A stretch of DNA of 64,000 nucleotides, taken from the NCBI GenBank assembly GCA_002269645.1, contig NIVC01000272.1, positions 310,001 through 374,000 of the forward strand, read 5' to 3'. Positions 1-64,000 of this stretch are shown here, in pieces (positions within the stretch are counted from its first letter, which is position 1; each line of letters begins with the position of its first letter). Under the pieces are notes generated by a model that did not search any database, was not told where the DNA came from, and was given only the letters and a program-made list of their open reading frames with translations. The translations under genes were made by a program, and so were the position numbers. This DNA is from Macrostomum lignano (lineage: Eukaryota).

Positions 1-300
1 CCAGTCCCCTAATTACCCACCCAGTCCCCTAATTACCCACCCAGTCCCCTAATTGCCCACCCAATACCCTAATTACCAACACACTCCTAAATACCCACCC
101 AGTCCCCTAATTACCTATCCCAGTCCCTTAATTACCCACCCAGTCCCCTAATTACCCACCCAGTCCCCTAATTACCCACCCAGTCCTCTAATTACCCATC
201 CCAGTCCCCTAATTACCCACCCAGTCCCCTAATTACCTATCCCAGTCCCCTAATTACCCATCCCAGTCCTTTAATTACCCACCTACTCCACTAATTACCC
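1..300. repeat. ~21-22 bp minisatellite (CCCAGTCCCCTAATTACCCA[C/T])
   Basis: Direct tandem copies visible from base 1. Confidence 0.95.
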
Positions 301-780
301 TTTCAACTTTACCAATGAAGATCGAGCTTTCTGTAAACGAAACAAAAATGTTCTGCGAACCGCCATCTTAAAAGCTTTGAGCAGTTTTGCTCGTTGCCTT
401 AAAAGTGCTAAGGACTCATTAAGTAAACATAGAGCTCTTTCTAAGGCAAAATAAGAGTGGCATTGCCTGCATGGCCTTTCCTGCAGTACCAATGGAAATT
501 GCGCGGAATCAGCTTAGGCTCATAGCAACTACTTATTCCAGAACATAATTTTAAGGAGAATTCTCTGCTCTTAAAGAAGCAGGGTTATGCACAAAATTCC
601 AAAAATAGTTTCACCTGAAATTCGTAAAAAGTTGAAGAGATTAGCTGCCTCATTATCCCATACTCTAGTCACTGAGTTGATCTAGCAGAAAAAACTCAGA
701 ACTGTACCCTGGAGAGTTCTCAAGCCAACTTCATGCTCCCCATATACTACTTGCAGCTAAGCCTCCCGGCTCGCAAAGTC

Positions 781-1882
781 ATGTCAATCTGCCGCATCGC
801 CCGCCTGCTGCAGCTCCGGCCGCCGGTCCCCGCCGGCGCCATCTTCACCGCCTCCCGGCGCGCCCTCTCCGGCGACGAGTGGGGCCGCGGCGCCGGCAAA
901 GGTGGCGGCGCCGGCGGCAGCATCCGCGAGGCCGGCGGCACGTTTGGAAAAATGGAGGCCGCCCGAGAGGAGGAGTACTTCCGCCGGCTGCAGAATGAGC
1001 AGCTGTCCAAGCTTAAGGAGCACTTGGAGGACGAGGTGACCGCCAGGAACAGCCTTGGGCTTCTGGGATCGCCCAGTCTCCCCGCGCGTGGAATCGTTGC
1101 TACTTAGTTGCGTTGCTGGGTCAGCCTCCCAGATCCTCAGCTGCCTGGCCTCCCAGATCCTCAGATGCTGGGCCAGCCTCCCAGATCCTCAGATTCTGGG
1201 CCGGCCTCCCAGATCTTCAGCTGCCTGGCCTCCCAGATCCTCAGTTGCCTGGCCTCCCAGATCCTCAGTTGCCTGGCCTCCCAAATCCTCAGTTGCCTGG
1301 CCTCCCAGATCCTCAGTTGCTGGGCCTCCCAGATCCTCAGTTGCTGGGCCGCCCTCCCAGATCCCCAGTTGCTGGGCCGCCTTCCCAGATCCTCAATTGC
1401 TGGGCCAGCCTCCCGGATCCTCAGTTGCCTTGCCTCCCAGATCCTCAGTTGCTGGGCCTCCCAGATCCTCAGTTGCTGGGCCTCCCAGATCCTCAGTTAC
1501 TGGGCCTCCCAGATCCCCAGTTGCTGGGCCGCCCTCCCAGATCCCCAGTTGCTGGGCCGCCTTCCCAGATCCTCAATTGCTGGGCCAGCCTCCCGGATCC
1601 TCAGTTGCCTTGCCTCCCAGATCCTCAGTTGCTGGGCCTCCCAGATCCCCAGTTGCTGGGCCGCCCTCCCAGATCATCAGTTGCCTGGCCTCCCAGATCC
1701 TCAGTTGCTGAGCCAGCATCCCATATCCTCAAACTCATGAGCAGCACTCACCACCCACCCCATGCCAGGTGGACCATCACGAGAATGAGATTGTCCGCCA
1801 CCTGGAGGCCATCCAGCGGCACAAGTCTCGCATGCAGGACCTGAGCCAGAAGGAGCAAGAGGGCAAGAAGAAGGATGATTGA
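781..1882 (+). CDS. ATP5IF1: Mitochondrial ATP synthase inhibitory factor 1; exons 781-1035, 1769-1882
   Basis: [38 protein letters not shown] motif; GT-AG phase-0 intron joins to [19 protein letters not shown] coiled coil; N-terminal targeting-like peptide. Confidence 0.93.
1119..1715. repeat. ~24 bp intronic minisatellite (GCCTCCCAGATCCTCAGTTGCTGG)
   Basis: Tandem copies fill most of the IF1 intron. Confidence 0.95.
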
Positions 1883-2459
1883 AATTGAAAATCGCGTTCG
1901 TGTGTAGTTGTTGGATTTCTGCTTCGAAGAAAAATATGAGAACCTTAAAAAATTGTTGGTAGCGCAGTAGTTTCTCCCCCATTTGTTGATTCTTGTGCGT
2001 TCATTTAGTGACCCCAGCCCCGTAATACTTGGCTTCGATTAGTAAAATAACACATGTGTTGCGAGTTAACCCCGGTTGTCAAGTTATTCAGCTATCTAAA
2101 CTGCTATCTATGTATGCTAACACAACAATAGTTTAGTCATGCTAGTGCAGTGTACATCTCGCATTGGAATCATCTTTACAGCGGCCAAGACCGACTCCCA
2201 GGTGTTAGCCGGCAGTGCCTCCCTGATTCATTTGATCTACTAATAGTAGTTTAATAGGAGCGTAAAATGCGTCATATTGTCCTATTCCCAGTGCGCTAAA
2301 TATATGCACACAGGCTATCAACAGACAACAGTGTAGCCAGATCTGACTTTCCTTCCGTCTACTTTCATCTGTGCGTTCAAAAATTTGTCCTATCGTTTTT
2401 TATTTGTTTTATTAAGTCATCTCAGAACCTTGATGGTCCCAAGATGTATGGAATCGACT

Positions 2460-3410
2460 TTCAGATTCCATAGCCTCCATCCCAGAGTGTGAGATCCCAT
2501 AGCCTCCATCCCAGAGTGAGAGATCCCATAGCTTCCATCCCAGAGTGTGAGATCCCATAGCTTCCACCCCCATAGCTTCCATCCCAGTGTGAGATCCCAT
2601 AGCCTTCATCCTAGAGTGAGAGATCTCATAGCTTTCATCCCAGAGTGTGAGATCTCATAGCTTCCATCCCAGAGTGTGAGATCCCATAGCTTTCATCCCA
2701 GAGTGTGAGATCTCATAGCTTCCATCCCAGAGTGAGAGATCCCATAGCTTCCACCCCATAGCTTCCATCCCAGTGTGAGATCCCATAGCCTTCATCCTAG
2801 AGTGAGAGATCTCATAGCTTTCATCCCAGAGTGTGAGATCTCATAGCTTCCATCCTAGAGTGTGAGATCCCATAGCTTCCACCCCCATAGCTTCCATCCC
2901 AGTGTGAGATCCCATAGCCTTCATCCTAGAGTGAGAGATCTCATAGCTTCCATCCCAGAGTGAGAGATCCCATAGCTTCCACCCCATAGCTTCCATCCCA
3001 GTGTGAGATCCCATAGCCTTCATCCTAGAGTGAGAGATCTCATAGCTTTCATCCCAGAGTGTGAGATCTCATAGCTTCCATCCTAGAGTGTGAGATCCCA
3101 TAGCTTCCACCCCCATAGCTTCCATCCCAGTGTGAGATCCCATAGCCTTCATCCTAGAGTGAGAGATCTCATAGCTTCCATCCCAGAGTGAGAGATCCCA
3201 TAGCTTCCACCCCCCATAGCTTCCATCCCAGTGTGAGATCCCATAGCCTTCATCCTAGAGTGAGAGATCTCATAGCTTTCATCCCAGAGTGTGAGATCTC
3301 ATAGCTTCCATCCCATAGTGATATCCCATAGCTCCCATCCCATAGTTATATCCCATAGCTTCCATCCCATAGTGATATCCCACAGCTTCCATCCCATAGT
3401 GAAATCCCAC
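2460..3410. repeat. ~27-29 bp minisatellite (AGATCCCATAGCTTCCATCCCAGAGTGTG) with higher-order variants
   Basis: Tandem copies. Confidence 0.95.
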
Positions 3411-3486
3411 AAACTTTGCTCCTAAAAGTATCTGCGAAACCCTTATAAAAGTGCGAGATGAGTTTTAACCCCAGAGTGTAGGGTTT

Positions 3487-4296
3487 TTGCACGAAGAGAG
3501 TCTCTCAGTAGGCATCGAACTCGCGACCGCACCGCAGCAGCCGGACAAGCGCATATTCGTGTACCCGGGCGAGGCCCAGCTGGTACCGGCCCTGGCCGAC
3601 CTGGTTGCCTCGGTGATCGGCGACTGTCTGGACAGGCGCGGCCGCTGCACCGTCGGGCTGTCGGGCGGCAGCCTGGTGGACTTCCTGACTCGCGGCCTCG
3701 CCAAGTCGGCCATCGACTGGCGCCGGGTGACGCTGTTCTACTGCGACGAGCGGCTCGTCCCCCTGGACGATCCCGAGCGGACGCACGCCCAGTTCGCCAA
3801 GTCCCTGCTGGCGCCAGGCACCGGCGCCTCCGCCGCCCGCGTCCTCGTTGTCGACGCCAGCCTGGCACCCGAGGCGGCCGCCAAGGACTACGAGGAGCAG
3901 CTCCGGGCCGCTGGCATCCTGGACGACGGGCCGGACCTCATGCTGCTGGGGCTCGGGCCCGACGGCCACACCTGCTCCCTGTTCCCCGACCACATCGCCC
4001 TCAGCGAGCAGCGGCCCGGCGTTGCCGCGGTGCTCGACTCGCCGAAGCCGCCGCCAGCCCGAGTCACTTGCACTCTGCCGCTCATCAACCGGTCCGGCGC
4101 CGTTATCTTCGCGCTGACCGGCCGGGGCAAAGCAGCCGCCGTTGCCCGCCTGCTTGGCAAGGCGGACAGCGCGGACGGTGACGGCTGCCCGCTGCCGCCG
4201 AGCACCCGGGCGCCAGCCTCGCTGGTCCGGCCGTCCAGAGGCAGGCTGTTCTTCCTGCTGGACTCGGAGGCTGCGGCCGAGTACTCGGCTGAGTGA
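3487..4296 (+). CDS. PGLS: 6-phosphogluconolactonase, intronless; start codon unresolved
   Basis: GLSGGS, FYCDER, DLMLLGLGPDGHTCSLFP, PKPPPARVTCTLPLIN and TGRGKA motifs. Confidence 0.92.
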   Translation: MHEESLSVGIELATAPQQPDKRIFVYPGEAQLVPALADLVASVIGDCLDRRGRCTVGLSGGSLVDFLTRGLAKSAIDWRRVTLFYCDERLVPLDDPERTHAQFAKSLLAPGTGASAARVLVVDASLAPEAAAKDYEEQLRAAGILDDGPDLMLLGLGPDGHTCSLFPDHIALSEQRPGVAAVLDSPKPPPARVTCTLPLINRSGAVIFALTGRGKAAAVARLLGKADSADGDGCPLPPSTRAPASLVRPSRGRLFFLLDSEAAAEYSAE

Positions 4297-4419
4297 TCAC
4301 CAAAACTATTCCGGATTTTATGCACTTTCTTTCTAGCGATTAACCCAGCCTTTTTCACGGGTCACCGAGTGGACTCGAGTGACCCAAATCTCCTGTGTCC
4401 CCTTGGTTAGCATCCATCT

Positions 4420-4660
4420 TCTGTGTCCGGCATTGACCATCTCCTGTGTCCGGGATTGACCTCCATATCCTGTGTCCGGGATTGACCTCCATCTCCCTTG
4501 TCCGGGATTGACCTCCATCTCCCTTGTCCGGGATTGACCTCCATCTCCCTTGTCCGGGATTGACCTCCATCTCCCTTGTCTGGGATTGACCTCCATCTCC
4601 CTTGTCCGGGATTGACCTACATCTCCCATGTCCGGGATTGATCTCCCTCTCCTGTGTCCT
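4420..4660. repeat. 26 bp minisatellite (CCGGGATTGACCTCCATCTCCCTTGT)
   Basis: Tandem copies. Confidence 0.9.
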
Positions 4661-5234
4661 TATTTGACCCCATCTCGTGATCTTGAAAAAAACTATGCCT
4701 TCAGTTTCTTCGAGTGACTCCGTCTCGTGAGTTATCGAGTAGCCCAGTCTTTCCTGTCCTTGACTGATGTCCTGAAGTGAGCCTACTGATCCCTTGTCCT
4801 CGTTTGAACCCATCCCTGTGCCCTAACGAGATCTTGTGCATTAAATAGGCCTTTGCTTTTATTTCTGAGCCCCACTCGGCTCGGATCACCGCGCCAGATG
4901 CGCTATAATAAACCGTATTGTTTATCACTCTCTGCCCCAGCGGTTTTGGCGTCACTGTTTGCTTCAATTTCCAATTTAATTCGTGACTACTCGTAGAAGC
5001 GCGCCTGCTGAGTGCTTCTCAGCTTGGAGTAGCCTAAGAACTTTTTAATAGGATATTTTTGTAGGCTGCATTTTGTCTGTTTTGCGGTTCGTTTTTAGCT
5101 GTTGTTCGTTTATTTATTATTCGAATCCTGTGTTTCTCTGGCCTTTAATTGATTCAAACCCCGGTTTAGAAATTGACTTCTGCTACGCTCGTACGTTGAC
5201 CTTCGTTCCCGTGAAATAGTCCTAGCAATTGCCC

Positions 5235-6482
5235 TGGGAATCGCATCAAAATCGCCCTGAGAATCGCCCAGAGAATCGCCCCGAGAATCACCCCGAGAAT
5301 CGCCCTAATAATATCCTTGAGAATTGCCCTGAGAATCGCCCCGAGAATCGCCCTGAGAATCGCCCTAATAATATCCTTGAGAATCGCCTTGAGAATCGCC
5401 CCGAGAATCACCCCGAGAATCGCCCTGAGAATCGCCCCGAGAATTGCCCTGAGAATCGCCCTGATAATATCCTTGAGAATCACCCCGAGAATCGCCCCGA
5501 GAATCGCCCTGATAATCGCCCCGAGAATCGCCCTGAGAATCGCCCTGATAATATCCTTGAGAATCACCCCGAGAATCGCCCCGAGAATCACCCCGAGAAT
5601 CGCCCTGAGAATCGCCCTAATAATATCCTTGAGAATTGCCCTGAGAATCGCCTCGAGAATCGCCCTGAGAATCGCCCTAATAATATCCTTGAGAATTGCC
5701 CTGAGAATCGCCCTGAGAATCGCCCTGATAATATCCTTGAGAATCGCCCTAATAATATCCTTGAGAATTGCCCTGAGAATCGCCTCGAGAATCGCCCTGA
5801 GAATCGCCCTAATAATATCCTTGAGAATTGCCCTGAGAATCGCCCTGATAATATCCTTGAGAATCGCCCTAATAATATCCTTGAGAATTGCCCTGAGAAT
5901 CGCCTCGAGAATCCCCCTGAGAATCGCCCTGATAATATCCTTGAGAATCGCCCCGAGAATCGCCCTGATAATATCCTTGAGAATCACCCCGAGAATCGCC
6001 CCGAGAATCGCCCTGATAATCGCCCCGAGAATCGCCCTGAGAATCACCCTGATAATATCCTTGAGAATCACCCCGAGAATCGCCCCGAGAATCACCCCGA
6101 GAATCGCCCTGAGAATCGCCCTAATAATATCCTTGAGAATTACCCTGAGAATCGCCTCGAGAATCGCCCTGAGAATCGCCCTAATAATATCCTTGAGAAT
6201 TGCCCTGAGAATCGCCCTGAGAATCGCCCTGATAATATCCTTGAGAATCGCCCTAATAATATCCTTGAGAATTGCCCTGAGAATCGCCTCGAGAATCGCC
6301 CTGAGAATCGCCCTAATAATATCCTTGAGAATTGCCCTGAGAATCGCCCTGATAATATCCTTGAGAATCGCCCTAATAATATCCTTGAGAATTGCCCTGA
6401 GAATCGCCTCGAGAATCCCCCTGAGAATCGCCCTGATAATATCCTTGAGAATCGCCCCGAGAATCACCCCCAGAATCGCCCT
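5235..6482. repeat. 12 bp-based minisatellite (GAGAATCGCCCT / AATAATATCCTT)
   Basis: Tandem 12-mers with variant units. Confidence 0.95.
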
Positions 6483-6954
6483 GGTTGAAGTATTTTATGG
6501 AATTATTAAGTGTTGACGTTTTAAGCTGCTGTCTCGAATTCGCATACAATTATTTATTATTATTTATTTAATTGATTTTCGCTACTTAATTTATCAATCT
6601 ATTCAACCTTTTCCGCTAACGTCAGTAGTATATCTATAATATAATATGAGCGTATATAAAGCTATACTTTAATTTTTGTTCTGACTTTCGCAATTGATTT
6701 ATAAATGTGTCTGCCATTTAGCCATAATATTAATGCTAAATTACCAGCTAATCTTGCGCGTCTCTGTTTATTATGTATCAAATTTATTGCATTAGCAGGC
6801 GGTTAAAAATCAATTTTACGTGTGTGTCACGCGTTCCGTGTCTGCATTTAAACAGAGTTTCACCTCCAACCAATAAACTCTCCATCTGTCACCCAGACTA
6901 GCCAGGAACAAGCCAGACTCTTCTGATTTAGCGTTCAGTTTGCCCCTCTCTAAT

Positions 6955-7365
6955 TGCTGTCTGTCTTTGTGTCCGTGTCTTTGTCTGTATGTCTGTGCGT
7001 CTTTGTGTCAGTGTCTTTGTGTCCGTGTGTCTTTGTCTATGCGTCGTTGTGTCCGTGTGTCTTTGTCCGTTTTTCTTTGTCTATGCGTATTTGTGTCCGT
7101 GAGTCTTTGTGTCAGTGTTTTTTGTGTCCGCGCGTCTTTTGTGTCCGCGTGTCTTTGTCTGTGCATCTTTGTGTCCATGCGTCGTCTTTGTATCCGTGTG
7201 TCTTTTTGTCAGTGTTTTTTGATTGACCGCCCTATGATTTGAGATTTAATCGCCCTATGATTCGGGATTTGTCAGTGTTTTTTGTGTCCGCGCGTCTTTG
7301 TTTGTGCGTCTTTGTGTCCATGCGTCGTCTTTGTGTCCGTGTGTCTGTGTCTTTGTGTCCGCGTC
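6955..7365. repeat. Degenerate TGTGTC/CTTT low-complexity repeat
   Basis: Repeated TCTTTGTGTCCGTG-like units. Confidence 0.8.
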
Positions 7366-7907
7366 CAGCTTTTAATTTGGCAAGCACCATTAGCCAGCTA
7401 AAACTGCAGCAAAATTGGTTTGCCTTTTTGACTTCCAATTCTTTGTTCGTCTGTTCGACATGAAAACTGACTGAAAATCTGCTTCTGAAGCCGGCTTCTA
7501 GCAGCTCTTATGAGTCCCTTCTCGACTACCAGAGTAGCGAGTGAGAGGTAAAGGGGCGGTTTTTAGATATAACCATAGATAATAAAAACAGTATCTGTTT
7601 TTAGTTTTAGTATCTGTGGATATAACCAACCGCCCTATGATTTGAGGTATAATTGTCCTATGATTTGGATTTGAAATCGCCCTATGATTCGGGATTTGGA
7701 ATGGCCCAGTGCTTAAAGAGCCAAACAGTGATGCTGATGCGATTGAAACTATTTTTCTCCAAATTCCCAGTCTCGAAACAAGCAAGCAGGCAAACGAATG
7801 CTCTGGGGCAAAATGGAAACTTTGTACTGCAACCAAACAGCTAGAAATATATTTGAGTGCAGCTGGTAAACAGTTCTAGTCAGCTGTAATTAAGGCGCAA
7901 CTAAGCC

Positions 7908-10900
7908 TTAGCCAACTGTCCGTGCTGGCAGCAGCAGGTAAATCCCCAGCACCAGCAGCCCGGAGGTGGCCAGCGAAGCTCCGATCAGCACGAAGGTGGC
8001 GTTGTAGCTGCCTGTCTTGTCGAACACCGCGCCTGCAGTTGGGGGGATGACAATTCCCCGTGCTAGTCAAGTTTTTACATAAAAGTCAGCACTCATTGTA
8101 AACCAATCAGAAATCTGTCCGCACTCATTGTGGACCAATCAGAAATCTGTCCGCACTCATTGTGGACCAATCAGAAATCAGTGTGCACTCATTGTGAACC
8201 AATCAGAAATCAGTGTGCACTCAATAGGGGACCAATCAGAAATCAGTGTGCACTCATTGTGAACCAATCAGAAATCAGTCGCACTATCTCATTGTGGACC
8301 AATCAGAAATCAGTCGCACTATCTCATTGTGGACCAATCAGAAATCAGTGTGCACTCATTGTGGACCAATCAGAAATCAGTGTGCACTCAAAGTAGACCC
8401 ATCAAGTCACTGTGTACTCATTGGTGGACCAATCAGACATCAGTGTGCACTCAAAGTAGACCCATCAGAAGTCACTGTACACTCATTGTGGACCAATCAG
8501 AAATCAGTGTGCACAGCTCATTGTGGACCAATCAGACATAAGTGTGCACTCAAAGTAGACCCATCAGAAGTCACTGTGCACTCACAGTGGACCAATCAGC
8601 GATCGGCGCGTATATATGACACTCACCGGCCAAAGGTGGACCAAGCAGAACGCCGAACCCTTGGAAAATTGATTGGCGAGCAAATACATAAAACAAGCGT
8701 CTTGTTCCATCCAGATAAACTGTAATCAGCGTTGTCAAGGAGACCGCTCCGCCTGTTAAATGCGGGCTAAAATTTATTACTAGCTTATGCTTGGCATACT
8801 ACTCACTACATATGCATGAAGTAGTCTGTTAAAAATCCAAAACTAGGCACCCAGACCTACACCGCTCACCAACAAAGCACCAGGCGGCGCCCAAGCAGGC
8901 TGCCAGAGCTGCGAAGCCCTTCGCTGCCAGGCTGGCACCGACCAGGCAGCCGCCGGCCAGCAGCGCCAGCCCGTAGATGGCCAGCGGCGATGCCAGGCCG
9001 CGGTCGCCGAGGCAGCCGAAGCCGAGCCGGCCGGCCATGCTGCAGGCGGACAGGACGGCCAGCAGGGCGGCGGCGCGGCCCTGGCCGAAGCCGAGGTGAA
9101 GGCAGCGGTCGGCCGTGTAGGCGAAGAAGGCTGGCGCCGCCGAGGCCAGCAGGAATCGGGACGCGTGGAAGGCCAGCAAGGCGGGGTTTCGGCATCGGCG
9201 AAGTTGCCGACAGACGGTGGTGGCGGCCGCTGCTGCCGCGGCTCCGACGTTGTGCTCGGCGCTGGGCGGCAGGCAGGTGGGGAAGGGCAGCGCGGGCAGG
9301 CAGGGCAAGGGGCCGAGCAGCGAGTCGGCCAGCCAGCCAGCGGATGAGGCGCTGCCTGGATTGGCGCCGTTCGTGGTCGCTGCAGTCACCGCGGCGTCGG
9401 CTGCTTCGGCCGGGTTATGCCTGGAAATTGGCGAGTCCCCGTTGAGCACGCGGCTCTCGCTGGTCGAAGTCTTCGGCTGCTCCGGCGACTGGTCGGCGTG
9501 CTGCTCCGGCTGCGGCTGCAGGGGCCGCATGAGCAGGCAGCAGGGCACCGTGTGCAGGTAGATGGCGCTTGACAACAGCAGGGTGCCCTGCCACCCGTAC
9601 CTGTTAATCAGGTGCGCCACTAGGGGGCTCAGAGCGAGACCGCCTGCGTTGATTGACAAGTTTGAACTGTTTTTGGTTGCTATATGGGTTTTATGGCTTT
9701 GGTTATACTACATGTAGCTTTGACCTTCTTAGCTTTTTCATTTAACAAATGTACCGTAATTATTCATAAATTTTCGCTAGAGGGAATTTTGCGATCATGA
9801 ATCACTCCAGTCTACTCGTATTTTATGGCATCAGTGTGTTATAGTAAGCATGAGCTCAGCAACCAAACACATTGCAACCACATGCATGTAGTAACAACAT
9901 GCATGTAGCAGCCACAGGCATAGCAGCCACATGCATAGCAACCACATGCATAGCAAACACATGCATAACAACCACACGCATAGCAACCACACCCATAGCA
10001 ACCACAGCCATAGCAACCACAGCCATAGCAACCACAGCCATAGCAACCACACGCAAGCAACCACACCCATAGCAACCACAGCCATAGCAACCACACTCAA
10101 GCAACCACACTGATTAGAACCACACGCATAAACAACACCCATAGCAACCACACACATAGCAACCGTACGCCTAGCAACCAGACCCATAGCAACCACAGCC
10201 TTAGCAACAACACGCATAGCAACCACACCCATAGCAACCACACCCATGGCAACCACACTCATAGCAACCACACCAATGGCAACCATACCCATAGCAACCA
10301 CACCCATGGCAACCACACCCATAGCAACCACACGCATACAAACCATATAATTAAAGCCACTTGGAGCGCAATTACGAGTATTTGCAATAGAAATTCATTC
10401 CACTAATCCAGCAGCTCACCGAGTCCCGAGCCGCACAGGGCGATGCCGCTTGCTGTGGCCCGCAGCCGGTCAAAGTACGTGCAAATTGTGACCATGCAGA
10501 TGAGGAAGCAGGTGCCAACGCCGGGACCTGAGTGTCAAAATACGAAATATCGATCTAAATGTTTTTCTGCGGCAGACAACTGTCACTAATAAAAAAGCGT
10601 CTAAACTGACCGGTTACCATGCCAACCGTGAGGAACAGGTGCCAGGTCTGGCTGGCGAAGGAGGCGGCGAAGAAGCCCAAGAAGGTCAGACAGCCGGCAG
10701 CTGCGCCAACGAGCCGAACGTCTACGAGTCGGCAGACCAAGGCGGAGAGCGGGCCTGGAGTGCGAGTGATGTGCGATTGGGGTGCGAGTGATGTGCGATT
10801 GGGATGGCGAGTGATGTGCGATTGGGGTGCGAGTGATGTGCCATTGGGGTGCGAGTGATGTGCGATTGGGGTGCGAGTGATGTGTCATTGGGGTGCGAGT

Positions 10901-11258
10901 GATGTGCGATGGGGTGCGAGTGAAGTGCCATTGGGGTGCGAGTGACGTGCGGTTGTGGTGCATATAATAAGAAGATGAGGGTAGTGCAAGATGAGTCACT
11001 GGGAATCGCGCATGTTCATCAGCAGCCCGGTCGCTCACACACGAAGAACATGCAGGCGCACTTCAGCGACACGATCCAGCCGATGCTCTGCCTGCTGGCA
11101 CCCAGCTGCTGGATGATCTCCGCCGACACCAGGCCGAACGAGTTCTCGATGCCTTCGCAGACGAAGTACACCGAGAAGGCGCCGGCCAGCACCAGCCAGC
11201 TCCAGCCGCCGTCGGGCGCCGGGACGCGCCGGGCCATTGGACAGCGCGGGGATTCCAT
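7908..11258 (-). CDS. Monocarboxylate transporter (SLC16 family, MFS); exons 11039-11258, 10611-10754, 10420-10527, 8870-9643, 7908-8032
   Basis: APDGGWSW, YFDRLRATASGIALCGSG, LINRYGWQG and AVFDKTGSY motifs; GT-AG phase-1 introns join in frame. Confidence 0.88.
8085..8600. repeat. ~32 bp minisatellite containing GACCAATCAG in most units
   Basis: Tandem GCACTCATTGTGGACCAATCAGAAATCAGTGT in the last SLC16 intron. Confidence 0.9.
9860..10340. repeat. 15 bp intronic minisatellite (ATAGCAACCACACCC)
   Basis: Tandem copies in SLC16 intron 3. Confidence 0.93.
10760..10950. repeat. 22 bp intronic minisatellite (GCGAGTGATGTGCGATTGGGGT)
   Basis: Tandem copies abutting the SLC16 exon 2 acceptor. Confidence 0.93.
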
Positions 11259-11579
11259 TATAACTGATGGGGAGTCGCAGCTGGCGACTCGAACTCGCGG
11301 AATCCGCAACCCGAATTGGCAGATGCCGCAACCGACTGTGTTGACTACTCAGGTTTAATCTCTAATCTGTATATTCACCAGCTGCTAAGCAAGTATATAA
11401 TTTTGCATGCGGTTCGCCTCAAACTTCTTCATTTTTGCGTTCTGGTCATAGACAGTTCGGCAAATGGCAGATTTGGTATCTGTGAAGACGGGCTACTGGG
11501 AAGCTGCCGGCTTAAGGATGTGTATACAGGTATGATATTCCTCTTGACTTTAACTTTGCAGCGAGGAGGCGGCGGAGAC

Positions 11580-12110
11580 CGCCCATTCCGCTAGCCCCTG
11601 GCGACCAATGACTTCATAGAAGGGACGTCTCTAGGGGGGGGGGGAAGAGAAGAACAACTCAGCTCGTCCCGGTCCCTGAGGTGCTGGGCAAGCAGCGGGA
11701 TGCTCTCGGGCCTGCAAACGTCGGAGAGAACCGGGTTTGGCCCGAGGTGAGTGAGCCTGGCCCCGGTGAAGACCGGGCAGTGACAGATAAAATGCTCGGC
11801 GTTTTCACTGCCTGAGCGGCAGAAGGGGCACCGCTCCTCGGGTACTTGGCCCTGAAGGAAGCGGTGGCGAGAGAAGCAGCCATGCCCGGAGAGGGCCATG
11901 CTGACTGCTCTGAGGTCTCTGCGGTTGAGCCTGAGGAGGGCTCTGCGCAGGAGGGGGCGGACAGGGGACGGCAGCACGGGATTGCGTGCTCAGGAAAAGG
12001 GTGGCTGGGATCGAATCCGTGAGGATGTTGAGCCCGCCACAATCCTCGAGAGTCTTGAGGCAGAGGTCAGAGTGCGGGATAAGCGACCGCTTCTTAAAGG
12101 CCCGCATATT
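11580..12110 (-). mobile_element. 3' fragment of a non-LTR retrotransposon ORF2 (C-terminal zinc knuckle, I/LOA/R1-like)
   Basis: LSGHGCFSRH...CPFCRSGSENAEHFICHCP matches the LINE C-terminal CCHC region. Confidence 0.75.
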
Positions 12111-12111
12111 G

Positions 12112-13933
12112 TATTGTCTAGCCTATCATAGATGCAGGAGTAGAATGGATTGCTAATCTAGCCTATCATGGGTGCAGGAATAGAATGGATTGCTAATCTA
12201 GCCTATCATGGGTGCAGGAATAGAATGGATTGCTAATCTAGCCTATCATAGATGCAGGAGTAGAATGGATTGCTAATCTAGCCTATCATGGGTGCAGGAA
12301 TAGAATGGATTGCTAATCTAGCCTATCATGGGTGCAGGAATAGAATGGATTGCTAATCTAGCCTATCATAGATGCAGGAGTAGAATGGATTGCTAATCTA
12401 GCCTATCATGGGTGCAGGAATAGAATGGATTGCTAATCTAGCCTATCATGGGTGCAGGAATAGAATGGATTGCTAATCTAGCCTATCATAGATGCAGGAG
12501 TAGAATGGATTGCTAATCTAGCCTATCATGGGTGCAGGAATAGAATGGATTGCTTATCTAGCCTATCATGGGTGCAGGAATAGAATGGATTGCTAATCTA
12601 GCCTATCATGGATGCAGGAGTAGAATGGATTGCTAATCTAGCCTATCATGGATGCAGGAATAGAGTGGATTGCTAATCTAGCCTATCATGGGTGCAGGAA
12701 TAGAATGGATTGCTAATCTAGCCTATCATGGGTGCAGGAGTAGAATGGATTGCTAATCTAGCCTATCATGGATGCAGGAATAGAATGGATTGCTAATCTA
12801 GCCTATCATGGGTGCAGGAATAGCATGGATTGCTAATCTAGCCTATCATGGGTGCAGGAATAGCATGGATTGCTAATCTAGCCTATCATGGGTGCAGGAA
12901 TAGAATAGATTGCTAATCTAGCCTATCATGGATGCAGGAATAGAATGGATTGCTAATCTAGCCTATCATGGCTGCAGGAATAGAATGGATTGCTAATCTA
13001 GGATTGCTAATCTAGCCTATCATGGGTGCAGGAATAGAATGGATTGCTAATCTAGCCTATCATGGATGCAGGAATAGAATGGATTGCTAATCTAGCCTAT
13101 CATGGGTGCAGGAATAGAATGGATTGCTAATCTAGCCTATCATGGGTGCAGGAATAGAATGGATTGCTAATCTAGCCTATCATGGATGCAGGAATAGAAT
13201 GGATTGCTAATCTAGCCTATCATGGATGCAGGAATAGAATGGATTGCTAATCTAGCCTATCATGGGTGCAGGAATAGAATGGATTGCTAATCTAGCCTAT
13301 CATGGATGCAGGAATAGAATGGATTGCTAATCTAGCCTATCATGGATGCAGGAATAGAATGGATTGCTAATCTAGCCTATCATGGATGCAGGAATAGAAT
13401 GGATTGCTAATCTAGCCTATCATGGATGCAGGAATAGAATGGATTGCTAATCTAGCCTATCATGGATGCAGGAATAGAATGGATTGCTAATCTAGCCTAT
13501 CATGGATGCAGGAATAGAATGGATTGCTAATCTAGCCTATCATGGATGCAGGAATAGAATTGATTGCTAATCTAGCCTATCATGGGTGCAGGAGTAGAAT
13601 GGATTGCTAATCTAGCCTATCATGGGTGCAGGAATAGAATGGATTGCTAATCTAGCCTATCATGGATGCAGGAATAGAATGGATTGCTAATCTAGCCTAT
13701 CATGGATGCAGGAATAGAATGGATTGCTAATCTAGCCTATCATGGATGCAGGAATAGAATGGATTGCTAATCTAGCCTATCATGGGTGCAGGAATAGAAT
13801 GGATTGCTAATCTAGCCTATCATGGATGCAGGAATAGAATGGATTGCTAATCTAGCCTATCATGGGTGCAGGAATAGAATGGATTGCTAATCTAGCCTAT
13901 CATGGGTGCAGGAATAGAATGGATTGCTAATCT
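12112..13933. repeat. 40 bp homogeneous satellite (GGATTGCTAATCTAGCCTATCATGGGTGCAGGAATAGAAT), ~45 copies
   Basis: Near-identical tandem copies, no unique spacers. Confidence 0.97.
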
Positions 13934-14344
13934 GTTAAAAATAAAGTCAAAATCCAAGGCTCTACTGAAAAAACACATGTAAATTGGTCTAGAATTTTTG
14001 TAAGTTATTAATCTTTTAACTATTAAAGATTTGGGAACTGTTTGGCAGAAGCAGAAGGGTTACTTTTTATATGGCAAAGAAAATTCAATCCTGCAAAAGC
14101 AACGCTATTAGAATTTTTAAAGATCCGCTTGATGGTAAGTTCAAATCAAAGTCAATGTGGCCCTGCTTAACATGTACCCTAATGCGCTACCCTAATGCTG
14201 TAACCTAATTCTCTACCCTAATATTTTGTACGCTAATCCAGCAGGGGTCTGGCGCGTATGATACAAATAATATACAGTTTAAGTACGCCGTGTCGGCCTT
14301 GGATAAACATGTGCTAATCTCTTCAGCCAGCTGAGTTCAGCAGC

Positions 14345-16066
14345 TCAAGTCCTGATCCAGTCGGTGGGCTCGCCAACCTCTCTAAGCGCGCGCAGCACCA
14401 GCCGCAGCGGCACCGGGCCGCTGTGCGACCACAGGCTGAAGGCCGTTGTCACCGGCTTCTCGGTCGCCAGCAGGACCTCAGGCGGGAACTGGCCGTTGGA
14501 CAGCCGGCTGACTGCCTCCAGAAATGCGTCCGACTTCTCGCTGGAAGACAATCTGGCCTCCAGCTCCTCCAGCAACTGGCCTGGGTGCTCCCGCCGCTGC
14601 TGCTGCTCATGGCTCGGCGCGGACTGGACGCCGCTGTCAACCAAGGACGGCGCTGACTGCACGGAGCCGCAGGCTGTGGCCTCCAGCTCGGGACCTCCGG
14701 GATCCGACAGACCGGCAAACAGCGCCGCCACCCTTGGCTGCCCGCTGGCCAGCTGGACGGCCGAGCAGCCATCGGCGTCGATTTCGTCCAGGTCGGCGCC
14801 TTCGTCCAGCAGCAGCTGCGCGAAGTCAGTGGCGCCGGCGGCGGCGGCGACCATCAGGGGTGTCCGGCGGTCGCCGACGTGCCGCTGCGTGTTCAAGTTG
14901 ATGTCGATGCCGGTCTCGGCGCAGAAGCGGAGCAGCAGCCGCAGCATGTCAACTCGGTTGCGGCCGGCCATGAGGTGCAGCGGGGTGTCGCCGCGCCGGT
15001 CATTCATGTGCACCGCCTGAGCCAGCTGAGCCGCCTGCAGCTCGCCCTGCCGCACCTGGCGGGCTGCACAGCGCAATGCCGCCTCCAGCACCGCGGCCGA
15101 GTCCTCCAGCGAGCAGTGGTGCAGCAGGTTCCTACCATCGACATCGTAGAGCCGATGCAGCTGGGTGGGGTCGCGGTCCAGCAACTTCTCGAGCAGGCCG
15201 GCTGCCTGGGAGCCCGTGCTCAGCATTGCGAGCGTCTCGCCGTACCGGGCCCGGTCTGTCAGCGCCTTGGGATTTTTTTCTGTCGCGAGTTCCGCCAGCC
15301 AGGTGGCGCGGGCCGGCTGGTCTCGGAGCAGCGCACTGGCGATGGGCGAGTCTCCCTGCGGTGCGCGGGTTAGTCGGCAGTTTTGATTGCAGCGGCCCGT
15401 TGCTACCTTGTTGCTACCCTGTGCTACCCCCTGTTGCTAGCACCTATGTGCTACCCCCTATTGCTACCACCTATGTGCTACCCCCTGTTGCTACCACCTA
15501 TGTGCTACCCCCTGTTGCTACCACCTATGTGCTACCCCCTGTTGCTACCACCTATGTGCTACCCCCTGTTGCTACCACCTATGTGCTAACCCCTGTTGCT
15601 ACCACCTATGTGCTACCCCCTGTTGCTACCACCTATGTGCTACCCCCTGTTGCTACCACCTATGTGCTACCCCCTGTTGCTACTCCCTGTTGCTAGCACC
15701 TATGTGCTACCCCCTGTTGCTATACCACCTATGTGCTACCCCCTGTTGCTACCACCTTGGTGCTACCCTACAGCCACCCCATCCGGGTTTGCCCAGACAT
15801 TCACCAACGCTCAGAACCCTGGCGCCAGAGCTGCTCACCTGTACGCTGCGCACTCGCAGCATTGGCGCGGCGCCCTCCAGCATGATGCGCAGCACAGTTT
15901 CGCAATCAGCGCCGAGGCTGTAGCCGTGGGCCGCTCGGGCCAGCTGGCCCGGATAATCGTTGAGAATTTGACGCTGGACAGCCGGGGACAGATTTTGAAA
16001 CGCGGCTGCCTCTGGAGTCAATGCCGGCTGCTCTGAGATCTCCGGTAAGCGATCTTCGTCTGCCAT
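14345..16066 (-). CDS. Ankyrin-repeat protein with C-terminal death-domain-like region; exons 15839-16066, 14345-15355
   Basis: GRNLLH, GDTPLHL and RRTPLMVAA...GAD ankyrin repeats; C-terminal LWS...LRLVLRALREVG resembles death-domain helices 5-6; phase-0 GTGAGC...CAG intron. Confidence 0.75.
15400..15770. repeat. 27 bp intronic minisatellite (GCTACCACCTATGTGCTACCCCCTGTT)
   Basis: Tandem copies. Confidence 0.95.
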
Positions 16067-18092
16067 GATTTTGGCTATTTACTCGCTGGCTTTTGTTGGG
16101 AGCCTCGCAAGAGCGAGGCCAATTATATAGTGAGGAAAATCCCAACAACTCCAAACCTCAGGCTGGCTGTGCAGAGTTGAAACTAGAGCGAAATAAAAAC
16201 AAGCTGTACTAAATACGCTTTTCGTTTCTGTCTGCTGTTTTTGCTTGCTTGTTTGCTTGGAAAAAAACAGGAGAACTTGCTTTATATCTAATTGGTCATG
16301 GTAGCTTGCTTAAGTTGCTTTACATTTTTTATGAGCGTACACTGCTTGAATTGTATATACACATACGGATACGAAAATAAGTCCTTCCACGGGTCCCCTT
16401 TCCTCTGCGTACACTACTAATTGCAATTGGTCCATAAAATTTCTATGCGCGTTGAAACCTCCTTCCCGTGTACACGCCTCAAAGCGAAAGGCAGTCCCAT
16501 GGAATTGCCGTGGAGAAGCCTTCTAGCATTTTGGAGTTATTGCGAACTTGCAGACGTTGCCTTGTTTCTGTTGCTATATACAATGGTTTTTATCCAAATT
16601 AGCGTAAGCTACAATTTGATACTTTTATTCTGATGGTCTCAATTGTATCGCAAATTTGGTAAATCTAATTGAAACTAAGTAATTGAAGCAGGGTCCCTCA
16701 AGCCCATGGCAAGCAAGCTAGTCTTGATAGGTTGCTACACAGTTTTTTATTTGTTAAATTTTGTTACGTACGATATTAAAAGAAAGTCAATTAATCAAGC
16801 TCGACTAAAAAGGGTATTAATTATTGCGAATATAACAAACATATGGGTTTGCTTTCCTAAAGTAAGCATTAATATTGGTTAAAGTCTATTCAGTTCGTCA
16901 GACCATTGCATTGTTTTATGAGAAAATATCTACATTAGCCCTAAAGAATTTCAGATACACACTCGAGACACTAGCTTTGTTAAAATAATTTAATTTCATA
17001 ACTTCAAACAACCCCTTTTCTAAGAAAGTGAGCTGGGTTCACGTTTCAATCCCGACTAGTATCTAGTGGCAATTGGTAGAAAAATAAAAGAGCAATGAAT
17101 TACTTAGATGACTATCGTAATTCACTTTTAAATGTAAAATTGGTGAAATGTATGTATCTCTAAATACATTTAAAAGTTCAACAATGCTTTACACAGTGCG
17201 ATAATATGTTATAAGATTAAGTAGTTTAGTTGTAAATGTATAGTATAAAATCTAAAAAAATTAATTAAATTATACTAGGTAATAAAAAGCTATACACTGT
17301 ATATAATTATTAAAAGGAAAAGTTGCACTAGTTACATGTATAATTTTCCAGTCTAGTTTTTTAAAGCTTAACTGTATTTGTTTTTCTCTGAATTATTGAT
17401 ATTATATTAATTTTTTCATGCCTTAATTGCTTAATTACAAACATATTCATATAAAATATTTTTATTTTTTTATTTATAGAAACTTTATCATAATGTAATA
17501 TTATTTTATAGAGACTATTCTATATATTCTATAAATATTCTTATTACTGTTTATAACATTTTTAGATATAGTTTATTAAGATAGTTGACTAACCATATAT
17601 TGATATATATTATGTTTTCAACAATATAAAATAGACTTTATAAAAAAAGTAACTGACATTCACTAAATTTGCATTTTTTTCTAAAGTTTTTATGATTCAA
17701 TTTTAGAAGTTCTATGAAATTAGGCTTCTATATAGACATATAGCAAGGAAACTGTTAGAATTCTAGAAATTACCATTAGTGACTATACATGACTTTCTAT
17801 ATAGGGTAAATTTGTAAAATTTGAGTAACTTTCTTGCCTTTTAAAAGAAGATAAAATAATTCTCATGATATACTATAATTATAGTTAAATATAAATTTTT
17901 ATAATTGAACTATAGGTTTTTATTTAATACATTGCAAATAAATGTATTATATTTATGTAAATTTATTACAATTTATTCATATATTGTTTTTTGTACAAAA
18001 TGAATTTATTTGCTTTAATTATAAATAACTATCTTGAGTATACTTTTACCTTGCAGCTCTAGCAGCCATTAAGCCAATGCTAATTTTTAGCC

Positions 18093-21000
18093 ATGGCAGA
18101 TGCATTGGACATGACCTCAGATGAGTGTCTTTGGACACCTACTAAACCATTTGCTGAAACTAACATTGGAAAGTTTGCTAAATTTGTTGAAGAACAATAT
18201 GGAAAAACATTTAGTAAGTTTTTATTCCTAACTATCAGTATCAAGTCATTTTCTAGATTATTATAAATAAAATTAATCAGCCCATTAAAGGTAAATTAAG
18301 CTCTAGATTGAGGTGATGAAAGGATTGCTCATGAACAAATTGGTTGTGGTCTCAGAGTTTCTTTGAACTTTGATGTTGTCTCGCTTCTTCCAAGCTCAAT
18401 CCTTTAGGATGCAGCATGTGTAATGCCCTTCCAAGGGCATGATTCTGTAGTGAGACTTGGTGAATATTGGAAATCCCATGCTGGAGAAGCTACCTGTTTG
18501 GCACGACCAGCTGACTTGCTGGGGTCTCCAGGCGATTTTGAGCCTCCATTTTTTCCAATAATTAGAAATGTTCAACCAATAAAATTTATCAATAGCAAAA
18601 TCTGATTTTTAACCACAGCCAACTACTGGGCTCTGCACAACTGGTCTGTCACCGAGCCGACCGTCTTCTGGGCCGCCCTCGCCCGCCACTGCGGACTTCG
18701 CTTCGCTCGCGGCGGCCCGTCCGACTCCGGCCAGCCGCCAGTTGTAGATCCGGACAGCCGGCCGGCCGACCTGCCGCGCTGGTTCCCCGGCGCCGAGCTC
18801 AACTATGCCGATAACCTGCTGGCCGACTGGCCCGCCGACAAGCCCGCCCTGCTGACCTGCCGCGAGGGCGACGCCGCGCCCACGGAGGTCGTCACCTTCG
18901 GCCAGCTGCGCCAGCGGACCGCCAACCTGCAAGCAGCGCTGCTGGCCGCCGGCGTCAGTCGAGGCGACCGCGTGGCCGGCTGGCTGCCCAACGGCGCCGA
19001 GGCGGTGGTCGGCCTGCTGGCCTGCGCCGGGCTGGGCGCCATCTGGACCTCCGCCTCGCCGGACTTCGGCGTGCAAGCCGTGCTGGACAGGTTCGGCCAG
19101 GTGGAGCCCGCCGTGCTGCTGGCTGTCGACCGGGTGCGCTACGGCGGCAAGGTGCACGACGGCCTGGCCAAGGCTGCTCAGGTGAGCTTCAAAGGCTTTA
19201 AAGCTATCAAGGGAGCGGCCCCCCGACTCTTAGATCATCAGGCAGTGCTCATGCTATGTGCCTCGGGTGTTGGCCCTTAAACCTGAGTACTCTCTCTGTC
19301 CCCGGGGTCGTAACGAGTCGCCATCACAAACCGGAAAAATCACAACTCCGAAACCCAAAATTTCCCATCATAAATCCGAAATATCATAACTCCGAAACTC
19401 CGAAAACTGTGATTTTTCGGGTTTATGATGGGAAATGCTATTTTGGGTTTCGGAGTTGTGATTTTTCCGGTTTGTTATGTGCGTTGCTAGCAATTTCGGA
19501 GTTATGATATTTCGGATTAATGATATTTCGGGTTTGTGATATATCGGGTTTTTGATATTTCGAATTTATGATATTTCGAATTTATGATATTTCGGGTTTG
19601 TGATATTTCCGGTTTATATTTCGGAAAGCGATTTTCGGAGTTGTGATTTTTCGGGTTTGTGATGTCTCCAGCCAACACAGGCAAACCTAATTTTAACTTG
19701 AGTAAATTTCTTATTCTAATGAGCCAAAGCTACTACTTATTGAGTCATTAGTAGTCGCTATGGAGTATTAGTCAAGCAAAGAATTTGGAAACTGGTTGCG
19801 CCCAAAGATCATATATAAGATCTATGGTTGCGCCCCATTGATCATCACGTTGTAACTTGACAGACAGCGTTAAAGAAAAGTAATTGTACTACTGCTTAAC
19901 TTTCTACTTACTCAAGTAGGATGGTTAGAGTTTTTTGGGCTTTATTTACTTCAAAACCATATGAGGCTGGCACCAGAAAGTCCATCATCTGATAAAATGT
20001 AGATTGGATCGCTTATTTACGTGTAGTCTTAAAATGCGCCGGTACTACTTACTTACTAACTTGTCAGTAGTCTCATGCCTAACATGAGATTGATTAAAGA
20101 GGAATCAAATAAAAAAGTTATACTACGTCCAAGGACTTCTCTATATAGCATCTGGACTGGAAGCTTCGCAATTTTTTTTCCGTCTCTATACCTCACAGGG
20201 GCAAAAGAAGAAAAGACCCAGAAGGAGGAAAGGAGACAGGAAAAATTTAACTGTCAAGCTGGCCATAAACATGACAAAGACACTGTACACAGAAAAGAAG
20301 CAAAGTTCAGGGGCATGCAGGGAAGAGCTCATGGGGTAAAGTTTATCCCCCAACAATGAATCTTTAACATGTACGTTTATCTTGAAAACTAGTCTGCTAT
20401 TCGGACTGAGTCATGACTGGAGGTGATGAGTGGGAGTCCCACTCCCACGTTCTATATATACTGACGAGCTGGCTGTACTGTACAATAATGAAAAAGAAAA
20501 TTTTGCCTTCAGTGCCTGCCTCATCAATTTCACAATACTGCTACACTTGCTTCAAGCACTGACAATTTTGTTCCAACAAAATAGTTAAGTCGTGCTCAGC
20601 ACACGGCTGCACTAATCGAGCCTCCTCGGACAAGGGACTGAGCTCTCATGGCTATCCTATGCACAATGCAGTCCTTCTTGAACAATGGAAGCGAGCAAAT
20701 CCAAGGCAGAACTTCGAGCCTACCAAGAGCTCAACCATTTGCTCTGCGCACTTCCACCCCAAGACTTCGTGGAAAACTCTCTGGACACCAACGCGAACCG
20801 CAAGAAGGGCCGGGACCAACTGTCGAGGCGGTGTCTGAAGCCAGGGGCGGTGCCGTCTATCTTCCCGAATAGACTTATCTCTCTTCTTATCTCTTTTCTG
20901 CCAAGGCGGAACCGAGGTCAACTGCGGCAACATCAACTCAGCGCTTGGAGAGAGAAAATACTGCACTGCAAGGCCAAATTGATGAGTTCCGAGATGCGGA

Positions 21001-24000
21001 CTCAATCGTTGACGACTACCTTGATGAAGTGCAGCTAAAACTGAATCGAGAGGAAGGAAAACCGGCAGGATTTCATACCACCATGCTTGCTGACCAGCTG
21101 CATCTACGCGCTGAACATGGAGCCTTCCTTTCATGTCTCCTGCTACATCTACATGGCTAAGGACCACAGCATCACTATTGGAGTCAATGGAGTGTTGCTA
21201 AAGCCAACCCGACTCAGAGACTTACTTTCGGACGGGAAAGTATCGACTCTCAGTCAACTAGTCAACATAATGTCCAGAGTCAAGAACTGGGAGGTAGACA
21301 CTGACAGTGCCAAAGCTGAAGGCAAGGCCAACCGTATGCTTGACATGGCCCAAGATCTTGTGGAAGAAGCGGAGAATCTTGTTGAGAATCGCACTGTTGG
21401 CTTCATTTTGGAGCAGCTGAAACTCAGCAGGCAGCCGAGCTGCAGAAGGAGATATTCACAGCAGCTCATGATCTTCGCTTATGTTCTGTACTCCACCAGC
21501 GCTTCGGCTTATAAGACAATACTGGAGCAGGACGTCCTCTGTTTTCCATCTGATCGAACCCTTCGGTCTGCTTCAGTCAAAGTTGGTTCAAAGAATGGTC
21601 TAGACATCGAAAGCTACCTTCAGTTGAGAGCATCGAAGTTATCGAAATTTATCGAAATGAATCGAAAATCGAAATTTTTAATAATCGAAATTATTAAAAA
21701 AGAAATCTAAATCATTCTGAATGAATTTTTATTAGGCTCATGATTTATATAACAATATATAGTGCATAATGGCCAGCTATCTAATATGCGATGTAACTAG
21801 GATCTAAGCTATTTTGGGAAGGGCTTTTGCCCCTCTAAGGTATATGCGGGTGGGGAGCTTCCAGTCCAGATGCTATATAGAGAAGTCCCTGACTACGTCA
21901 TTTCCGAAATCCAAGAGCATTCGCTAACTTTAGAAATCGTTTCTATTTCTAAGATTAAAATATGAGCACGTGATCTGCGTCTATGGCTATCTTTGTGCCG
22001 AAAATGACACTTTTTATCCCCGATAGTGACCTTTTGCGTCGCCGAAGACGTTGCGCCAGGGTGCCGGCAACCCCAGCTCCTGCAATCAATCATAACTGCT
22101 ATATTGCTTGTCCTTGTACTGTCATGTCATTATGAAAGCAATTAAGCCGAAAATGTACTTTTATGTTTAACAGGCAGCCGCCAAGCTGCCCAGCCTTCGC
22201 CAAGTGCTGGTTGTCCGCGGCCTTCCCGGCGAGCCCGGCTCTGCCGGCGGCCTGCCGGACGGCGATCCGCGGTTCGTCTGGTACGACGACGCTGTCGAGG
22301 CCGCTGCCAGTCCCTCTGGCCAGCAGCAGCCGCCGCAGCTGCAGCTGACGCCGCTGCCGTTCGACCAGCCGCTGTACATCCTGTACAGCTCCGGCACCAC
22401 CGGGCCGCCCAAGTGCCTGGTGCACGGCGCCGGCGGCAGCCTCCTGCAGCACGCCAAGGAGCACAGGCTGCACGCGGACCTCGGCCCGGCTGACACCCTG
22501 TTCTACTTCACCTCCACCGGCTGGATGATGTGGAACTGGGCAGTTTCCGGCCTGGCCGCCGGCGCCGCTCTCGTCCTCTACGACGGCTCGCCGCTGCTGC
22601 CCAGCCGGGAGGCCGTCTGGCGCCTCGTCGAGGCCTGCGGCACCACCGTTCTCGGCGCCAGCGCCAAGTGGCTCGCCGTGCTGGAGGCCGCCGGCTTTCA
22701 GCCGCCGGAGCCGCCGCGCCGCCTTCGCTGCCTGCTGAGCACCGGCTCGCCGCTGGCCGCCTCCACCTTCCGCTACGTGTACAGCCGCCTCGGCTCCGAC
22801 CTGCTGCTCGGCAGCATCACTGGAGGCACCGACATCGTCGGCTGCTTCGCCGGCAGCAACCCGACCCTGCCGGTGCACGCTGGCGAGATCCAGTCCCCCA
22901 ACCTCGGCATGGCCGTCCAGTGCTGGGATGGCTCCGGTCGGCCAGTGTCCGGCGAGCGCGGCGAGCTTGTCTGCGTCCGGCCGTTCCCCAGCCAGCCTGT
23001 CCGGTTCTGGGCGGACGAGCCGGACGGCCGGAAGTACCGGGCCGCCTACTTCAGCGGCTTCGGCGGCGGAGTCTGGACACACGGCGACTTCTGCGCGGTG
23101 AACCCGCGGACTCGCGGCATTCGAATGCTCGGCCGATCCGACGGCACCCTCAACCCCAATGGGGTCCGCTTCGGCAGCGCGGAGATCTACCAGGTGAGCT
23201 GGGGGGTTTACCAGGTGAGCTGGGGGGTTTACCAGATGAGCTGGGGGATCTACCAGGTGAGCTGGGGGGATCTACCAGGTGAGCTGGGGGGATTTACCAG
23301 GTGAGCTGGGGGATTTACCAGGTGAGCTGGGGGGATCTACCAGGTGAGCTGGGGGGATTTACCAGGTGAGCTGGGGGATTTACCAGGTGAGCTGGGGGAT
23401 TTACCAGATGAGCTGGGGGATCTACCAGGTGAGCTGGGGGGATCTACCAGGTGAGCTGGGGGGATCTACCAGGTGAGCTGGGGGATTTACTAGGTGAGCT
23501 GGGGGGATCTACCAGGTGAGCTGGGGGATTTACTAGGTGAGCTGGGGGGATCTACCAGGTGAGCTGGGGGGATCTACCAGGTGAGCTGGGGGATTTACTA
23601 GGTGAGCTGGGGGGATCTACCAGGTGAGCTGGGGGGATCTACCAGGTGAGCTGGGGGGATCTACCAGGTGAGCTGGGGGATTTACTAGGTGAGCTGGGGG
23701 GATCTACCAGGTGAGCTGGGGGATTTACTAGGTGAGCTGGGGGATCTACCAGGTGAGCTGGGGGGATCTACCAGGTGAGCTGGGGGATTTACTAGGTGAG
23801 CTGGGGGGATCTACCAGATGAGCTGGGGGGATCTACCAGATGAGATGGGGGGATTTACCAGGTGAGCTGGGGGGATCTACCAGGTGAGCTGGGGGGATCT
23901 ACCAGGTGAGCTGGGGATTTACTAGGTGAGCTGGGGGGATCTACCAGATGAGCTGGGGGGATCTACCAGGTGAGCTGGGGGGATTTACCAGGTGAGCTGG

Positions 24001-24546
24001 GGGGATCTACCAGGTGAGCTGGGGGATCTACCAGGTGAGCTGGGGGGGATCTACCAGGTGAGCTGGGGGGGATCTACCAGGTTAGCTGGGGGGATCTACC
24101 AGGTGAGCTGGGGGGGGATCTACCAGGTGAGCTGGGGGGGATCTACCAGATGAGCTGACCTTCATTGACCCGCGAACCTCCCGCCCGATCCCCAGGTCGT
24201 AGATGCCTTCCCTGAAGTCGCCGACTCGCTGTGTGTGGCCCAGACCAGCCGGCGTTCCTCTGACGAGCGGGTGCTGCTGTTCCTGCGGCTGGCTGACGGC
24301 CCGTCCGCGCTGACGCCCGAGCTGGAGTCGCGCATCAAGTCGGCGATCCGGGCCCAACTGTCGCCGCGCCACGTGCCCGCGGTTGTCCGCGCCGCCGAGC
24401 TGGTGCCGTACACATTCTCGGGCAAGAAGGTGGAGCTGGCGGTGCGCCAGCTGCTGCAGTCGGAGCCGGTGCTGAACCGGAACGCAGTGGCCAACCCGGA
24501 GGCGCTGGACCACTTCGCCGCCATGACGGATCTGCAGGACTATTGA
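18093..24546 (+). CDS. AACS: Acetoacetyl-CoA synthetase, 684 aa; exons 18093-18213, 18619-19181, 22174-23193, 24196-24546
   Basis: LWTP...YWALHNWS, WFPGAELNYA, YSSGTTGPPK, WMMWNW, GSITGGTD, WTHGDF, GRSDGTLNPNGVRFGSAEIY and GKKVELAV motifs; phase-compatible exons sum to 2055 nt. Confidence 0.93.
19323..19663. mobile_element. Foldback/MITE-like element in AACS intron 2
   Basis: Terminal inverted CATCACAAACC.GAAAAATCACAACTCCGAAA plus an internal hairpin (19327-19475) and short TGATATTTCGG repeats. Confidence 0.7.
20130..21891 (+). mobile_element. Internally deleted P-superfamily (THAP) DNA transposon
   Basis: ~36 bp TIRs CA[A/G]GGACTTCTCTATATAGCATCTGGACTGGAAGCT at both ends; perfect 8-bp TSD ACTACGTC (20122-20129, 21892-21899). 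Confidence 0.92.
20581..21710 (+). pseudogene. THAP-domain transposase, frameshifted and truncated
   Basis: KSCSAHGC...W...ICSAHF then AVPSIF (THAP); RRRYSQQ...LYSTSASAYK...LCFPSDRTL is typical of P/THAP9 transposases. Confidence 0.85.
23184..24155 (+). repeat. 21-25 bp minisatellite whose unit is the AACS exon 3 / intron 3 junction (ATCTACCAG|GTGAGCTGGGGG), ~40 copies
   Basis: The first unit is the real donor at 23193/23194. Confidence 0.95.
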
Positions 24547-24619
24547 TTCACTGCTGGCCGGTTTCTGATTTTTATTTCATTTTTCTATTCTTGATTCTTC
24601 GCATGCTTCGCAGAGAGGG

Positions 24620-25180
24620 GATTGTGGTCACCTGACCCCTCCGTCCAAGGTGATTGAGGGACTGTTGGGGTCACCTGACCCCTCCCGCCAAGGTGATTGA
24701 GGGACTGTTGGGGTCACCTGACCCCTCCCGCCAAGCTGATTGAGGGACTGTTGGGGTCACCTGACCCCTCCCGCCAAGCTGTTTGAGGGACTGTTGGGGT
24801 CACCTGACCCCTCCCGCCAAGCTGATTGAGTTACTGTTGGGGTCACCTGACCCCCGTCCAAGGTGATTGAGGGACTGTTGGGGTCACCTGACCCCCGTCC
24901 AAGGTGATTGAGGGACTGTTGGGGTCACCTGACCCCCGTCCAAGGTGATTGAGGGACTGTTGGGGTCACCTGACCTCTCCCGCCAAGGTGATTGAGGGAC
25001 TGTTGGGGTCACCTGACCTCTGCCAAGGTGATTGAGGGACTGTTGGGGTCACCTGACCCCTCTGCCAAGGTGATTGAGGGACTGTTGGGGTCACCTGACC
25101 CCTCCGCCAAGGTGATTGAGGGACTGTTGGGGTCACTGACCCTACTGCCAAGGTGATTAAGGGACTGTTGGGGTCACTTG
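24620..25180. repeat. ~41-43 bp minisatellite (GGTCACCTGACCCC...CCAAGGTGATTGAGGGACTGTTGG)
   Basis: Tandem copies downstream of AACS. Confidence 0.93.
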
Positions 25181-25809
25181 ACCCTCTTCCAAGAGAAGTA
25201 ACTAATCGTTGCACTGCTATCAACCGTAGGTTTTTAGTCATTGGTCTGAATGTTTTTCTTTGTCATTTTTTTCGGTATTTCAACGCTTTCGCAATTTTGC
25301 CAGCCTTTTAACTATGCAGTTCTTCAGAGTTCCTGATTTTTTTTCAAATTATTAATATTTCCAGTTTGCCAGCCTGACGGTTGCCATGGTTACCCAGGCC
25401 TAAGTCATTATTTTATTGATGGTTTTGCGCAGTTCTCCGTTTGAGATCGTTTCTCTCTGCCCTCAGGACTGTCAGGCCTCAGTGTTTTATGTGCGCCTTA
25501 TCAGACAAAATATACCTTTATCATTATTCGTATGTTCCTGCATTATTCATATTTTTATTCCAGCGCTTGTTGGTTTTAAATACAGTGTACACAACCGGCC
25601 GAGCTCATTGAGTTTCCACACTTAGCAACCAGGCTTGAAAAGCTGTTGTTACGTAATTAAAAGGAATTTGTTAACTGGCAGATTTTAAAATCGAGCAAAT
25701 CGAGCTGGCTCACGGAAATTGGCCCGGATGAGTCGTGCGACTCGCTGCCCTGAAGGCCGACCACATGGCGCAGAGCATGTGTACCTGCTGAAGATAAGAA
25801 AGTCGAGGT

Positions 25810-26070
25810 CAGGTAGCGTGTTGTCCTCCGAAGTGACCTGTGGGGGTAGCGTGTTGCCCTCCGAAGTGACCGGTGTGGGTAGCATGTTGCCCTCCGAAGT
25901 GACCGGTGTGGATAGCATGTTGCCCTCCGAAGTGACCAGTGTGGATAGCATGTTGCCCTCCGAAGTGACCAGTGTGGATAGCATGTTGCCCTCCGAAGTG
26001 ACCAGTGTATAGCATGATGAGGTAAGGATAGCGTGTTGGTGTTGTCCTCCCAAGTGACCCGTGGGGGTTA
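25810..26070. repeat. 33 bp minisatellite (AGCATGTTGCCCTCCGAAGTGACCAGTGTGGAT)
   Basis: Tandem copies. Confidence 0.9.
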
Positions 26071-29000
26071 CCAATCAAATTTAATGAATGAATGACTGAG
26101 TGACTGTACTTAGAATGATGGCATAGGTCATAGGATAGAATACGCTTATTTTATTCAGTAAAGAAATCTATCAGCCTTCCGTGTGCAGACTTCTGTACAC
26201 CCCACACGTACTTGGACACAGAGTTCATTGCAGGTATAGAGCTAGATTTAGTTTATCTTATTATTAATTTCAAGAGTTCCAGTCCGCCAGCGTTAGGCCA
26301 TCTTCTCTGGCGCATACTTACATTAAAGTGCACGAAGGACTTAGTCTCAGCTATATGTTAGAGCCGGGCCGAGCTGCAGATGCAGCTGCAGGCCTTTCCC
26401 GGCGAGTCCGCATCGATGATGCCTCGGAGAGATTGGATTGATGGGGGTGGGGCGCCTTTTTTAATGCGCATTAAGCGGCCGGCTGGGTGGGCGCTGCAGC
26501 TTCGCAAGACGGTCGCCAGCCTGAGGGAGAGGGCGGAGCTGGGAGGAGGCCTGCGATCGATTGCATTGATTGGCCGGCTTGGGAGGGTCTCCCCCCAGTG
26601 CCGGGCAACCTGGGCTTGCATTGGGGTGCGGAGTGGCCCCGGGCGCCGCTGCCAATTCCGCATCCGTCCGGGCCGGCAGCAACGCGCTTCTCGAGCCTCT
26701 TGAGGCGCGAGGACAGTTCACTTGGAGAGTGAAAGCCAGGCCTGTCAATCAACCCACCCTGCCTCCTCCGTGCACAGGGCGCTGTCACTTGACCTGCTGC
26801 ACGATGGGGCCGTCTCGTGTTCTGCCCGGGCAGGCCAGCCGGCATTCAGCAGATGGCGGCACTTGAAGCTGCCGGTGGGAGTTGTAGTGTATTTCTGCGA
26901 TTCCCGTTAAAAACCCAAAATGGCAGATAAAGATGTGGGAGCGGCTGCAGGTCGCATCCCCCCAGCCTCCTGCGCGTCGAAAGCGATTAGCGATTCCGGG
27001 CCCTCCGGCGCAGGGTGTCATCCCGCCAGCAATTGAAAGGTAGGCGGATGTGAGGCCGCCCAGTGCCAAACAAATCAGTCGTCCCTGCTGCTTCCTCGCG
27101 GCTCTTTTGCAGTTGCCAGCCATGTGTGTTCCGCCTCAGGGGGGGGGCGCTGACTAGCAAAAAACTGCTGGTTGGAGGGGAAAGTTGCAATGAATTGGCT
27201 GGCGGGTGCAGGGCAAACAGGCTGAGCGGCCGCACGCACTGCACACACACAGCGCAGCGACTCTGCCGCCTCTCGAAGGCCCGCGCTGTTTATTCAAACG
27301 CTGTCGCCGCCCCCAAGCCTGTTTTACCAGATGGCTGCTGGCTGGCCGGCCTGCTCTCCGCTTTGTGCGCGACTTCGAGCGCCTCTCTCTCAGTGTTTCT
27401 CTTAGCTCTGCTTCTCTCCCTCCTCTGCGGGCCCTCCACGCACGCATGCTGCAGTGTTTATACGGACAACACGGGGCCGATAGGGAGAGGAGAGAATGGG
27501 GCAGAAGAAGCCGAGGAGCTGCATCACCTCAGCCTCCTGGGCCCGTTCCAATTTCGTCTGTATTTTCCTCTCTCTCTTTCAGTTACGACAGGTGGGCTTT
27601 TTTCAGATCCTCACCCGCTCCGGCTGGGTCCTAATGCATTTTTTCGATGCGAAAAACGCCTTGCCTATAAAAGCGCGATTGGGAAGGCCCGCTACACGCG
27701 AGCGGATATTCGGAGGGGGGCAGCCGCTGGGCTTGCCGCCGGCTATAAAGCGATATTTTGTGTCTGAAAGCAGTTTATTCTAGATTGTTTCAAACGGGAA
27801 AGTGTGCAAGTCGGGCCTGGCAATGCTAATTCTGATTAATTCCCGCGGAGACCAGAATCCAGAACAAGGGGCGAGCAGCGGCGAATCCAAGATAATGGAC
27901 GGCCCAATTTTGCTGCAAGCTTCTGCGCTCTGCAGTGCCGAGTCGTCCAAAGACGCCGCAGCTCCCAGCCTCTATCTCCGTTAATTTCCGACCCGTGGGG
28001 GTGGCGCCCGGCCGCCGTGGGGGGTCCCGTGCCCCCAGCCACAGCATCACAAGCCTTACCGCTGCGGTTCAAGTGCTGTTTGACTTGGGGCTCGCCTGAC
28101 CCACCTCAACATTTCTGTTTGCCGATCTCTGACAAGCCGCCGGCCACCACTCAGCCTGGCGCACTGGAGGCCGTTCCGAATCCATTAAGTCCTCTCGTGT
28201 CCGCGAGTCAACACCGGTGACGCGAGGCTTCGTGGGCCTGTGACCCTCCCTGTGACTCGAGGCCCAATAGGGTCCGACTGACTGCGCGCCACCCCAACTT
28301 CCTGACTCCCGGCAGGGGATTTTAAATCGGGACTGCGCAGTAATTTTCCCCATTCGCATTTCTTCCCCAACCCAGCGCAATGGCTCGACCGCCCCCCCTT
28401 CCCCCGACTCCCGGCTACCTGGAGTGGCCGCGCAGCGCAGGTAATTGCAAATTAAATCGGTCTGGCTGTCGGGCAGGCAATATATTTTCAACTGGCTCGC
28501 TGGGCTAATCAACACAGGTTCCCACCGCCTGCTCCGCTGTGCTGGCCTCAGAGCCTGAGAGCCGGGATCCGCGTCCCATTCAGCCTCCCAAAGCCGCCTC
28601 TTCCAACTCTACGCAGTGCTGCTAGAAGCCAGGCAGAAGAAGAAAAAATGGCACCCAGGCAAGACTGTTTTCTTTTGGCAAACACAAGAACTGGCTCGCC
28701 CCGCGTATCGGGAACTCGTCGCGTTCATTGCACGGTGCCTCCAATCAGTTTGAAAGCCCCAGGCCTTTCCTCTTCTTCCATCCTGACCCAACTGGACGAA
28801 CCCCTCCCCCCGTGCAGGCAGTCTCCGTAAGTTTACCTTCTCGCAAGCAAGAGGGGAGGCAGGGGTGCTCAGAACCCCAGTGTGTATTGCAAATGTGTGT
28901 GTGGCCTCCCTCAGGCACAGAACTGGGCCACATCGCCCACCCCTTGCAGCCGCCCTCCCTCCAGTTGTGGCCCCCATAAATAAAGCGAGCTAAACGGAGG

Positions 29001-31653
29001 AAAGCCAAGTCCCCCCCGTGTCCCGATTTCGGGTCCGCGTCTGGGGTGGCGCTGCGGGCCTGCGCTCGCCTACTAATAGGCTATTAATACAGCGCCCCGG
29101 ACTGCAGAAGACGGAAATGCAGGAAATAAGCCGGCGGGCCCCGCCCCAAACCGGCACTCCTAGAGCCCGGCGGGCCATCAGGGTCCGGTGGAGTATAAAA
29201 TGCCTGGCCAGGCGGCCGTCCGACTCGGCGCAGCGTCATCCCAGCTGTCTGCATCGTTATTGTGCGGTAAGCTAGCAACTCACTCTTCATCTGGCCTAGC
29301 TGTCCAGCCTCCTCTCTCGCGCCGCCGAAATCCGTAAACTGACTGCAGGCCAAGTCAATTTGCGGAGGCTGAGATGCGCCTCACCGTCCCGCCCGAACTA
29401 ATTCTGTGGACTAAAGCAGGTGACACACTCAGGTGTTACTCGTACAGGCGCATAAGGCAAGATTTTGGCATAGCTGAAATTCCACACAGTGCGCAAAGCA
29501 ACCAGGCATTTCGAATGCCGCTCAATTGGTTCGCTGCTTAGAGCATCAGCTGTGCCGAGTCTTACCATAAGCCAGTCCACTGAGCAACGTGTCTGACCCC
29601 CCCCCCCTGCACTCTGCGCTTTGACTTACTGTAGCAATAATCTGCTTCACTACGAGTATTGCGAATCGCTCGCACTTTCAGCAGTCCGGCAAAGACCAGA
29701 CTGAAGACTCTGTTCACTAGGCTCCTTTTTTCTCATTTTCACCTGCAGCTCTTAAGTCATAAATAAATTTGTTACTGGGTATTCCAGTGAAAACTTGCAT
29801 GAATTTTGATGACTTTTTTGACTAATCTTGTCTGCATCGGCCGTTCTTTGAGCACCTGACGACTGGATGGCCTTGGTTGCTCACCTCAAGCCTGGAGGGA
29901 GACAAAAGCTTGCGGCCAGCAACCCCAGCGCCCTCCCCCCGCCCGGTCAAACACTCGGATTTCGACTGAGCGACGTCGATCTGAGCAGCTGTTGCTCCGC
30001 AGTGCAGTTGTACATTCGCAAACTGCAAACACGGGCCGGGGAAGGGAGGCGGTGGGCAAACACGGAGCAGCGAGGAGAGGCAGAATTTGCCGAGGCAAAC
30101 TTGGCCCAGTGTTGACTCGGAGGTAAGAGGGGGGGGGTTGAGAGCCGTCTCGATCAGCCCTGCCGAAAGCTTTTGCTTTACCTATGGAAGAAGAACGCTT
30201 GAGCCTTGCCAGATAGCCGGGCTTGAAGCAGGAAATTGAGGCGGCAAGCGAACTCATCCAGAATCGTGAATAACGCAGAGCTTAAGACTTGAAATTAACG
30301 GATGAAGCAGAACTTTAAACTGAGTACTCCAGATCTCAATAGAAATCGGAGCCCGATGCGGCTTCAAGAAGTGCGAGAGATTCTGGGACGTCTCATCGGC
30401 CCCGATTGCCTGCAGACTGTAGCCCGGCTCAGGGTGGGTGGGTGCATGTTTGCTCTCAGGCGTTCGGTTTCACTCTCGCTGGAGGCTACTGGGAGTTTCT
30501 CCCCAGTCTCCGGGGTGACACGATGGCGAGGGGCTTTGGAGTTTTTCGGAAGACTGCGGGGCAGGCAGCGAGCGGCGCTGCTTGGTCACGTCCGGGGGAA
30601 ACCGGAGAGCAGCATCTGTGAGTTCCTGCGCAAACACCCGGCAACTACTTTCGCTGCATACACGCCCCCCCCCCTCTATGTGCTCAGCTCATCCCCTCCA
30701 TCTTGCAGATGCTGAGACGCACACAGATATGGAGAAGGGAGGCTTGCGTGTTGACTCGAGAGACGACTGAACACTGTGGCTTTCACCGCCTGACAGGCAG
30801 GCTGTCAGACGGCCTATCGCATTCGGTCTTCTTGGAACACACAAAATGAGCTGCCTGTAGAGCGGGGCCGCCCTTTTCCTCGGCGCTCATTTTTTGCTTC
30901 ATTATTTGCATTCGCTTGCTTTTGTGGAGGCTCGGACTGCAGACTGAATAAAGACGGGGAGGGGGGGGCAAGACCGACCGACTTCGCCACCCGTGTTTGC
31001 CCAGCGCCATGATTTACCCTGGCTGTGCAGTGCACGCGTGGCTCCAGCATCTGCCGAGCTATTTTCCTGTGTGCTTTGTTAAAAAGATGCTCAATTCGAC
31101 TCGAACGTGTTCTGCTTAACAACCTCTGCTTAATTGTTGTCAAAACTTTGAGCAATGCCTCACTAACTGGGACAACATCTATACATTAGGGCGCCAAAAC
31201 GAATATTCAGGACCATAATCGCACACGGCTAAAAAGTGCAGCGATATTCCTAGACGTGAGAAAATTTAGCGGCAGGGCGGCCGGTCGCTTTAACACATCG
31301 CAGAGTTCACTAGCGGTATAGATAAGGGAATGCACAAGCTGGGAATGTACAGGCTGTTTTGCAACAGGGTCTTAAGCACAATAGGAGCAGTGAACAAAAT
31401 GTCAGTAGCTAAAATTAGCAGACATAATTTCTGACATAATTTTAAAAATAGGCATTGCGTTTGTCTCAGACTGACAGCAGGGCTCGAGGGCGCCACAGGA
31501 AACTCTACAATAAATCCACGTTGGAATGTTTTAACAAGGAACTAAAATTATGATTATAAATAAGAATTTAAAAACCTAAGAAGTATCTAGGTAATTATAC
31601 GAGTAACACATTTTCGAGTAGACCTGTTGCTAAGTCAATCGCTATTTCAAGTA

Positions 31654-34194
31654 ATGAGGTGTCTTGGTGATTCGCAGCTCGAATCGGCAGCGCAGTTAAA
31701 GTTGATTGACCGCCACGGAGCCGGCTGGGTGAGTCAAATAAGGCCATCATGTTGAAGTTTGGCCACTGTTGTGGAGCTGCTTTTACCTGCAATGGTCTTG
31801 TAAACCCGCAGACTCCATACGCAGCCACTCGATCGCTCGAGTCCTTGGCTGCTCATCTCGGCTCAGTCGCCAACAGCGACCTAGAGAGAGTGCGCTCAGT
31901 GTACAGGTGGATCACTGCTCACATTGAGTAAGAGGGGTTACTTTCTGTTAGTTTCAATCATGAGTCAAGAGTCTACCAGAATCGACTGCCGCCTTGGCAG
32001 GTTTGACGTGGACGGCCGCTACGGACGGCGGGCCAGACTCCCCAACGATGCAGAGTCCGTGCTGAAGAACAGAGCCGGCGTCTGCGAGGGCTATGCCAAC
32101 CTGATGCTTGAGCTCTGCTCGTAAGCTCATCTTGTTATTGTCTGAATTAGTAAAACCAACTTCAAAGACTCACTTTGCTGACATTTTAGAATCCTTGGAG
32201 TTACCTGCAAAGTTATTTCTGGCTACTCAAAGGAAAACGACTCAGGTGTCACCGGGGACCAGCAGGCTGCATTCGACCCCACTGAATTTCACGCATGGAA
32301 CGCAGTGCAACTCGACGGCCGGTGGAAACTCATCGATTGCACCTGGGGAGCCGGTTTTGTCAAAGACAAAAATAATTTCGTGAGACAGGAGAACGACTTG
32401 TACTTTCTCCCGGACCCCAAGGTGTTCATCGAGGATCATTTTCCCTTCATGAACTCTGACATGGCTGGAAGCAAGAAGTGGCAGCTGCTGAAGAAGCCGA
32501 TTGACCTGGCCTAGCTGCTCTCTTCCTGTTGAGCACTTTCAGACGTGAGAACACCATTATTTTTCGCATCCCCATGCTGCAGTTACGATATTGACGGATA
32601 CTTCGGGAAAAAAGAAAAGTCTCCCAACGATCCGCAATCAGTCCTCAAGAATGGGACTTCGGTGTGCGAAGGATACGCTTCAATCAGCCTCAGTCTACTT
32701 CAGTAAGTAGTATAAAGCAAATTTCTTTAGTTAATTTCTTTAGTCAATACATAATGCATTGTGAACTTCTTTGAAATATTTAATACGTTTCCTGACTTCG
32801 ACAGGCAAAATATATTTTGAAATAGCGAAAAACTTTACTTAAACATTTTCAGACTCTTGGGCATCGAGTGCGTCAAGATCAGCGGCTACTCGAAAGGATT
32901 TGGCTACAATCCGACTAAACCGCTTACGACTGACAAGGACACCGATCACGCATGGAACGCTGTGAAATTGAATGGCGAATGGCGATTCATTGAGACAACC
33001 TGGGGCGCTGGTCACGTCAATTCCGATCACAAGTTTGAAAGAAACGAGACTGACTTTTACTTTCTCACAGATCCCGAGGTGTTCATCGAGGCGCACTTTC
33101 CCTATATGAACTCCGACATGGCCGAGAGCAAGAAGTGGCAACTGCTGAAGAACCCGATCGATCTGGACACTTTTAACAACCGAGTAAAGCGAGAAAAAGC
33201 TTGCATTGAGCACCAGGTCGAGCTCATGTCTCACAACAAAGCTCTCGTTGATGTAGACGGCGAGGTGACGCTGAAGTTCAGAGGAAACGGAAAACCACTG
33301 ACGTCATTCAGTGCAAAGTTTGTAAACCCGAGCACAGGCGAGAGACTGAGCAGTGACAAGTACGTTGCTACAGTGCTCGATCACCACAAAAACGAGGTCA
33401 CGGTGACTGCACGACCTCCATCGAGTGGCGTCTACTGGAAACTGGACGTGTTTGGAAAAACGAATGAAGCTGCAAAGACATCCGACTGCATCGTCTCGTA
33501 CCACCTTCAGTCCAAGTCTGACCGCCATCTACCCGAATTTCCTGACGACAGTCTGGGATACTACGGACTACACGAGAGTCCAGAGAAGTTTGGCTTTTCA
33601 AAACATAATTTCTGTTCTAAGGAAGGTTTTTGGCTGCAAGTTGACGGCGGTGCTCAGAGTGAGTTCCAACTGAAAATTCCCGCTTCTACTTTGCTTTCAG
33701 CGTCGGCAGAATTTCTTAGTGCTGATAAAAGCGCGAGAGAAGAAAGCTTCAGCTTCGTTGAGTACAATGAAGGCTTTCTTAAAGTCAGTCTTAGAATGGG
33801 TCACGCTGGTTTTTACCAGCTACAGCTGTTTTGTAAGGAAAGTGGATCAAAGAGCAACTCACTTCCGATGCTGGCAAATCTCCTGGTTGAGTGCGTGAAG
33901 CCCATGAAGCAACCGAAACCGTTTCCGACTTCCTACACCAGTGTTATTGAAGAGCAGGTCACGCTGGTCTGTCCTCGTGATGGCAACCTGCCTGCCAACT
34001 CCGAGATTCGATTCAAGCTGTCATCGCCAAGGCTGAAGAAGCTGATGGTGAATAAGAAAGTTTACGACGCGACTAAGGACGGCTTTGACATCGTTGAGAA
34101 AACTGGCTCTGTCGGTAGCGACTTGTCGGTGTTCGGCACTGCTGACGCAAATGCTGCGTCCTTCACGGGACTCTATAGGTTCAAAATCATATGA
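31654..34194 (+). CDS. Kyphoscoliosis peptidase (KY)-like transglutaminase-fold protein; exons 31654-31728, 31812-31927, then either 32001-32120 + 32190-32514 or 32583-32702 + 32853-34194
   Basis: RSVYRWIT, VCEGYA (Cys), HAWNAV (His), I[D/E].TWGAG and YFL.DP motifs; GT-AG boundaries and phases consistent. Confidence 0.85.
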
Positions 34195-35709
34195 CTGATT
34201 CTAATAACTACACTTTGATTGACAGAAATATCGATTGAAAATGGACCCAATTGATTTTATTCAGAAAACACTGATTTTACTGTACAATTTTTTGTACTGC
34301 AGTGCAGTATTTTTAATAAAAAGCATGCTTCCTTCGGAACTTTTTAACTCTGTTGATCTCCTTTAACTTCTGACTTTAAAAACTACCTTTCATGGTAACA
34401 CGCTCACATTGTATTGAACTTTGCTTTTTGTACTTTATTTTATGAAAGCTTTCCCGATAATCAGGTGACTATATTTGATCAGGTTTACTCAGGTCGACTC
34501 GCGTTAACTAATTCTATCAAAGAAGGCTCTTTAACTTTAGAGGCCCGCTAATCTTGCAAAATAAATATGATAATGAAATTTTTTTTGGTATTATGAAAAG
34601 TATAAACTGATCATTGTTTGACCAGTCTGCCTTCGTGGCCATTTTTCATTAGGATTCAAAAGAATTACTTAATCGACGAATTTACAATAGCAGTGTTGAG
34701 TTGATGGGCTTCGATAACGGTACAGAAAAACGAGAAACATTCATGAACAAAAATCTAGCTGTAAAACAATTGGCTCAAAGAGCACTTTTGACGTAGTTTC
34801 CATATTATAAACTTGTTATCGAAAGTCTTAACTTTTTAGACTACTCGCATAAAACAGTTCTGATCTTTCAGTCCCCATACGACACTCCCCTCGCCACTGA
34901 TGACTCTCGTACAGTCCGCCATCACCTCGTACGCCTTTTCCAAGAAACGGTCAGCACAATAAGTAGCGATTTTAGAAAATTTCAAAATTATAAAACTGAT
35001 CTTGCTGAAGCCTTATTTAAGAAGGCTTTGATATAGTCGCTCAGTTGCACTGGATCTAAGGTTGGCTAGCTTTTCTAAGGCTGAACCGCTGAAACCCATA
35101 AAATGAAGGCAATTTTTGTGTGATTTCACTTGGTGCATCGGTTTGGACAATTTGATACTAATCGATAGTCGTGTACACTAGCCGCTACTGTACTTTGCTT
35201 TTGGTAGTACAGTGACTTAACAAAACAATCAAGGTATTTATGTTGGAGCCTACCTATATGACTTAACAAAATGGCTGGTACCTTTCTGTCGTTTAAAAAA
35301 TCAATAACAAGCCATAAAATTAAGATTTACAAGCCTTTGCGCTGATTGGCTGACGCCAGTGGTAGGATGATGTACTCTTACGTATGAATGTACACGCGTC
35401 TGAGCTAATCTACTTTAAGTAAGCAAAGAGAACTCCAGCTATACTAAGGGCGCACTATACTAAGTACTCTCTAAAATTTGCTACAACAATGGCTGTAAGG
35501 CTGTAAGCCTTGGGCGGAGCAGACGGCCCACGTGACGACCGTACCAAACCCCAACACCCCTTATGGTGTGAGGTTGGGGGGATGGGTGCAGCCCCACCCA
35601 ATTCCATGCAATAAGAATGCACAGACTGGTGCACAGAATATTCTGTGTGCTGGTGTGAGTGTAGAGAAGTGAAAAGGAGAGAAGCCAAGTCAAGTGCAAC
35701 ACACTCGGC

Positions 35710-36530
35710 ATGGGCAACGCTCCCAGCGCAACACAGAAGGTCGCTCCAGGAGAAGTTCTGGCCGCGCCGTGGGACCTCAACCATGCTGGAGTGCCGACGC
35801 CGTTGAAGAACTCCTGTCAAAAGGTCGCCGAAAAGACCGCCAAATGTGGGTGTCGACCTGTCCAAGCTGAAGCGCATTGATGAACACTCACACAATGTAA
35901 GTTTTGCAGATTCCTTGTGAATTTACTAACATTTAAATATCCTATTGATGTTTGAGAATTAAAAGATTAGTTAATTAAAATATGATGGAGTCCGCAATCA
36001 AAGCATTAGAGCAGAGTGCTATTCATTCTGCCGAAGTCCTCGGACCATCTCGGTAATAGATAGAGCTATTTTATATGGATTTCTTGTACGCTGTGTGTAA
36101 TATATCTCAGGTGCATTTCAATTAGAATCTTTAAGCAAAATTTGCAAACGATATTCTCGCTAAAGCTTTGCAGACCCCGCCAGTGGCTACGAAGACGCTT
36201 CAAGCCTTGGCCACCTACCTCTGCTCGGCTGCCAGCTCGGACTTGGAGAAGGCTCGCGCTGCTTACAAGTGGATCACTACTAATATCGAGTGAGTTCACT
36301 CTACCAACCTGTTTAAGGTTTCTTTTGTTTTTATCAATATCGATCATTTTTACGACTAAATGCATTTTGCGTTGCCCCCCGAGTGGGGATCGGGTGCCCT
36401 CCGAGTGGGGGTCGGGTGCCCTCGGAGTGGAAAGAGACCGATGGCCCCCTGCGATGCGGAGTCGGTGCTGAAGAACCGGCTCTGTGTGTGCGCTGGGTAC
36501 GCAGCCATCATGCTGCGCCTGTGCCAGCAG
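35710..36530 (+). pseudogene. Second KY-like gene, 5' part only (exons ~35710-35896, 36174-36289, ~36420-36530), with a 1-nt frameshift in exon 1
   Basis: MGNAPS start, LKRIDEH, TPPVATKTLQALATYL...KARAAYKWITTNIE, AESVLKNRLCVCAGYA; no HAWN exon found downstream in the window. Confidence 0.7.
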
Positions 36531-37339
36531 TGAGTTCATTCGCTGTCTAACCTTGGTTTCTCAGCTCAAAATAAAACCAGCGAGATAATCGCAGCGCTTC
36601 CGCATACGGGAGTGACAGCGATTTGGAAACGGACAAGTTTAGAAATAGAAATTATTGCGAAATGTAAATTATTATTCGTTTTAAAACAAGTTTTTTTCGC
36701 CAGCATTTGCCTCAGATTCGGTCATTCTTCCAACAGTAGTGATGGGAATGCTTTCCTTAGGGTTTGAAACAAAATTATTTAATCTTTCGACTATCGACTT
36801 CCATTTTTAACCTGAAAAAGGTATTTAATTAATTAGGCATGAGGTGCTTCTGGGGAAATTTTTTCTAATTCTTCCACAATGCCATTATCTCTACATTGGT
36901 TACGTCCCGTAGAAGTTAATAAAAGGGGAGTCAACTTAGTTCGAAAATCTTGCTCCTTAATCCCATTAATTCTATCTGTATTTTTGCCAACGAAATCGCA
37001 AAATTAACAAGGTAATCAGATCTAAAAATCCAAACTTACTACTTTTACTTACTACTGCTTAATCTTAGAATTATCCATTTTCAATACGCATTCTTTAAGC
37101 GTCATTCAGTTTTTTTCCCAAAACCAGATCCTCAGTAATCCTCAGCAATAATCAGTTCAGGGTCTTCAGCCTCTTAAAAGTACAATAATTTGGAATAAAA
37201 ATGTTTCCAGTTGTCTCAACAAGTTCCTACTACGTTCAATTGTACAAAACCAAATACCAGTGCAAGAAGAAATGCAACCGGTACATGCAACCCCCGAGTA
37301 GAAATCACGTCAAGAAACATATGAAGCCATATGTAGCCC

Positions 37340-38160
37340 TGAGACCTAGGGCAAGAGAGATCATAGAGGGAAACAGAGATCATAGAGGGGAAAGAGAGAT
37401 CATAGAGGGAAATATCTATCATAGAGGGAAACAGAGATCATAGAGGGAAATAGAGATCATAGAGGGAAATAGAAGATCATTGAGGTGCAAGAGAGATCAT
37501 AGAGGGAAACAGAGATCATAGAAGATCATTAAGGTGCAAGAGAGATCATAGAGGGAAACAGAGATCATAGAGAATGAAAGAGAGATCATAGAGTGGAAAG
37601 AGATTAGAGAGGGCAAGAGAGATCACAGAAAAGGCAAAAGAGATCATAGAGGCCAGAAGAGATTATATAGAGGGCAAGAGAGATCATTGAGGGACAAGAG
37701 TGATCATAGAGAGGGCAATAGTGATCATAAAGAGGGTAATGGCGATCATAGAGAGCACAATAGTGATCATAAAGAGGGCAATAGTGATCATAAAGAGGGC
37801 AATAGTGATCATAGACAGGGCAATAGTGATCATAGACAGGGCAATAGTGATCATAAAGAGGGACAAGAGAGATCATAGAGAGGGCAATAGAGAGATCATA
37901 GAGAGGGCAATATTGATCATAGAGAGGGCAATAGAGAGATCATAGAGAGGCAATATTGTTCATAGAGAGGGCAATAATGATCATAGAGAGGGCCATAGAG
38001 AGATCACATAGAGGGCAGGAGAGAGAACATAGAAGGGAAAAGAGATCAATAATACTCGTAGAGGGGGCTTGACTTAGCTGCAGGGCGATCCGAAGACGCA
38101 GTGGGGATTCGGGCGTCGCCCATTCCACTACATAGAGAGGGCAAGAGAGATCATTGAGCA
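37340..38160. repeat. 17-21 bp purine-rich minisatellite (AGAGATCATAGAGGGAAA family)
   Basis: Tandem degenerate copies. Confidence 0.9.
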
Positions 38161-38914
38161 CACAGAAAACTGAGAAAGCGCAATACGAGACGATTATCTT
38201 AATTTTTATCTCTTTCTAGAATCCTAATTACTTACAATATACCAGATTTCTATATGGTAGTAATTGCGAATCATTTGGTGAGTTTTTATCTATTGTAACT
38301 CAGGACTGTATTCGCCTAATTTTTATGTTAAATTGAGTTTATTTGCAATAACAGGTCTGTATTTAACATGCTCATAGTGGCGGTACTGCATTAATAATAT
38401 GCTAACAATTGCTCTCCAACCTGGCCATTTCTAGCAAGCAAATGCCATGCAAGAGAAAAAAGGGTTTATTTGCAGCTTAGTTCAGCTTTGGGTTTGGCAC
38501 TGCTTGCAGATCATAACTGCCCGAACTCTCTCTGCGTCTCTCCCTCACCCTATCTAGCGTCTTGCGACCTGTCATTTCTCTAACCCTTTCATAGTGTGGT
38601 GCGCTCTGCATTTTATAATCTAGTTTCTAGATATGGTAGAAGGGTTAACTGTACAGTAGTCCTTCTGCGCCCGACTGCCTCTCGCGCTAGGGCTTGGAAG
38701 GGGTTTGCGAGTTCTGGCTCTGTCTGGTGTGGGTTAACTTGCGCTGAGTTTAATCAGTGGCTAATTCAGGAATTGCTTGCTACAGGTAACAGAAGCTGAA
38801 ATCTCCAGTGTGAACGGATAGGGCTGTTTGAATTCTACTGAAAATGGGTTTTGTTAAAGTCTCTAATATTTACCTCGTAGTTGCTGTTATGTAGTTCAGT
38901 GAACCTCTGTCTAG

Positions 38915-39720
38915 CGCCATAATTCTCATTCTGACGCTGTGATTCTCCTTTTGGGGCCATGATTTTCATTTTGTTAAATGATTCCCATTTTGATGCCGTG
39001 ATTCTCATTTTAGGGCCATGAATCTTATTCTGACGCTGTGATTCTCATTTTGGGGTCATTATTCTCATTTTTGGGGCATGATTCTCATTTTAGGGCCATG
39101 ATTCTCATTTTGACGCCGTGATTCTCATTTTGGGGCTATGATTCTCATTTTGGTTCCATGATTCTCATTTTGGTTCCATGATTCTCATTTTGGTTCCATG
39201 ATTCTCATTTTGGTTCTATGATTCTCATTTTGGTTCCATGATTCTCATTTTGGTTGCATGATTCTCGTTTTGGTTCTATGATTCTCATTTTGGCTCCATG
39301 ATTCTCATTTTAACGCTGTGATTCTCATTTTGGGGCTATGATTCTCATTTTGGTTCCATGATTCTCATTTTGGTTCCATGATTCTCGTTTTGGTTCTATG
39401 ATTCTCATTTTGGCTCCATGATTCTCATTTTGGTTCCATGATTCTCATTTTGGTTCCATGATTCTCGTTTTGGTTCTATGATTCTCATTTTGGCTCCATG
39501 ATTCTCATTTTAACGCTGTGATTCTCATTTTGGGGCCATGATTCTCATTTTTACGCCACGATTTTCATTTTGACGCCGTGATTCTCATTTTAGGGCCATG
39601 ATTCTCATTTTAGGGCCATGATTCTCATTTTAGGGCCATGATTCTCATTTTAGGGCCATGATTCTCATTTTAGGGCCATGATTCTCATTTTACGCCGTGA
39701 TTCTCATTTGGGGCCATGAT
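38915..39720. repeat. 20 bp minisatellite (ATGATTCTCATTTTGGTTCC)
   Basis: Tandem copies. Confidence 0.95.
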
Positions 39721-42320
39721 CGAAGTCGAAGGCAGAGCAGAGCATCTGTAATCCTATTGCCATCCGATACAGATACAGGAGTAAAAATGTTGTTTGGTTT
39801 TGGTTGGACAGATAAATGAACATTCTAGCTCGAAGCAGACTTATCCCGAAGCCGAATCTAATTCCTTAGAACCTTGAGCACACGAAAAAAGTATGAATTT
39901 TCACTTATCAGGGTCCGCCACGAAAAGCAGAAGACCAATTTCAAGCACGTCCTATCTTTTACCCGTCCTAGCTTTTCTGCCCTAATAGACGAATTGAAAA
40001 ACGTAGGGTGGAGTCATGTGCACATTTACGAACTCAGCCATCAGCCAACAGACGCAACACCAACCCCAAGCCCCCCCCCACTCGGAAGAGGGGCCGCGGA
40101 AACGAGGCTCTTCGGCCTTGACAAGGTCTTGAAACCCAGAACGGAAGCCTTGGGCCTGTACAGAAAACTGAGCCTCTCTCTTCTCTCTCTCTCCTTGTCT
40201 CCCTCTCCCTCTCGGCCAATCTGGATTGCCCACACATGCCCGGGTGTCCAGCAACCCCTGTGCATGCACAAGCGGCGTTCTATAATATATCAGCACACGC
40301 GCTGCTCGACAGTCTTGTCGTCTCTCCCTCGCCATGGCTTTTACGAGCTAGACGGGCTGGAATTCTTTAAATTCTACGGCTCTGTTTGGTGAGTTTAAAC
40401 GCACAGCTGGTTATCGTTGATGCTTCGGCATTGACAGCAACTAGCGCTATAAATTAAAAACAACATTTCAATTTGTGTGGATTCATTTTAATGTCTTTAA
40501 TTTCATAGATTTATGGATAATAACTTTGCACTAGAACCATTTTTTGTACTGGTAGAGTAATATATTTTTAATTACCTAAGTATAAAAATGACTAGCCTTA
40601 AACTAAAGGCAGTTGTTATTGATACAGTCGATGACCGTATAAATCACAGAATAGTGTTTAATAGTAAAACGGTTATTTTTACGAGACCAAGCTCTGAGTA
40701 AAACAAGTTAAGCACCTTGGGGCCGAAACAAACCACTTTTTACGGTTTTAACGCTAAACTTGCGGGTTACGTTGGTTGAGTTCGAGCGATCGAGCGGGGG
40801 AGGTCAGTTTTTGAGTCTTTCCACTGCACTTCCGCACACATCGGATCGCGCATCCACTCTTCGGTTCCCACGCCCTTCGGGATTGATTGCCAGATTTGGG
40901 TTTGGGGGCTGTGAATTTGTCATATGCTGCTATGGGTCAACTGTTGTTTGCCCGCATTCGGCCTTCTACTATCTTATCTGTCTTATGTGTCTTTCCTCTG
41001 CCTATACTGATAATTCTTTGCTTCGTCCAGCTTAAACGCGTCTCGAAAGAACTTCCTATGCTAGTGAATTTCCGAGCCCTCTATAATTGCCCCCATTTTA
41101 ATACCCTCCTTATCGGTTCTAGCTTAACTCGCAAATTACAACGGAGATAGCGGTTGGCGCACGTGTTCGTCTGATAACACAAAGAAACTGTAAAACAAAA
41201 GCTCAGCTGTTCGAAGACAGGTCTTTTCCAAGATCCGAGGTAGCGCCGCTCGGGACCGAAAATCTTTATCCGCGTTTTTCTCTGGGGCCTTTGATGTAAG
41301 ACTTCTCTCTCGGGCCTCGGTTATGCTTCTCTCTCGTAGTCGTCTAGCGGTCTTGTTGGATTACTTTCGCGTCTTTGAAGCCTAAGAGAGCTTACAACAA
41401 GGAGATCGCTACTTTGGCTGATTCTGACTCGTGCCTGTAGCACAAATAACGAATATGAATCTCTAGATTTATTGGCGAATTGCACAAGGCTTCTAGTTCG
41501 GAAGCTTAACTCTTTCCTTCTAGGTGCCCATTTCGGGGCCGAGGCCGTGTCTATTTTATAGATCATTTGATACACGTCATCCCCCGCCGCTGATTAGCAA
41601 CGGCGGGGTGCCAAAACAGACGCAGCAACATTAGATTAGCGCGTTGCTACGGGGCGAGAGAGATAATCTGCTATCGGTTAATTGGTCGCATCAGGCGATG
41701 GTTAAAGGTCAGTTCAGGGTTCATCGTTCGAGTCGATTCGCACGTCAGACCCCTCGTGCGTCCCTCGGTGAGTCGTCCTCTTATTCCCTGGGGTCGTTCG
41801 TCACCGCTGACCTTGGCCTGTTGACCATTGCTTTATCTCGCCCGCCAGTCGGGCTTTGTGTCGTATTGCTTCTCCTGGCACCGCGCCGACTGGCTCAGCC
41901 TGGTACCTCGGCCGATTTGATATCATCTGGTTTTAGTCTGAAATCTTGGGGGAAAGTCAGAGTTAGTTTCTTATCTATAGCTTGTTTCACTTTCTTGCCG
42001 TTCTTTAATTTCTCTCACTTAGGTGTCTTATCTTTAAATTGAACTTTCGCCCCTTGCTTTTTTTGCTTCTTACTTTGCCCTTTAGCGAACTCTTATTTGT
42101 CCCAACTTTCATAATTTCTAATCCCTATATTATTCCCCCTTTTTGAAATCCTTGTGCAACGAGGATTAATCTCCTGAATCTGAAATAAAATTGCGTAAGA
42201 ATATGAACGATATAGGGTTAGAAATTAAATTTAGCCAAGTGATTAATTAATTATTAAGGTAATAATTGATAGTGCTGTGAAGTATGTCAGTTAGTTAATT
42301 TGTTGCAGCGTCGTCTTCAT

Positions 42321-42644
42321 TCATTCCTCATCCGGGGGCGCTCCGTTGGGGTTTCCCCAGACGAAGCGGCGATGCGTTTGTAGCGTAGGCCAATTGGTAG
42401 CAGGAGTGGGGGCGTAGTCGCCCCCGGGCCACTCACCTCGGGGGAGTTTTATGACGCCCCCTTCGGGGTCCGAAGTCCCCACTGCTACAGAGCGTCCCCC
42501 GTCGAGGTTTTCTGGAGTTACTTGTGTCTGGGCGTCCGCTTTGTAGCATGGTTGCCCCTGTACAGAGACATCTCTGAAGCGGAGGCCTGGTTGCCTTTGA
42601 TATGCATCAAGGGCCGTGTAGGGGCGCCATCCGCGGCCGGCCAT
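42321..42644 (-). CDS. Gypsy accessory ORF107 (unknown function), copy A1
   Basis: Intact 107-aa ATG ORF; homologs at 50723, 55954 and 60146. Confidence 0.8.
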   Translation of the reverse strand: MAGRGWRPYTALDAYQRQPGLRFRDVSVQGQPCYKADAQTQVTPENLDGGRSVAVGTSDPEGGVIKLPRGEWPGGDYAPTPATNWPTLQTHRRFVWGNPNGAPPDEE

Positions 42645-42936
42645 TACGCTGGAATGATTTTTTCTAAGTTAGATTCTGTGTGGCAATGTACAGCCTGAAC
42701 TATTTTAATGTACGCTAGTGGATTTCAGGGGCCTCCGCTGTTGTTGTTTATCGCCCTTTCCCTCTTGGGGGGGGGTTTGGGGTCCGCGGGCCGATCGATT
42801 TTTTATTAGGGGGGGTTCCCTCCACTGTGGCTGGTATAAGTTTTAATTGAGAGGGGGTCCCCGGCGCTGGCAAGTGTTGGATATAGAATTTGACTGCTTA
42901 TACTGTCTACGCTTTTACGGGATTGACGTTGGCACT

Positions 42937-43176
42937 ATGTCGCAGCATGCTGTGGAGCAATTGTCTAGCTTACTCTCAAGGATGGATCGGCGCTTATCGG
43001 CCGTGGAGGAGCACGTGAGGGAGCTATCCCATCAAGCTCTAGCGACGGATTCTGGGCTCCGAGCGCTCCGAGGTGTGCTGGGCGGAGTGGGCGGAAGCGG
43101 ATTTCTCCTGCTCATTGTCTGCGTTTTAATTGTGGCGTTTTGCTGCCGGTACCGCTATCGGCCCCTATCTGCTTAA
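42937..43176 (+). CDS. Antisense 79-aa coiled-coil / GGVGG / TM / Cys-basic small protein, copy A1
   Basis: ATG at 42937; homologs at 51334 and 60796. Confidence 0.8.
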   Translation: MSQHAVEQLSSLLSRMDRRLSAVEEHVRELSHQALATDSGLRALRGVLGGVGGSGFLLLIVCVLIVAFCCRYRYRPLSA

Positions 43177-43509
43177 TATGGGAACCTGCCAGTGAATTAA
43201 GTAACTATTATGCGAAAGGATTGACGAAAACATTTTTTATTGTGGAAATATATAAGCATTTTTAGTATTTGTTCTATTTAACTTTTATTTTTAAAAACTG
43301 CCGTATGCTACAGGTCTAAGCTATGATTTATTATGCGCAGAATCATGCGTGCGAACTAATGTTACTTTATACTACAAGCCATATGCGTGCTACTTTCTGG
43401 TGTTTCTGTCCATCTTTGATAGCACTACTACGTTATACTACTACTGTGTACGAATAATCAAAAATAAATTGTCAGGTGAAGCGTGAATTTGTCCGCTTAA
43501 TTGTTAAAT

Positions 43510-43972
43510 TTGGATTCCACATAGCTCTGATGTACTGGCAGAAGGGATCCTCCTTCTGTGCGTCCTTCAGTGCCTGGAGGCATGGTATTGGATGCTTGAT
43601 TGTGACATAGCTGATTGTCTGCCTCTGGTCTTCGTACAGCCTTGATAATGCATCCGGTACTGCGTGTTTGACCGAATCTCCGGGCACGTACTCAATTTGT
43701 ATCTGAAATTGCTGAAGGTATAGCAGCCATCTGAGAATCTGGTTACTGTGGAGAATTTTCCCGGTGAGCAGTCCTCTAAGCGGGGCGTGGTCTACTCGCA
43801 GTAGCGTGGGTATTTGTGCCGCGTATAGAAACTGTTCGAATGCTTTGAACGCATGGTATACTGCTAGAAGCTCTAAATTAGTGATAGCGGATCTCGTTTC
43901 GGCATCCCGCAGCTGCCTACTGGTGAAAGCTATCGGTCTTTCTTTCCCTTCTTCATCTATCTGTGACAGCAT
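43510..43972 (-). pseudogene. Gypsy pol RNase H fragment
   Basis: RPIAFTSRQL...ELLAVYHAFKAFEQFL...VDHAPL...RWLLYLQQF.IQIEYVPG...DALSR. Confidence 0.92.
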
Positions 43973-44329
43973 GGTTTCCTATATTATTCCCCTTTTTGAA
44001 ATCCTTGTGCAACGAGGATTATTCTCCTGGGTCTGAAATGAAATAGTTATAAATGTAGTTACAAATGTAAGTATAGTGTATGTATAGTGTAGTTATCTTA
44101 TACGACACACTAACCAACACTAGCGCTCTCCTAAAAGAAATATTGAATGCAAAGTCCAATTCTTCCTTAGCCTTGGCCATTTATCTCTGCAAAGTATATT
44201 TGACTGAATTCGCCGCAAGTCCATACGCATTAAAAACGAGTAAGCAAATTACCGCAATCTAATACGCAGATAATTCATCGCGAAAGAACGCAAACGATTG
44301 TAACAGCGCTTAAACAGATTCTCTGCGCC

Positions 44330-44645
44330 ACCACCACTAATCATGCTCGCTAGAAAATCCTTCAAACCACCACCACGATGCAGTTTAAAGTATAAATAAA
44401 CAAAACCCATAATTCACAGTGCAGCCTTGGTTCTTGAATAGCAAAACGCGAATATTCCCCATTTCCCCCTCCACAATTCCATATAAACCGACGTATTAAC
44501 TCACACGGATTTAACCCCAAGGAATCGAAATACCCCCCTTCCTAGAGCCCCTCCTACCCAACATAAAACCCCTCACCCATAACAAAACCCAATGAGAACC
44601 CGGCAAATTTAAAGTATCGGTATTCACGATCAGAAAATAATGCTT
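44330..44645 (-). pseudogene. Adenain-like cysteine protease fragment (Polinton PRO), frameshifted
   Basis: Manual translation: FLIVNTDTLNLPGSHWVLL / YFDSLGLNP / AIQEP...ILYFKLHRGGGLKDFL. Confidence 0.75.
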
Positions 44646-45240
44646 CCATTAAATGCAGTATTTTCGACTACCACCAGCAAAAGACGTGGCACTCCGCTCG
44701 GAAACAGATTTTCGTGCGTATGGCTCAACGACCCTTGCGGCATTGTGAACGTACCCAATGATAAATTGCGATGAGGGTACAAGGCACTATGGGTGTTACA
44801 GTTAAAGAACACGAAGGCACTTGGGTTTATGAATTGAAAGAGGGCGTTGTTTGAGCAGCTCCAAATTGGCATGAGCACGAAGCTCGCCCTTATATTTCTT
44901 TACCCTTAAGGGAATTGAAGTTTCTAGCAAACAAGGTGTACGGTAACATTTTGCCCCTATGGCACGTAGACTACTTTTAGAAGAAAATAAATATATAAAT
45001 AATGCAGCATAGCATGCAGCATATGCAACAATGGGTCTTCAAACCATGTGCATGGGCTCCAATCACACTGGCAGATGGCTGAACATACCGCAAACGAAGC
45101 TCCGCACTCTGAATCTCAACCTCGTAATCCTTTAACACTGCCTCACCAATCTGTGCGGCACTTAACACGAATTTGCTCTTTGCCGGTAGTAGCTTTATCC
45201 GCAAAGGCGTCTTTGACAACAAATACCGTGGCCCTGACAC
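44645..45240 (-). pseudogene. Polinton major capsid protein internal fragment, split by a solo LTR
   Basis: PRYLL...LRIKL...YEVEIQSAELRLRYV.PS..VIGAHAHGLKTH + SALYP...FTMPQG...ENLF...PRLLLVVVENTAFNGS. Confidence 0.8.
44794..45030. mobile_element. 237 bp solo LTR
   Basis: TGTTACA...TGCAACA termini; 5-bp TSD ATGGG (44789-44793, 45031-45035); removing it restores the capsid reading. Confidence 0.9.
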
Positions 45241-45244
45241 GTTC

Positions 45245-45510
45245 ATAACACGGGACACCAGTTTCGCGGCCAAACGTCCCCCCCACTTAGTTGTAGGATC
45301 CGTAGCAATCTCTCGAGCTCTTGCTACGAGTTGTTGATCGGCCTTTTACGCTCTGCCACGTCCGAGTGCTTCTCGTATGCCAGGTCGTGTAAGAGACACA
45401 ACTTATCGAGCCGATTCTTCCCAGTATCGCCCCGCGCCAAACGTTCTCTCAATCTGGTCTCGTGGCCGCAGAATTGGTAACCCCCCGGCAAATGAAGCTC
45501 CCCTGGGAGA
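45245..45510 (-). pseudogene. Parvovirus VP1u-type phospholipase A2 domain protein (Polinton/adintovirus PLA2), frameshifted
   Basis: ELHLPGGYQFCGH.TRLRERLARGD...NRLD..C..HDLAY, then ADQQL after a frameshift. Confidence 0.85.
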
Positions 45511-45699
45511 TGGTAAGCGCACTCGCTTCTTCTTCTGTCGGCCTTGTGTTCCCACCCCACTTAATTGTACTAAAAAAACAAACTGCATTTGCTTATACAC
45601 ACAGCGGTTAAATCCACGAGCAGTATATTGTATTAAAAACCACCACCAATTCCCACCACCGACCGACGGGCTCCGGGCGCGAGCAGCATCAGATGTTAG

Positions 45700-46194
45700 T
45701 GCTGCCCATGCCGCCCGTCTCGCGAACCGCCACCGGCTCCGGTTGTCGTGCCACACCCCCGGCAGCTGGCCCTCGCGAACTCGACCGACTTCTACCGGGG
45801 GCGTGACGCAGCGCTCCAGAATCAGTTGAACCACGCTGGTGGCACACAGTAGATAAACTTTCTCATCTGACGTGTTGTGCAGGATCACGCGGAGTTCCCC
45901 GGTATAGTTCGGGTCAACCACGCCACCGTGCACATTGAGGCCTGGGTTGGCCCAACTGGACCGGCTCGCTATCCGACCATAGGTGCCCGGCGGCAGCATC
46001 ACCCGGAGGCCGGTGCAAATAATGGCTGTGTCAAAGGCCTCCACAGTGCGGTCTTCGCACGTGGCTAGGTCATAGCCCACCGACCCGGCCGTAGCTCGCC
46101 GAGGCATCACTGCCCCGGCATCCGTGAGCACTATGCGCCGCAGGACCGTCGTGCAAGCGTCGGAGCTCATCGTGGCTGCGGGATCATAGTTCAT
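45700..46194 (-). pseudogene. dut: dUTPase with disrupted motif 5
   Basis: AGSVGYDL, TGLRVMLPPGTYGRIASRSS, GVVDPNYTGEL; the C-terminal RGxxGFGS motif is out of frame/degenerate. Confidence 0.88.
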
Positions 46195-46438
46195 CTTATG
46201 CTTAGCAGGACCGTCGTCCTCTAAAATAAGTCTAGTACTACCTTCGTAATCCACGTCCCAATAAAAAAAACTAAGCCTAGTACTAATCCCCTGCACTGCT
46301 ATCATTTGCCTAGAAAAACGAAAAAATACGAAGAGAAAAAAAGAAAGACGGATTCTTGCATATACATTCGATAATTGCGCGCATATATTGTGAGCAGAAA
46401 AACATAAACAGACAGAAAATAAAGACAGAGAAAACAAG

Positions 46439-48022
46439 TCAAGTCAACCGCCAATGACCAAATAGGAGGGATGAGTAGGGATCGTGCCAGGCTCGCTTCG
46501 TTTCGAAAAAGCTAAGCGCCTGCTTGCGCTGCTCAAGAAGATAAATCATCTGTCGTCGCGAGGTAATCGTCCGCATCGTTACAGGCCCCAAAACTCGATC
46601 CTTCAACACACCCAAAAATACATTGTGCTTCATACCTCTTACAATCGACTTCGACACGCCCTTGCAACGCACAATCTGACAGAGGCTTTCCTTTGCATAC
46701 ACCATTGAATAGTTTTTCGGACGTAGAAATGCAAACTCCAACGGTGTACAACCGGAAACTTCATCTTTCCAGGCCATTAACTTCCCTTTATACTTTGTTG
46801 TATAAAGCGGATGAGAAGGTGGATAATTACTAGTGTCTAACACACCGCACTCCACCAAGTCTTTAAATAATGTCTCCTGAGGACTCGTCTCCGGGTCGGC
46901 CATAACCAATGCCAGGATCAAACTATCCGTATCTCCACCAAGCACGCGGGCAGAAGCAAGCGACCGATGGCATTGAATCCTTGAATAGAAAAACTCGTAG
47001 ACAAATGTTTTCGCAAGGTCCAGAATAGCGCTACCAATCAGAATTGGCTTGTTTAGCAATACTCGACGAGGAGTCAAACTCACGCCCGCTAGACGATCTG
47101 TATACAGAATCACGTCCATAAATTCCTCTTTAGCGAAATACGTTTCCAACTTCTCGGCAGTAGTACACATGCGATAGCTGAGTCGGTCTCGAACTCGCTG
47201 CAGAAACTTGCCGTACACAGCATTGTTCAATAGTTTAAAGAAATCTCGATCGAAATCGCTAGTCGCCTCAGACCGCGGACGAATATTATGTTCAATGTAT
47301 TCCTGTAGGATGGGACCTTCTACGAATTCGAGAACACGATTAATACGCGTCACGCACATGCCTAACTCGAGGTAAAGACGCAATGCTCGATGATGTACAA
47401 TGTACCCTGTTTTATGCGTAAAAGAGCCAATTAGTTTCCTTGTCGGAGAAGTGAATCGTTTTACGTCCTCGTATACCTCCGCAGTCCTCTTCCTTGGATC
47501 AAGCTGGCGTTGCAGACAAACCCAATCCTGCTTCATATGCTCGATTAAATAGGCACTATCAATTCTTTCATGGCCAATAGCCAGAGGTAGATCGGCAGTT
47601 GAATCGTGCAAAAACTTTGGGTAGTACAGATCGACATTCAATAACGTCCCTCGTCCATTCGAGCAATAGCTAGACAACCAAGCCAAAAACTTGCTCGACT
47701 TGTTCGGATTTTCCAACTCAGCTGCCTCATCATCAACTGATAGATTTTCAATCACTTTACGGGGCAACCAACGATAGGCCTTATACGGTAGTGCCTGCGC
47801 CATACAACTGGCATAAAGAGAATTAGCATCAAGGTAGGCCAAGTGAGTGCCATACGGTGCATTCCGCCGTAGTTCTCTTAAATCGTCGTCGTCGTCGTCC
47901 AGCCGACGACGGCATTCTTCTACCATTGGATTGTTTGCCGTAGTAAGATGGCGAGTGCCGAAACTGAATCCACCTCGAATCGAAGCTTCAACCTCGGAGT
48001 ACATACGAGCGTCTGTAAACAA
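46439..48022 (-). pseudogene. polB: Family B DNA polymerase of Polinton type, C-terminal half
   Basis: SIRGG, YLDANSLY, FFKLLNNAVYGK, GGDTDSL, KDE and RPKNYS...KGV motifs; truncated at the LTR C terminus at 48024. Confidence 0.93.
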
Positions 48023-48023
48023 C

Positions 48024-49735
48024 TGAAGAGTTGATTCGGGAGGTGATCAGTCTCCCGAAAACTCCCACTTCCAGACACTTAAGCCTGGGAACAAAATAAA
48101 GTGATCACTTACTGTTGCGGGCTCCTCTTCTGTGTAGTGCGGGTTCTCCGAGCTCGTTTCTTCAAATCCTCTTCTTCTCCGGAGGAATCTTCTTGAAGTC
48201 TTGAATCGGCCGAATGAGAGCGTGACGATCAAATCAGGCGACGTCGCAGTATTTCTCGAATGCAAATCAATATAGGCCTTAAGCTCAGTAATCAATATCA
48301 ACGATGCGCCTTGTAATAAAATCTACTTTCTGTAACAACAACGAGGTCCTCCAAGAAGGGCGTCTTCTTCTAGAAATAACGGAATCGGAGTCGTGTGCTC
48401 CTATCGGTTAATCTAGGATAACCAAAATCAATCAATCGATAATCCTCTAGGGGTATCGGAATCGGTCCGCAGATCCTATCCAATCCCTTAGGAAAATGGG
48501 AGGCCTCAAATTCAATGAACTCAGTCAAATCGACTGGACAGTAGCGGCCGGCAATAAATCGCTCTCAAAATCAATAACAAAGGCTCAAGCAACGGCTCAC
48601 CAATTGGTTTACTTTTCTCTCAGAGATGTAGCCTCGCTTAGCTGTTCCAGCAAGCTCCAAGATCTTTAGAGGCTGCTCCGAGTCTGAGATTTTTAGCTCG
48701 GATTTTGGCTTGTATTTATAGGAAAAATTGTTGAGAGACAGCTTATTTTTAGTAGGTGACAGTTTCGCGCTTTGGAAATTTGACCCCTATGGAATACATT
48801 AGCTTTGAGCGCCGATACCATATTCGGAGTTCTAAATTTAAATGTTGCAAAAGATGGTCACTTGTTGTTTTCGTGGTCTTTAAAAATAGAGTATGACAAT
48901 TTGCAATTTTTGTAACATTCGAGTTTTTCGCATCTTCATGTTGCTACTTATAGTAGTCTACTTTGTATCTTATTTGGAGATCTCTACAATATCTCCCTTT
49001 TTTACGAAAAATTCGTCCCGAATTTATCACGGGTGATTTTAGTTGTACATGAAGAATTAAACAGGTCCACGGTTTATAAGAATTTAATACTTATTGTTTA
49101 TTTGCGAAGTTACTGTGTATATGCAGATTAAACATGGTGGCCAGCACGATATAGTGTATTCTGTAACAGCACAGTAATGAGAATAGTGACCGAGCAATAA
49201 GAAAAACAGTAATTTATTGTTTTTATCTACAATCGTGTTGGAGCCTATGGGGTATGGGGACTGGGGTTAGAGATGTTCGGCTAGGAACGGTGGAAGAGTC
49301 TTTGCACCCTGACCGTTAATACTGCTATGGGGTAAATGAGGAATTGGAGTTGGTGGTGGTCGTGGGATTCGGCGGCTTCTAATAGGTGATAGTAGACATC
49401 TTGTGGGGTTAATAGGGTTTCGGTCAGGGTGCAGCGCCGGGCCGTTTGCAGGAGACTCCGCCGTGCTTCATGTAGTTTGGTCGGTAGTGGCCAGTCTTGT
49501 ACGTTGGCGGAGATCTCCAGGGCGGTGAGGGCTTCGAGATCGTGGAGTGTGAGCTCCGGTTGGAAGTCCTCCCGTCGGACGATTTCTGCGGCCGGCGCTT
49601 CCAAGGAATTTGTACAGGTTGGGCAGTATGTTATGCCCCGCCGCCCCAGCCTCTGCAGGCAGCTAAAACAGCTCCAGTGCCTGGAGTTGCACAGCTTTAT
49701 TTGCGGGTCGTCCCCTCAGAGGCTGCATGTAGGTC
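48024..49735 (-). mobile_element. Gypsy-like lineage C, copy 1: RING ORF remnant, PPT, 965 bp LTR (48024-48988)
   Basis: TGTAGAG...CTCTTCA termini on the minus strand; PPT AAAAAAGGGAGA; TATAAATA at 48713-48720; same ends at 56442-56806. Confidence 0.8.
49281..49730 (-). pseudogene. 5'-truncated RING-family accessory gene of lineage C
   Basis: In-frame upstream PQIKLCNSRHWSCFSC...CPTC, plus a C-terminal domain homologous to the ORFs at 57077 and 58016. Confidence 0.8.
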
Positions 49736-50722
49736 TTCTCTCTCGGGCTTCGGTTATGTTCCTCTCTCGTAGGCGTCTAGCGGTCTCGTTGGATTATTCT
49801 GCGTCTTCGAAGCCTAAGGGGAGCCTACAACGAGGAGATCGCTACTTGGCTGATTCTGACTCGTGCCTGTAGCACAAATAACGAAAATGAGTCTCTTTAG
49901 ATTTATTGGCGAATTGCACAAGGCTTCTAGTTGGGAAGCTTAACTCTTTCCTTCTAGGTGCCCATTTCGGGGCCGAGGCCGTGTCTATTTTATAGATCAT
50001 TTGATACACGTCATCCCCCGCCGCTGATTAGCAACGGCGGGGTGCCAAAACAGACGCAGCAACATTAGATTAGCGCGTTGCTACGGGGCGAGAGAGATAA
50101 TCTGCTATCGGTTAATTGGTCGCATCAGGCGATGGTTAAAGGTCAGTTCAGGGTTCATCGTTCGAGTCGATTCGCACGTCAGACCCCTCGTGCGTCCCTC
50201 GGTGAGTCGTCCTCTTATTCCCTGGGGTCGTTCGTCACCGCTGACCTTGGCCTGTTGACCATTGCTTTATCTCGCCCGCCAGTCGGGCTTTGTGTCGTAT
50301 TGCTTCTCCTGGCACCGCGCCGACTGGCTCAGCCTGGTACCTCGGCCGATTTGATATCATCTGGTTTTAGTCTGAAATCTTGGGGGAAAGTCAGAGTTAG
50401 TTTCTTATCTATAGCTTGTTTCACTTTCTTGCCGTTCTTTAATTTCTCTCACTTAGGTGTCTTATCTTTAAATTGAACTTTCGCCCCTTGCTTTTTTTGC
50501 TTCTTACTTTGCCCTTTAGCGAACTCTTATTTGTCCCAACTTTCATAATTTCTAATTCCTATATTATTCCCCCTTTTTTTGAAATCCTTGTGCAACGAGG
50601 ATTAATCTCCTGAATCTGAAATGAAATAGCGCAAGAATATGAACGATATAGGGTTAGAAATTAATATTTGTCACGTAATATCTTGATTTAATGTAGGTTA
50701 TTTAGAATTTAAGTTAGCACGA

Positions 50723-51046
50723 TCAGTTGTTATTTGGGGGTGCTTTGTTGGGGTTGCGCCAGACGAACATGCGGTGCGTCTGGAGCGTTGGCCATTCGTA
50801 GTCTGGGGCGGGGACGTAGTCGCCCCCAGGCCATTCTCTTCTGGGGAGTCTAATGACTCCCCCTTCGGGGTCCGATGTTCCAGCGGCCACTGAGCGTCCC
50901 CCATCAATAATTTCCGGAGTCGCCTGGGTTTGGGCGTCTGCCTTGTAACAGGGCCGCCCATGTATGTTGACGTCAGTAAAACGGGTGCCTGGTCGCCTCT
51001 GATAAGCATCGAGTGCTGTATAGGCACGCCACCCGTGGTCAGCCAT
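50723..51046 (-). CDS. Gypsy accessory ORF107, copy A2
   Basis: Intact 107 aa, ~75% identical to copy A1. Confidence 0.8.
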   Translation of the reverse strand: MADHGWRAYTALDAYQRRPGTRFTDVNIHGRPCYKADAQTQATPEIIDGGRSVAAGTSDPEGGVIRLPRREWPGGDYVPAPDYEWPTLQTHRMFVWRNPNKAPPNNN

Positions 51047-51333
51047 TGTGCTGGAATGATTTTTAACTGTATTGGTTCTTATTTGGCAATGTACATCCTT
51101 AGCTACAATGTACGCGGTTGGGTTTTACGGGCCTTCGCTGAGGTTGTTTACCGCTCTTGCCCCTACTGGGGGTTTTGGGGTCCGCGGACTGATCGATTTT
51201 TTATTAGGGGGGTTCCCTCCACTGGGACTGATATAAGTTTTAATTGAGAGGGAGTCCCCGGCGCTGGCGAGTGTTGGATATAGAATTTGACTGCTTATAC
51301 TGTCTACGCTTTTACGGGATTGACGTTGGCACT

Positions 51334-51573
51334 ATGTCGCAGCATGCTGTGGAGCAATTGTCTAGCTTACTCTCAAGGATGGATCGGCGCTTATTGGCCG
51401 TGGAGGAGCGCGTGAGGGAGCTATCCCATCAAGCTCTAGCGACGGATTCTGGGCTCCGAGCGCTCCGAGGTGTGCTGGGCGGAGTAGGCGGAGGCGGATT
51501 TCTCCTGCTCGTTGTCTGCGTTTTAATTGTGGCGTTTTGCTGCCGGTACCGCTATCGGCCCCTATCTGCTTAA
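51334..51573 (+). CDS. Antisense 79-aa coiled-coil/TM small protein, copy A2
   Basis: 4 aa differences from copy A1. Confidence 0.8.
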   Translation: MSQHAVEQLSSLLSRMDRRLLAVEERVRELSHQALATDSGLRALRGVLGGVGGGGFLLLVVCVLIVAFCCRYRYRPLSA

Positions 51574-52259
51574 TATGGGAACCTGCCAGTGAATTAAGTA
51601 ACTATTATGCGAAAGGATTGACGAAAACATTTTTTATTGTGGAAATATATAAGCATTTTTAGTATTTGTTCTATTTAACTTTTCTTTTTTAAAACTGCCG
51701 TATGCTACAGGTCTAAGCTATGATTTATTATGCGCAGAATCATGCGTGCGAACTAATGTTACTTTATACTACAAGCCATATGCGTGCTACTTTCTGGTGT
51801 TTCTGTCCATCTTTGATAGCACTACTACGTTATACTACTACTGTGTACGAATAATCAAAAATAAATTGTCAGGTGAAGCGTGAATTTGTCCGCTTAATTG
51901 TTAAATTTGGATTATTTGGTTGGGTTTTATGGGTGTTTTCTTACCTACTGATGACACTGCTTTGACGACCATTCATCTTGAATCTCCGGGTCTTGAAACA
52001 GCGGTCTGACGATCGTCTCCATTCGGGGGAAGTCTCCTCGCCGATATAGACATCGTCCAAATAGTCAAGCTGAGCGTCGTACATCTGTTGTGTGTGATAT
52101 AAGTCAGTGCTTTAATTATTTTAATCAGGTATGTATGGGTAATTAATAGTGAGTGTTTCTACTGTTAAGTGCAGCGCATACCAACTGAGTACATATACGA
52201 GTATAAAATGAATCTTTTTGGTCTTTGTACTCTCCCCCCCCTTCCCATGACATCAATTG

Positions 52260-54344
52260 TCACGGAAGGTGGGTCTTGCTCCTTAGGTTGTATTTCTTCC
52301 TGGCCGTGTCCGCCGGCGCTCCATCTTCTACTTGGATGCCGACATCCATCGAGAACTTCTGTTTCTGCTGTCTTTGCAGGCGGTTGGGATCACACGGCCG
52401 GAGGTCGGGGAGGAAGACTTGCGCTTCTGGTGAGGCCACCGGTTTCAGCCTGTCCACATGTACCTGGAAGGCTGTTTGCGGTGGTTCATCTGTCTTTTTT
52501 ATCAGCACCGAAGTGGCACTGTTACATTTAACCACCTCGTATGGTCCAGAAAATTTAGATTGATGTTTTGCTTGTCTCATTGGATTTTGGAGCATTATCC
52601 TGCTTCCTACTGTTATCGTGGTCGGAACTCTTCTGTTGTTTGCCCTTGTTGTGTTTTTCTTTTGAGCTTCTTGTAGGTGGTGACGGGCTATTTCTCTGGC
52701 TAGGGTTATAGCCTCTTGCATTCGTTCCGCGTATGCGGGTTCGTCTGCGTATCGTACGAATTGCAGTTGTGTTGTTAATTCTGTGGGCATTAGTGGCTTC
52801 CGGGCGAACACTAACTCGAATGGTGAGTATTTAGAGGACGCTTGTTTGGCTGTGTTTTAAGCGTGGATTATAGCTTGTAGGTATTGGTGCCAATTGTGAG
52901 GGTTCTCCGCCGTGTAATGTCGTAGCATATTGTGGAGAGTGGAGTGAAGGCGTTCCACATGGTTTGCTCGAGGGTTGTAAGGTGACGTTAGAATGTGCTG
53001 TATCCCTAGAATATTTAGGGCATCTGTGAGTAGTGTCGCCGTGAAATTGGTGATGTTATCCGTTGAGAGTTCTACGGGTATCCCGAAGGTACAGAACACT
53101 TGGAAGAGTGTTTCGGCCGTGGTTTCGGCTTTCAAGTCCGGTATTGGGAACGCTAAGGCAAACTTGGAGAAGCAGCACGAAACGGTTAAAAATGTGTTAC
53201 CGACTCGTTCCTTATCCTCGCCGGTGTCATAGGGCCGACCAGATCCACTGACAGTTTGTCCATCGGTTTTAGTGGTATCTCCGACATCTGAATGAGGCCT
53301 TGATGCATCCTGCCGGACTTGCTTTTGGCACAGTCCATACAGTTGTCGCAGAATGCTTGTATATCTCGGACCATGGAGATCCAGAAGTAATGTCGCCGGA
53401 TCCTCTCCAAGGTCTTCTTGACATCTAGATGTGCGGCCAAGGGTAGGGCGTGCAGTGAGTAGCAAATTGTGTCGCGATATTTAAATGGCAGTACTATCTG
53501 CTGCGTTTTTTCTGCCGTTCTGTGGATAATGCCCAGAATTTCAGCATGATCTGTTAGGTGCCGTTCAATATGGCGCTTCTATTTTGAGTCCAAATCTTCT
53601 CCGCCAGGTTGCTCGTTCCACATAGCTCTGATGTACTGGCAGAATGGATCCTCCTTCTGTGCGTCCTTCAGTGCCTGGAGGCATGGTATTGGATGCTTGA
53701 TTGTGTCGGTTTGGCAAATTTGCATTTCAGCAACCTGAGTTTCATTCCGTGCTTAGTGAGTGCTGATAGCGTGTCTTTTATCGTGTTGAGGTGGTCTTCA
53801 AAGGTCTCATTAAACACTAATAGGTCGTCCACGTAGGTGGAGACTCAATGTATGCCCTGTAAGATTATGCTGACTGCCCTTGATAGCGCCGCAGGCGAAG
53901 ATTGTAACCCCATGGGTGCTCTAGTGAACACATAGGTTTGTCCATCCGGGGTTTAGATGCCGCAGTATTTCTGGCTTTCCTCCTCTAGGGCTACTTGGAA
54001 GAATGCTTGGGCCATATCCAACGTGGTGAAGTACATGGAGCCTTTGAGCTTAGCTAGCAGGTCGGGGATTCTGGGCATGGACTGTCTTTCAGGCACTAGA
54101 ATATAATGAGGTCCCTAAAGTCGACGCAGAGACGGTAAACAGGGTTAGCATTGGGCGATTCTGCTTTCTTTTTTACCAGTAAGATTGGCGAGATGTATGG
54201 AGTTGCCGCTTTCTTTATTATCCCTTGGGCTTCCATCCTATCGATGGTTTTCTGTAGTTCTCCCATTAATTGGTATGGGATGGGATATCTTTTGTAAAGC
54301 TTTATCTCTATGTTGGGCTTGATGTGTAGCTCGTGTTTCGCCAC
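52260..54344 (-). pseudogene. Gypsy pol (RT and integrase) with stops, frameshifts and an RNase H deletion at ~53703
   Basis: Motifs as listed for copy A2; ends RKKYNLRSKTHLP, no chromodomain seen. Confidence 0.9.
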
Positions 54345-54349
54345 TTCTT

Positions 54350-56441
54350 TTTATTAGATTCGGATATTTAAAGTGACTTGACAGTTGATCACTTATCTTA
54401 AAGCTGCTTCTGTCTGCCCTTCTAATAGCTATCTAGGGGTTCCATTGTTCTTTTCTGCCTCGCCCTTCAATGCGCCTGGGCATTTCATAAATTTATAGCT
54501 ATCTTCTAACTTAGGGCAAAAGTTCAGATTTCTAACTCATATGATTGCCCCTTTTTTGAAATCCTTGTGCTAACAAGAATTTGGTTCCTCTAGGCGGTGA
54601 CTAAGGCGTGGTGCCAGTTCCTATTTCATCAAATATAAGCAGTTAAAAATCTGCAAAGGGTATACGCGCTGTCTCTGGGGCCTTTGAGTTTTTGTTCTCA
54701 CTTTCGTAAGATAGATGTCTTGCGGTCTAAGGTTTGTATAGCTCTAACTTCTTCAATCAGGCCGTCGGAGAAAACCGTATAAACTGACGGGATCTCCTAG
54801 TATCTAAGCTGAGTTTGACTCTTTCTAGGATTTGCTCTGCGCGACAATTAAGACAAATAACTGTATTAAAGACTTAGATTTGTGCCAACTGGATAATCCA
54901 GAGACTAATTCAAAGGGAGCAATTCGAGATCGAAAATGCGCAAGAAAAACGAAGCGCCGGTCCAGTTTGAGATGGGCGTCTATTTATACCAATTAGCATT
55001 TTTGGCCCCCCCGCCGCCGGTGATGTGTCTCGCGAGGTTAGCAACGGCGGGGAGTTTTAAGCAATAACAATCTGGGACTCAGTCCCCTAGTTGTACATGG
55101 ATTTAGTTAGTTCTAGTAGGTTGCTAAGTGTGAAGGTTGGAGATTATTCGGGGTTTCGCAAATCTATGTGTTGAGTTGGATAAAATCTAGGATAGAAAGG
55201 TTATATAAAACGAGCTTAATTTTCCGTCTCTTAACTCTGTCCATGGATGATTAAACAGCCCTCTCTCTCTCCCTCGGTTGTCAACTACTTCGGGTTGATC
55301 TCGCCTTCTTCGGCCTCTTCAGGTTGGATTGGAGTCCGTGGGTGGGCCGCACATTTTCCTCCCTCTGGGTGCGCCAGAAATCTGCTGCGTGCCGCGTGCT
55401 GCGTTGTTCCCTAAGTCGGGCTGCTACTTAATTTACTTCTCCGGCCGGTTTGAGTGCCGTTGTTCCTGCGGCGGGGTGTTGCTGCTCACTGGAATGGGAG
55501 GGGCTTAATTAGAATCGGTCCTTCTTATTTGTCTTGATTTATTGCCTTATTGCTGCTTCTGTTTGCCCTTCTAATAGCTATCTATGGGTACCATTGTGCT
55601 CTTCTGCCTCGCCCTTTGCTGCGCCTGGACTTTTCATAAATTTCTATCTATCTACTAACTTAAGGTAAAACTTCAGATTTCTAACTCTAATATAATTCCC
55701 CCTTTTTTTCGAAATCCTTGTGCGAACAAGGATTTGGGTTCTTTATGCTGGGACTAAATCGCGTTGCCGGTGCGTATTTCATCAAATATAAGAGGTTAGA
55801 AATCTGCAAAAGGTAGTGAACGTTGCATTAGGGGTAGAAGAGGATGTGCTAGATAAGTGGTTGTGTCAGAGGATGGGTATTCTTCGAGCAAAAGTTTCAA
55901 GCGTATAGTTTGTTTTGTATATGTTGCGCCGAGGCCATTTAGTACTATTGATATTAGTCCTTGACCGGGCGGTCGCCTATCTTCCATAGATATAGGCGGT
56001 AGCCCTGCGGTGAGGGCCGTGGCCTAATGGTGACGGCGGCCTCATACGGGCCCCCGTCTCATGGAGTCTTTCTTGGGGCCAGGATCACCCCCCAGTCGTT
56101 ATAGTCGGCGGCCGTTTGTTTAGCCATGGAGTGGCCGCCATCGATATCGTACTCGGCGACCTGTGTTTGTGCGTCTTTCTTGACGCACTTCCGAAGGTGG
56201 AGGTCTCCGTCCACAAAAGCCTGGCCAGGTCGCCGGGTGTAAGCCTTTTCTGGTGTGTAGGCGGCCATCTTCTTTGTGCGGAGTGTGTGCTGGAAAGAAA
56301 TAAGCGAGAGTATTCATTGATTATCGCGTCTGGGGGTTTGGCGTGTGTTCTCAGCTGCCCATCGTATTCCTTAGTGGGACTACTGTACATTGGTTCTATC
56401 CTCTGCGTACATGGGGTAGCGGGTGCGGCGGAACGTGCGGG
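54350..56441 (-). mobile_element. Gypsy lineage B pieces: ORF107 region, PPT, LTR (~54661-55690), second PPT and partial LTR (54350-54660)
   Basis: Homologous to 58880-60640; TATAAATA at 54981-54988. Confidence 0.8.
55954..56268 (-). pseudogene. ORF107 homolog B1 with one in-frame TGA (Trp to stop)
   Basis: Reads through as ...RKTP*DGGPYEAAVTIRPRPSPQGYRLYLWK. Confidence 0.8.
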
Positions 56442-57076
56442 TGAAGAGTTTGATCGGGTGGTGATCAGTCACCCGAAAACTTCCACTTTCAGACACTTAA
56501 GCCTGGGAAGCCTCAAAACCGTTTTTTATGAGTTCACGAAAGGAATTTTATTATTTGACAGGTGGGGTTTTTGAATAGAAAAGGGTGAGACTTGGGTTAC
56601 ATTCAGGTTAACATTTACCATATTTGGAAGTTCTAAAAATAGATGTCGAGAACCGGTTTTTTCGAACAATAGCATAGTCACTCGCTGTTTGCGTGATATG
56701 ACTGGTATTACTAAAAATAGAGTATGACACATAGCTATTTTTAAATTTGTGTTCATAATTTTATGTTACTACTTTTAGTAGGCTACTGTGTTTGGAGATC
56801 TCTACAGTATCTCCCTTTTTTACGAAAAATTCGTCTCGAATTTCAATCGAAATTAAGTAAAAGCGGACAGAGGTTTTCATTTATTGCAGTGGCAAGTAAG
56901 TATAGAACGTACAGAACAATGAAAAGTGGTGATGAGTATATAGTCGTAGATATAGTAGAGGTTAAGTAAGGTAGTGTACAGAACACGCAAGAGGCACTAA
57001 ACAAGAATAAGCAAGAGCAATAATTAGTGAAGTCAATACGTCGCAGAATAGAAGCAGTACATAACGAGTGCGGTAG

Positions 57077-57676
57077 TTAGGCAATGAAAATGTCGTCAAG
57101 AACGGATTTCAGCCGTATTATCAACGCCGCCAGAGGCCCAAACATGATCTGCAGTGGAGTATATGCAGTGGACTCGGTGCGGTTCAGGATGGCGAGGTAG
57201 GCCTCCATCTCGGTCGTAATTGTCGCATCTAGTAGTACGTCCCGGCCGATCCTGAGCATATCGTCCCGGGCCCTGGCTTGGGCCATCGTAACGGGCCATG
57301 ACTTGATGGCGCGCGCCAATTCCGGCGTAGTCAGTCGCGGGATAGAGTCAGCATCGAGCCATAGAGCAGGCTCATACGGGATCGTGGCCGTAATGGCAGT
57401 GGTGGTCGAAAGAAAATTCCAACCAAATTGAACACAGTAGCCGATAGCCCGACAAGCCAGACTGCGCAAGCAGCTGTTGCAGACCCAATGGCCGTCGGAG
57501 CACAACTTCACCTGCGGTAGCCGTCCACACAGGACACACCACACTCTGTCCCGTCGACATATGGAGCAATGTTGGAGTTCCTCCCTGGCGGCGCAGGTAC
57601 GGCAGGCCATATGGCCCCAGGCGCAGGTGGAGACCATGGCGTGGGCCGGATCAAGGCAAATAGGGCACTCAGACAT
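57077..57676 (-). CDS. Double RING-like zinc finger protein (199 aa), putative E3 ligase
   Basis: CPIC...CAWGHMACRTC...CSIC and CVLC...CSDGHWVCNSC. Confidence 0.8.
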   Translation of the reverse strand: MSECPICLDPAHAMVSTCAWGHMACRTCAAREELQHCSICRRDRVWCVLCGRLPQVKLCSDGHWVCNSCLRSLACRAIGYCVQFGWNFLSTTTAITATIPYEPALWLDADSIPRLTTPELARAIKSWPVTMAQARARDDMLRIGRDVLLDATITTEMEAYLAILNRTESTAYTPLQIMFGPLAALIIRLKSVLDDIFIA

Positions 57677-58015
57677 GATGATATAAATAGAGGCAAAAGC
57701 AAAACAATGGAAGATGGAACTCTTAGGAATTACAGAAAGATGTGTGAAGGCATAAATCGTAAGTGAATTTCGCGTGTATATATATATGGATACGTATCGC
57801 GTTTTAATTGGCTTGTAGTCACTAAGTTTTAATTGGTGAAAAATAGCGCATTCTCTTCTTGGGCCGGCCTGTGTTGGTCTCGAATATTGTTCGGGGTTGG
57901 CAGGTAGTAGGATGGTATGTTAGAAGAAGACGTAAGTGTAAGCATTTAAATTTTATGGAGCTATGTTCCTAGTATACTAAGGTTTTAATTGTGAGCGTCC
58001 GATTTGTTGTGTTAG

Positions 58016-58600
58016 TTAGAATATGTCGCGTGTCAGTTCTCGTGTTTTTTGTGTGGGGCGTGCCATGGGCCATATCAGATGTTGTATTGCCACGTATTCC
58101 GTGCATTCTGTCGCATAGAGGAAGTCAAGGTAGATTTCCTCGGTTGTGGTGTTGTCCGGGTGTATGACACAATGGCGCATTAGGTCGAACAAATACTCTC
58201 TGTGTTTCTGACGGTTGAACGGTATCGGCCATGTTTTTATTGTCAGTGCTAGCGCCCGTGCGGTCATGTGGTCCATAGCTTCTTTAGTTAGCTGTATCGT
58301 CGGCAGGTCGTCTCGTGTTTGGTCCCAGAATTCCGTCGTGATGGGTGTCGCACAAGTGATGCAATTTGGACTGTTGGTACGCCGGATATTGTTTGCACAT
58401 TCGCGGCACACCCAATGTTGATTGTGGCATAGTTTTATTTGAGGTGTCGTGGCACATACTTGGCACCGGGTGGCTGGCGCTCGACATAACGGGAATTTAT
58501 CGATCGCATCTGTCGTACAGCAGTGATAGCAAAATTGATGGCCGTTATGACAGTAAACGAATGGCTCGATGTCCTCTTCGCAGCAGACGATACATTCCAT
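58016..58600 (-). CDS. Double RING-like zinc finger protein (194 aa), putative E3 ligase
   Basis: CIVC...CHNGHQFCYHC and CQVC...CHNQHWVCREC...CITC. Confidence 0.8.
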   Translation of the reverse strand: MECIVCCEEDIEPFVYCHNGHQFCYHCCTTDAIDKFPLCRAPATRCQVCATTPQIKLCHNQHWVCRECANNIRRTNSPNCITCATPITTEFWDQTRDDLPTIQLTKEAMDHMTARALALTIKTWPIPFNRQKHREYLFDLMRHCVIHPDNTTTEEIYLDFLYATECTEYVAIQHLIWPMARPTQKTRELTRDIF

Positions 58601-60145
58601 AACTGCAATTTTAGGAGCATTATAATTATATCGCCTTATAAGATATAATTATAATTATATCTTCATCGTACATATCGCCCTGCCAATTTGTCAATTCACT
58701 GTGCTTTAATAACATAGTTAGATCCGCATGTCGCTTAATAAGTATGGGGAGTACAGCGCAATGAAATGGGAGGCATGGTAATTCGCATGTTGATAGGTAT
58801 CGTAAAAGACGTTGCTGACGACGTTTTAACGGGAAGAGTATTAATTGGTGTCTATTATGATGTGCGTACTATATGCGTCTTTCTCTGGGGCTATACGCGT
58901 CTTCCTCTGGGGCCTTTGAGTTCGTGTTCTCACTTTCCTAAGATAGATGTCTAGCGGTCTAAGGTTCTTACAGCTCTTAGTCTCTCCTATCAGGCCGTCA
59001 AAGGAGACCGTATAAACTGACGGGATCTCCTAGTATCTAATCTGAGTTGGAGTCTCTCTAAAATTTGCTCTATGTCACAGTTAAGGCAAATAATCGATTT
59101 GAGACTCGGATTTCTGCCAACTGGATAATCCAGAAACTAATTCAAATGGAGCAATTCAAGATCGAAAAACTGCGCAGGAAAAACGAAGCGCCGCTCCAGT
59201 TTGAGATGAGCGTCTATTTGTACCAATTAGCATTTTTGGCCTCCCCGCCGCCGGTGGGGTGTCTTCGCTTTGTTAGCAACGGCGGGGGGTTTTGAGCAAT
59301 AACAAACTGGGACTCGGTCCCCTAATTGTACATGAATTTAGTTAGTTCTAATAGGTTGCTAAGTGTGAAGGTTAGAGATTATTCGGGCTTTCGCAAATCT
59401 ATGTGTTGAGTTGTATAAAATTTGGGATAGAAAGATTATAGAAAAAGTGCTTAGTTTTCCGTCTCTAAACTCTGTCCATGAATGATTAAACAGTTCTCTG
59501 TTTCTCTCGGTTGTCAGGCAGCTTGGGGTTGATCTCGCCTTCTTGGGCAGCTTCGGGTTGGGTAGGAGTCTCTAAGTGGGCCTTACGTTTTCTCCCTCAG
59601 GGTGCGCCAGAAGATGCCGCGTGCCGCGTTGTTCTCTAAGTCAGGCCGCTGCTCAGTTTGCTTTTCCCGGCCGGTTTAGTCGCCATTGTGCCTGCGGCGG
59701 GGTGACGCTACTAACTGGAATGGAAATAGGCTTTATTAGATTCGGCTATTTACATTGACTTGACAGTTGATTAATTATCTTAAAGCTGCTTCTGTTTGCT
59801 CTTCTAATAGCTATCTAGGGGTTCCATTGTACTCTTCTGCCTCGCCCTTCACTGCGCCTGGGCTTTTCATAAATTTCTACCTATATTCTAACTTAGGGTC
59901 AAAACTTCAGATTTTTAACTCTTATATGATTCCCCTTTTTTCAAAATCCTTGTGCTAACAAGGATTTGATCAATCGACATCAGGGCTAAACGACATTGCA
60001 GGTACTTAAATTATCAAATATAAGACTTTAAAAATCTGTAGACGAGTCAAACGTCTCGGGACGTAGATAGTTAAAGGTGTAAAGAGGCGAAACCTGGGAA
60101 ATTAATTGAGGGAAAACAGTTCACAGTCGTATCTAGGAGCCGCAT

Positions 60146-60466
60146 TTAGTCATCTTCAAATTGAACGTTGCCGCTTCTGGCCCATAGATACTGACGATAT
60201 CCCTGCAGTGTGGGCCAGGGTCGAATGGTAATGGAGGCCTTGTAGTCGCCTCCCCTCCACGGTATCTCCGTGGGGGTCAACTCGCGTCCCCACTAGGCGT
60301 CGTTGTCAACGGTTTGGGTGGCCACTGAATGGCCCCCATCTATGTCACTCTCGGCGACCTGTGTTTGCGCATCCTTTTTGATGCACTTGTGGACGTGGAG
60401 ATTTACGTCCACAAAGGCTTCGCCGGGTCGCCGGGCATAAGCTTCTTTGGGTGAGTAAGTGGCCAT
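60146..60466 (-). pseudogene. ORF107 homolog B2 with one in-frame TAG
   Basis: MATYSPKEAYARRPGEAFVD...KKDAQTQVAESDIDGGHSVATQTVDNDA*WG...PWRGGDY...WPTLQGYRQYLW (manual translation; absent from the ORF track). Confidence 0.8.
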
Positions 60467-60795
60467 GGGAATGCTCTGAAATTAAGCAAGAGTGTGCTAT
60501 TGATTTTCCGTGTGGCGGTTTTAGCGTGTATCGTCCTTGGCCCAAAGCTTCGCTTAGCGGTTCGGCTGTACATTAGATCTATCCCCTGCGTACATGGGGT
60601 GGTGGGTGGGCGAGGCGCGCGGGGTGAGGTTTTAAAATCTGAAGTTGGGGTCCCGCTCGCTCCTAACGAAAGAGGGGGCTCTTTCTTTCCGCGGCTGGTG
60701 ATGGTTCCTTTTCTATTTAAACTCCGGCGCAAGGGAGTGGGGCCCTCCGGTGAACTATTCAATCGATTCTTGTCCCGCGACTATACTGCTCAATA

Positions 60796-61059
60796 ATGTC
60801 TGAATTCACGGTAAGGCGCTTGATGCGTCTAGTTAACGATCTAAAGGAGCGGTTCCGGGCCGTGGAGGGCCGCTCTGTGAGCCTGGAACACCGCCTCCTT
60901 CATCTCGAAGCTCGAGTGGCTGCTCAGGGTGGCGGTTTGGATACTCTTCGCAGCTGGCTGGGCGGAGTTGGGGGCAGCGGCCTTCTACTGTTTCTGGTGC
61001 TGGTATTAGTGCTGTTCTGCTATCTGCGTCGCCAACGCTACCAGGGCCTACCTGCCTAG
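60796..61059 (+). CDS. Antisense 87-aa coiled-coil/TM small protein, lineage B
   Basis: Shares LGGVGGSG-TM-FC-basic tail and position with the lineage A copies. Confidence 0.8.
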   Translation: MSEFTVRRLMRLVNDLKERFRAVEGRSVSLEHRLLHLEARVAAQGGGLDTLRSWLGGVGGSGLLLFLVLVLVLFCYLRRQRYQGLPA

Positions 61060-62094
61060 TAAGTGAAGTGATTTCATAAGACTATTGGATAACAATATAT
61101 TCAGGGATTCTATTTTGTATGTCATAAATATGACTATCAGCCGGCTAAAATAAGTGTCGGAGGGCGTGGAATATCACGGCGTTGAGAGTAAAGCGTAAAG
61201 CGTCTAGTTAGTAGATAAAATTCGGGTACAAAAATTATCAGGATAAGCAATATTTGCGGATACAGTTTGTTTCCAGGTTAATGTGGTTAGTGTTAGATTA
61301 TATAGCGTTGTAGCTGGCTTCAAAAAATTCACTTTCGTTTGGTCTAGTCTTGTCTCAAGAATAGGCCGCCCTGCTGTGAGGCTGCATTGAACAAAGGAGC
61401 GTACCTGTGGGTGAAGGTGCCTCAGGGATGAGGCGAATTAGTATCTCACCAATTCGCTACAACCCGAGAGCAGGGGTTCATCCCTTGTATTATCCTTTTT
61501 GTTCCCTTGCAACCGGGCCTTCCTAGCACCTCAAGGGTCCAGGTTGGGGCCTTCTGCTGCTTTCAACGCTGTGAAAAGGTGGTGCCATTGTAGGTTGGCC
61601 GGTGAATACGCAATCGTGGCTATCGATTGCTGTTCTTTGGGTTTGATTTCGATGCCGGTATACGCTCGTAATTTAAGGTGTTAAGTAGATAAGTGATAAG
61701 CATGTCGGCTTGGAGTGATAGTGTGCTGGTCGGTCCACGAGGATGGATTAGGGTTGTCGTCACCCTGCTATTCCATACTATGATACGGAAACAAGAGAAC
61801 GCATCTGTGTCGTCGTAGAGGAAGAAGAGCGTGGTGTTGAAGTTCAAGATAGAATAGTCAGAGAGTAGCCAGCGTGGGTATTTAGGATCTGATAGGATGC
61901 GTCGCGTAGTGAGGTGTGTGACGATGTTAGTGGGTATTAGTGGCATGTCAAGCATCTGCTGGTGAATGTCAAACAGTTTCATTTCATCATATCGCGCCGG
62001 CTTGCTTTGAACTACCGTCTGTGCCGCCAGAGCGGTTTGGAATCGCTCTGCGAGTGTTTTAGCCTGGTGGAAATCGTTGCTCGCCGATGTTGTA

Positions 62095-63350
62095 ATGCTT
62101 AAGGCACAAGCGGCAGATGGTAACAGCCTCGTGATGATTATTCAACTGCTTGTGAATGAGTCTTGAAAGATATCTAATCCAAACATAGTGAGCCTCCTCT
62201 AGTAAATTACCAATCACTAGAATATCGACCTCAGTCCGCCTTTTCCCCTCAGGATCTAAAACGTCTTTGCTACATCTGACCGGTTGAACTATCTCAGTTT
62301 TTTCACTCCACTTAAAGACTGTGATTCTAATTTTACATTAGTTAGTTCGTTAGTTATTAAACGTTTCTTCTAGCTTTGGGATCTGAGAGATCGCCAAGCC
62401 TCCTTTGTCAAACCTGATTCCCTTCTTTTCGCATTCGATGAGATAGTACGAGCTAGTTGAAATAATTCTGATAATTTGTGGTTCTTTCAAGGTGGTGAGG
62501 GACACTACCATGAAGAAGTGCAGAAATAACTGCCCATAAAGCACAACAATTGTCTTTATTTTTAACATTTATGCAAGCTTTTTTGCCGGCTAGCTTTTGC
62601 GGGAGCTCTATATAAGACGAGGCTTTAAGTGGGTCATATTTCATGACCATGACAGTCGCTCTTTGAATCCCACGACCCATCCGGAACCTCTGGATGTAAA
62701 CGCTTCAATTTTCTTAGTGACATCTTGAACGAAAGGATCCAGTGTGTCTGTAGGGGTGAATGGCTTTGCCTTTGTTGTCATGTAATACTCGAGATGCTCA
62801 GTGGGTTTTGCAGGCATATAAAACGCAATCTTGAATGATATCTGTAGTTTAAAGGCCTTGCGGGTTTTGACTGTGTGATCAACAACTGATTGGATGCTGT
62901 CTTTATAGTCGTAGGTGTTTGCGGTGGTGCCGTTGGTGTCAGTAATTTGGTTGGTGTCGTTAATTGGGATTGTGTACTCTATATAATGTTCTGTAAACTT
63001 CCTCTGTGACAATTTAATCTCTTCAGTTGCAAGCTCCGACTCTTTTAAATGGATTAATTGCTCTAATTTCTCTTGTTCCTGCTTATTTTGTGGGTACTTT
63101 GCTTTTTCACCAGTGAGAGTTTCGTATTTGTTAACTAAGTTGCGACTCCTCTCTTGGTGTTCCTTCTCAGGATTTTTTATAGGCGCATACTGGTTCGATT
63201 TCCAACTGTTTTTCATAGCTTCCCAGGTGACCAGGGTCGGTTTTAAACTTTTGTTTACATGCTTCTCTTAGTAAATTACTTTTGTCTTGAAATGAGACGC
63301 CTTTTGAAAAATATTTTTTGACTAAATCTTTTGCTGGATTGGCTTTTGGC
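62095..63350 (-). pseudogene. polB: Polinton polB N-terminal region, with stops and frameshifts
   Basis: IEAFTSRGSGW, YDPLKASSYIELP...KKACINVKNKDNCC..WA, HYVWIRYLSRL...ICRLCL. Confidence 0.85.
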
Positions 63351-63620
63351 ATTTTTTTCTCTAAAATAAAAACATTTTTGAGGGTGACCACCCTGATAGA
63401 AAAGTTGAACTGTTTCTCCATCTTATAAGTAGCGTTAGGTTTATGAAGCTGGAAATTAAACCTCATAACATTCACATTCACATTCACATCCGCAATTTTG
63501 CAAACCAAGCATTGTGCAGTGTCATGATGGCTTTGACAATGTCAGACTTGCTTACAGAATTTTCATGCTCACAATAATCACGATCATCACAATCAGGACA
63601 GCCCTCTCCTGCCTTAATTG

Positions 63621-63938
63621 TTATACCTTTGTCTCTTGCAATCTTTGCAATTCAAGCTGGTGGGCTCTATCATTCCCAGCTTTAACAGCAGTTGCTACAC
63701 CTCCAGCTACACCACCTGCGGCACTTACAGCGCCTGAAATGATCGGGATAAGAGCTGCTAATGGTAGGATTCCTCCTGACTTTTCATCTGTGATGCTGTG
63801 TCTTTGCTCATTACACTGAACTATTTGCCGCATGGGATCGATTTTAACTTTGACACCTTTAACTGATATAAGACCTGGTTTCTTTGATTCAATGATTTTA
63901 TTGAGTTTATTGATGGTTCTGGTTTAAACCGATGTCAT
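63621..63938 (-). pseudogene. Adenovirus pX/mu-like small core protein of a Polinton/adintovirus
   Basis: KSGGILPLAALIPIISGAVSAAGGVAGG resembles adenoviral pX (RGG.LP.LIP.I); premature TAA near the upstream ATG. Confidence 0.65.
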
Positions 63939-64000
63939 TTTTTATTTTAATATTTTAATTAATTTCTGTGTCGGCTGGTATCACTAGGAGTTCAGCTCTA

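Follow-up and report, generated by a model that had tools for sequence, protein, structure and literature searches.

A one-strand archive of gypsy and Polinton fragments behind a duplicated, promoter-like leader in Macrostomum lignano: a probable flamenco-like piRNA cluster

The window analysed here is a 64,000-nucleotide stretch of the genome of the flatworm Macrostomum lignano, taken from contig NIVC01000272.1 (C272). It contains a truncated host gene, a short leader module and, from 41.3 to 64 kb, a block of transposon fragments. Pieces and their strands were mapped with Pfam, self-BLAST and dispersed copies of the same families from the same genome. The features, in window coordinates, are as follows.

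35710..36530, plus strand: truncated KY-like (transglutaminase-like) gene, by tblastn to paralogs
39918..40075, plus strand: conserved box that precedes the leader and belongs to its module; in the C254/C1157 group it points the opposite way to the leader
40221..40560, plus strand: leader, predicted promoter and first exon, with a TATA-like motif near 40281 and a GTGAGT splice-donor-like motif at 40389
41267..41294, minus strand: 28-bp end stub of an LTR-B, which goes on in C2421
41295..43978, minus strand: gypsy A copy 1 (3' LTR 41295-42129, polypurine tract, 3' accessory region, RNase H)
42847..43176, plus strand: native antisense ORF of gypsy A, with a predicted coiled coil and membrane segment
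43979..44093, minus strand: what is left of the PPT side of gypsy A copy 3
44094..48023, minus strand: Polinton-1 piece (inverted-repeat end, PLA2-like remnant, dUTPase, C-terminal third of PolB)
48024..49727, minus strand: gypsy C (3' LTR 48024-48988, TG..CA; polypurine tract; RING-type ORF)
49728..54350, minus strand: gypsy A copy 2 (3' LTR 49728-50563, accessory region, integrase, part of RT)
54351..56441, minus strand: gypsy B pieces (LTR inner end 54350-54542; 3' LTR 54661-55692; 3' internal region)
56442..58869, minus strand: gypsy C (deleted 3' LTR, tandem RING-finger ORFs)
58870..62100, minus strand: gypsy B (22-bp duplicated LTR end, 3' LTR 58892-59926, 3' accessory ORFs)
62101..64000, minus strand: Polinton-2 piece (adenovirus protein X-like ORF; integrase just beyond the window)

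An earlier note, made from the window alone, had described the block as uniformly oriented, and this was borne out: the pieces, approximately 13 in number and drawn from three gypsy families (A, B, C) and two of Polintons, sit without exception on the minus strand. Its statements that gag and primer binding sites are missing also held, with no match to four gag queries between 41.3 and 64 kb and no primer binding site before any of the six precise outer LTR ends. A polypurine tract follows each of the seven LTR pieces that keep their inner end, and the surviving LTRs are 3' LTRs only. The note's picture of abrupt deletions joining the pieces was correct in part. Blunt internal deletions are found at 43515 (1.7 kb, gypsy A copy 1), near 53700 (0.83 kb, gypsy A copy 2), at 45232 and at 45512, and the Polinton-1 piece has lost approximately 5.2 kb; many joins, however, are precise LTR termini (41295, 48024, 49728, 54661, 56442 and 58892). 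No clear microhomology was seen across the four internal deletion joins. One further claim did not survive, namely that a plus-strand transcript would be antisense to all element genes. The plus-strand ORF at 42847..43176 has homologues at 51244-51573 and 60754-61059, and since these three small ORFs are native to families A and B, such a transcript would not be antisense to every element gene. No Rfam family was found in 130.7 kb and no tRNA in the window.

Family A occurs three times in the block, family B four or more times and family C many times. Solo LTR-A copies are flanked by 5-bp target duplications in all three cases checked. A full-length relative of family B lies at C1405:256064-269953; none was found for family A among the LTR candidates scored (40 of 67). 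Gypsy B, gypsy C and a relative on C1674 carry a fusion-glycoprotein-like (gB-type envelope) ORF between gag and pol, with PF24664 scores of 28.6 bits for B (cut-off 27), 38.5 bits for the C1674 relative and 20 bits, below the cut-off, for C. This resembles the GAG-ENV-POL Ty3/gypsy errantiviruses with HSV/gB-type env described from Platyhelminthes, for which the available part of the supplement lists one M. lignano element (PMC13524379). Family C additionally has three to four tandem RING-finger ORFs after the integrase, whereas the word 'RING' is absent from the main text of that paper; a search with one RING ORF gave no relatives at E<=0.001, and its Atlas leads were weak, the best at 0.85. 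In LTR-A2, 40 of the first 280 columns differ between C272 and C2421, as does the flank, and the next 8.7 kb are 99.84% alike, which fits recombination between LTRs. This mosaic could also be an assembly switch, as 99.84% is also the identity of the redundant contig C3101, and many scaffolds of the M. lignano reference are reported to be chimeric in the accessible text of PMC10733133.

A young, undeleted relative of Polinton-1 is found on C1668, with 1588-bp inverted repeats that are 99.6% alike, rve and chromo matches, and a PolB 96% identical to the window's PF03175 ORF. With terminal inverted repeats, PolB and integrase it has the defining features of Polinton/Maverick elements; its capsid and ATPase labels are our own reading of ORFs that have no Pfam match. 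Inverted terminal repeats, protein-primed PolB, integrase, PLA2-like and dUTPase genes are shared with adintovirus-like Polintons, of which the window holds deleted pieces only. The genes of the undeleted copy all face one way, which rules out that the Polinton-1 deletion removed opposite-strand genes.

Two other origins of the block were considered. A single composite mobile unit was ruled out, as dispersed copies match single families and not the joins. An assembly chimera, or a tandem duplication of few units, could be suspected in a neopolyploid genome with redundant and chimeric contigs (PMC10733133, as far as its text was available). It is nevertheless scarcely credible here: the pieces match separate dispersed families, the join between the A piece and the Polinton is found again, at 98%, in a sister contig whose arrangement differs, and 0.81-0.88 of the block's words are present in sequencing runs of several studies.

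The earlier note had proposed that orientation be followed beyond base 64000. The minus bias extends approximately 55 kb past the window, the sole exception being a young Polinton. Library matches on C272 amount to 39.6 kb on the minus strand vs 8.5 kb on the plus strand, and all of the latter lie within that one Polinton, whose inverted ends are 99-99.9% identical. The 81 kb upstream contain a single library match.

The 340-bp leader at 40221-40560 is present in approximately 20 copies in seven locus groups, and its plus-strand GTGAGT is invariant in the 12 aligned copies. By its motifs and position it is a candidate Pol II promoter. The note had instead suggested the KY-like gene as the promoter source, which is not favoured: searches with this gene matched only the copies of its own locus, while the leader heads seven locus groups, so that the leader is the likely promoter of the block. 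A real piRNA archive transcribed by read-through from the KY-like gene was weighed as well. The C2421 copy of the gene is spliced in run X2, where the contig runs into an exon found only in C2421, a sister contig, and X9 contigs span 36.0-39.8 kb. Yet the DNA of this gene was found at one locus group only, and antisense archives of the same kind follow the leader at other loci, leaving read-through very improbable. Low-depth RNA contigs do occur upstream of the leader (36-40 kb) in X1, X2 and X9, and transcription could therefore start further upstream than the leader.

Further analysis extended to the DNA behind the other leader copies. Orientations were counted after setting aside the matches to five genes that sit inside inverted repeats or turn up on either strand, and also a Harbinger-like element whose own genes face both ways; C863, C3508 and C3509 were left out since their contigs end too soon behind the leader. 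The 30-kb stretches that follow 11 other leader copies contain 42 merged transposon pieces, of which 40 are antisense. Removal of six shared or double-counted pieces and one spurious match left 35 distinct pieces, 33 of them antisense to the leader (p = 4e-8). The majority is antisense in all six other locus groups (p = 0.03 counting each group once). Held-out leader copies added only four new pieces, three antisense and one sense; the single classified piece on one of them, C870, is sense. The bias spans gypsy, non-LTR RT, mariner, Pif1-type and Polinton matches. Unclassified short repeats common to the leader loci are not co-oriented (281 of 855 matches same-strand). C254 and C1157 have upstream genes in common and different antisense contents. 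No leader was found in the 119 kb scanned before a similar co-oriented pile on C1405 (236-280 kb), which, like the unclassified repeats and the sense piece on C870, counts against the leader-driven reading.

The nearest sense pieces lie 18, 24 and 28 kb behind other leaders, and more than 30 kb behind the leader on C272. Two sense exceptions are very young, the C272 Polinton and an element on C1405 with LTRs 99.9% alike. In flamenco-like clusters, sense insertions are likewise modelled only far from the start, according to the available sections of PMC10643416. One could also suppose that the leader is an integration hot spot, where elements insert with a mechanistically fixed orientation and nest in each other. 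This idea would account for families A, B and C having been captured more than once and for LTRs that end precisely within other elements, but the bias is common to unrelated element classes and the youngest insertions include sense ones, making a hot spot quite improbable.

The locus is represented in RNA runs. Of the words of 49728-59345, 0.88 are present in X1 and 0.84 in X2, both of which contain GT-AG joints; these runs are strandless contigs. The RNA status of X1, X2 and X9 was taken from splice joints, as no run that contains the block is on record as RNA. Of 30 bins in the upstream stretch, X1 covers 9, X2 21 and X9 15, compared with 29 for the DNA-like X19, and 34.7-35.7 kb is bare in all three RNA runs. 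Such patchiness is no more than a weak hint that something other than DNA carry-over explains the cover of the block in X1.

The data on orientation, leader and RNA would also fit if the leader drove a long non-coding RNA or a giant first intron, with sense insertions lost because they terminate or mis-splice the transcript and with no piRNA role. In mammals, insertions inside transcription units show an antisense bias. AATAAA is also the rarer on the plus strand, with 41 occurrences in 78.5 kb against 61 on the minus strand. This explanation is nonetheless rather unlikely. No non-repeat exon common to different leader groups was seen downstream, and nearby host gene introns measure merely 69-277 bp. 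It also leaves unexplained the jump in transposon density behind the leader, from 2 pieces in approximately 112 kb upstream (outside C393) to 42 pieces in 304 kb downstream.

The preferred reading, to which we assign a probability of about 0.7, is that the block is the front of an approximately 80-kb antisense archive, whose plus-strand transcripts would start at a duplicated promoter module at 39.9-40.56 kb and be processed into piRNAs. The earlier suggestion of a unistrand piRNA-cluster-like locus gains support, its KY-like promoter aside: the bias extends beyond the window, RNA runs contain the locus, antisense content elsewhere is predicted by the leader, and the species has such clusters. 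The block would probably be a flamenco-like unistrand cluster, one of a family with a duplicated promoter in common. The leader would serve as the Pol II promoter, and its short first exon would stop at the GTGAGT near 40389. Elements would insert either way, and sense copies near the leader would be purged, because antisense copies would yield useful piRNAs and sense copies would disturb the precursor. That only 3' LTRs are left suggests compaction by LTR-LTR recombination. The 3' LTR of a new insertion would recombine with an LTR of its own family that is older, lies further along and faces the same way, deleting the intervening 5' halves and setting precise LTR ends against truncated neighbours. 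Copies of the leader would seed independent archives with differing contents. More tentatively, and at somewhat less than even odds, a portable promoter/first-exon module of approximately 650 bp may found unistrand piRNA clusters when duplicated, having seeded in this flatworm at least seven archives, each with its own set of enveloped retroelements, Polintons and other transposons and each kept compact by a 3'-LTR recombination ratchet.

Flamenco and flam-like clusters, as described in the available parts of PMC10643416 and PMC4120762, are similar in being long, transposon-dense and biased to one strand, in holding envelope-bearing gypsy elements, in keeping sense copies far from the start, and in rapid turnover between copies; to their discrete promoter and splicing would correspond the predicted promoter and splice-donor-like motif of the leader. 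The bias in flam-like loci is driven by Gypsy, whereas Polintons, DIRS, non-LTR and DNA elements contribute here. In flamenco, 49 of 52 families are single-copy (PMC4120762, same proviso); the M. lignano block instead holds the same families many times, and so departs from the one-copy-per-family expectation of the trap model, which is not strictly defining. The host is a flatworm and not an insect, and one promoter module is common to approximately seven separate loci. For M. lignano, 436 piRNA clusters were reported, some unidirectional and up to 93.7 kb, with Macpiwi1 piRNAs mostly antisense (Zhou et al., 2015; PMC4604429). Their coordinates refer to another draft, and the block may or may not be among the 436; the accessible sections of that paper contain no promoter or content analysis of the kind given here. 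The literature covered, which excludes most subscription journals, yielded no paper on a shared cluster promoter nor on this architecture in Macrostomum.

It has yet to be settled how unistrand piRNA clusters originate and by what signal their transcripts are picked out for processing. With a short shared leader and the working transgenesis of M. lignano (PMC12801592, in the part available), both become testable. The leader provides a sequence handle for finding clusters in this species, and archives of envelope-bearing gypsy elements and Polintons comparable to flamenco are present in a flatworm. If the proposed module is real, new clusters would arise through the duplication of a promoter, and enveloped elements would meet a flamenco-like defence outside insects as well.

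Every Pfam domain found in the block of gypsy (families A, B, and C) and Polinton pieces at 41.3-64 kb of the window lies on the minus strand, including RNase H, integrase, RT, dUTPase, PolB, RING, and adenovirus protein X-like domains, which confirms the co-orientation described in an earlier note. The block parts were delimited by dispersed copies elsewhere in the 764 Mb genome.

Features of the window (window coordinates)
31750-36530: tandem KY-like (transglutaminase-like) genes, the third truncated
39918-40075: conserved box upstream of the leader
40221-40560, plus: conserved element (leader)
41295-42129 and 49728-50563, minus: LTR-A; solo LTRs elsewhere have 5-bp target duplications (3/3 checked)
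42847-43176, 51244-51573, and 60754-61059, plus: small ORFs, native to the elements
44094-48023, minus: Polinton copy with deletions, from a young family (five other copies, PolB 97-98% identical)
48024-48988, minus: LTR-C; solo LTRs at the 5 loci retrieved elsewhere have 4-bp duplications
49281-49715 and 57077-58868, minus: family C RING ORFs (also at L031:5919-8173 and L034-L035)
Start near 62.1 kb, minus: second Polinton

LTR-B has its counterpart in a full-length element on contig C1405, whose LTRs are 99.9% identical. In element orientation the termini are TA..CA in LTR-A (41295-42129) and TA..TA in LTR-B (58892-59926) rather than TG..CA, with 5-bp target duplications for both. The 3' end of LTR-A (outer 280 bp, 41295-41575) varies among copies far more than the LTR middle, and a 700-bp stretch inside the polypurine tract (PPT) is likewise highly variable. 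The small plus-strand ORFs represent an antisense ORF of ~80 codons, conserved within the 3' region of both family A and family B, whose product has a predicted coiled coil and membrane segment.

Absence of gag and of primer binding sites (PBS) had also been claimed for the block. Both hold: no gag match was found there and a PBS precedes 0/6 precise LTR outer ends. A PPT adjoins all LTR pieces with the inner end kept (7/7), and therefore only 3' LTRs have survived.

Between gag and pol, families B and C as well as a relative on C1674 carry an ORF resembling a fusion glycoprotein, the same order as that reported for flatworm errantiviruses (PMC13524379). Besides this ORF, family C has 3-4 tandem RING-finger ORFs 3' of integrase, for which no relatives were found at E<=0.001 and Atlas gave weak leads towards viral RING proteins. 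Internal family C sequence was found mainly in co-oriented piles such as this block; its solo LTRs are widespread.

The window corresponds to 310001-374000 of contig C272. Past base 64000, where orientation had been proposed as a check, pieces of B, C, DIRS, and other gypsy elements remain minus throughout; the last is a C element, nearly complete but lacking LTRs, that ends near contig position 429.8 kb. Plus matches are confined to one Polinton, the sole plus-strand source on the contig, with inverted ends 99-99.9% identical. A Polinton-like element (L032:100-L033:5950) has gene-bearing inverted ends several kb long and TBP-like and deoxynucleoside kinase genes, with neither an integrase nor a capsid match. 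At L172:4845-5555, an Eco47II-like restriction endonuclease ORF adjoins a Polinton integrase piece.

The leader and its box lie within single-copy-looking flank, and the 81 kb upstream gave 1 transposon match. At 32821-34194, a KY-like ORF matches a Macrostomum lignano UniRef protein with 100% identity; the third gene lacks an exon start that is kept in the sister contig C2421. The stretch 1-26100, where C2421 is collinear, is densely packed with unrelated tandem repeats (unit length 8-45 bp). Repeated genome searches converge on a closed set of ~20 leader copies in 7 groups. GTGAGT is present on the plus strand in 12/12 aligned copies, and most have a TATA-like motif ~110 bp 5' of it; we infer a promoter and splice donor, with direction set from sequence alone.

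Within 30 kb behind 11 other leader copies, 40/42 merged transposon pieces are antisense, or 33/35 after dropping 6 pieces that were shared or counted twice and 1 spurious match. Antisense pieces are the majority in 6/6 other leader groups (p = 0.03 counting groups), and flanks 5' of leader copies have few transposon matches. The query library was drawn partly from these same regions, picked by Pfam match whatever the strand. Contigs C254 and C1157 have common upstream genes and entirely different contents, antisense in both. Of four held-out copies, one (C863) was too short to use; the remaining three gave mostly shared pieces and added 3 antisense pieces and 1 sense piece. Against the promoter reading, a similar pile on C1405 has no leader in the 119 kb scanned, short unclassified repeats do not share the orientation, and some RNA contigs are located 5' of the leader. 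In the C1405 pile (236000-280000; L087-L089, L059-L061), pieces of B, C, and DIRS share one orientation, and a single young full-length B element is inserted in reverse.

Collinearity of C2421 with the upstream flank (~94-98%) gives way to different co-oriented pieces in place of 41295-49727, after which C2421 matches the following 8.7 kb at 99.84%; the downstream part has a parallel in C4009, which differs by indels. Since M. lignano reportedly has three subgenomes ~2% apart and a reference with many chimeric scaffolds (PMC10733133), each sister contig could represent a homoeologue, an allele, or a redundant copy. The stretch 49728-59345 is present in 20/24 listed runs, with at least half its words in 13/24. 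Runs X1, X2, and X9 are RNA, since they have GT-AG joints within KY-like genes; X19 looks like DNA. Internal parts of the block are mostly 67-90% identical to dispersed relatives, too distant to account for 84-88% of exact words, and thus the transcripts come from this locus or from its sister, the RNA contigs being unstranded.

The most likely account is that the leader would start a plus-strand precursor, which would be cut into antisense piRNAs, with sense insertions close to the start removed by selection. The existence of young sense insertions, and how far these lie from leaders, is more consistent with selection than with oriented insertion. A new 3' LTR would recombine with an older co-oriented LTR further along; 5' halves would be lost because near the front edge all partners lie downstream. 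The 3'-LTR-only pattern fits such recombination. LTR-A2 differs between C272 and C2421 in its outer 280 bp and flanks with the same downstream DNA, which could also come from an assembly switch. At 58870 there is a 22-bp duplication of an LTR end; other deletions in the block are blunt.

In the literature searched, no report was found of a leader common to several clusters, of orientation bias across so many element classes, or of the 3'-LTR pattern. The consulted portion of a survey of M. lignano LTR families makes no mention of piRNAs (PMC12801592). piRNA defence against enveloped gypsy elements has reportedly been extended across insects (PMC13172572). We put the probability that the block is a piRNA cluster with the leader as its promoter at roughly 0.7. 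By analogy with published accounts of flamenco (PMC10643416; PMC4120762), the locus may work alike, and since unidirectional clusters were previously reported in M. lignano (PMC4604429), the cluster itself would be of an already known type.

What the first reader, a model, noticed from the sequence alone, without database searches (positions are those of the whole stretch)
42321..60466. Conserved ~107-aa gypsy accessory protein family with dynein light chain (LC8)-type motifs
Seen: four homologs (42321, 50723, 55954, 60146) just upstream of the PPT. Shared pattern: AY.R.PG..F.D......C.K.DAQTQ.....[I/L]DGG.S.A..T...[W/*].GG.Y...[W/R]P..Q..R..W. Both A copies are intact; each B copy has a single nonsense codon at a different site. 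DAQTQ is invariant and B2 adds SVATQT. Known: DYNLL1/LC8 binds TQT-type linear motifs that many viral proteins use (e.g. rabies P KSTQT). Inference: a novel retrotransposon accessory factor that engages LC8 for particle trafficking or dimerisation. I recognise no known domain.
Basis: partly seen in the sequence, partly recalled or inferred. Interest (0 to 1): 0.75.

Follow-up and report, generated by a model that had tools for sequence, protein, structure and literature searches.

The report
Flatworm retroelement's LC8-motif accessory protein
An envelope-carrying jumping gene of a flatworm encodes a small, previously undescribed helper protein that probably grabs the host's LC8 dimerising hub, next to two other unusual helper genes, which would make it more like a complex retrovirus than a simple retrotransposon.

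Summary
Observation confirmed. The four minus-strand ORFs exist as described and belong to a family with 43 matches in this genome under purifying selection (dN/dS 0.07-0.45 in 40 of 41 computable pairs). No homologue was found elsewhere except one flatworm gene model. K-x-D-x-x-T-Q is invariant in 15 of 15 aligned copies and differs at one of six positions from a measured LC8 site (Panoramix DAGTQV, Kd ~140 nM). But 4 of 15 copies break published LC8 rules, the second motif keeps Gln only in lineage B, 12 invariant columns lie outside the motif, and a close sister element lacks the ORF. Binding could not be modelled. LC8 binding is about 60-65% likely, and dimerisation is likelier than trafficking. 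New variant of a known kind.

The parts
42321..42644 (-). ORF3 copy A1, 107 aa, open; motif 1 at 42522-42536
50723..51046 (-). ORF3 copy A2, 107 aa, open; motif 1 at 50924-50938 has Ala at +1 (poor LC8 anchor)
55954..56268 (-). ORF3 copy B1, broken by a stop at codon 70; motif 1 at 56161-56175; second motif degenerate
60146..60466 (-). ORF3 copy B2, broken by a stop at codon 58; motif 1 at 60359-60373
60311..60328 (-). Second LC8-type motif (SVATQT) of B2, 15 residues after motif 1; Gln present only in lineage B
42937..43176 (+). Antisense ORF, 79 aa (helix, Gly-rich transmembrane segment, Cys-Cys, basic tail), head-to-head with A1
51334..51573 (+). Antisense ORF, 79 aa, head-to-head with A2
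60796..61059 (+). Antisense ORF, 87 aa, head-to-head with B2
61534..62129 (-). Broken remnant of ORF2 (two frames); the homologue in other copies has a predicted Ulp1/SENP-type fold
41267..42144 (-). PPT and 3' LTR after A1 (LTR begins TATA near 42129)
49727..50580 (-). PPT and truncated 3' LTR after A2
54661..55709 (-). PPT and 3' LTR after B1
58892..59941 (-). PPT and 3' LTR after B2 (LTR begins TATA near 59926)
52275..54347 (-). Broken RT and integrase pieces of a related element (72-88% aa identity to a full-length copy elsewhere)
43517..43999 (-). RNase H piece of a related element

Best explanation
ORF3 is a genuine, optional accessory protein of a clade of envelope-carrying (GAG-ENV-POL) Ty3/gypsy elements. 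Shown: it is protein-coding, sits last in a 3' cassette (ORF2, antisense membrane ORF, ORF3) before the PPT, and keeps K-x-D-x-x-T-Q. Inferred: it is made from a spliced or trans-spliced subgenomic RNA using the acceptor-like YAG just before its ATG; it is largely unstructured alone; a host LC8 dimer binds the D-x-x-T-Q-V strand of two ORF3 chains (two LC8 dimers in lineage B, which has a second site), giving a parallel dimer that presents the other conserved patches (Y-x-R-x-P-G-x-x-F-x-D, D-G, and three C-terminal aromatic positions) bivalently to a partner not yet known, on the element or the host. LC8 acts as a dimeriser, not as a tether to the dynein motor.
For: Coding: 43 of 45 printed pairs have pN<pS at P<0.05; dN/dS 0.07-0.45 in 40 of 41 computable pairs. 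Motif: K-6, D-4, T-1, Q0 invariant in 15 of 15 rows while -5 and -2 vary, which fits the published position rules (PMC6607443 section 9). Panoramix site DAGTQVR binds LC8 at ~140 nM and lies in tandem with a TQT site bound by two LC8 dimers (PMC7919418); lineage B has a like pair of sites, in the other order. Chance: shuffles give one strict motif in 1.4-3.9% and two in at most 0.08% of 5000; control proteins of the same elements have 5 hits in 8720 aa, none shared by all lineages. FoldIndex is zero or negative in 12 of 12. Host LC8 genes are present. YAG lies 4-21 nt before the ATG in 14 of 15 copies, at differing phases.
Against: 4 of 15 rows break the rules at motif 1 (2 with Ala at +1, including window copy A2; 2 with Pro at -2) and have no Gln at motif 2, yet are under purifying selection. 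Position -3 is Ala in 14 of 15 and +2 is Thr or Ala, both disfavoured; many TQT peptides do not bind (31 of 53 phage-display hits, 12 of 19 predicted). 12 of 16 invariant columns lie outside the motif. S-V-A-x-x-T of motif 2 is kept where Gln is lost. The motif pattern was chosen after seeing the sequence, copies are related, and the YAG count has no chance control. A sister element (pol 96.6% identical, LTRs 99.5%) lacks ORF3. No expression or protein evidence.
Confidence: 0.42

Rival explanations
1. ORF3 is a small beta-rich folded domain (or folds on another partner) and the T-Q pair is structural or serves another ligand; the LC8 likeness is incidental.
For: 12 of 16 invariant columns outside the motif, with three invariant aromatics in the C-terminal half; the AlphaFold2 model places strands at 22-26, 32-37 and 54-58, and F23/D25 against K35/D37 would fit a hairpin (inference); copies with rule-breaking anchors remain constrained.
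Against: The model has mean pLDDT 40.6, no residue above 70, so it shows no fold; composition is Pro/Gly-rich with FoldIndex <=0; no family or structure match; a second anchored motif in lineage B is unlikely by chance.
Confidence: 0.3
2. Counter-silencing cassette: ORF3 is an LC8 decoy or an LC8-dimerised competitor of LC8-dependent nuclear repressors, and ORF2 is a catalytically dead SUMO/ubiquitin-like-protease fold that shields or traps SUMO marks; together they blunt heterochromatin formation on the element.
For: ORF2 residues 111-260 match CE-clan proteases in the top 21 VIA-align rows (Z 11.2, rmsd 3.0-3.4, 140-141 aligned), Foldseek agrees in two libraries. LC8 co-purifies with SFiNX, the SetDB1 complex and Woc/Zmym2/4, and the Zmym sites are conserved from fly to mammal. 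ORF3 is optional and patchy, as counter-defence genes often are (inference).
Against: SFiNX is specific to Diptera; the host has many LC8-family loci (110 matches), hard to titrate; ORF2 model pLDDT is about 70 in the domain and sequence identity 7-12%; a shared fold shows no function; ORF2 persists where ORF3 is lost; no localisation data.
Confidence: 0.16
3. ORF3 links the particle or pre-integration complex to dynein through LC8 for transport.
For: Foamy virus Gag-LC8 interaction is tied to capsid transport to the centrosome (review PMC3705263 passage); the carrier has an envelope and so may have an entry step.
Against: Clients and the dynein intermediate chain use the same LC8 grooves, and LC8 is described as a dimerisation hub, not a cargo adaptor; ORF3 is a separate ORF with no sign of packaging; a sister element lacks it.
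Confidence: 0.07
4. Not a protein: a conserved cis-acting RNA/DNA element near the PPT, or the shadow of an overlapping frame.
For: Position next to the PPT; no peptide or transcript evidence; no homologue outside this host.
Against: Synonymous sites are near saturation while amino acids are kept (pS 0.5-0.8 against pN 0.13-0.27 in deep within-lineage pairs); all four Thr codons and both Asp, Gln, Lys codons occur at the motif; the neighbouring antisense ORF does not overlap it.
Confidence: 0.03

Closest known systems
GAG-ENV-POL errantiviruses with HSV/gB-type ENV (Nematoda, Bryozoa, Platyhelminthes; PMC13524379, passages and supplement rows seen)
   Same: Ty3/gypsy polyprotein with Gag zinc knuckle, then a class III-type fusion glycoprotein segment (PF24664, E 3.6e-7), then PR-RT-RH-IN; paired LTRs; PBS.
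   Different: Passages searched mention no accessory ORFs after pol (0 hits for accessory, small ORF, sORF, extra ORF). The one Macrostomum element listed has another PBS and LTR length. Here 2-3 kb of 3' cassette carry up to three extra genes, and LTRs end TATA...TATA.
Panoramix tandem LC8 sites (NAATQTE, DAGTQVR; PMC7919418 sections 6 passage, 7, 8 seen)
   Same: D-A-x-T-Q-V core; two closely spaced sites in a short disordered stretch (lineage B).
   Different: Host silencing factor of Diptera, no sequence kinship claimed; order of TQV and TQT reversed; ORF3 lineages A and C have one site or a degenerate second one; binding is measured for Panoramix, not for ORF3.
CERV of C. elegans Cer1 (PMC10309623, abstract and passages seen)
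   Same: Gypsy-type element with a novel accessory protein from a spliced mRNA using a 3' reading frame; no homologues outside the host phylum.
   Different: 517 aa, shares exons with gag, folded multimerising domains, exports genomic RNA; no dynein or DLC-1 mention. ORF3 is 107 aa with its own ATG; homology not tested.
MDG1-group sORF1/sORF2 and FAST-like proteins (PMC11952523, passages seen)
   Same: Small accessory ORFs under purifying selection; the antisense ORF here shares the transmembrane segment plus juxtamembrane basic patch.
   Different: Those elements lack env and the sORFs are mostly upstream of gag; here env is present, the membrane ORF is antisense, lacks an N-terminal MG motif and has a tail of only 10-16 residues. 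ORF3 has no membrane segment.
Viral LC8 clients (HPV E4, rotavirus VP4 in PMC6607443 section 8; foamy virus Gag in PMC3705263; rabies P recalled)
   Same: Short T-Q-anchored motif in a viral protein.
   Different: Motifs there sit in larger proteins of known role; three literature searches listed no retrotransposon accessory protein built around an LC8 site.
Ulp1 domains of Ginger1 and Mutator DNA transposons (PMC2836005, passages seen)
   Same: Mobile element carrying a Ulp1/SENP-type domain (applies to neighbouring ORF2).
   Different: Those are fused to transposases and detectable by Pfam; ORF2 is stand-alone in an LTR element, misses Pfam PF02902 and lacks Cys at the last helix.

Membership tests
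GAG-ENV-POL Ty3/gypsy errantivirus (carrier) | pol order PR-RT-RH-IN | tested here: met
   Pfam positions 1243-1333, 1574-1737, 1809-1941, 2048-2220 of the L039 polyprotein
GAG-ENV-POL Ty3/gypsy errantivirus (carrier) | gB/class III-type ENV between gag and pol | tested here: met
   PF24664 viral fusion glycoprotein at 794-996, 29 bits against cut-off 27, between zinc knuckle (262-277) and protease; cysteine-bridge pattern not examined
GAG-ENV-POL Ty3/gypsy errantivirus (carrier) | Paired LTRs, PBS, PPT, target-site duplication | tested here: met
   4 of 7 loci tested had paired LTRs (872-1042 bp, 99.1-99.9%), a TGG-initiated PBS-like tract and 5-bp flanking repeats read from the printed flanks
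GAG-ENV-POL Ty3/gypsy errantivirus (carrier) | Placement in a named RT clade | not tested
LC8 (DYNLL) client | Anchor T-Q-[T/V] with polar residue at -4 and no internal Pro | tested here: met
   11 of 15 rows at motif 1; 8 of 15 (all lineage B) have Gln at motif 2; 4 of 15 satisfy neither (rules)
LC8 (DYNLL) client | Large residue at -3; Pro/Asp/Glu at +2 (preferred, not required) | tested here: not met
   Motif 1 has Ala at -3 in 14 of 15 and Thr/Ala at +2 in 15 of 15; Panoramix site 2 also has Ala at -3 and binds
LC8 (DYNLL) client | Motif in a disordered region | tested here: inconclusive
   FoldIndex -0.15 to 0.00; AlphaFold2 pLDDT 40.6 from a 15-row alignment cannot tell disorder from lack of data
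LC8 (DYNLL) client | Measured or modelled binding; dimeric client | not testable with these tools
Ulp1/SENP (CE clan) protease (neighbour ORF2) | CE-clan fold | tested here: met
   Predicted model; top 21 of 48161 chains are CE-clan, best Z 11.2, rmsd 3.0-3.4 over 140-141 residues; Foldseek E 2.9e-4 to 1e-3
Ulp1/SENP (CE clan) protease (neighbour ORF2) | His-Asp-Cys triad with Cys at the start of the last helix (layout recalled) | tested here: not met
   No Cys in positions 225-256 in 5 of 5 rows; residue-level structural alignment was not printed, so the mapping is by secondary-structure order
FAST/sORF2-like fusogen (neighbour antisense ORF) | Single transmembrane segment with juxtamembrane basic patch | tested here: met
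   Kyte-Doolittle 19-mer 2.58-2.81 followed by Arg-rich tail in 6 of 6
FAST/sORF2-like fusogen (neighbour antisense ORF) | N-myristoylation motif and cytoplasmic tail with amphipathic motif | tested here: not met
   All begin M-S, tails 10-16 aa; palmitoylated FAST variants exist, so 'works like' stays open

The most novel reading that the evidence does not exclude
These flatworm elements are complex-retrovirus-like: besides an envelope they carry a modular 3' cassette aimed at host hubs, with ORF3 mimicking the LC8 sites of nuclear repressors, ORF2 a dead SUMO-protease fold that traps SUMO marks, and an antisense FAST-like membrane protein for cell-to-cell spread. It would be the first retrotransposon-encoded suppressor working through LC8 and SUMO, two pillars of co-transcriptional transposon silencing.
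Probability: 0.15. Interest if true: 0.88.

Novelty: new variant of a known kind. Interest (0 to 1): 0.6.

Why it matters
Accessory genes of LTR retrotransposons are mostly of unknown function, and animal retrotransposons have few known counter-measures to host silencing. Here a selected 107-aa gene gives a cheap, decisive test (a 14-residue peptide against LC8), and its neighbours point to SUMO and membrane fusion. If binding holds, LC8 hijacking extends from viruses to an invertebrate endogenous element through a dedicated gene. Even if it fails, a three-gene cassette in GAG-ENV-POL elements with a SENP-fold protein was not found in the papers searched.

Tried and rejected
Homologue searches that found nothing: word search with A1 and with the 15-row alignment (422 candidates, none at E<=0.01), both limited to near lengths; Pfam, PHROGs (0 of 15 members); ESM Atlas (best 0.87, few shared features); viral contigs (21 pattern hits, none confirmed); metagenome contigs (300, none confirmed); earlier findings (nothing in 3 look-ups). 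Profile search of 1.84 billion proteins gave 3 hits: P0003 is real, P0004 and P0005 are tandem-repeat bacterial-type proteins whose score is summed over 3-5 weak stretches, rejected. Glycerol kinase hit in PDB (E 0.027) rejected as chance. AlphaFold2 of ORF3 uninformative, so no fold search was run on it. Complex prediction with host LC8: not available, no verdict. Expression: no RNA holder listed on record; four contig-only runs laid on L106 cover the ORF, read across the putative acceptor and show no canonical splice joint among the rows shown; RNA status is a guess, so this is no evidence either way. RING ORFs as part of this cassette: rejected, they end in a different PPT and TG-type LTR. 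My recollection that bdelloid LTR elements carry RING ORFs was wrong (0 hits in PMC5408684). A TQT in ORF2 of lineage B is not conserved in other lineages. ORF3 as an in-frame exon of a longer protein: disfavoured because the YAG-to-ATG distance differs in phase. ORF2 sequence searches were blank; only the fold search was informative. One fetched stretch (L121) held an unrelated element and was not counted; for seven other env-bearing families (L123-L129) I did not verify that the stretch reached the PPT.
Full report
Observation. The four ORFs lie on the minus strand at 42321-42644, 50723-51046, 55954-56268 and 60146-60466. A search of the window's genome G000 with A1 gave 43 matches among 52 scored candidates. 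These are not independent: 11 pairs among the first 30 loci are at least 97% identical over more than 2.8 kb.

It is a coding gene. On 16 natural copies, Nei-Gojobori counts were printed for 45 pairs (pairs with under 8 differences and most cross-lineage pairs were left out by the script). 43 of 45 have pN below pS at P<0.05; dN/dS is 0.07-0.45 in 40 of the 41 pairs where dS is computable; the exception (0.85) is the broken B1 against its nearest open relative. At the motif, all four Thr codons and both codons of Lys, Asp and Gln occur, so the constraint is on the protein. A YAG lies 4-21 nt before the ATG in 14 of 15 copies, and CAG directly precedes the ORF2 ATG in 5 of 5 (no chance control). 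I infer subgenomic splicing; RNA data could not test it.

The carrier. The window holds only 3' remnants. Elsewhere, 4 of 7 loci tested have paired LTRs of 872-1042 bp at 99.1-99.9% identity, ending TATA...TATA, with a PBS-like tract and 5-bp flanking repeats, so insertions are recent. The polyprotein runs Gag zinc knuckle, a fusion-glycoprotein segment (PF24664, E 3.6e-7), protease, RT, RNase H, integrase. This is the GAG-ENV-POL arrangement described for Platyhelminthes, Nematoda and Bryozoa in PMC13524379 (passages; supplement rows). After pol come ORF2 (about 230-260 aa), an antisense ORF of 79-87 aa head-to-head with ORF3, ORF3, PPT and LTR. ORF2 and the antisense ORF are also under purifying selection.

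Distribution. Outside this genome the family is unseen: searches were blank. The profile search of 1.84 billion proteins found 3 hits, one real: a UniRef gene model labelled Macrostomum lignano that has swallowed parts of a B-type ORF. The host is therefore that flatworm or close kin. ORF3 is optional. Lineage C (C1674) has ORF3 but no antisense-ORF hit; its sister D (pol 96.6% identical over 1239 aa) has the antisense ORF and no ORF3, with LTRs 99.5% identical though without a matching target-site repeat in the one full copy seen. Lineage E and one B copy also lack it. The profile hit none of 18 stretches L115-L132. Complementation in trans is not excluded.

The motif. In the 15-row alignment 16 columns are invariant; four form K-x-D-x-x-T-Q. 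With Gln as 0, positions -4, -1 and 0 are fixed and -5 and -2 vary, as the LC8 rules would allow (PMC6607443 sections 7-9 read). The closest measured site is Panoramix DAGTQVR, Kd about 140 nM, which sits in tandem with a TQT site and binds two LC8 dimers (PMC7919418 passages and sections 7, 8 read). All 8 B rows have a second Gln-anchored site 15 residues on. Shuffles give one strict motif in 1.4-3.9% and two in at most 0.08% of trials; 14 control ORF pieces of the same elements hold 5 hits in 8720 aa, none shared across lineages. The pattern was defined after seeing the sequence, so these figures flatter it. Against: 4 of 15 rows (window A2 among them) break the rules at motif 1 and lack Gln at motif 2 while still constrained; -3 is Ala in 14 of 15 and +2 is never Pro, Asp or Glu; 31 of 53 and 12 of 19 candidate peptides in the reference study did not bind; 12 invariant columns lie elsewhere. 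AlphaFold2 gave pLDDT 40.6. The host has canonical LC8 genes and 110 family matches among 128 candidates.

Mechanism. Most likely (0.42) ORF3 is an LC8-dimerised adaptor: shown are coding status, position and motif; inferred are splicing, disorder, binding and dimer formation; the partner of its other conserved patches is unknown. LC8 is described as a dimerisation hub and not a cargo adaptor, so trafficking is ranked low (0.07), although foamy virus Gag is a precedent (PMC3705263 passage). A folded domain with incidental T-Q is the main rival (0.30). The three LC8-binding readings sum to about 0.65.

Neighbours change the picture. The ORF2 model (pLDDT about 70 over residues 131-230) matches CE-clan Ulp1/SENP proteases: the top 21 of 48161 chains, Z 11.2, rmsd 3.0-3.4 over 140-141 residues; Foldseek agrees against PDB and viral models. 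No Cys occurs around the last helix in 5 of 5 rows, where the catalytic Cys lies by my recollection of the clan, so it looks like a pseudo-protease. Ulp1 domains are known in Ginger1 and Mutator DNA transposons (PMC2836005 passages); the listing showed none in an LTR element. The antisense ORF has one Gly-rich membrane segment, Cys-Cys and a basic tail in 6 of 6, features of FAST-like sORF2 proteins (PMC11952523 passages) but also of tail-anchored proteins. Antisense ORFs between pol and LTR are known in plant Retand elements (PMC11963269 abstract). Since LC8 associates with SetDB1 and Zmym-type complexes, a counter-silencing cassette is the boldest reading left open (0.15).

Novelty. Accessory 3' ORFs in gypsy elements are known (CERV, PMC10309623 abstract and passages; bdelloid ORF3s, PMC5408684 passages). 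Searches listed no LC8-motif accessory protein of a retrotransposon and no description of this cassette; PMC12801592 passages do not mention extra ORFs, but its supplements, which hold family annotations, were not read, and subscription papers and Repbase were not searchable. One search was seen as a listing only. Verdict: real, new variant of a known kind, interest 0.6.

Noticed in passing
window 61534-62129 (-); L039:999-1778, L049, L115, L116, L119: ORF2 of the cassette has a predicted Ulp1/SENP (CE-clan) fold, Z 11.2, without Cys at the last helix; no sequence homologue found. Possibly a more tractable finding than ORF3.
   Followed up: partly
window 42937-43176, 51334-51573, 60796-61059 (+): Conserved antisense ORF with helix, Gly-rich transmembrane segment, Cys-Cys and basic tail; under purifying selection (dN/dS 0.14-0.54); 31 matches in the genome; FAST-like or tail-anchored.
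   Followed up: partly
L040/L051, L042/L052, L038/L053, L050/L054: LTRs begin and end with TATA instead of TG...CA, with 5-bp target-site repeats and a PBS-like tract that resembles a tRNA-Glu 3' end (tRNA identity recalled, not tested).
   Followed up: partly
window 57077-57919, 58016-58648, 49281-49715 (-); L031, L033: Arrays of RING-finger ORFs (Sina_RING hits) after the integrase of a different env-bearing element with a TG-type LTR; R-type ORF3 copies lie 13-20 kb downstream of its env piece at four loci.
   Followed up: partly
window 45403-48046 (-), 63621-63923 (-), about 45300-45460 (-): Polinton/adintovirus-like pieces: protein-primed DNA polymerase B, dUTPase, adenovirus protein X-like ORF.
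   Followed up: no
G000 genome-wide: 152 matches to the env segment, in many further families with open frames of 2400-2900 aa; the ORF3 profile did not hit seven of them sampled.
   Followed up: partly
G000 genome-wide: 110 matches to the dynein light chain family: eight canonical LC8 loci and many divergent paralogues.
   Followed up: no
L081 (C1674), about 1360-1427 and 1902-1970 on the element strand: A 68-bp segment of the pre-PPT region is repeated on both sides of ORF3 (82% alike), a possible route for gain or loss of the module by recombination.
   Followed up: no
P0003 (UniRef gene model): A public gene prediction fuses pieces of a B-type ORF3 to an unrelated ion-transport-labelled exon; it looks like an annotation artefact.
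   Followed up: no
window 32821-34194 (+): 457-aa host-type exon with KY-like immunoglobulin domains.
   Followed up: no

Follow-up and report, generated by a model that had tools for sequence, protein, structure and literature searches.

A small gene for a membrane protein, antisense to the flatworm gypsy-type element that carries it, is supported as real and under selection in the 64-kb window (the whole stretch of Macrostomum lignano DNA that was analysed) and across its genome. Our preferred reading, to which we assign a probability of about 0.45, is that of a conserved antisense accessory gene of a gypsy-type endogenous retrovirus with gag-env-pol order, whose single-pass product, a predicted parallel homotrimer, would act on a host-membrane partner and not in fusion.

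Antisense ORFs of the window

As the first-pass annotation had reported, three ORFs open from ATG to stop lie on the + strand (Table 1), antisense to their host LTR elements, all of which lie on the - strand. Each of the three encodes a heptad region, an LGGVGG[S/G]G motif, a hydrophobic helix, a Cys and a basic tail. The motif, described as invariant, is common to the three window ORFs but not family-wide; what is kept in 13/13 distinct sequences is a glycine zipper, (G/S)xxxGxxx(G/S). Likewise, the location between pol and the polypurine tract (PPT) was correctly given, but the membrane ORF is not the sole gene there: two sense ORFs flank it, ORF3 (229-260 aa) towards pol and ORF5 (about 105 aa) towards the LTR.

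Table 1 Features of the three element copies in the window
Feature	Position	Strand	Remarks
Antisense membrane-protein ORF, lineage A copy 1	42937-43176	+	79 aa, ATG-to-stop
Antisense membrane-protein ORF, lineage A copy 2	51334-51573	+	79 aa; 95% identity to copy 1
Antisense membrane-protein ORF, lineage B	60796-61059	+	87 aa; one heptad more than lineage A
ORF5, lineage A copy 1	42321-42644	-	107 aa; head-to-head with membrane ORF, ahead of PPT
ORF5, lineage A copy 2	50723-51046	-	diverged allele, 75% aa identity to copy 1
ORF5, lineage B copy	60146-60466	-	internal stop breaks frame
ORF3 remains, lineage B copy	61531-62141	-	frameshifted, 5'-truncated; 229-260 aa in relatives
TATA-like TATAAG	42835-42840	+	102 nt 5' of ATG; kept in 4/4 lineage-A sequences; candidate internal antisense promoter
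AATAAA	43463-43468	+	286 nt 3' of stop; candidate poly(A) signal
3' LTR, lineage A copy 1	41294-42129	-	polypurine tract just ahead, ~42132-42144
pol fragment (RNase H region), rearranged lineage A copy 1	43472-43972	-	
Second PPT-like stretch, lineage A copy 1	43976-44046		
3' LTR, lineage A copy 2	49727-50560	-	inner edge approximate
Broken pol, lineage A copy 2	52260-54347	-	part of RT, integrase; frameshifts and one stop
3' LTR, lineage B copy	58892-59927	-	97% identity to LTR of env-bearing element C1189

When the pol-to-LTR region was shuffled 1000 times, a comparable hydrophobic antisense ORF arose twice, which argues against chance, and the remaining five reading frames across the membrane ORF were stopped in 12 to 13 of the 13 sequences. 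Neither gag nor env was found within the 64-kb window, truncation or rearrangement having removed both genes, and the greater part of pol, from its copies.

Family and selection

The M. lignano genome held 29 loci of the membrane ORF, with the frame intact at 21 and broken at 8. Across 13 distinct sequences dN/dS (omega) was 0.185 and not near 1 (lnL -2045.9, vs -2124.1 for the best fit with omega = 1), with pairwise values of 0.08-0.30 for moderately diverged pairs within a lineage. Third codon positions were the most variable (0.59 vs 0.44 and 0.28). In the window copies the frame does survive the destruction of pol, as claimed, but this is weak evidence: these copies are truncated, broken frames occur elsewhere in the genome, and the two lineage A copies differ by four non-synonymous and one synonymous changes, so that no selection is visible after insertion.

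Envelope of the complete relatives

In three complete, LTR-bounded relatives, the membrane ORF was accompanied by a gene for a viral fusion glycoprotein that follows gag and precedes pol, in the layout gag-[hydrophobic leader]-glycoprotein-[TM]-pol (L036/L035 in C4628, L038/L037 in C1189 and L042/L041 in C1878). They measured 12.6-13.8 kb, with LTRs of 843 and about 1040 nt (pairs 99.5-99.9% identical), and carried RT, RNase H and integrase domains (Pfam) in gypsy order. Matches to PF24664 (Pfam) scored 33.7 and 29.2 bits, above the cut-off of 27, and three of four aligned env regions matched this family; as to a class III (gB-like) glycoprotein, the Env fold predicted from a single sequence had a pLDDT of 33.8, and the Env sequence was without a PDB match. 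Over the 3' part of the env-bearing C1189 element, the lineage B copy of the window showed 89.7% identity. The description of these elements as env-less is thus false for the family, and the idea of a small protein replacing a missing envelope is not supported.

No lineage A element with both env and the membrane ORF was found in the genome. The tie of lineage A to env comes from an integrase tree, built from elements of this genome only, and from the env-bearing C13, in which a 182-nt RT piece was 88% identical to that of the window.

Modular 3' genes

Both flanking genes also displayed low omega values (0.196 for ORF5, 9 sequences; 0.228 for ORF3, 5 sequences). The lineage B copy of the window and C1189 were 92-100% identical in LTR, ORF5 and ORF3, vs 62-69% in the membrane ORF and the preceding 100 nt, while the C1567 and C13 copies presented the opposite pattern, with the same membrane gene and an ORF5 region 64-81% identical. 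Compared B alleles of the membrane gene were separated by dS of 1.15-3.2 and dN of 0.22-0.29. An env-bearing sister (L046) possessed ORF3 and ORF5 with no match to the membrane ORF, and more distant env-bearing families harbored RING genes (L052, L053, L062) or an unrelated antisense TM ORF (L056) in the same region. Judging from these alignments, three conserved 3' accessory genes are exchanged as cassettes between backbones. Such swapping could reflect escape from small-RNA silencing, and would then be uninformative on the partner of the protein.

Two further candidates from other families were discarded. A Cys-rich, secreted-looking ORF in L052 fell in sequence that the 6 sister copies compared do not share, and the antisense TM ORF in family E was unrelated as far as seen (probability 4.8% over 5 columns).

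Predicted protein and its homologues

The family members were 79-90 aa long with a single hydrophobic stretch (17-residue hydropathy 2.8-3.1 in 13/13). All 13 kept the heptad repeat and the RhxxhE motif, as defined for trimeric coiled coils (PMC5940361), lineage B having a 7-residue insertion relative to lineage A that preserves the heptad register. The N-terminal heptad domain, 45-59 residues long, precedes an uncharged stretch that contains the glycine zipper and spans 25 residues in 12 of the 13 sequences (18 in B2). Residue 2 was always Ser, a Cys before the helix occurred in none, and the 9-15 residues after the helix had a net charge of +3 and an adjacent Cys in every sequence.

The prediction with three copies supported the oligomeric coiled coil that the first-pass annotation had proposed, the homotrimer model scoring 0.62 and the best of three controls 0.00. 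Runs of the trimer model gave a contact agreement of at least 91%, a pLDDT of at least 78 and a contact between positions 19 and 24 of different chains. The mark applied to the model was calibrated for two copies: it was reached by 21/30 solved pairs and 0/23 single chains from microbes and by 17/29 solved pairs and 0/30 single chains from eukaryotes, of which pairs with no older solved relative reached it in only 1/7 cases. The pass may stem from likeness to the many solved designed or natural coiled-coil trimers. As a monomer the protein was modelled as a single long helix (pLDDT 71.8, pTM 0.33).

Topology cues pointed both ways. Charge bias and Cys favour a C-in orientation, and the basic tail with its Cys fits a C-cytosolic, palmitoylated, FAST-like topology, against our best reading; the short tail and long helical N-domain favour tail-anchored insertion, as weighed against the accessible parts of PMC8287540 and PMC10155758.

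No homologue of the membrane protein was found outside the M. lignano genome in the sets searched. The profile search of a 5.8-billion set returned one match among 7987 scored candidates, a hypothetical protein of M. lignano that fits lineage D by length and identity. The 1.84-billion representative search gave the same protein and 5 long multi-stretch proteins, dismissed as compositional (the 3 examined were all heptad repeats, one of them adhesin-like). No homologue was confirmed among viral and metagenome contigs, the best ESM Atlas value (0.80) was under the useful range, and Pfam gave no match above cut-off in the 13 members, the TRP28 domain included. Profiles of ORF5 and ORF3 yielded 0 matches among 687 and 3207 candidates, respectively. 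An origin from the Env stem-TM was also rejected: a pairwise signal in lineage B (scores 72-77, 0/300 shuffles) was gone in lineages A, C and D, and profiles gave a probability of 0.3-0.9%, with 29 and 4 of 100 shuffles equally high.

Candidate expression signals

A candidate AATAAA was located 277-302 nt past the stop in all four lineage A sequences (51860-51865 in copy 2). The TATA-like and poly(A) signals were clear in lineage A only, and AATAAA or ATTAAA within 420 nt was missing in 3/13 sequences (B2, B5, B6).

Unstranded contigs of presumed RNA runs covered parts of both lineages, but are not taken as evidence of expression. For lineage A, contigs of two studies started at 51270 and one ended at 51871, a span from between the TATA-like site and the ORF to just past the AATAAA; the start is explicable by a variant at 51269, and a third run extended to 51228. 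For lineage B1, one run spanned the ORF into ORF3, two runs had none, and a control run also covered the ORF.

Proposed mechanism and alternative explanations

Because complete copies also carry an envelope gene, the protein is likely a helper acting on the host cell rather than an envelope substitute. Transcription would start from an internal promoter of its own, head-to-head with ORF5, and production would therefore be independent of genomic RNA. The predicted trimer would comprise six to seven heptads locked by Arg-Glu (RhxxhE) bridges, with the glycine-zipper membrane helix continuing the rod. Since only 9-15 residues follow the helix, post-translational tail-anchored insertion with the rod in the cytosol has slightly better than even chances, an N-out orientation like that of FAST proteins slightly worse. 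The partner would be a host protein (defence or trafficking), as alleles are exchanged irrespective of the Gag/Env backbone.

A by-product of sense-strand or RNA constraint, with no functional protein gene, would fit with no strand-specific transcript having been seen and no homologue found elsewhere, but is hardly credible given the omega value, the most variable third positions and the closed other frames. An assembly or budding cofactor, i.e., a trimer, either matrix-like or acting as an Env chaperone, that fits the three-fold Env and connects the membrane to the capsid, is unlikely. Class III fusion proteins are trimers, as this protein is predicted to be, and assembly should be unusual in gag-env-pol elements because Gag is joined to the leader of Env; however, alleles 35% apart in protein are swapped on near-identical backbones, the gene is missing from an env-bearing sister and the RING families, and an antisense gene is not made from genomic RNA. 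We regard as still less likely a superinfection-exclusion or identity cassette, in which, within a complex-retrovirus anatomy of interchangeable 3' cassettes, the antisense trimer made from integrated or truncated copies would block element entry or replication in an allele-specific way, not via Env, much as phages do with small membrane genes for exclusion. The deep alleles swapped en bloc with their upstream 100 nt, the candidate promoter and poly(A) signal of its own, and the persistence of intact frames in truncated copies would suit it, but youth can account for that persistence, and ORF5, swapped likewise, shows that the membrane gene is not alone in this pattern. The chances of a viroporin, with glycine-zipper helices lining a pore for ions or small molecules, are slimmer again: small hydrophobic viral proteins of such outline, here a long uncharged zipper stretch and a basic tail, often form pores, but the motif in the coiled coil is one of trimers, and three single helices are a low number for lining a pore.

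A second FAST-like fusogen, N-out at the plasma membrane and serving cell-to-cell transfer beside Env, ranks with the exclusion cassette in probability. The resemblance to FAST and sORF2 proteins raised by the first-pass annotation stands in part, the protein being short and single-pass with a basic patch and Cys directly past the helix (available portions of 10.1101/2025.03.14.642691 and PMC7830690); p10 FAST proteins, according to the accessible part of PMC12945298, make use of a palmitoylated dicysteine and of glycines in the TM, and, as FAST sequences share no identity, missing homologues are no objection. The resemblance fails in other respects. In the portion of PMC7830690 available, FAST ectodomains have 20-40 residues with a myristoylation motif or a cystine-loop fusion peptide, and endodomains have an amphipathic helix and a disordered tail, whereas the flatworm protein has Ser and not Gly at residue 2, no ectodomain Cys or cystine noose, a longer coiled-coil N-domain and a tail with no room for such an endodomain. 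The insect sORF2-like genes described in the accessible part of 10.1101/2025.03.14.642691 are all forward-oriented, whereas the membrane ORF is antisense wherever pol or LTR sets the orientation, and, unlike Drosophila MDG1-group sORF2 elements, complete flatworm elements carry Env. A role in cell-to-cell spread thus found no specific support, and a small TM plus a basic patch in truncated copies is insufficient for calling an Env-independent fusogen.

Comparison with known systems

The usual picture of an invertebrate gypsy-type element is gag-pol, to which env may or may not be added. The Env-carrying flatworm family has as many as three further genes, each kept by purifying selection at an omega of about 0.2, and one of these lies on the opposite strand. 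The accessory genes of complex retroviruses (Vpu, Nef, antisense HBZ/ASP) offer a working analogy, as they are also small, non-structural and 3' of pol, some being antisense or membrane-bound; they belong to another virus family, and a sequence relation to the flatworm gene was neither found nor expected.

The accessible text of PMC13524379 describes GAG-ENV-POL errantiviruses with an HSV/gB-type Env in Platyhelminthes, Nematoda and Bryozoa, which share gene order, LTRs and fusion glycoprotein with the complete flatworm elements, and its text, as available, makes no mention of antisense or accessory 3' genes, the words 'antisense' and 'accessory' each occurring 0 times in the main text. Its supplementary table lists one element from M. 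lignano (10.6 kb, 863-nt LTRs, 16 copies), which, compared by description only, is probably a sister family given its different size and LTRs. Plant Ty3/gypsy elements (Retand, Grande gene23, RIRE2) bear extra antisense ORFs between pol and the 3' LTR (PMC11963269, PMC7264820), in the position and orientation of the flatworm membrane ORF, and Grande has an antisense promoter of its own; the plant ORFs encode nuclear or TRP28-domain proteins, whereas the product of the flatworm ORF is a membrane protein, and its element is animal and Env-bearing. LTR elements of bdelloid rotifers, likewise invertebrate, gypsy-type and with varied 3' cargo, carry non-env ORF3 cargo including TM and coiled-coil ORFs (PMC5408684), but as a single ORF3 in the env slot (a TM protein of 220-230 aa in Vesta4), whereas the flatworm elements hold up to three genes, one antisense, beside Env. 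Extra genes whose old alleles are shuffled among backbones amount to the anatomy of a complex retrovirus and suggest a membrane-level conflict between host and element, in a flatworm with RNAi and transgenesis.

An antisense gene kept across the family

Three ORFs of 79, 79 and 87 residues were translated from the forward strand where the first-pass annotation had placed them, antisense to LTR elements on the reverse strand. A search with three family members gave 29 places in the host genome, with the frame intact from ATG to stop in 21 and frameshifted, truncated or decayed in eight; 29 and 21 are minimum counts of places and do not give the number of insertions, because some places duplicate one insertion (e.g., contig C2421, stretches L023 and L024, 98% identical to window copy 2 and its neighbours).

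Selection was estimated on 79 gap-free codons from 13 sequences, each distinct protein among the 21 intact copies being represented once. The proposed dN/dS check gave an omega of 0.185, not near 1 (GY codon model; lnL -2045.9 free versus -2124.1 with omega fixed at 1, best of four kappa values). Moderately diverged pairs within lineages ranged from 0.08 to 0.30, between-lineage pairs were saturated (0.40 to 0.54), and very close pairs were uninformative (0.37, 0.14, and 1.50 for the two lineage A window copies, with five changes). Third codon positions were the most variable, the remaining five frames carried stops in 12 or 13 of the 13 sequences, and shuffling the pol-to-LTR region 1000 times yielded a comparable antisense ORF twice. 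By these sequence measures the ORF is a gene. Selection has thus acted across the family history, which the window copies by themselves do not demonstrate.

The element backbone and its envelope

Neither gag nor env was found in the window, where the copies were truncated or rearranged. Copy 1 started with a second PPT-containing stretch fused to an RNase H fragment; two public runs have contigs with this joint too, and the rearrangement is therefore not confined to this assembly. Around other copies the order was gag with zinc knuckles, hydrophobic leader, glycoprotein, TM helix, protease, RT, RNase H and integrase. The glycoprotein (about 600 residues) contained Cys, a furin-like basic site and a TM helix and matched PF24664 (Monjiviricetes fusion) at 33.7 and 29.2 bits (cut-off 27 bits). 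A class III fold of this glycoprotein is no more than putative: a model from a single sequence had a pLDDT of 33.8, and no PDB sequence matched it. Three env-bearing elements were delimited between LTRs on contigs C1189 (13.8 kb, paired LTRs 99.9% identical), C1878 (13.8 kb, 99.9%) and C4628 (12.6 kb, 99.5%), each with an intact antisense membrane ORF. Compared with the 3.2 kb at the 3' end of the C1189 element, the window B copy showed 89.7% identity, and 97% in its LTR. The elements had been annotated as env-less; these complete relatives, carrying both the PF24664 glycoprotein and the membrane ORF, contradict that description and indicate that the membrane-gene family has an envelope.

No lineage A element with both env and the membrane gene was found in the host genome. 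Lineage A integrase clustered with those of lineage B and D elements, in a tree whose other main branches were also env-bearing, and a 182-nt RT piece was 88% identical to an env-bearing C13 element (versus 79% to B and 71% to D). The env search returned 74 matches in 73 of 283 scored candidates. LTR ends read TATA...TATA instead of TG...CA, and the primer-binding site presumably resembles the 3' end of tRNA-Glu.

A modular 3' region

Up to three genes lay between pol and the PPT: two in sense orientation, ORF3 on the pol side and ORF5 on the LTR side, and between them the antisense membrane gene, whose 5' end faces that of ORF5 (head-to-head) and whose 3' end faces that of ORF3 (tail-to-tail). 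ORF3 (229 to 260 residues, after pol; omega 0.228, 5 sequences) matched no Pfam family above the cut-off, and a profile search found no homologue; weaker ORF3-like matches also occurred 3' of unrelated pol genes (L096-L099). ORF5 (105 to 113 residues, before the PPT; omega 0.196, 9 sequences) likewise gave no homologue by profile search. Its conserved K.DAQTQ and the V[GS][IV]Q[VA][ED]-like words at pol C-termini are, we assume, similar to binding motifs of dynein light chain LC8. An AG acceptor-like site lay directly 5' of the ORF5 ATG in the copies examined. Lineage A carried a candidate TATA-like word (TATAAG) about 100 nt upstream of the membrane-gene ATG and a candidate poly(A) signal (AATAAA) 277 to 302 nt downstream of its stop, each in 4/4; other lineages had T/A-rich candidates, and the poly(A) word was absent within 420 nt in 3/13.

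Sliding identity between window B and C1189 was 92-100% over LTR, ORF5 and ORF3 versus 62-69% over the membrane gene and its upstream 100 nt. Copies on C1567 and C13 matched C1189 at 97-99% in the membrane gene and 64-81% in the ORF5 region, and the two lineage A window copies gave 97-100% and 72-79%, respectively. Because near-identical stretches alternate with diverged membrane-gene or ORF5 blocks, we conclude that cassettes have been exchanged in this region. Lineage D gave no ORF5 match, and its env-bearing sister (L046) had ORF5 and lacked the membrane gene.

In distant families this slot was occupied by RING genes or by a different antisense TM ORF. The latter, from a distant gag-env-pol family (E), has 84 residues with a Cys run, was unrelated to the membrane gene by profile comparison, and had eight full-length stop-free matches among nine close places. 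Genes of this antisense membrane type may have arisen on two separate occasions. The two RING-finger ORFs of the window (PF21362, one at 38.5 bits, above cut-off) resembled those 3' of pol in another env-bearing family (L052, L053, L055, L062, L079-L081). Pieces between LTR elements encoded protein-primed DNA polymerase B (PF03175) and dUTPase (PF00692), and we take them to be Polinton/adintovirus-like.

Coordinates of features in the window and in extracted stretches (L numbers) of the host genome
Feature	Window	Strand	Other stretches
Membrane gene, lineage A copies 1, 2	42937-43176, 51334-51573	+	
Membrane gene, lineage B	60796-61059	+	
ORF3	61531-62141	-	L037:3296-4078; L035:6069-6830
ORF5	42321-42644, 50723-51046, 55984-56268, 60146-60466	-	L046:2490-2831
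RING-finger ORFs	57077-57676, 58016-58600	-	
Polymerase B/dUTPase pieces	44900-48050, 62350-64000	-	
Copy 1 joint, versus copy 2	43976-44046, 50556-50629		
LTR ends, primer-binding site			L038:3340-3400; L036:7330-7390
Family E TM ORF			L056:5805-6059 (C247)
Tandem repeat, 12-nt unit	5100-6300		
Tandem repeat, 40-nt unit	12000-13900		
Tandem repeat, 21/22-nt unit	23100-24100		
Tandem repeat, 20-nt unit	38850-39750		

Predicted structure of the membrane protein

Hydrophobic residues occupied positions 9, 13, 16, 20, 23, 27, 30, 34, 37, 41, 44 and 48 in lineage A copy 1, and the lineage B protein was exactly one heptad longer. All 13 sequences contained RhxxhE, which favours parallel trimers (PMC5940361), and a (G/S)xxxGxxx(G/S) zipper. 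The tail, 9-15 residues with a net charge of +3, followed 25-28 uncharged residues (18 in one allele), and a Cys marked the boundary. The three-copy model was a parallel trimer scoring 0.62 versus 0.00 for the best of three controls (contact agreement at least 91%, pLDDT at least 78, inter-chain contact between residues 19 and 24). The pass mark was attained by 21/30 solved pairs and 0/23 single chains from microbes, and by 17/29 and 0/30 from eukaryotes; this calibration is based on two copies, and the trimer's pass may reflect solved trimers that the predictor had memorised; many of these match the membrane protein weakly in sequence. Outside the genome, protein sets, ESM Atlas, Pfam, and viral and metagenome contigs yielded no homologue; the only outside hit was labelled Macrostomum lignano.

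Possible function

Our tentative reading (probability about 0.45) is an accessory protein directed at the host: a trimeric rod anchored in the membrane, produced from a candidate internal antisense promoter, that would bind a host defence or trafficking factor. It is favoured because the gene was swapped and lost independently of Gag and Env, and because RING proteins take its place in sister families. A protein working structurally with Gag or Env would be expected to stay with them, and this independence makes an assembly cofactor unlikely.

A second fusogen beside Env is improbable: Env already provides entry, so the membrane protein need not be one. The likeness to a minimal fusogen seen at first held for the helix and basic patch. 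Further sequence features of the reovirus FAST fusogens and of sORF2, the small TM ORF of Drosophila MDG1-group elements, were missing, namely a myristoylation motif or cystine-loop fusion peptide in an ectodomain of 20-40 residues, an amphipathic helix and a disordered tail in the endodomain, and, for insect sORF2, a forward orientation (PMC7830690, 10.1101/2025.03.14.642691, PMC12945298). A helix so near the C-terminus would emerge from the ribosome only at termination, as in tail-anchored proteins, and long or structured N-tails translocate poorly (PMC8287540, PMC10155758). Charge bias and Cys point to the opposite, N-out fusogen-like topology, so tail-anchored insertion is only marginally the more probable. 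We consider an allele-specific exclusion factor just as improbable as a second fusogen, a viroporin somewhat more so, and an ORF without function scarcely credible.

Relation to known elements

The gag-env-pol element type is already known, and this order with a gB-type Env has been published for flatworms (PMC13524379). Searches of openly accessible articles and preprints turned up no account of the membrane gene, nor of a comparable cassette in any gag-env-pol element from an animal. Already known are varied 3' cargo in rotifer elements (PMC5408684) and antisense ORFs between pol and the 3' LTR in plants (PMC11963269, PMC7264820), a position that is also that of the membrane gene.
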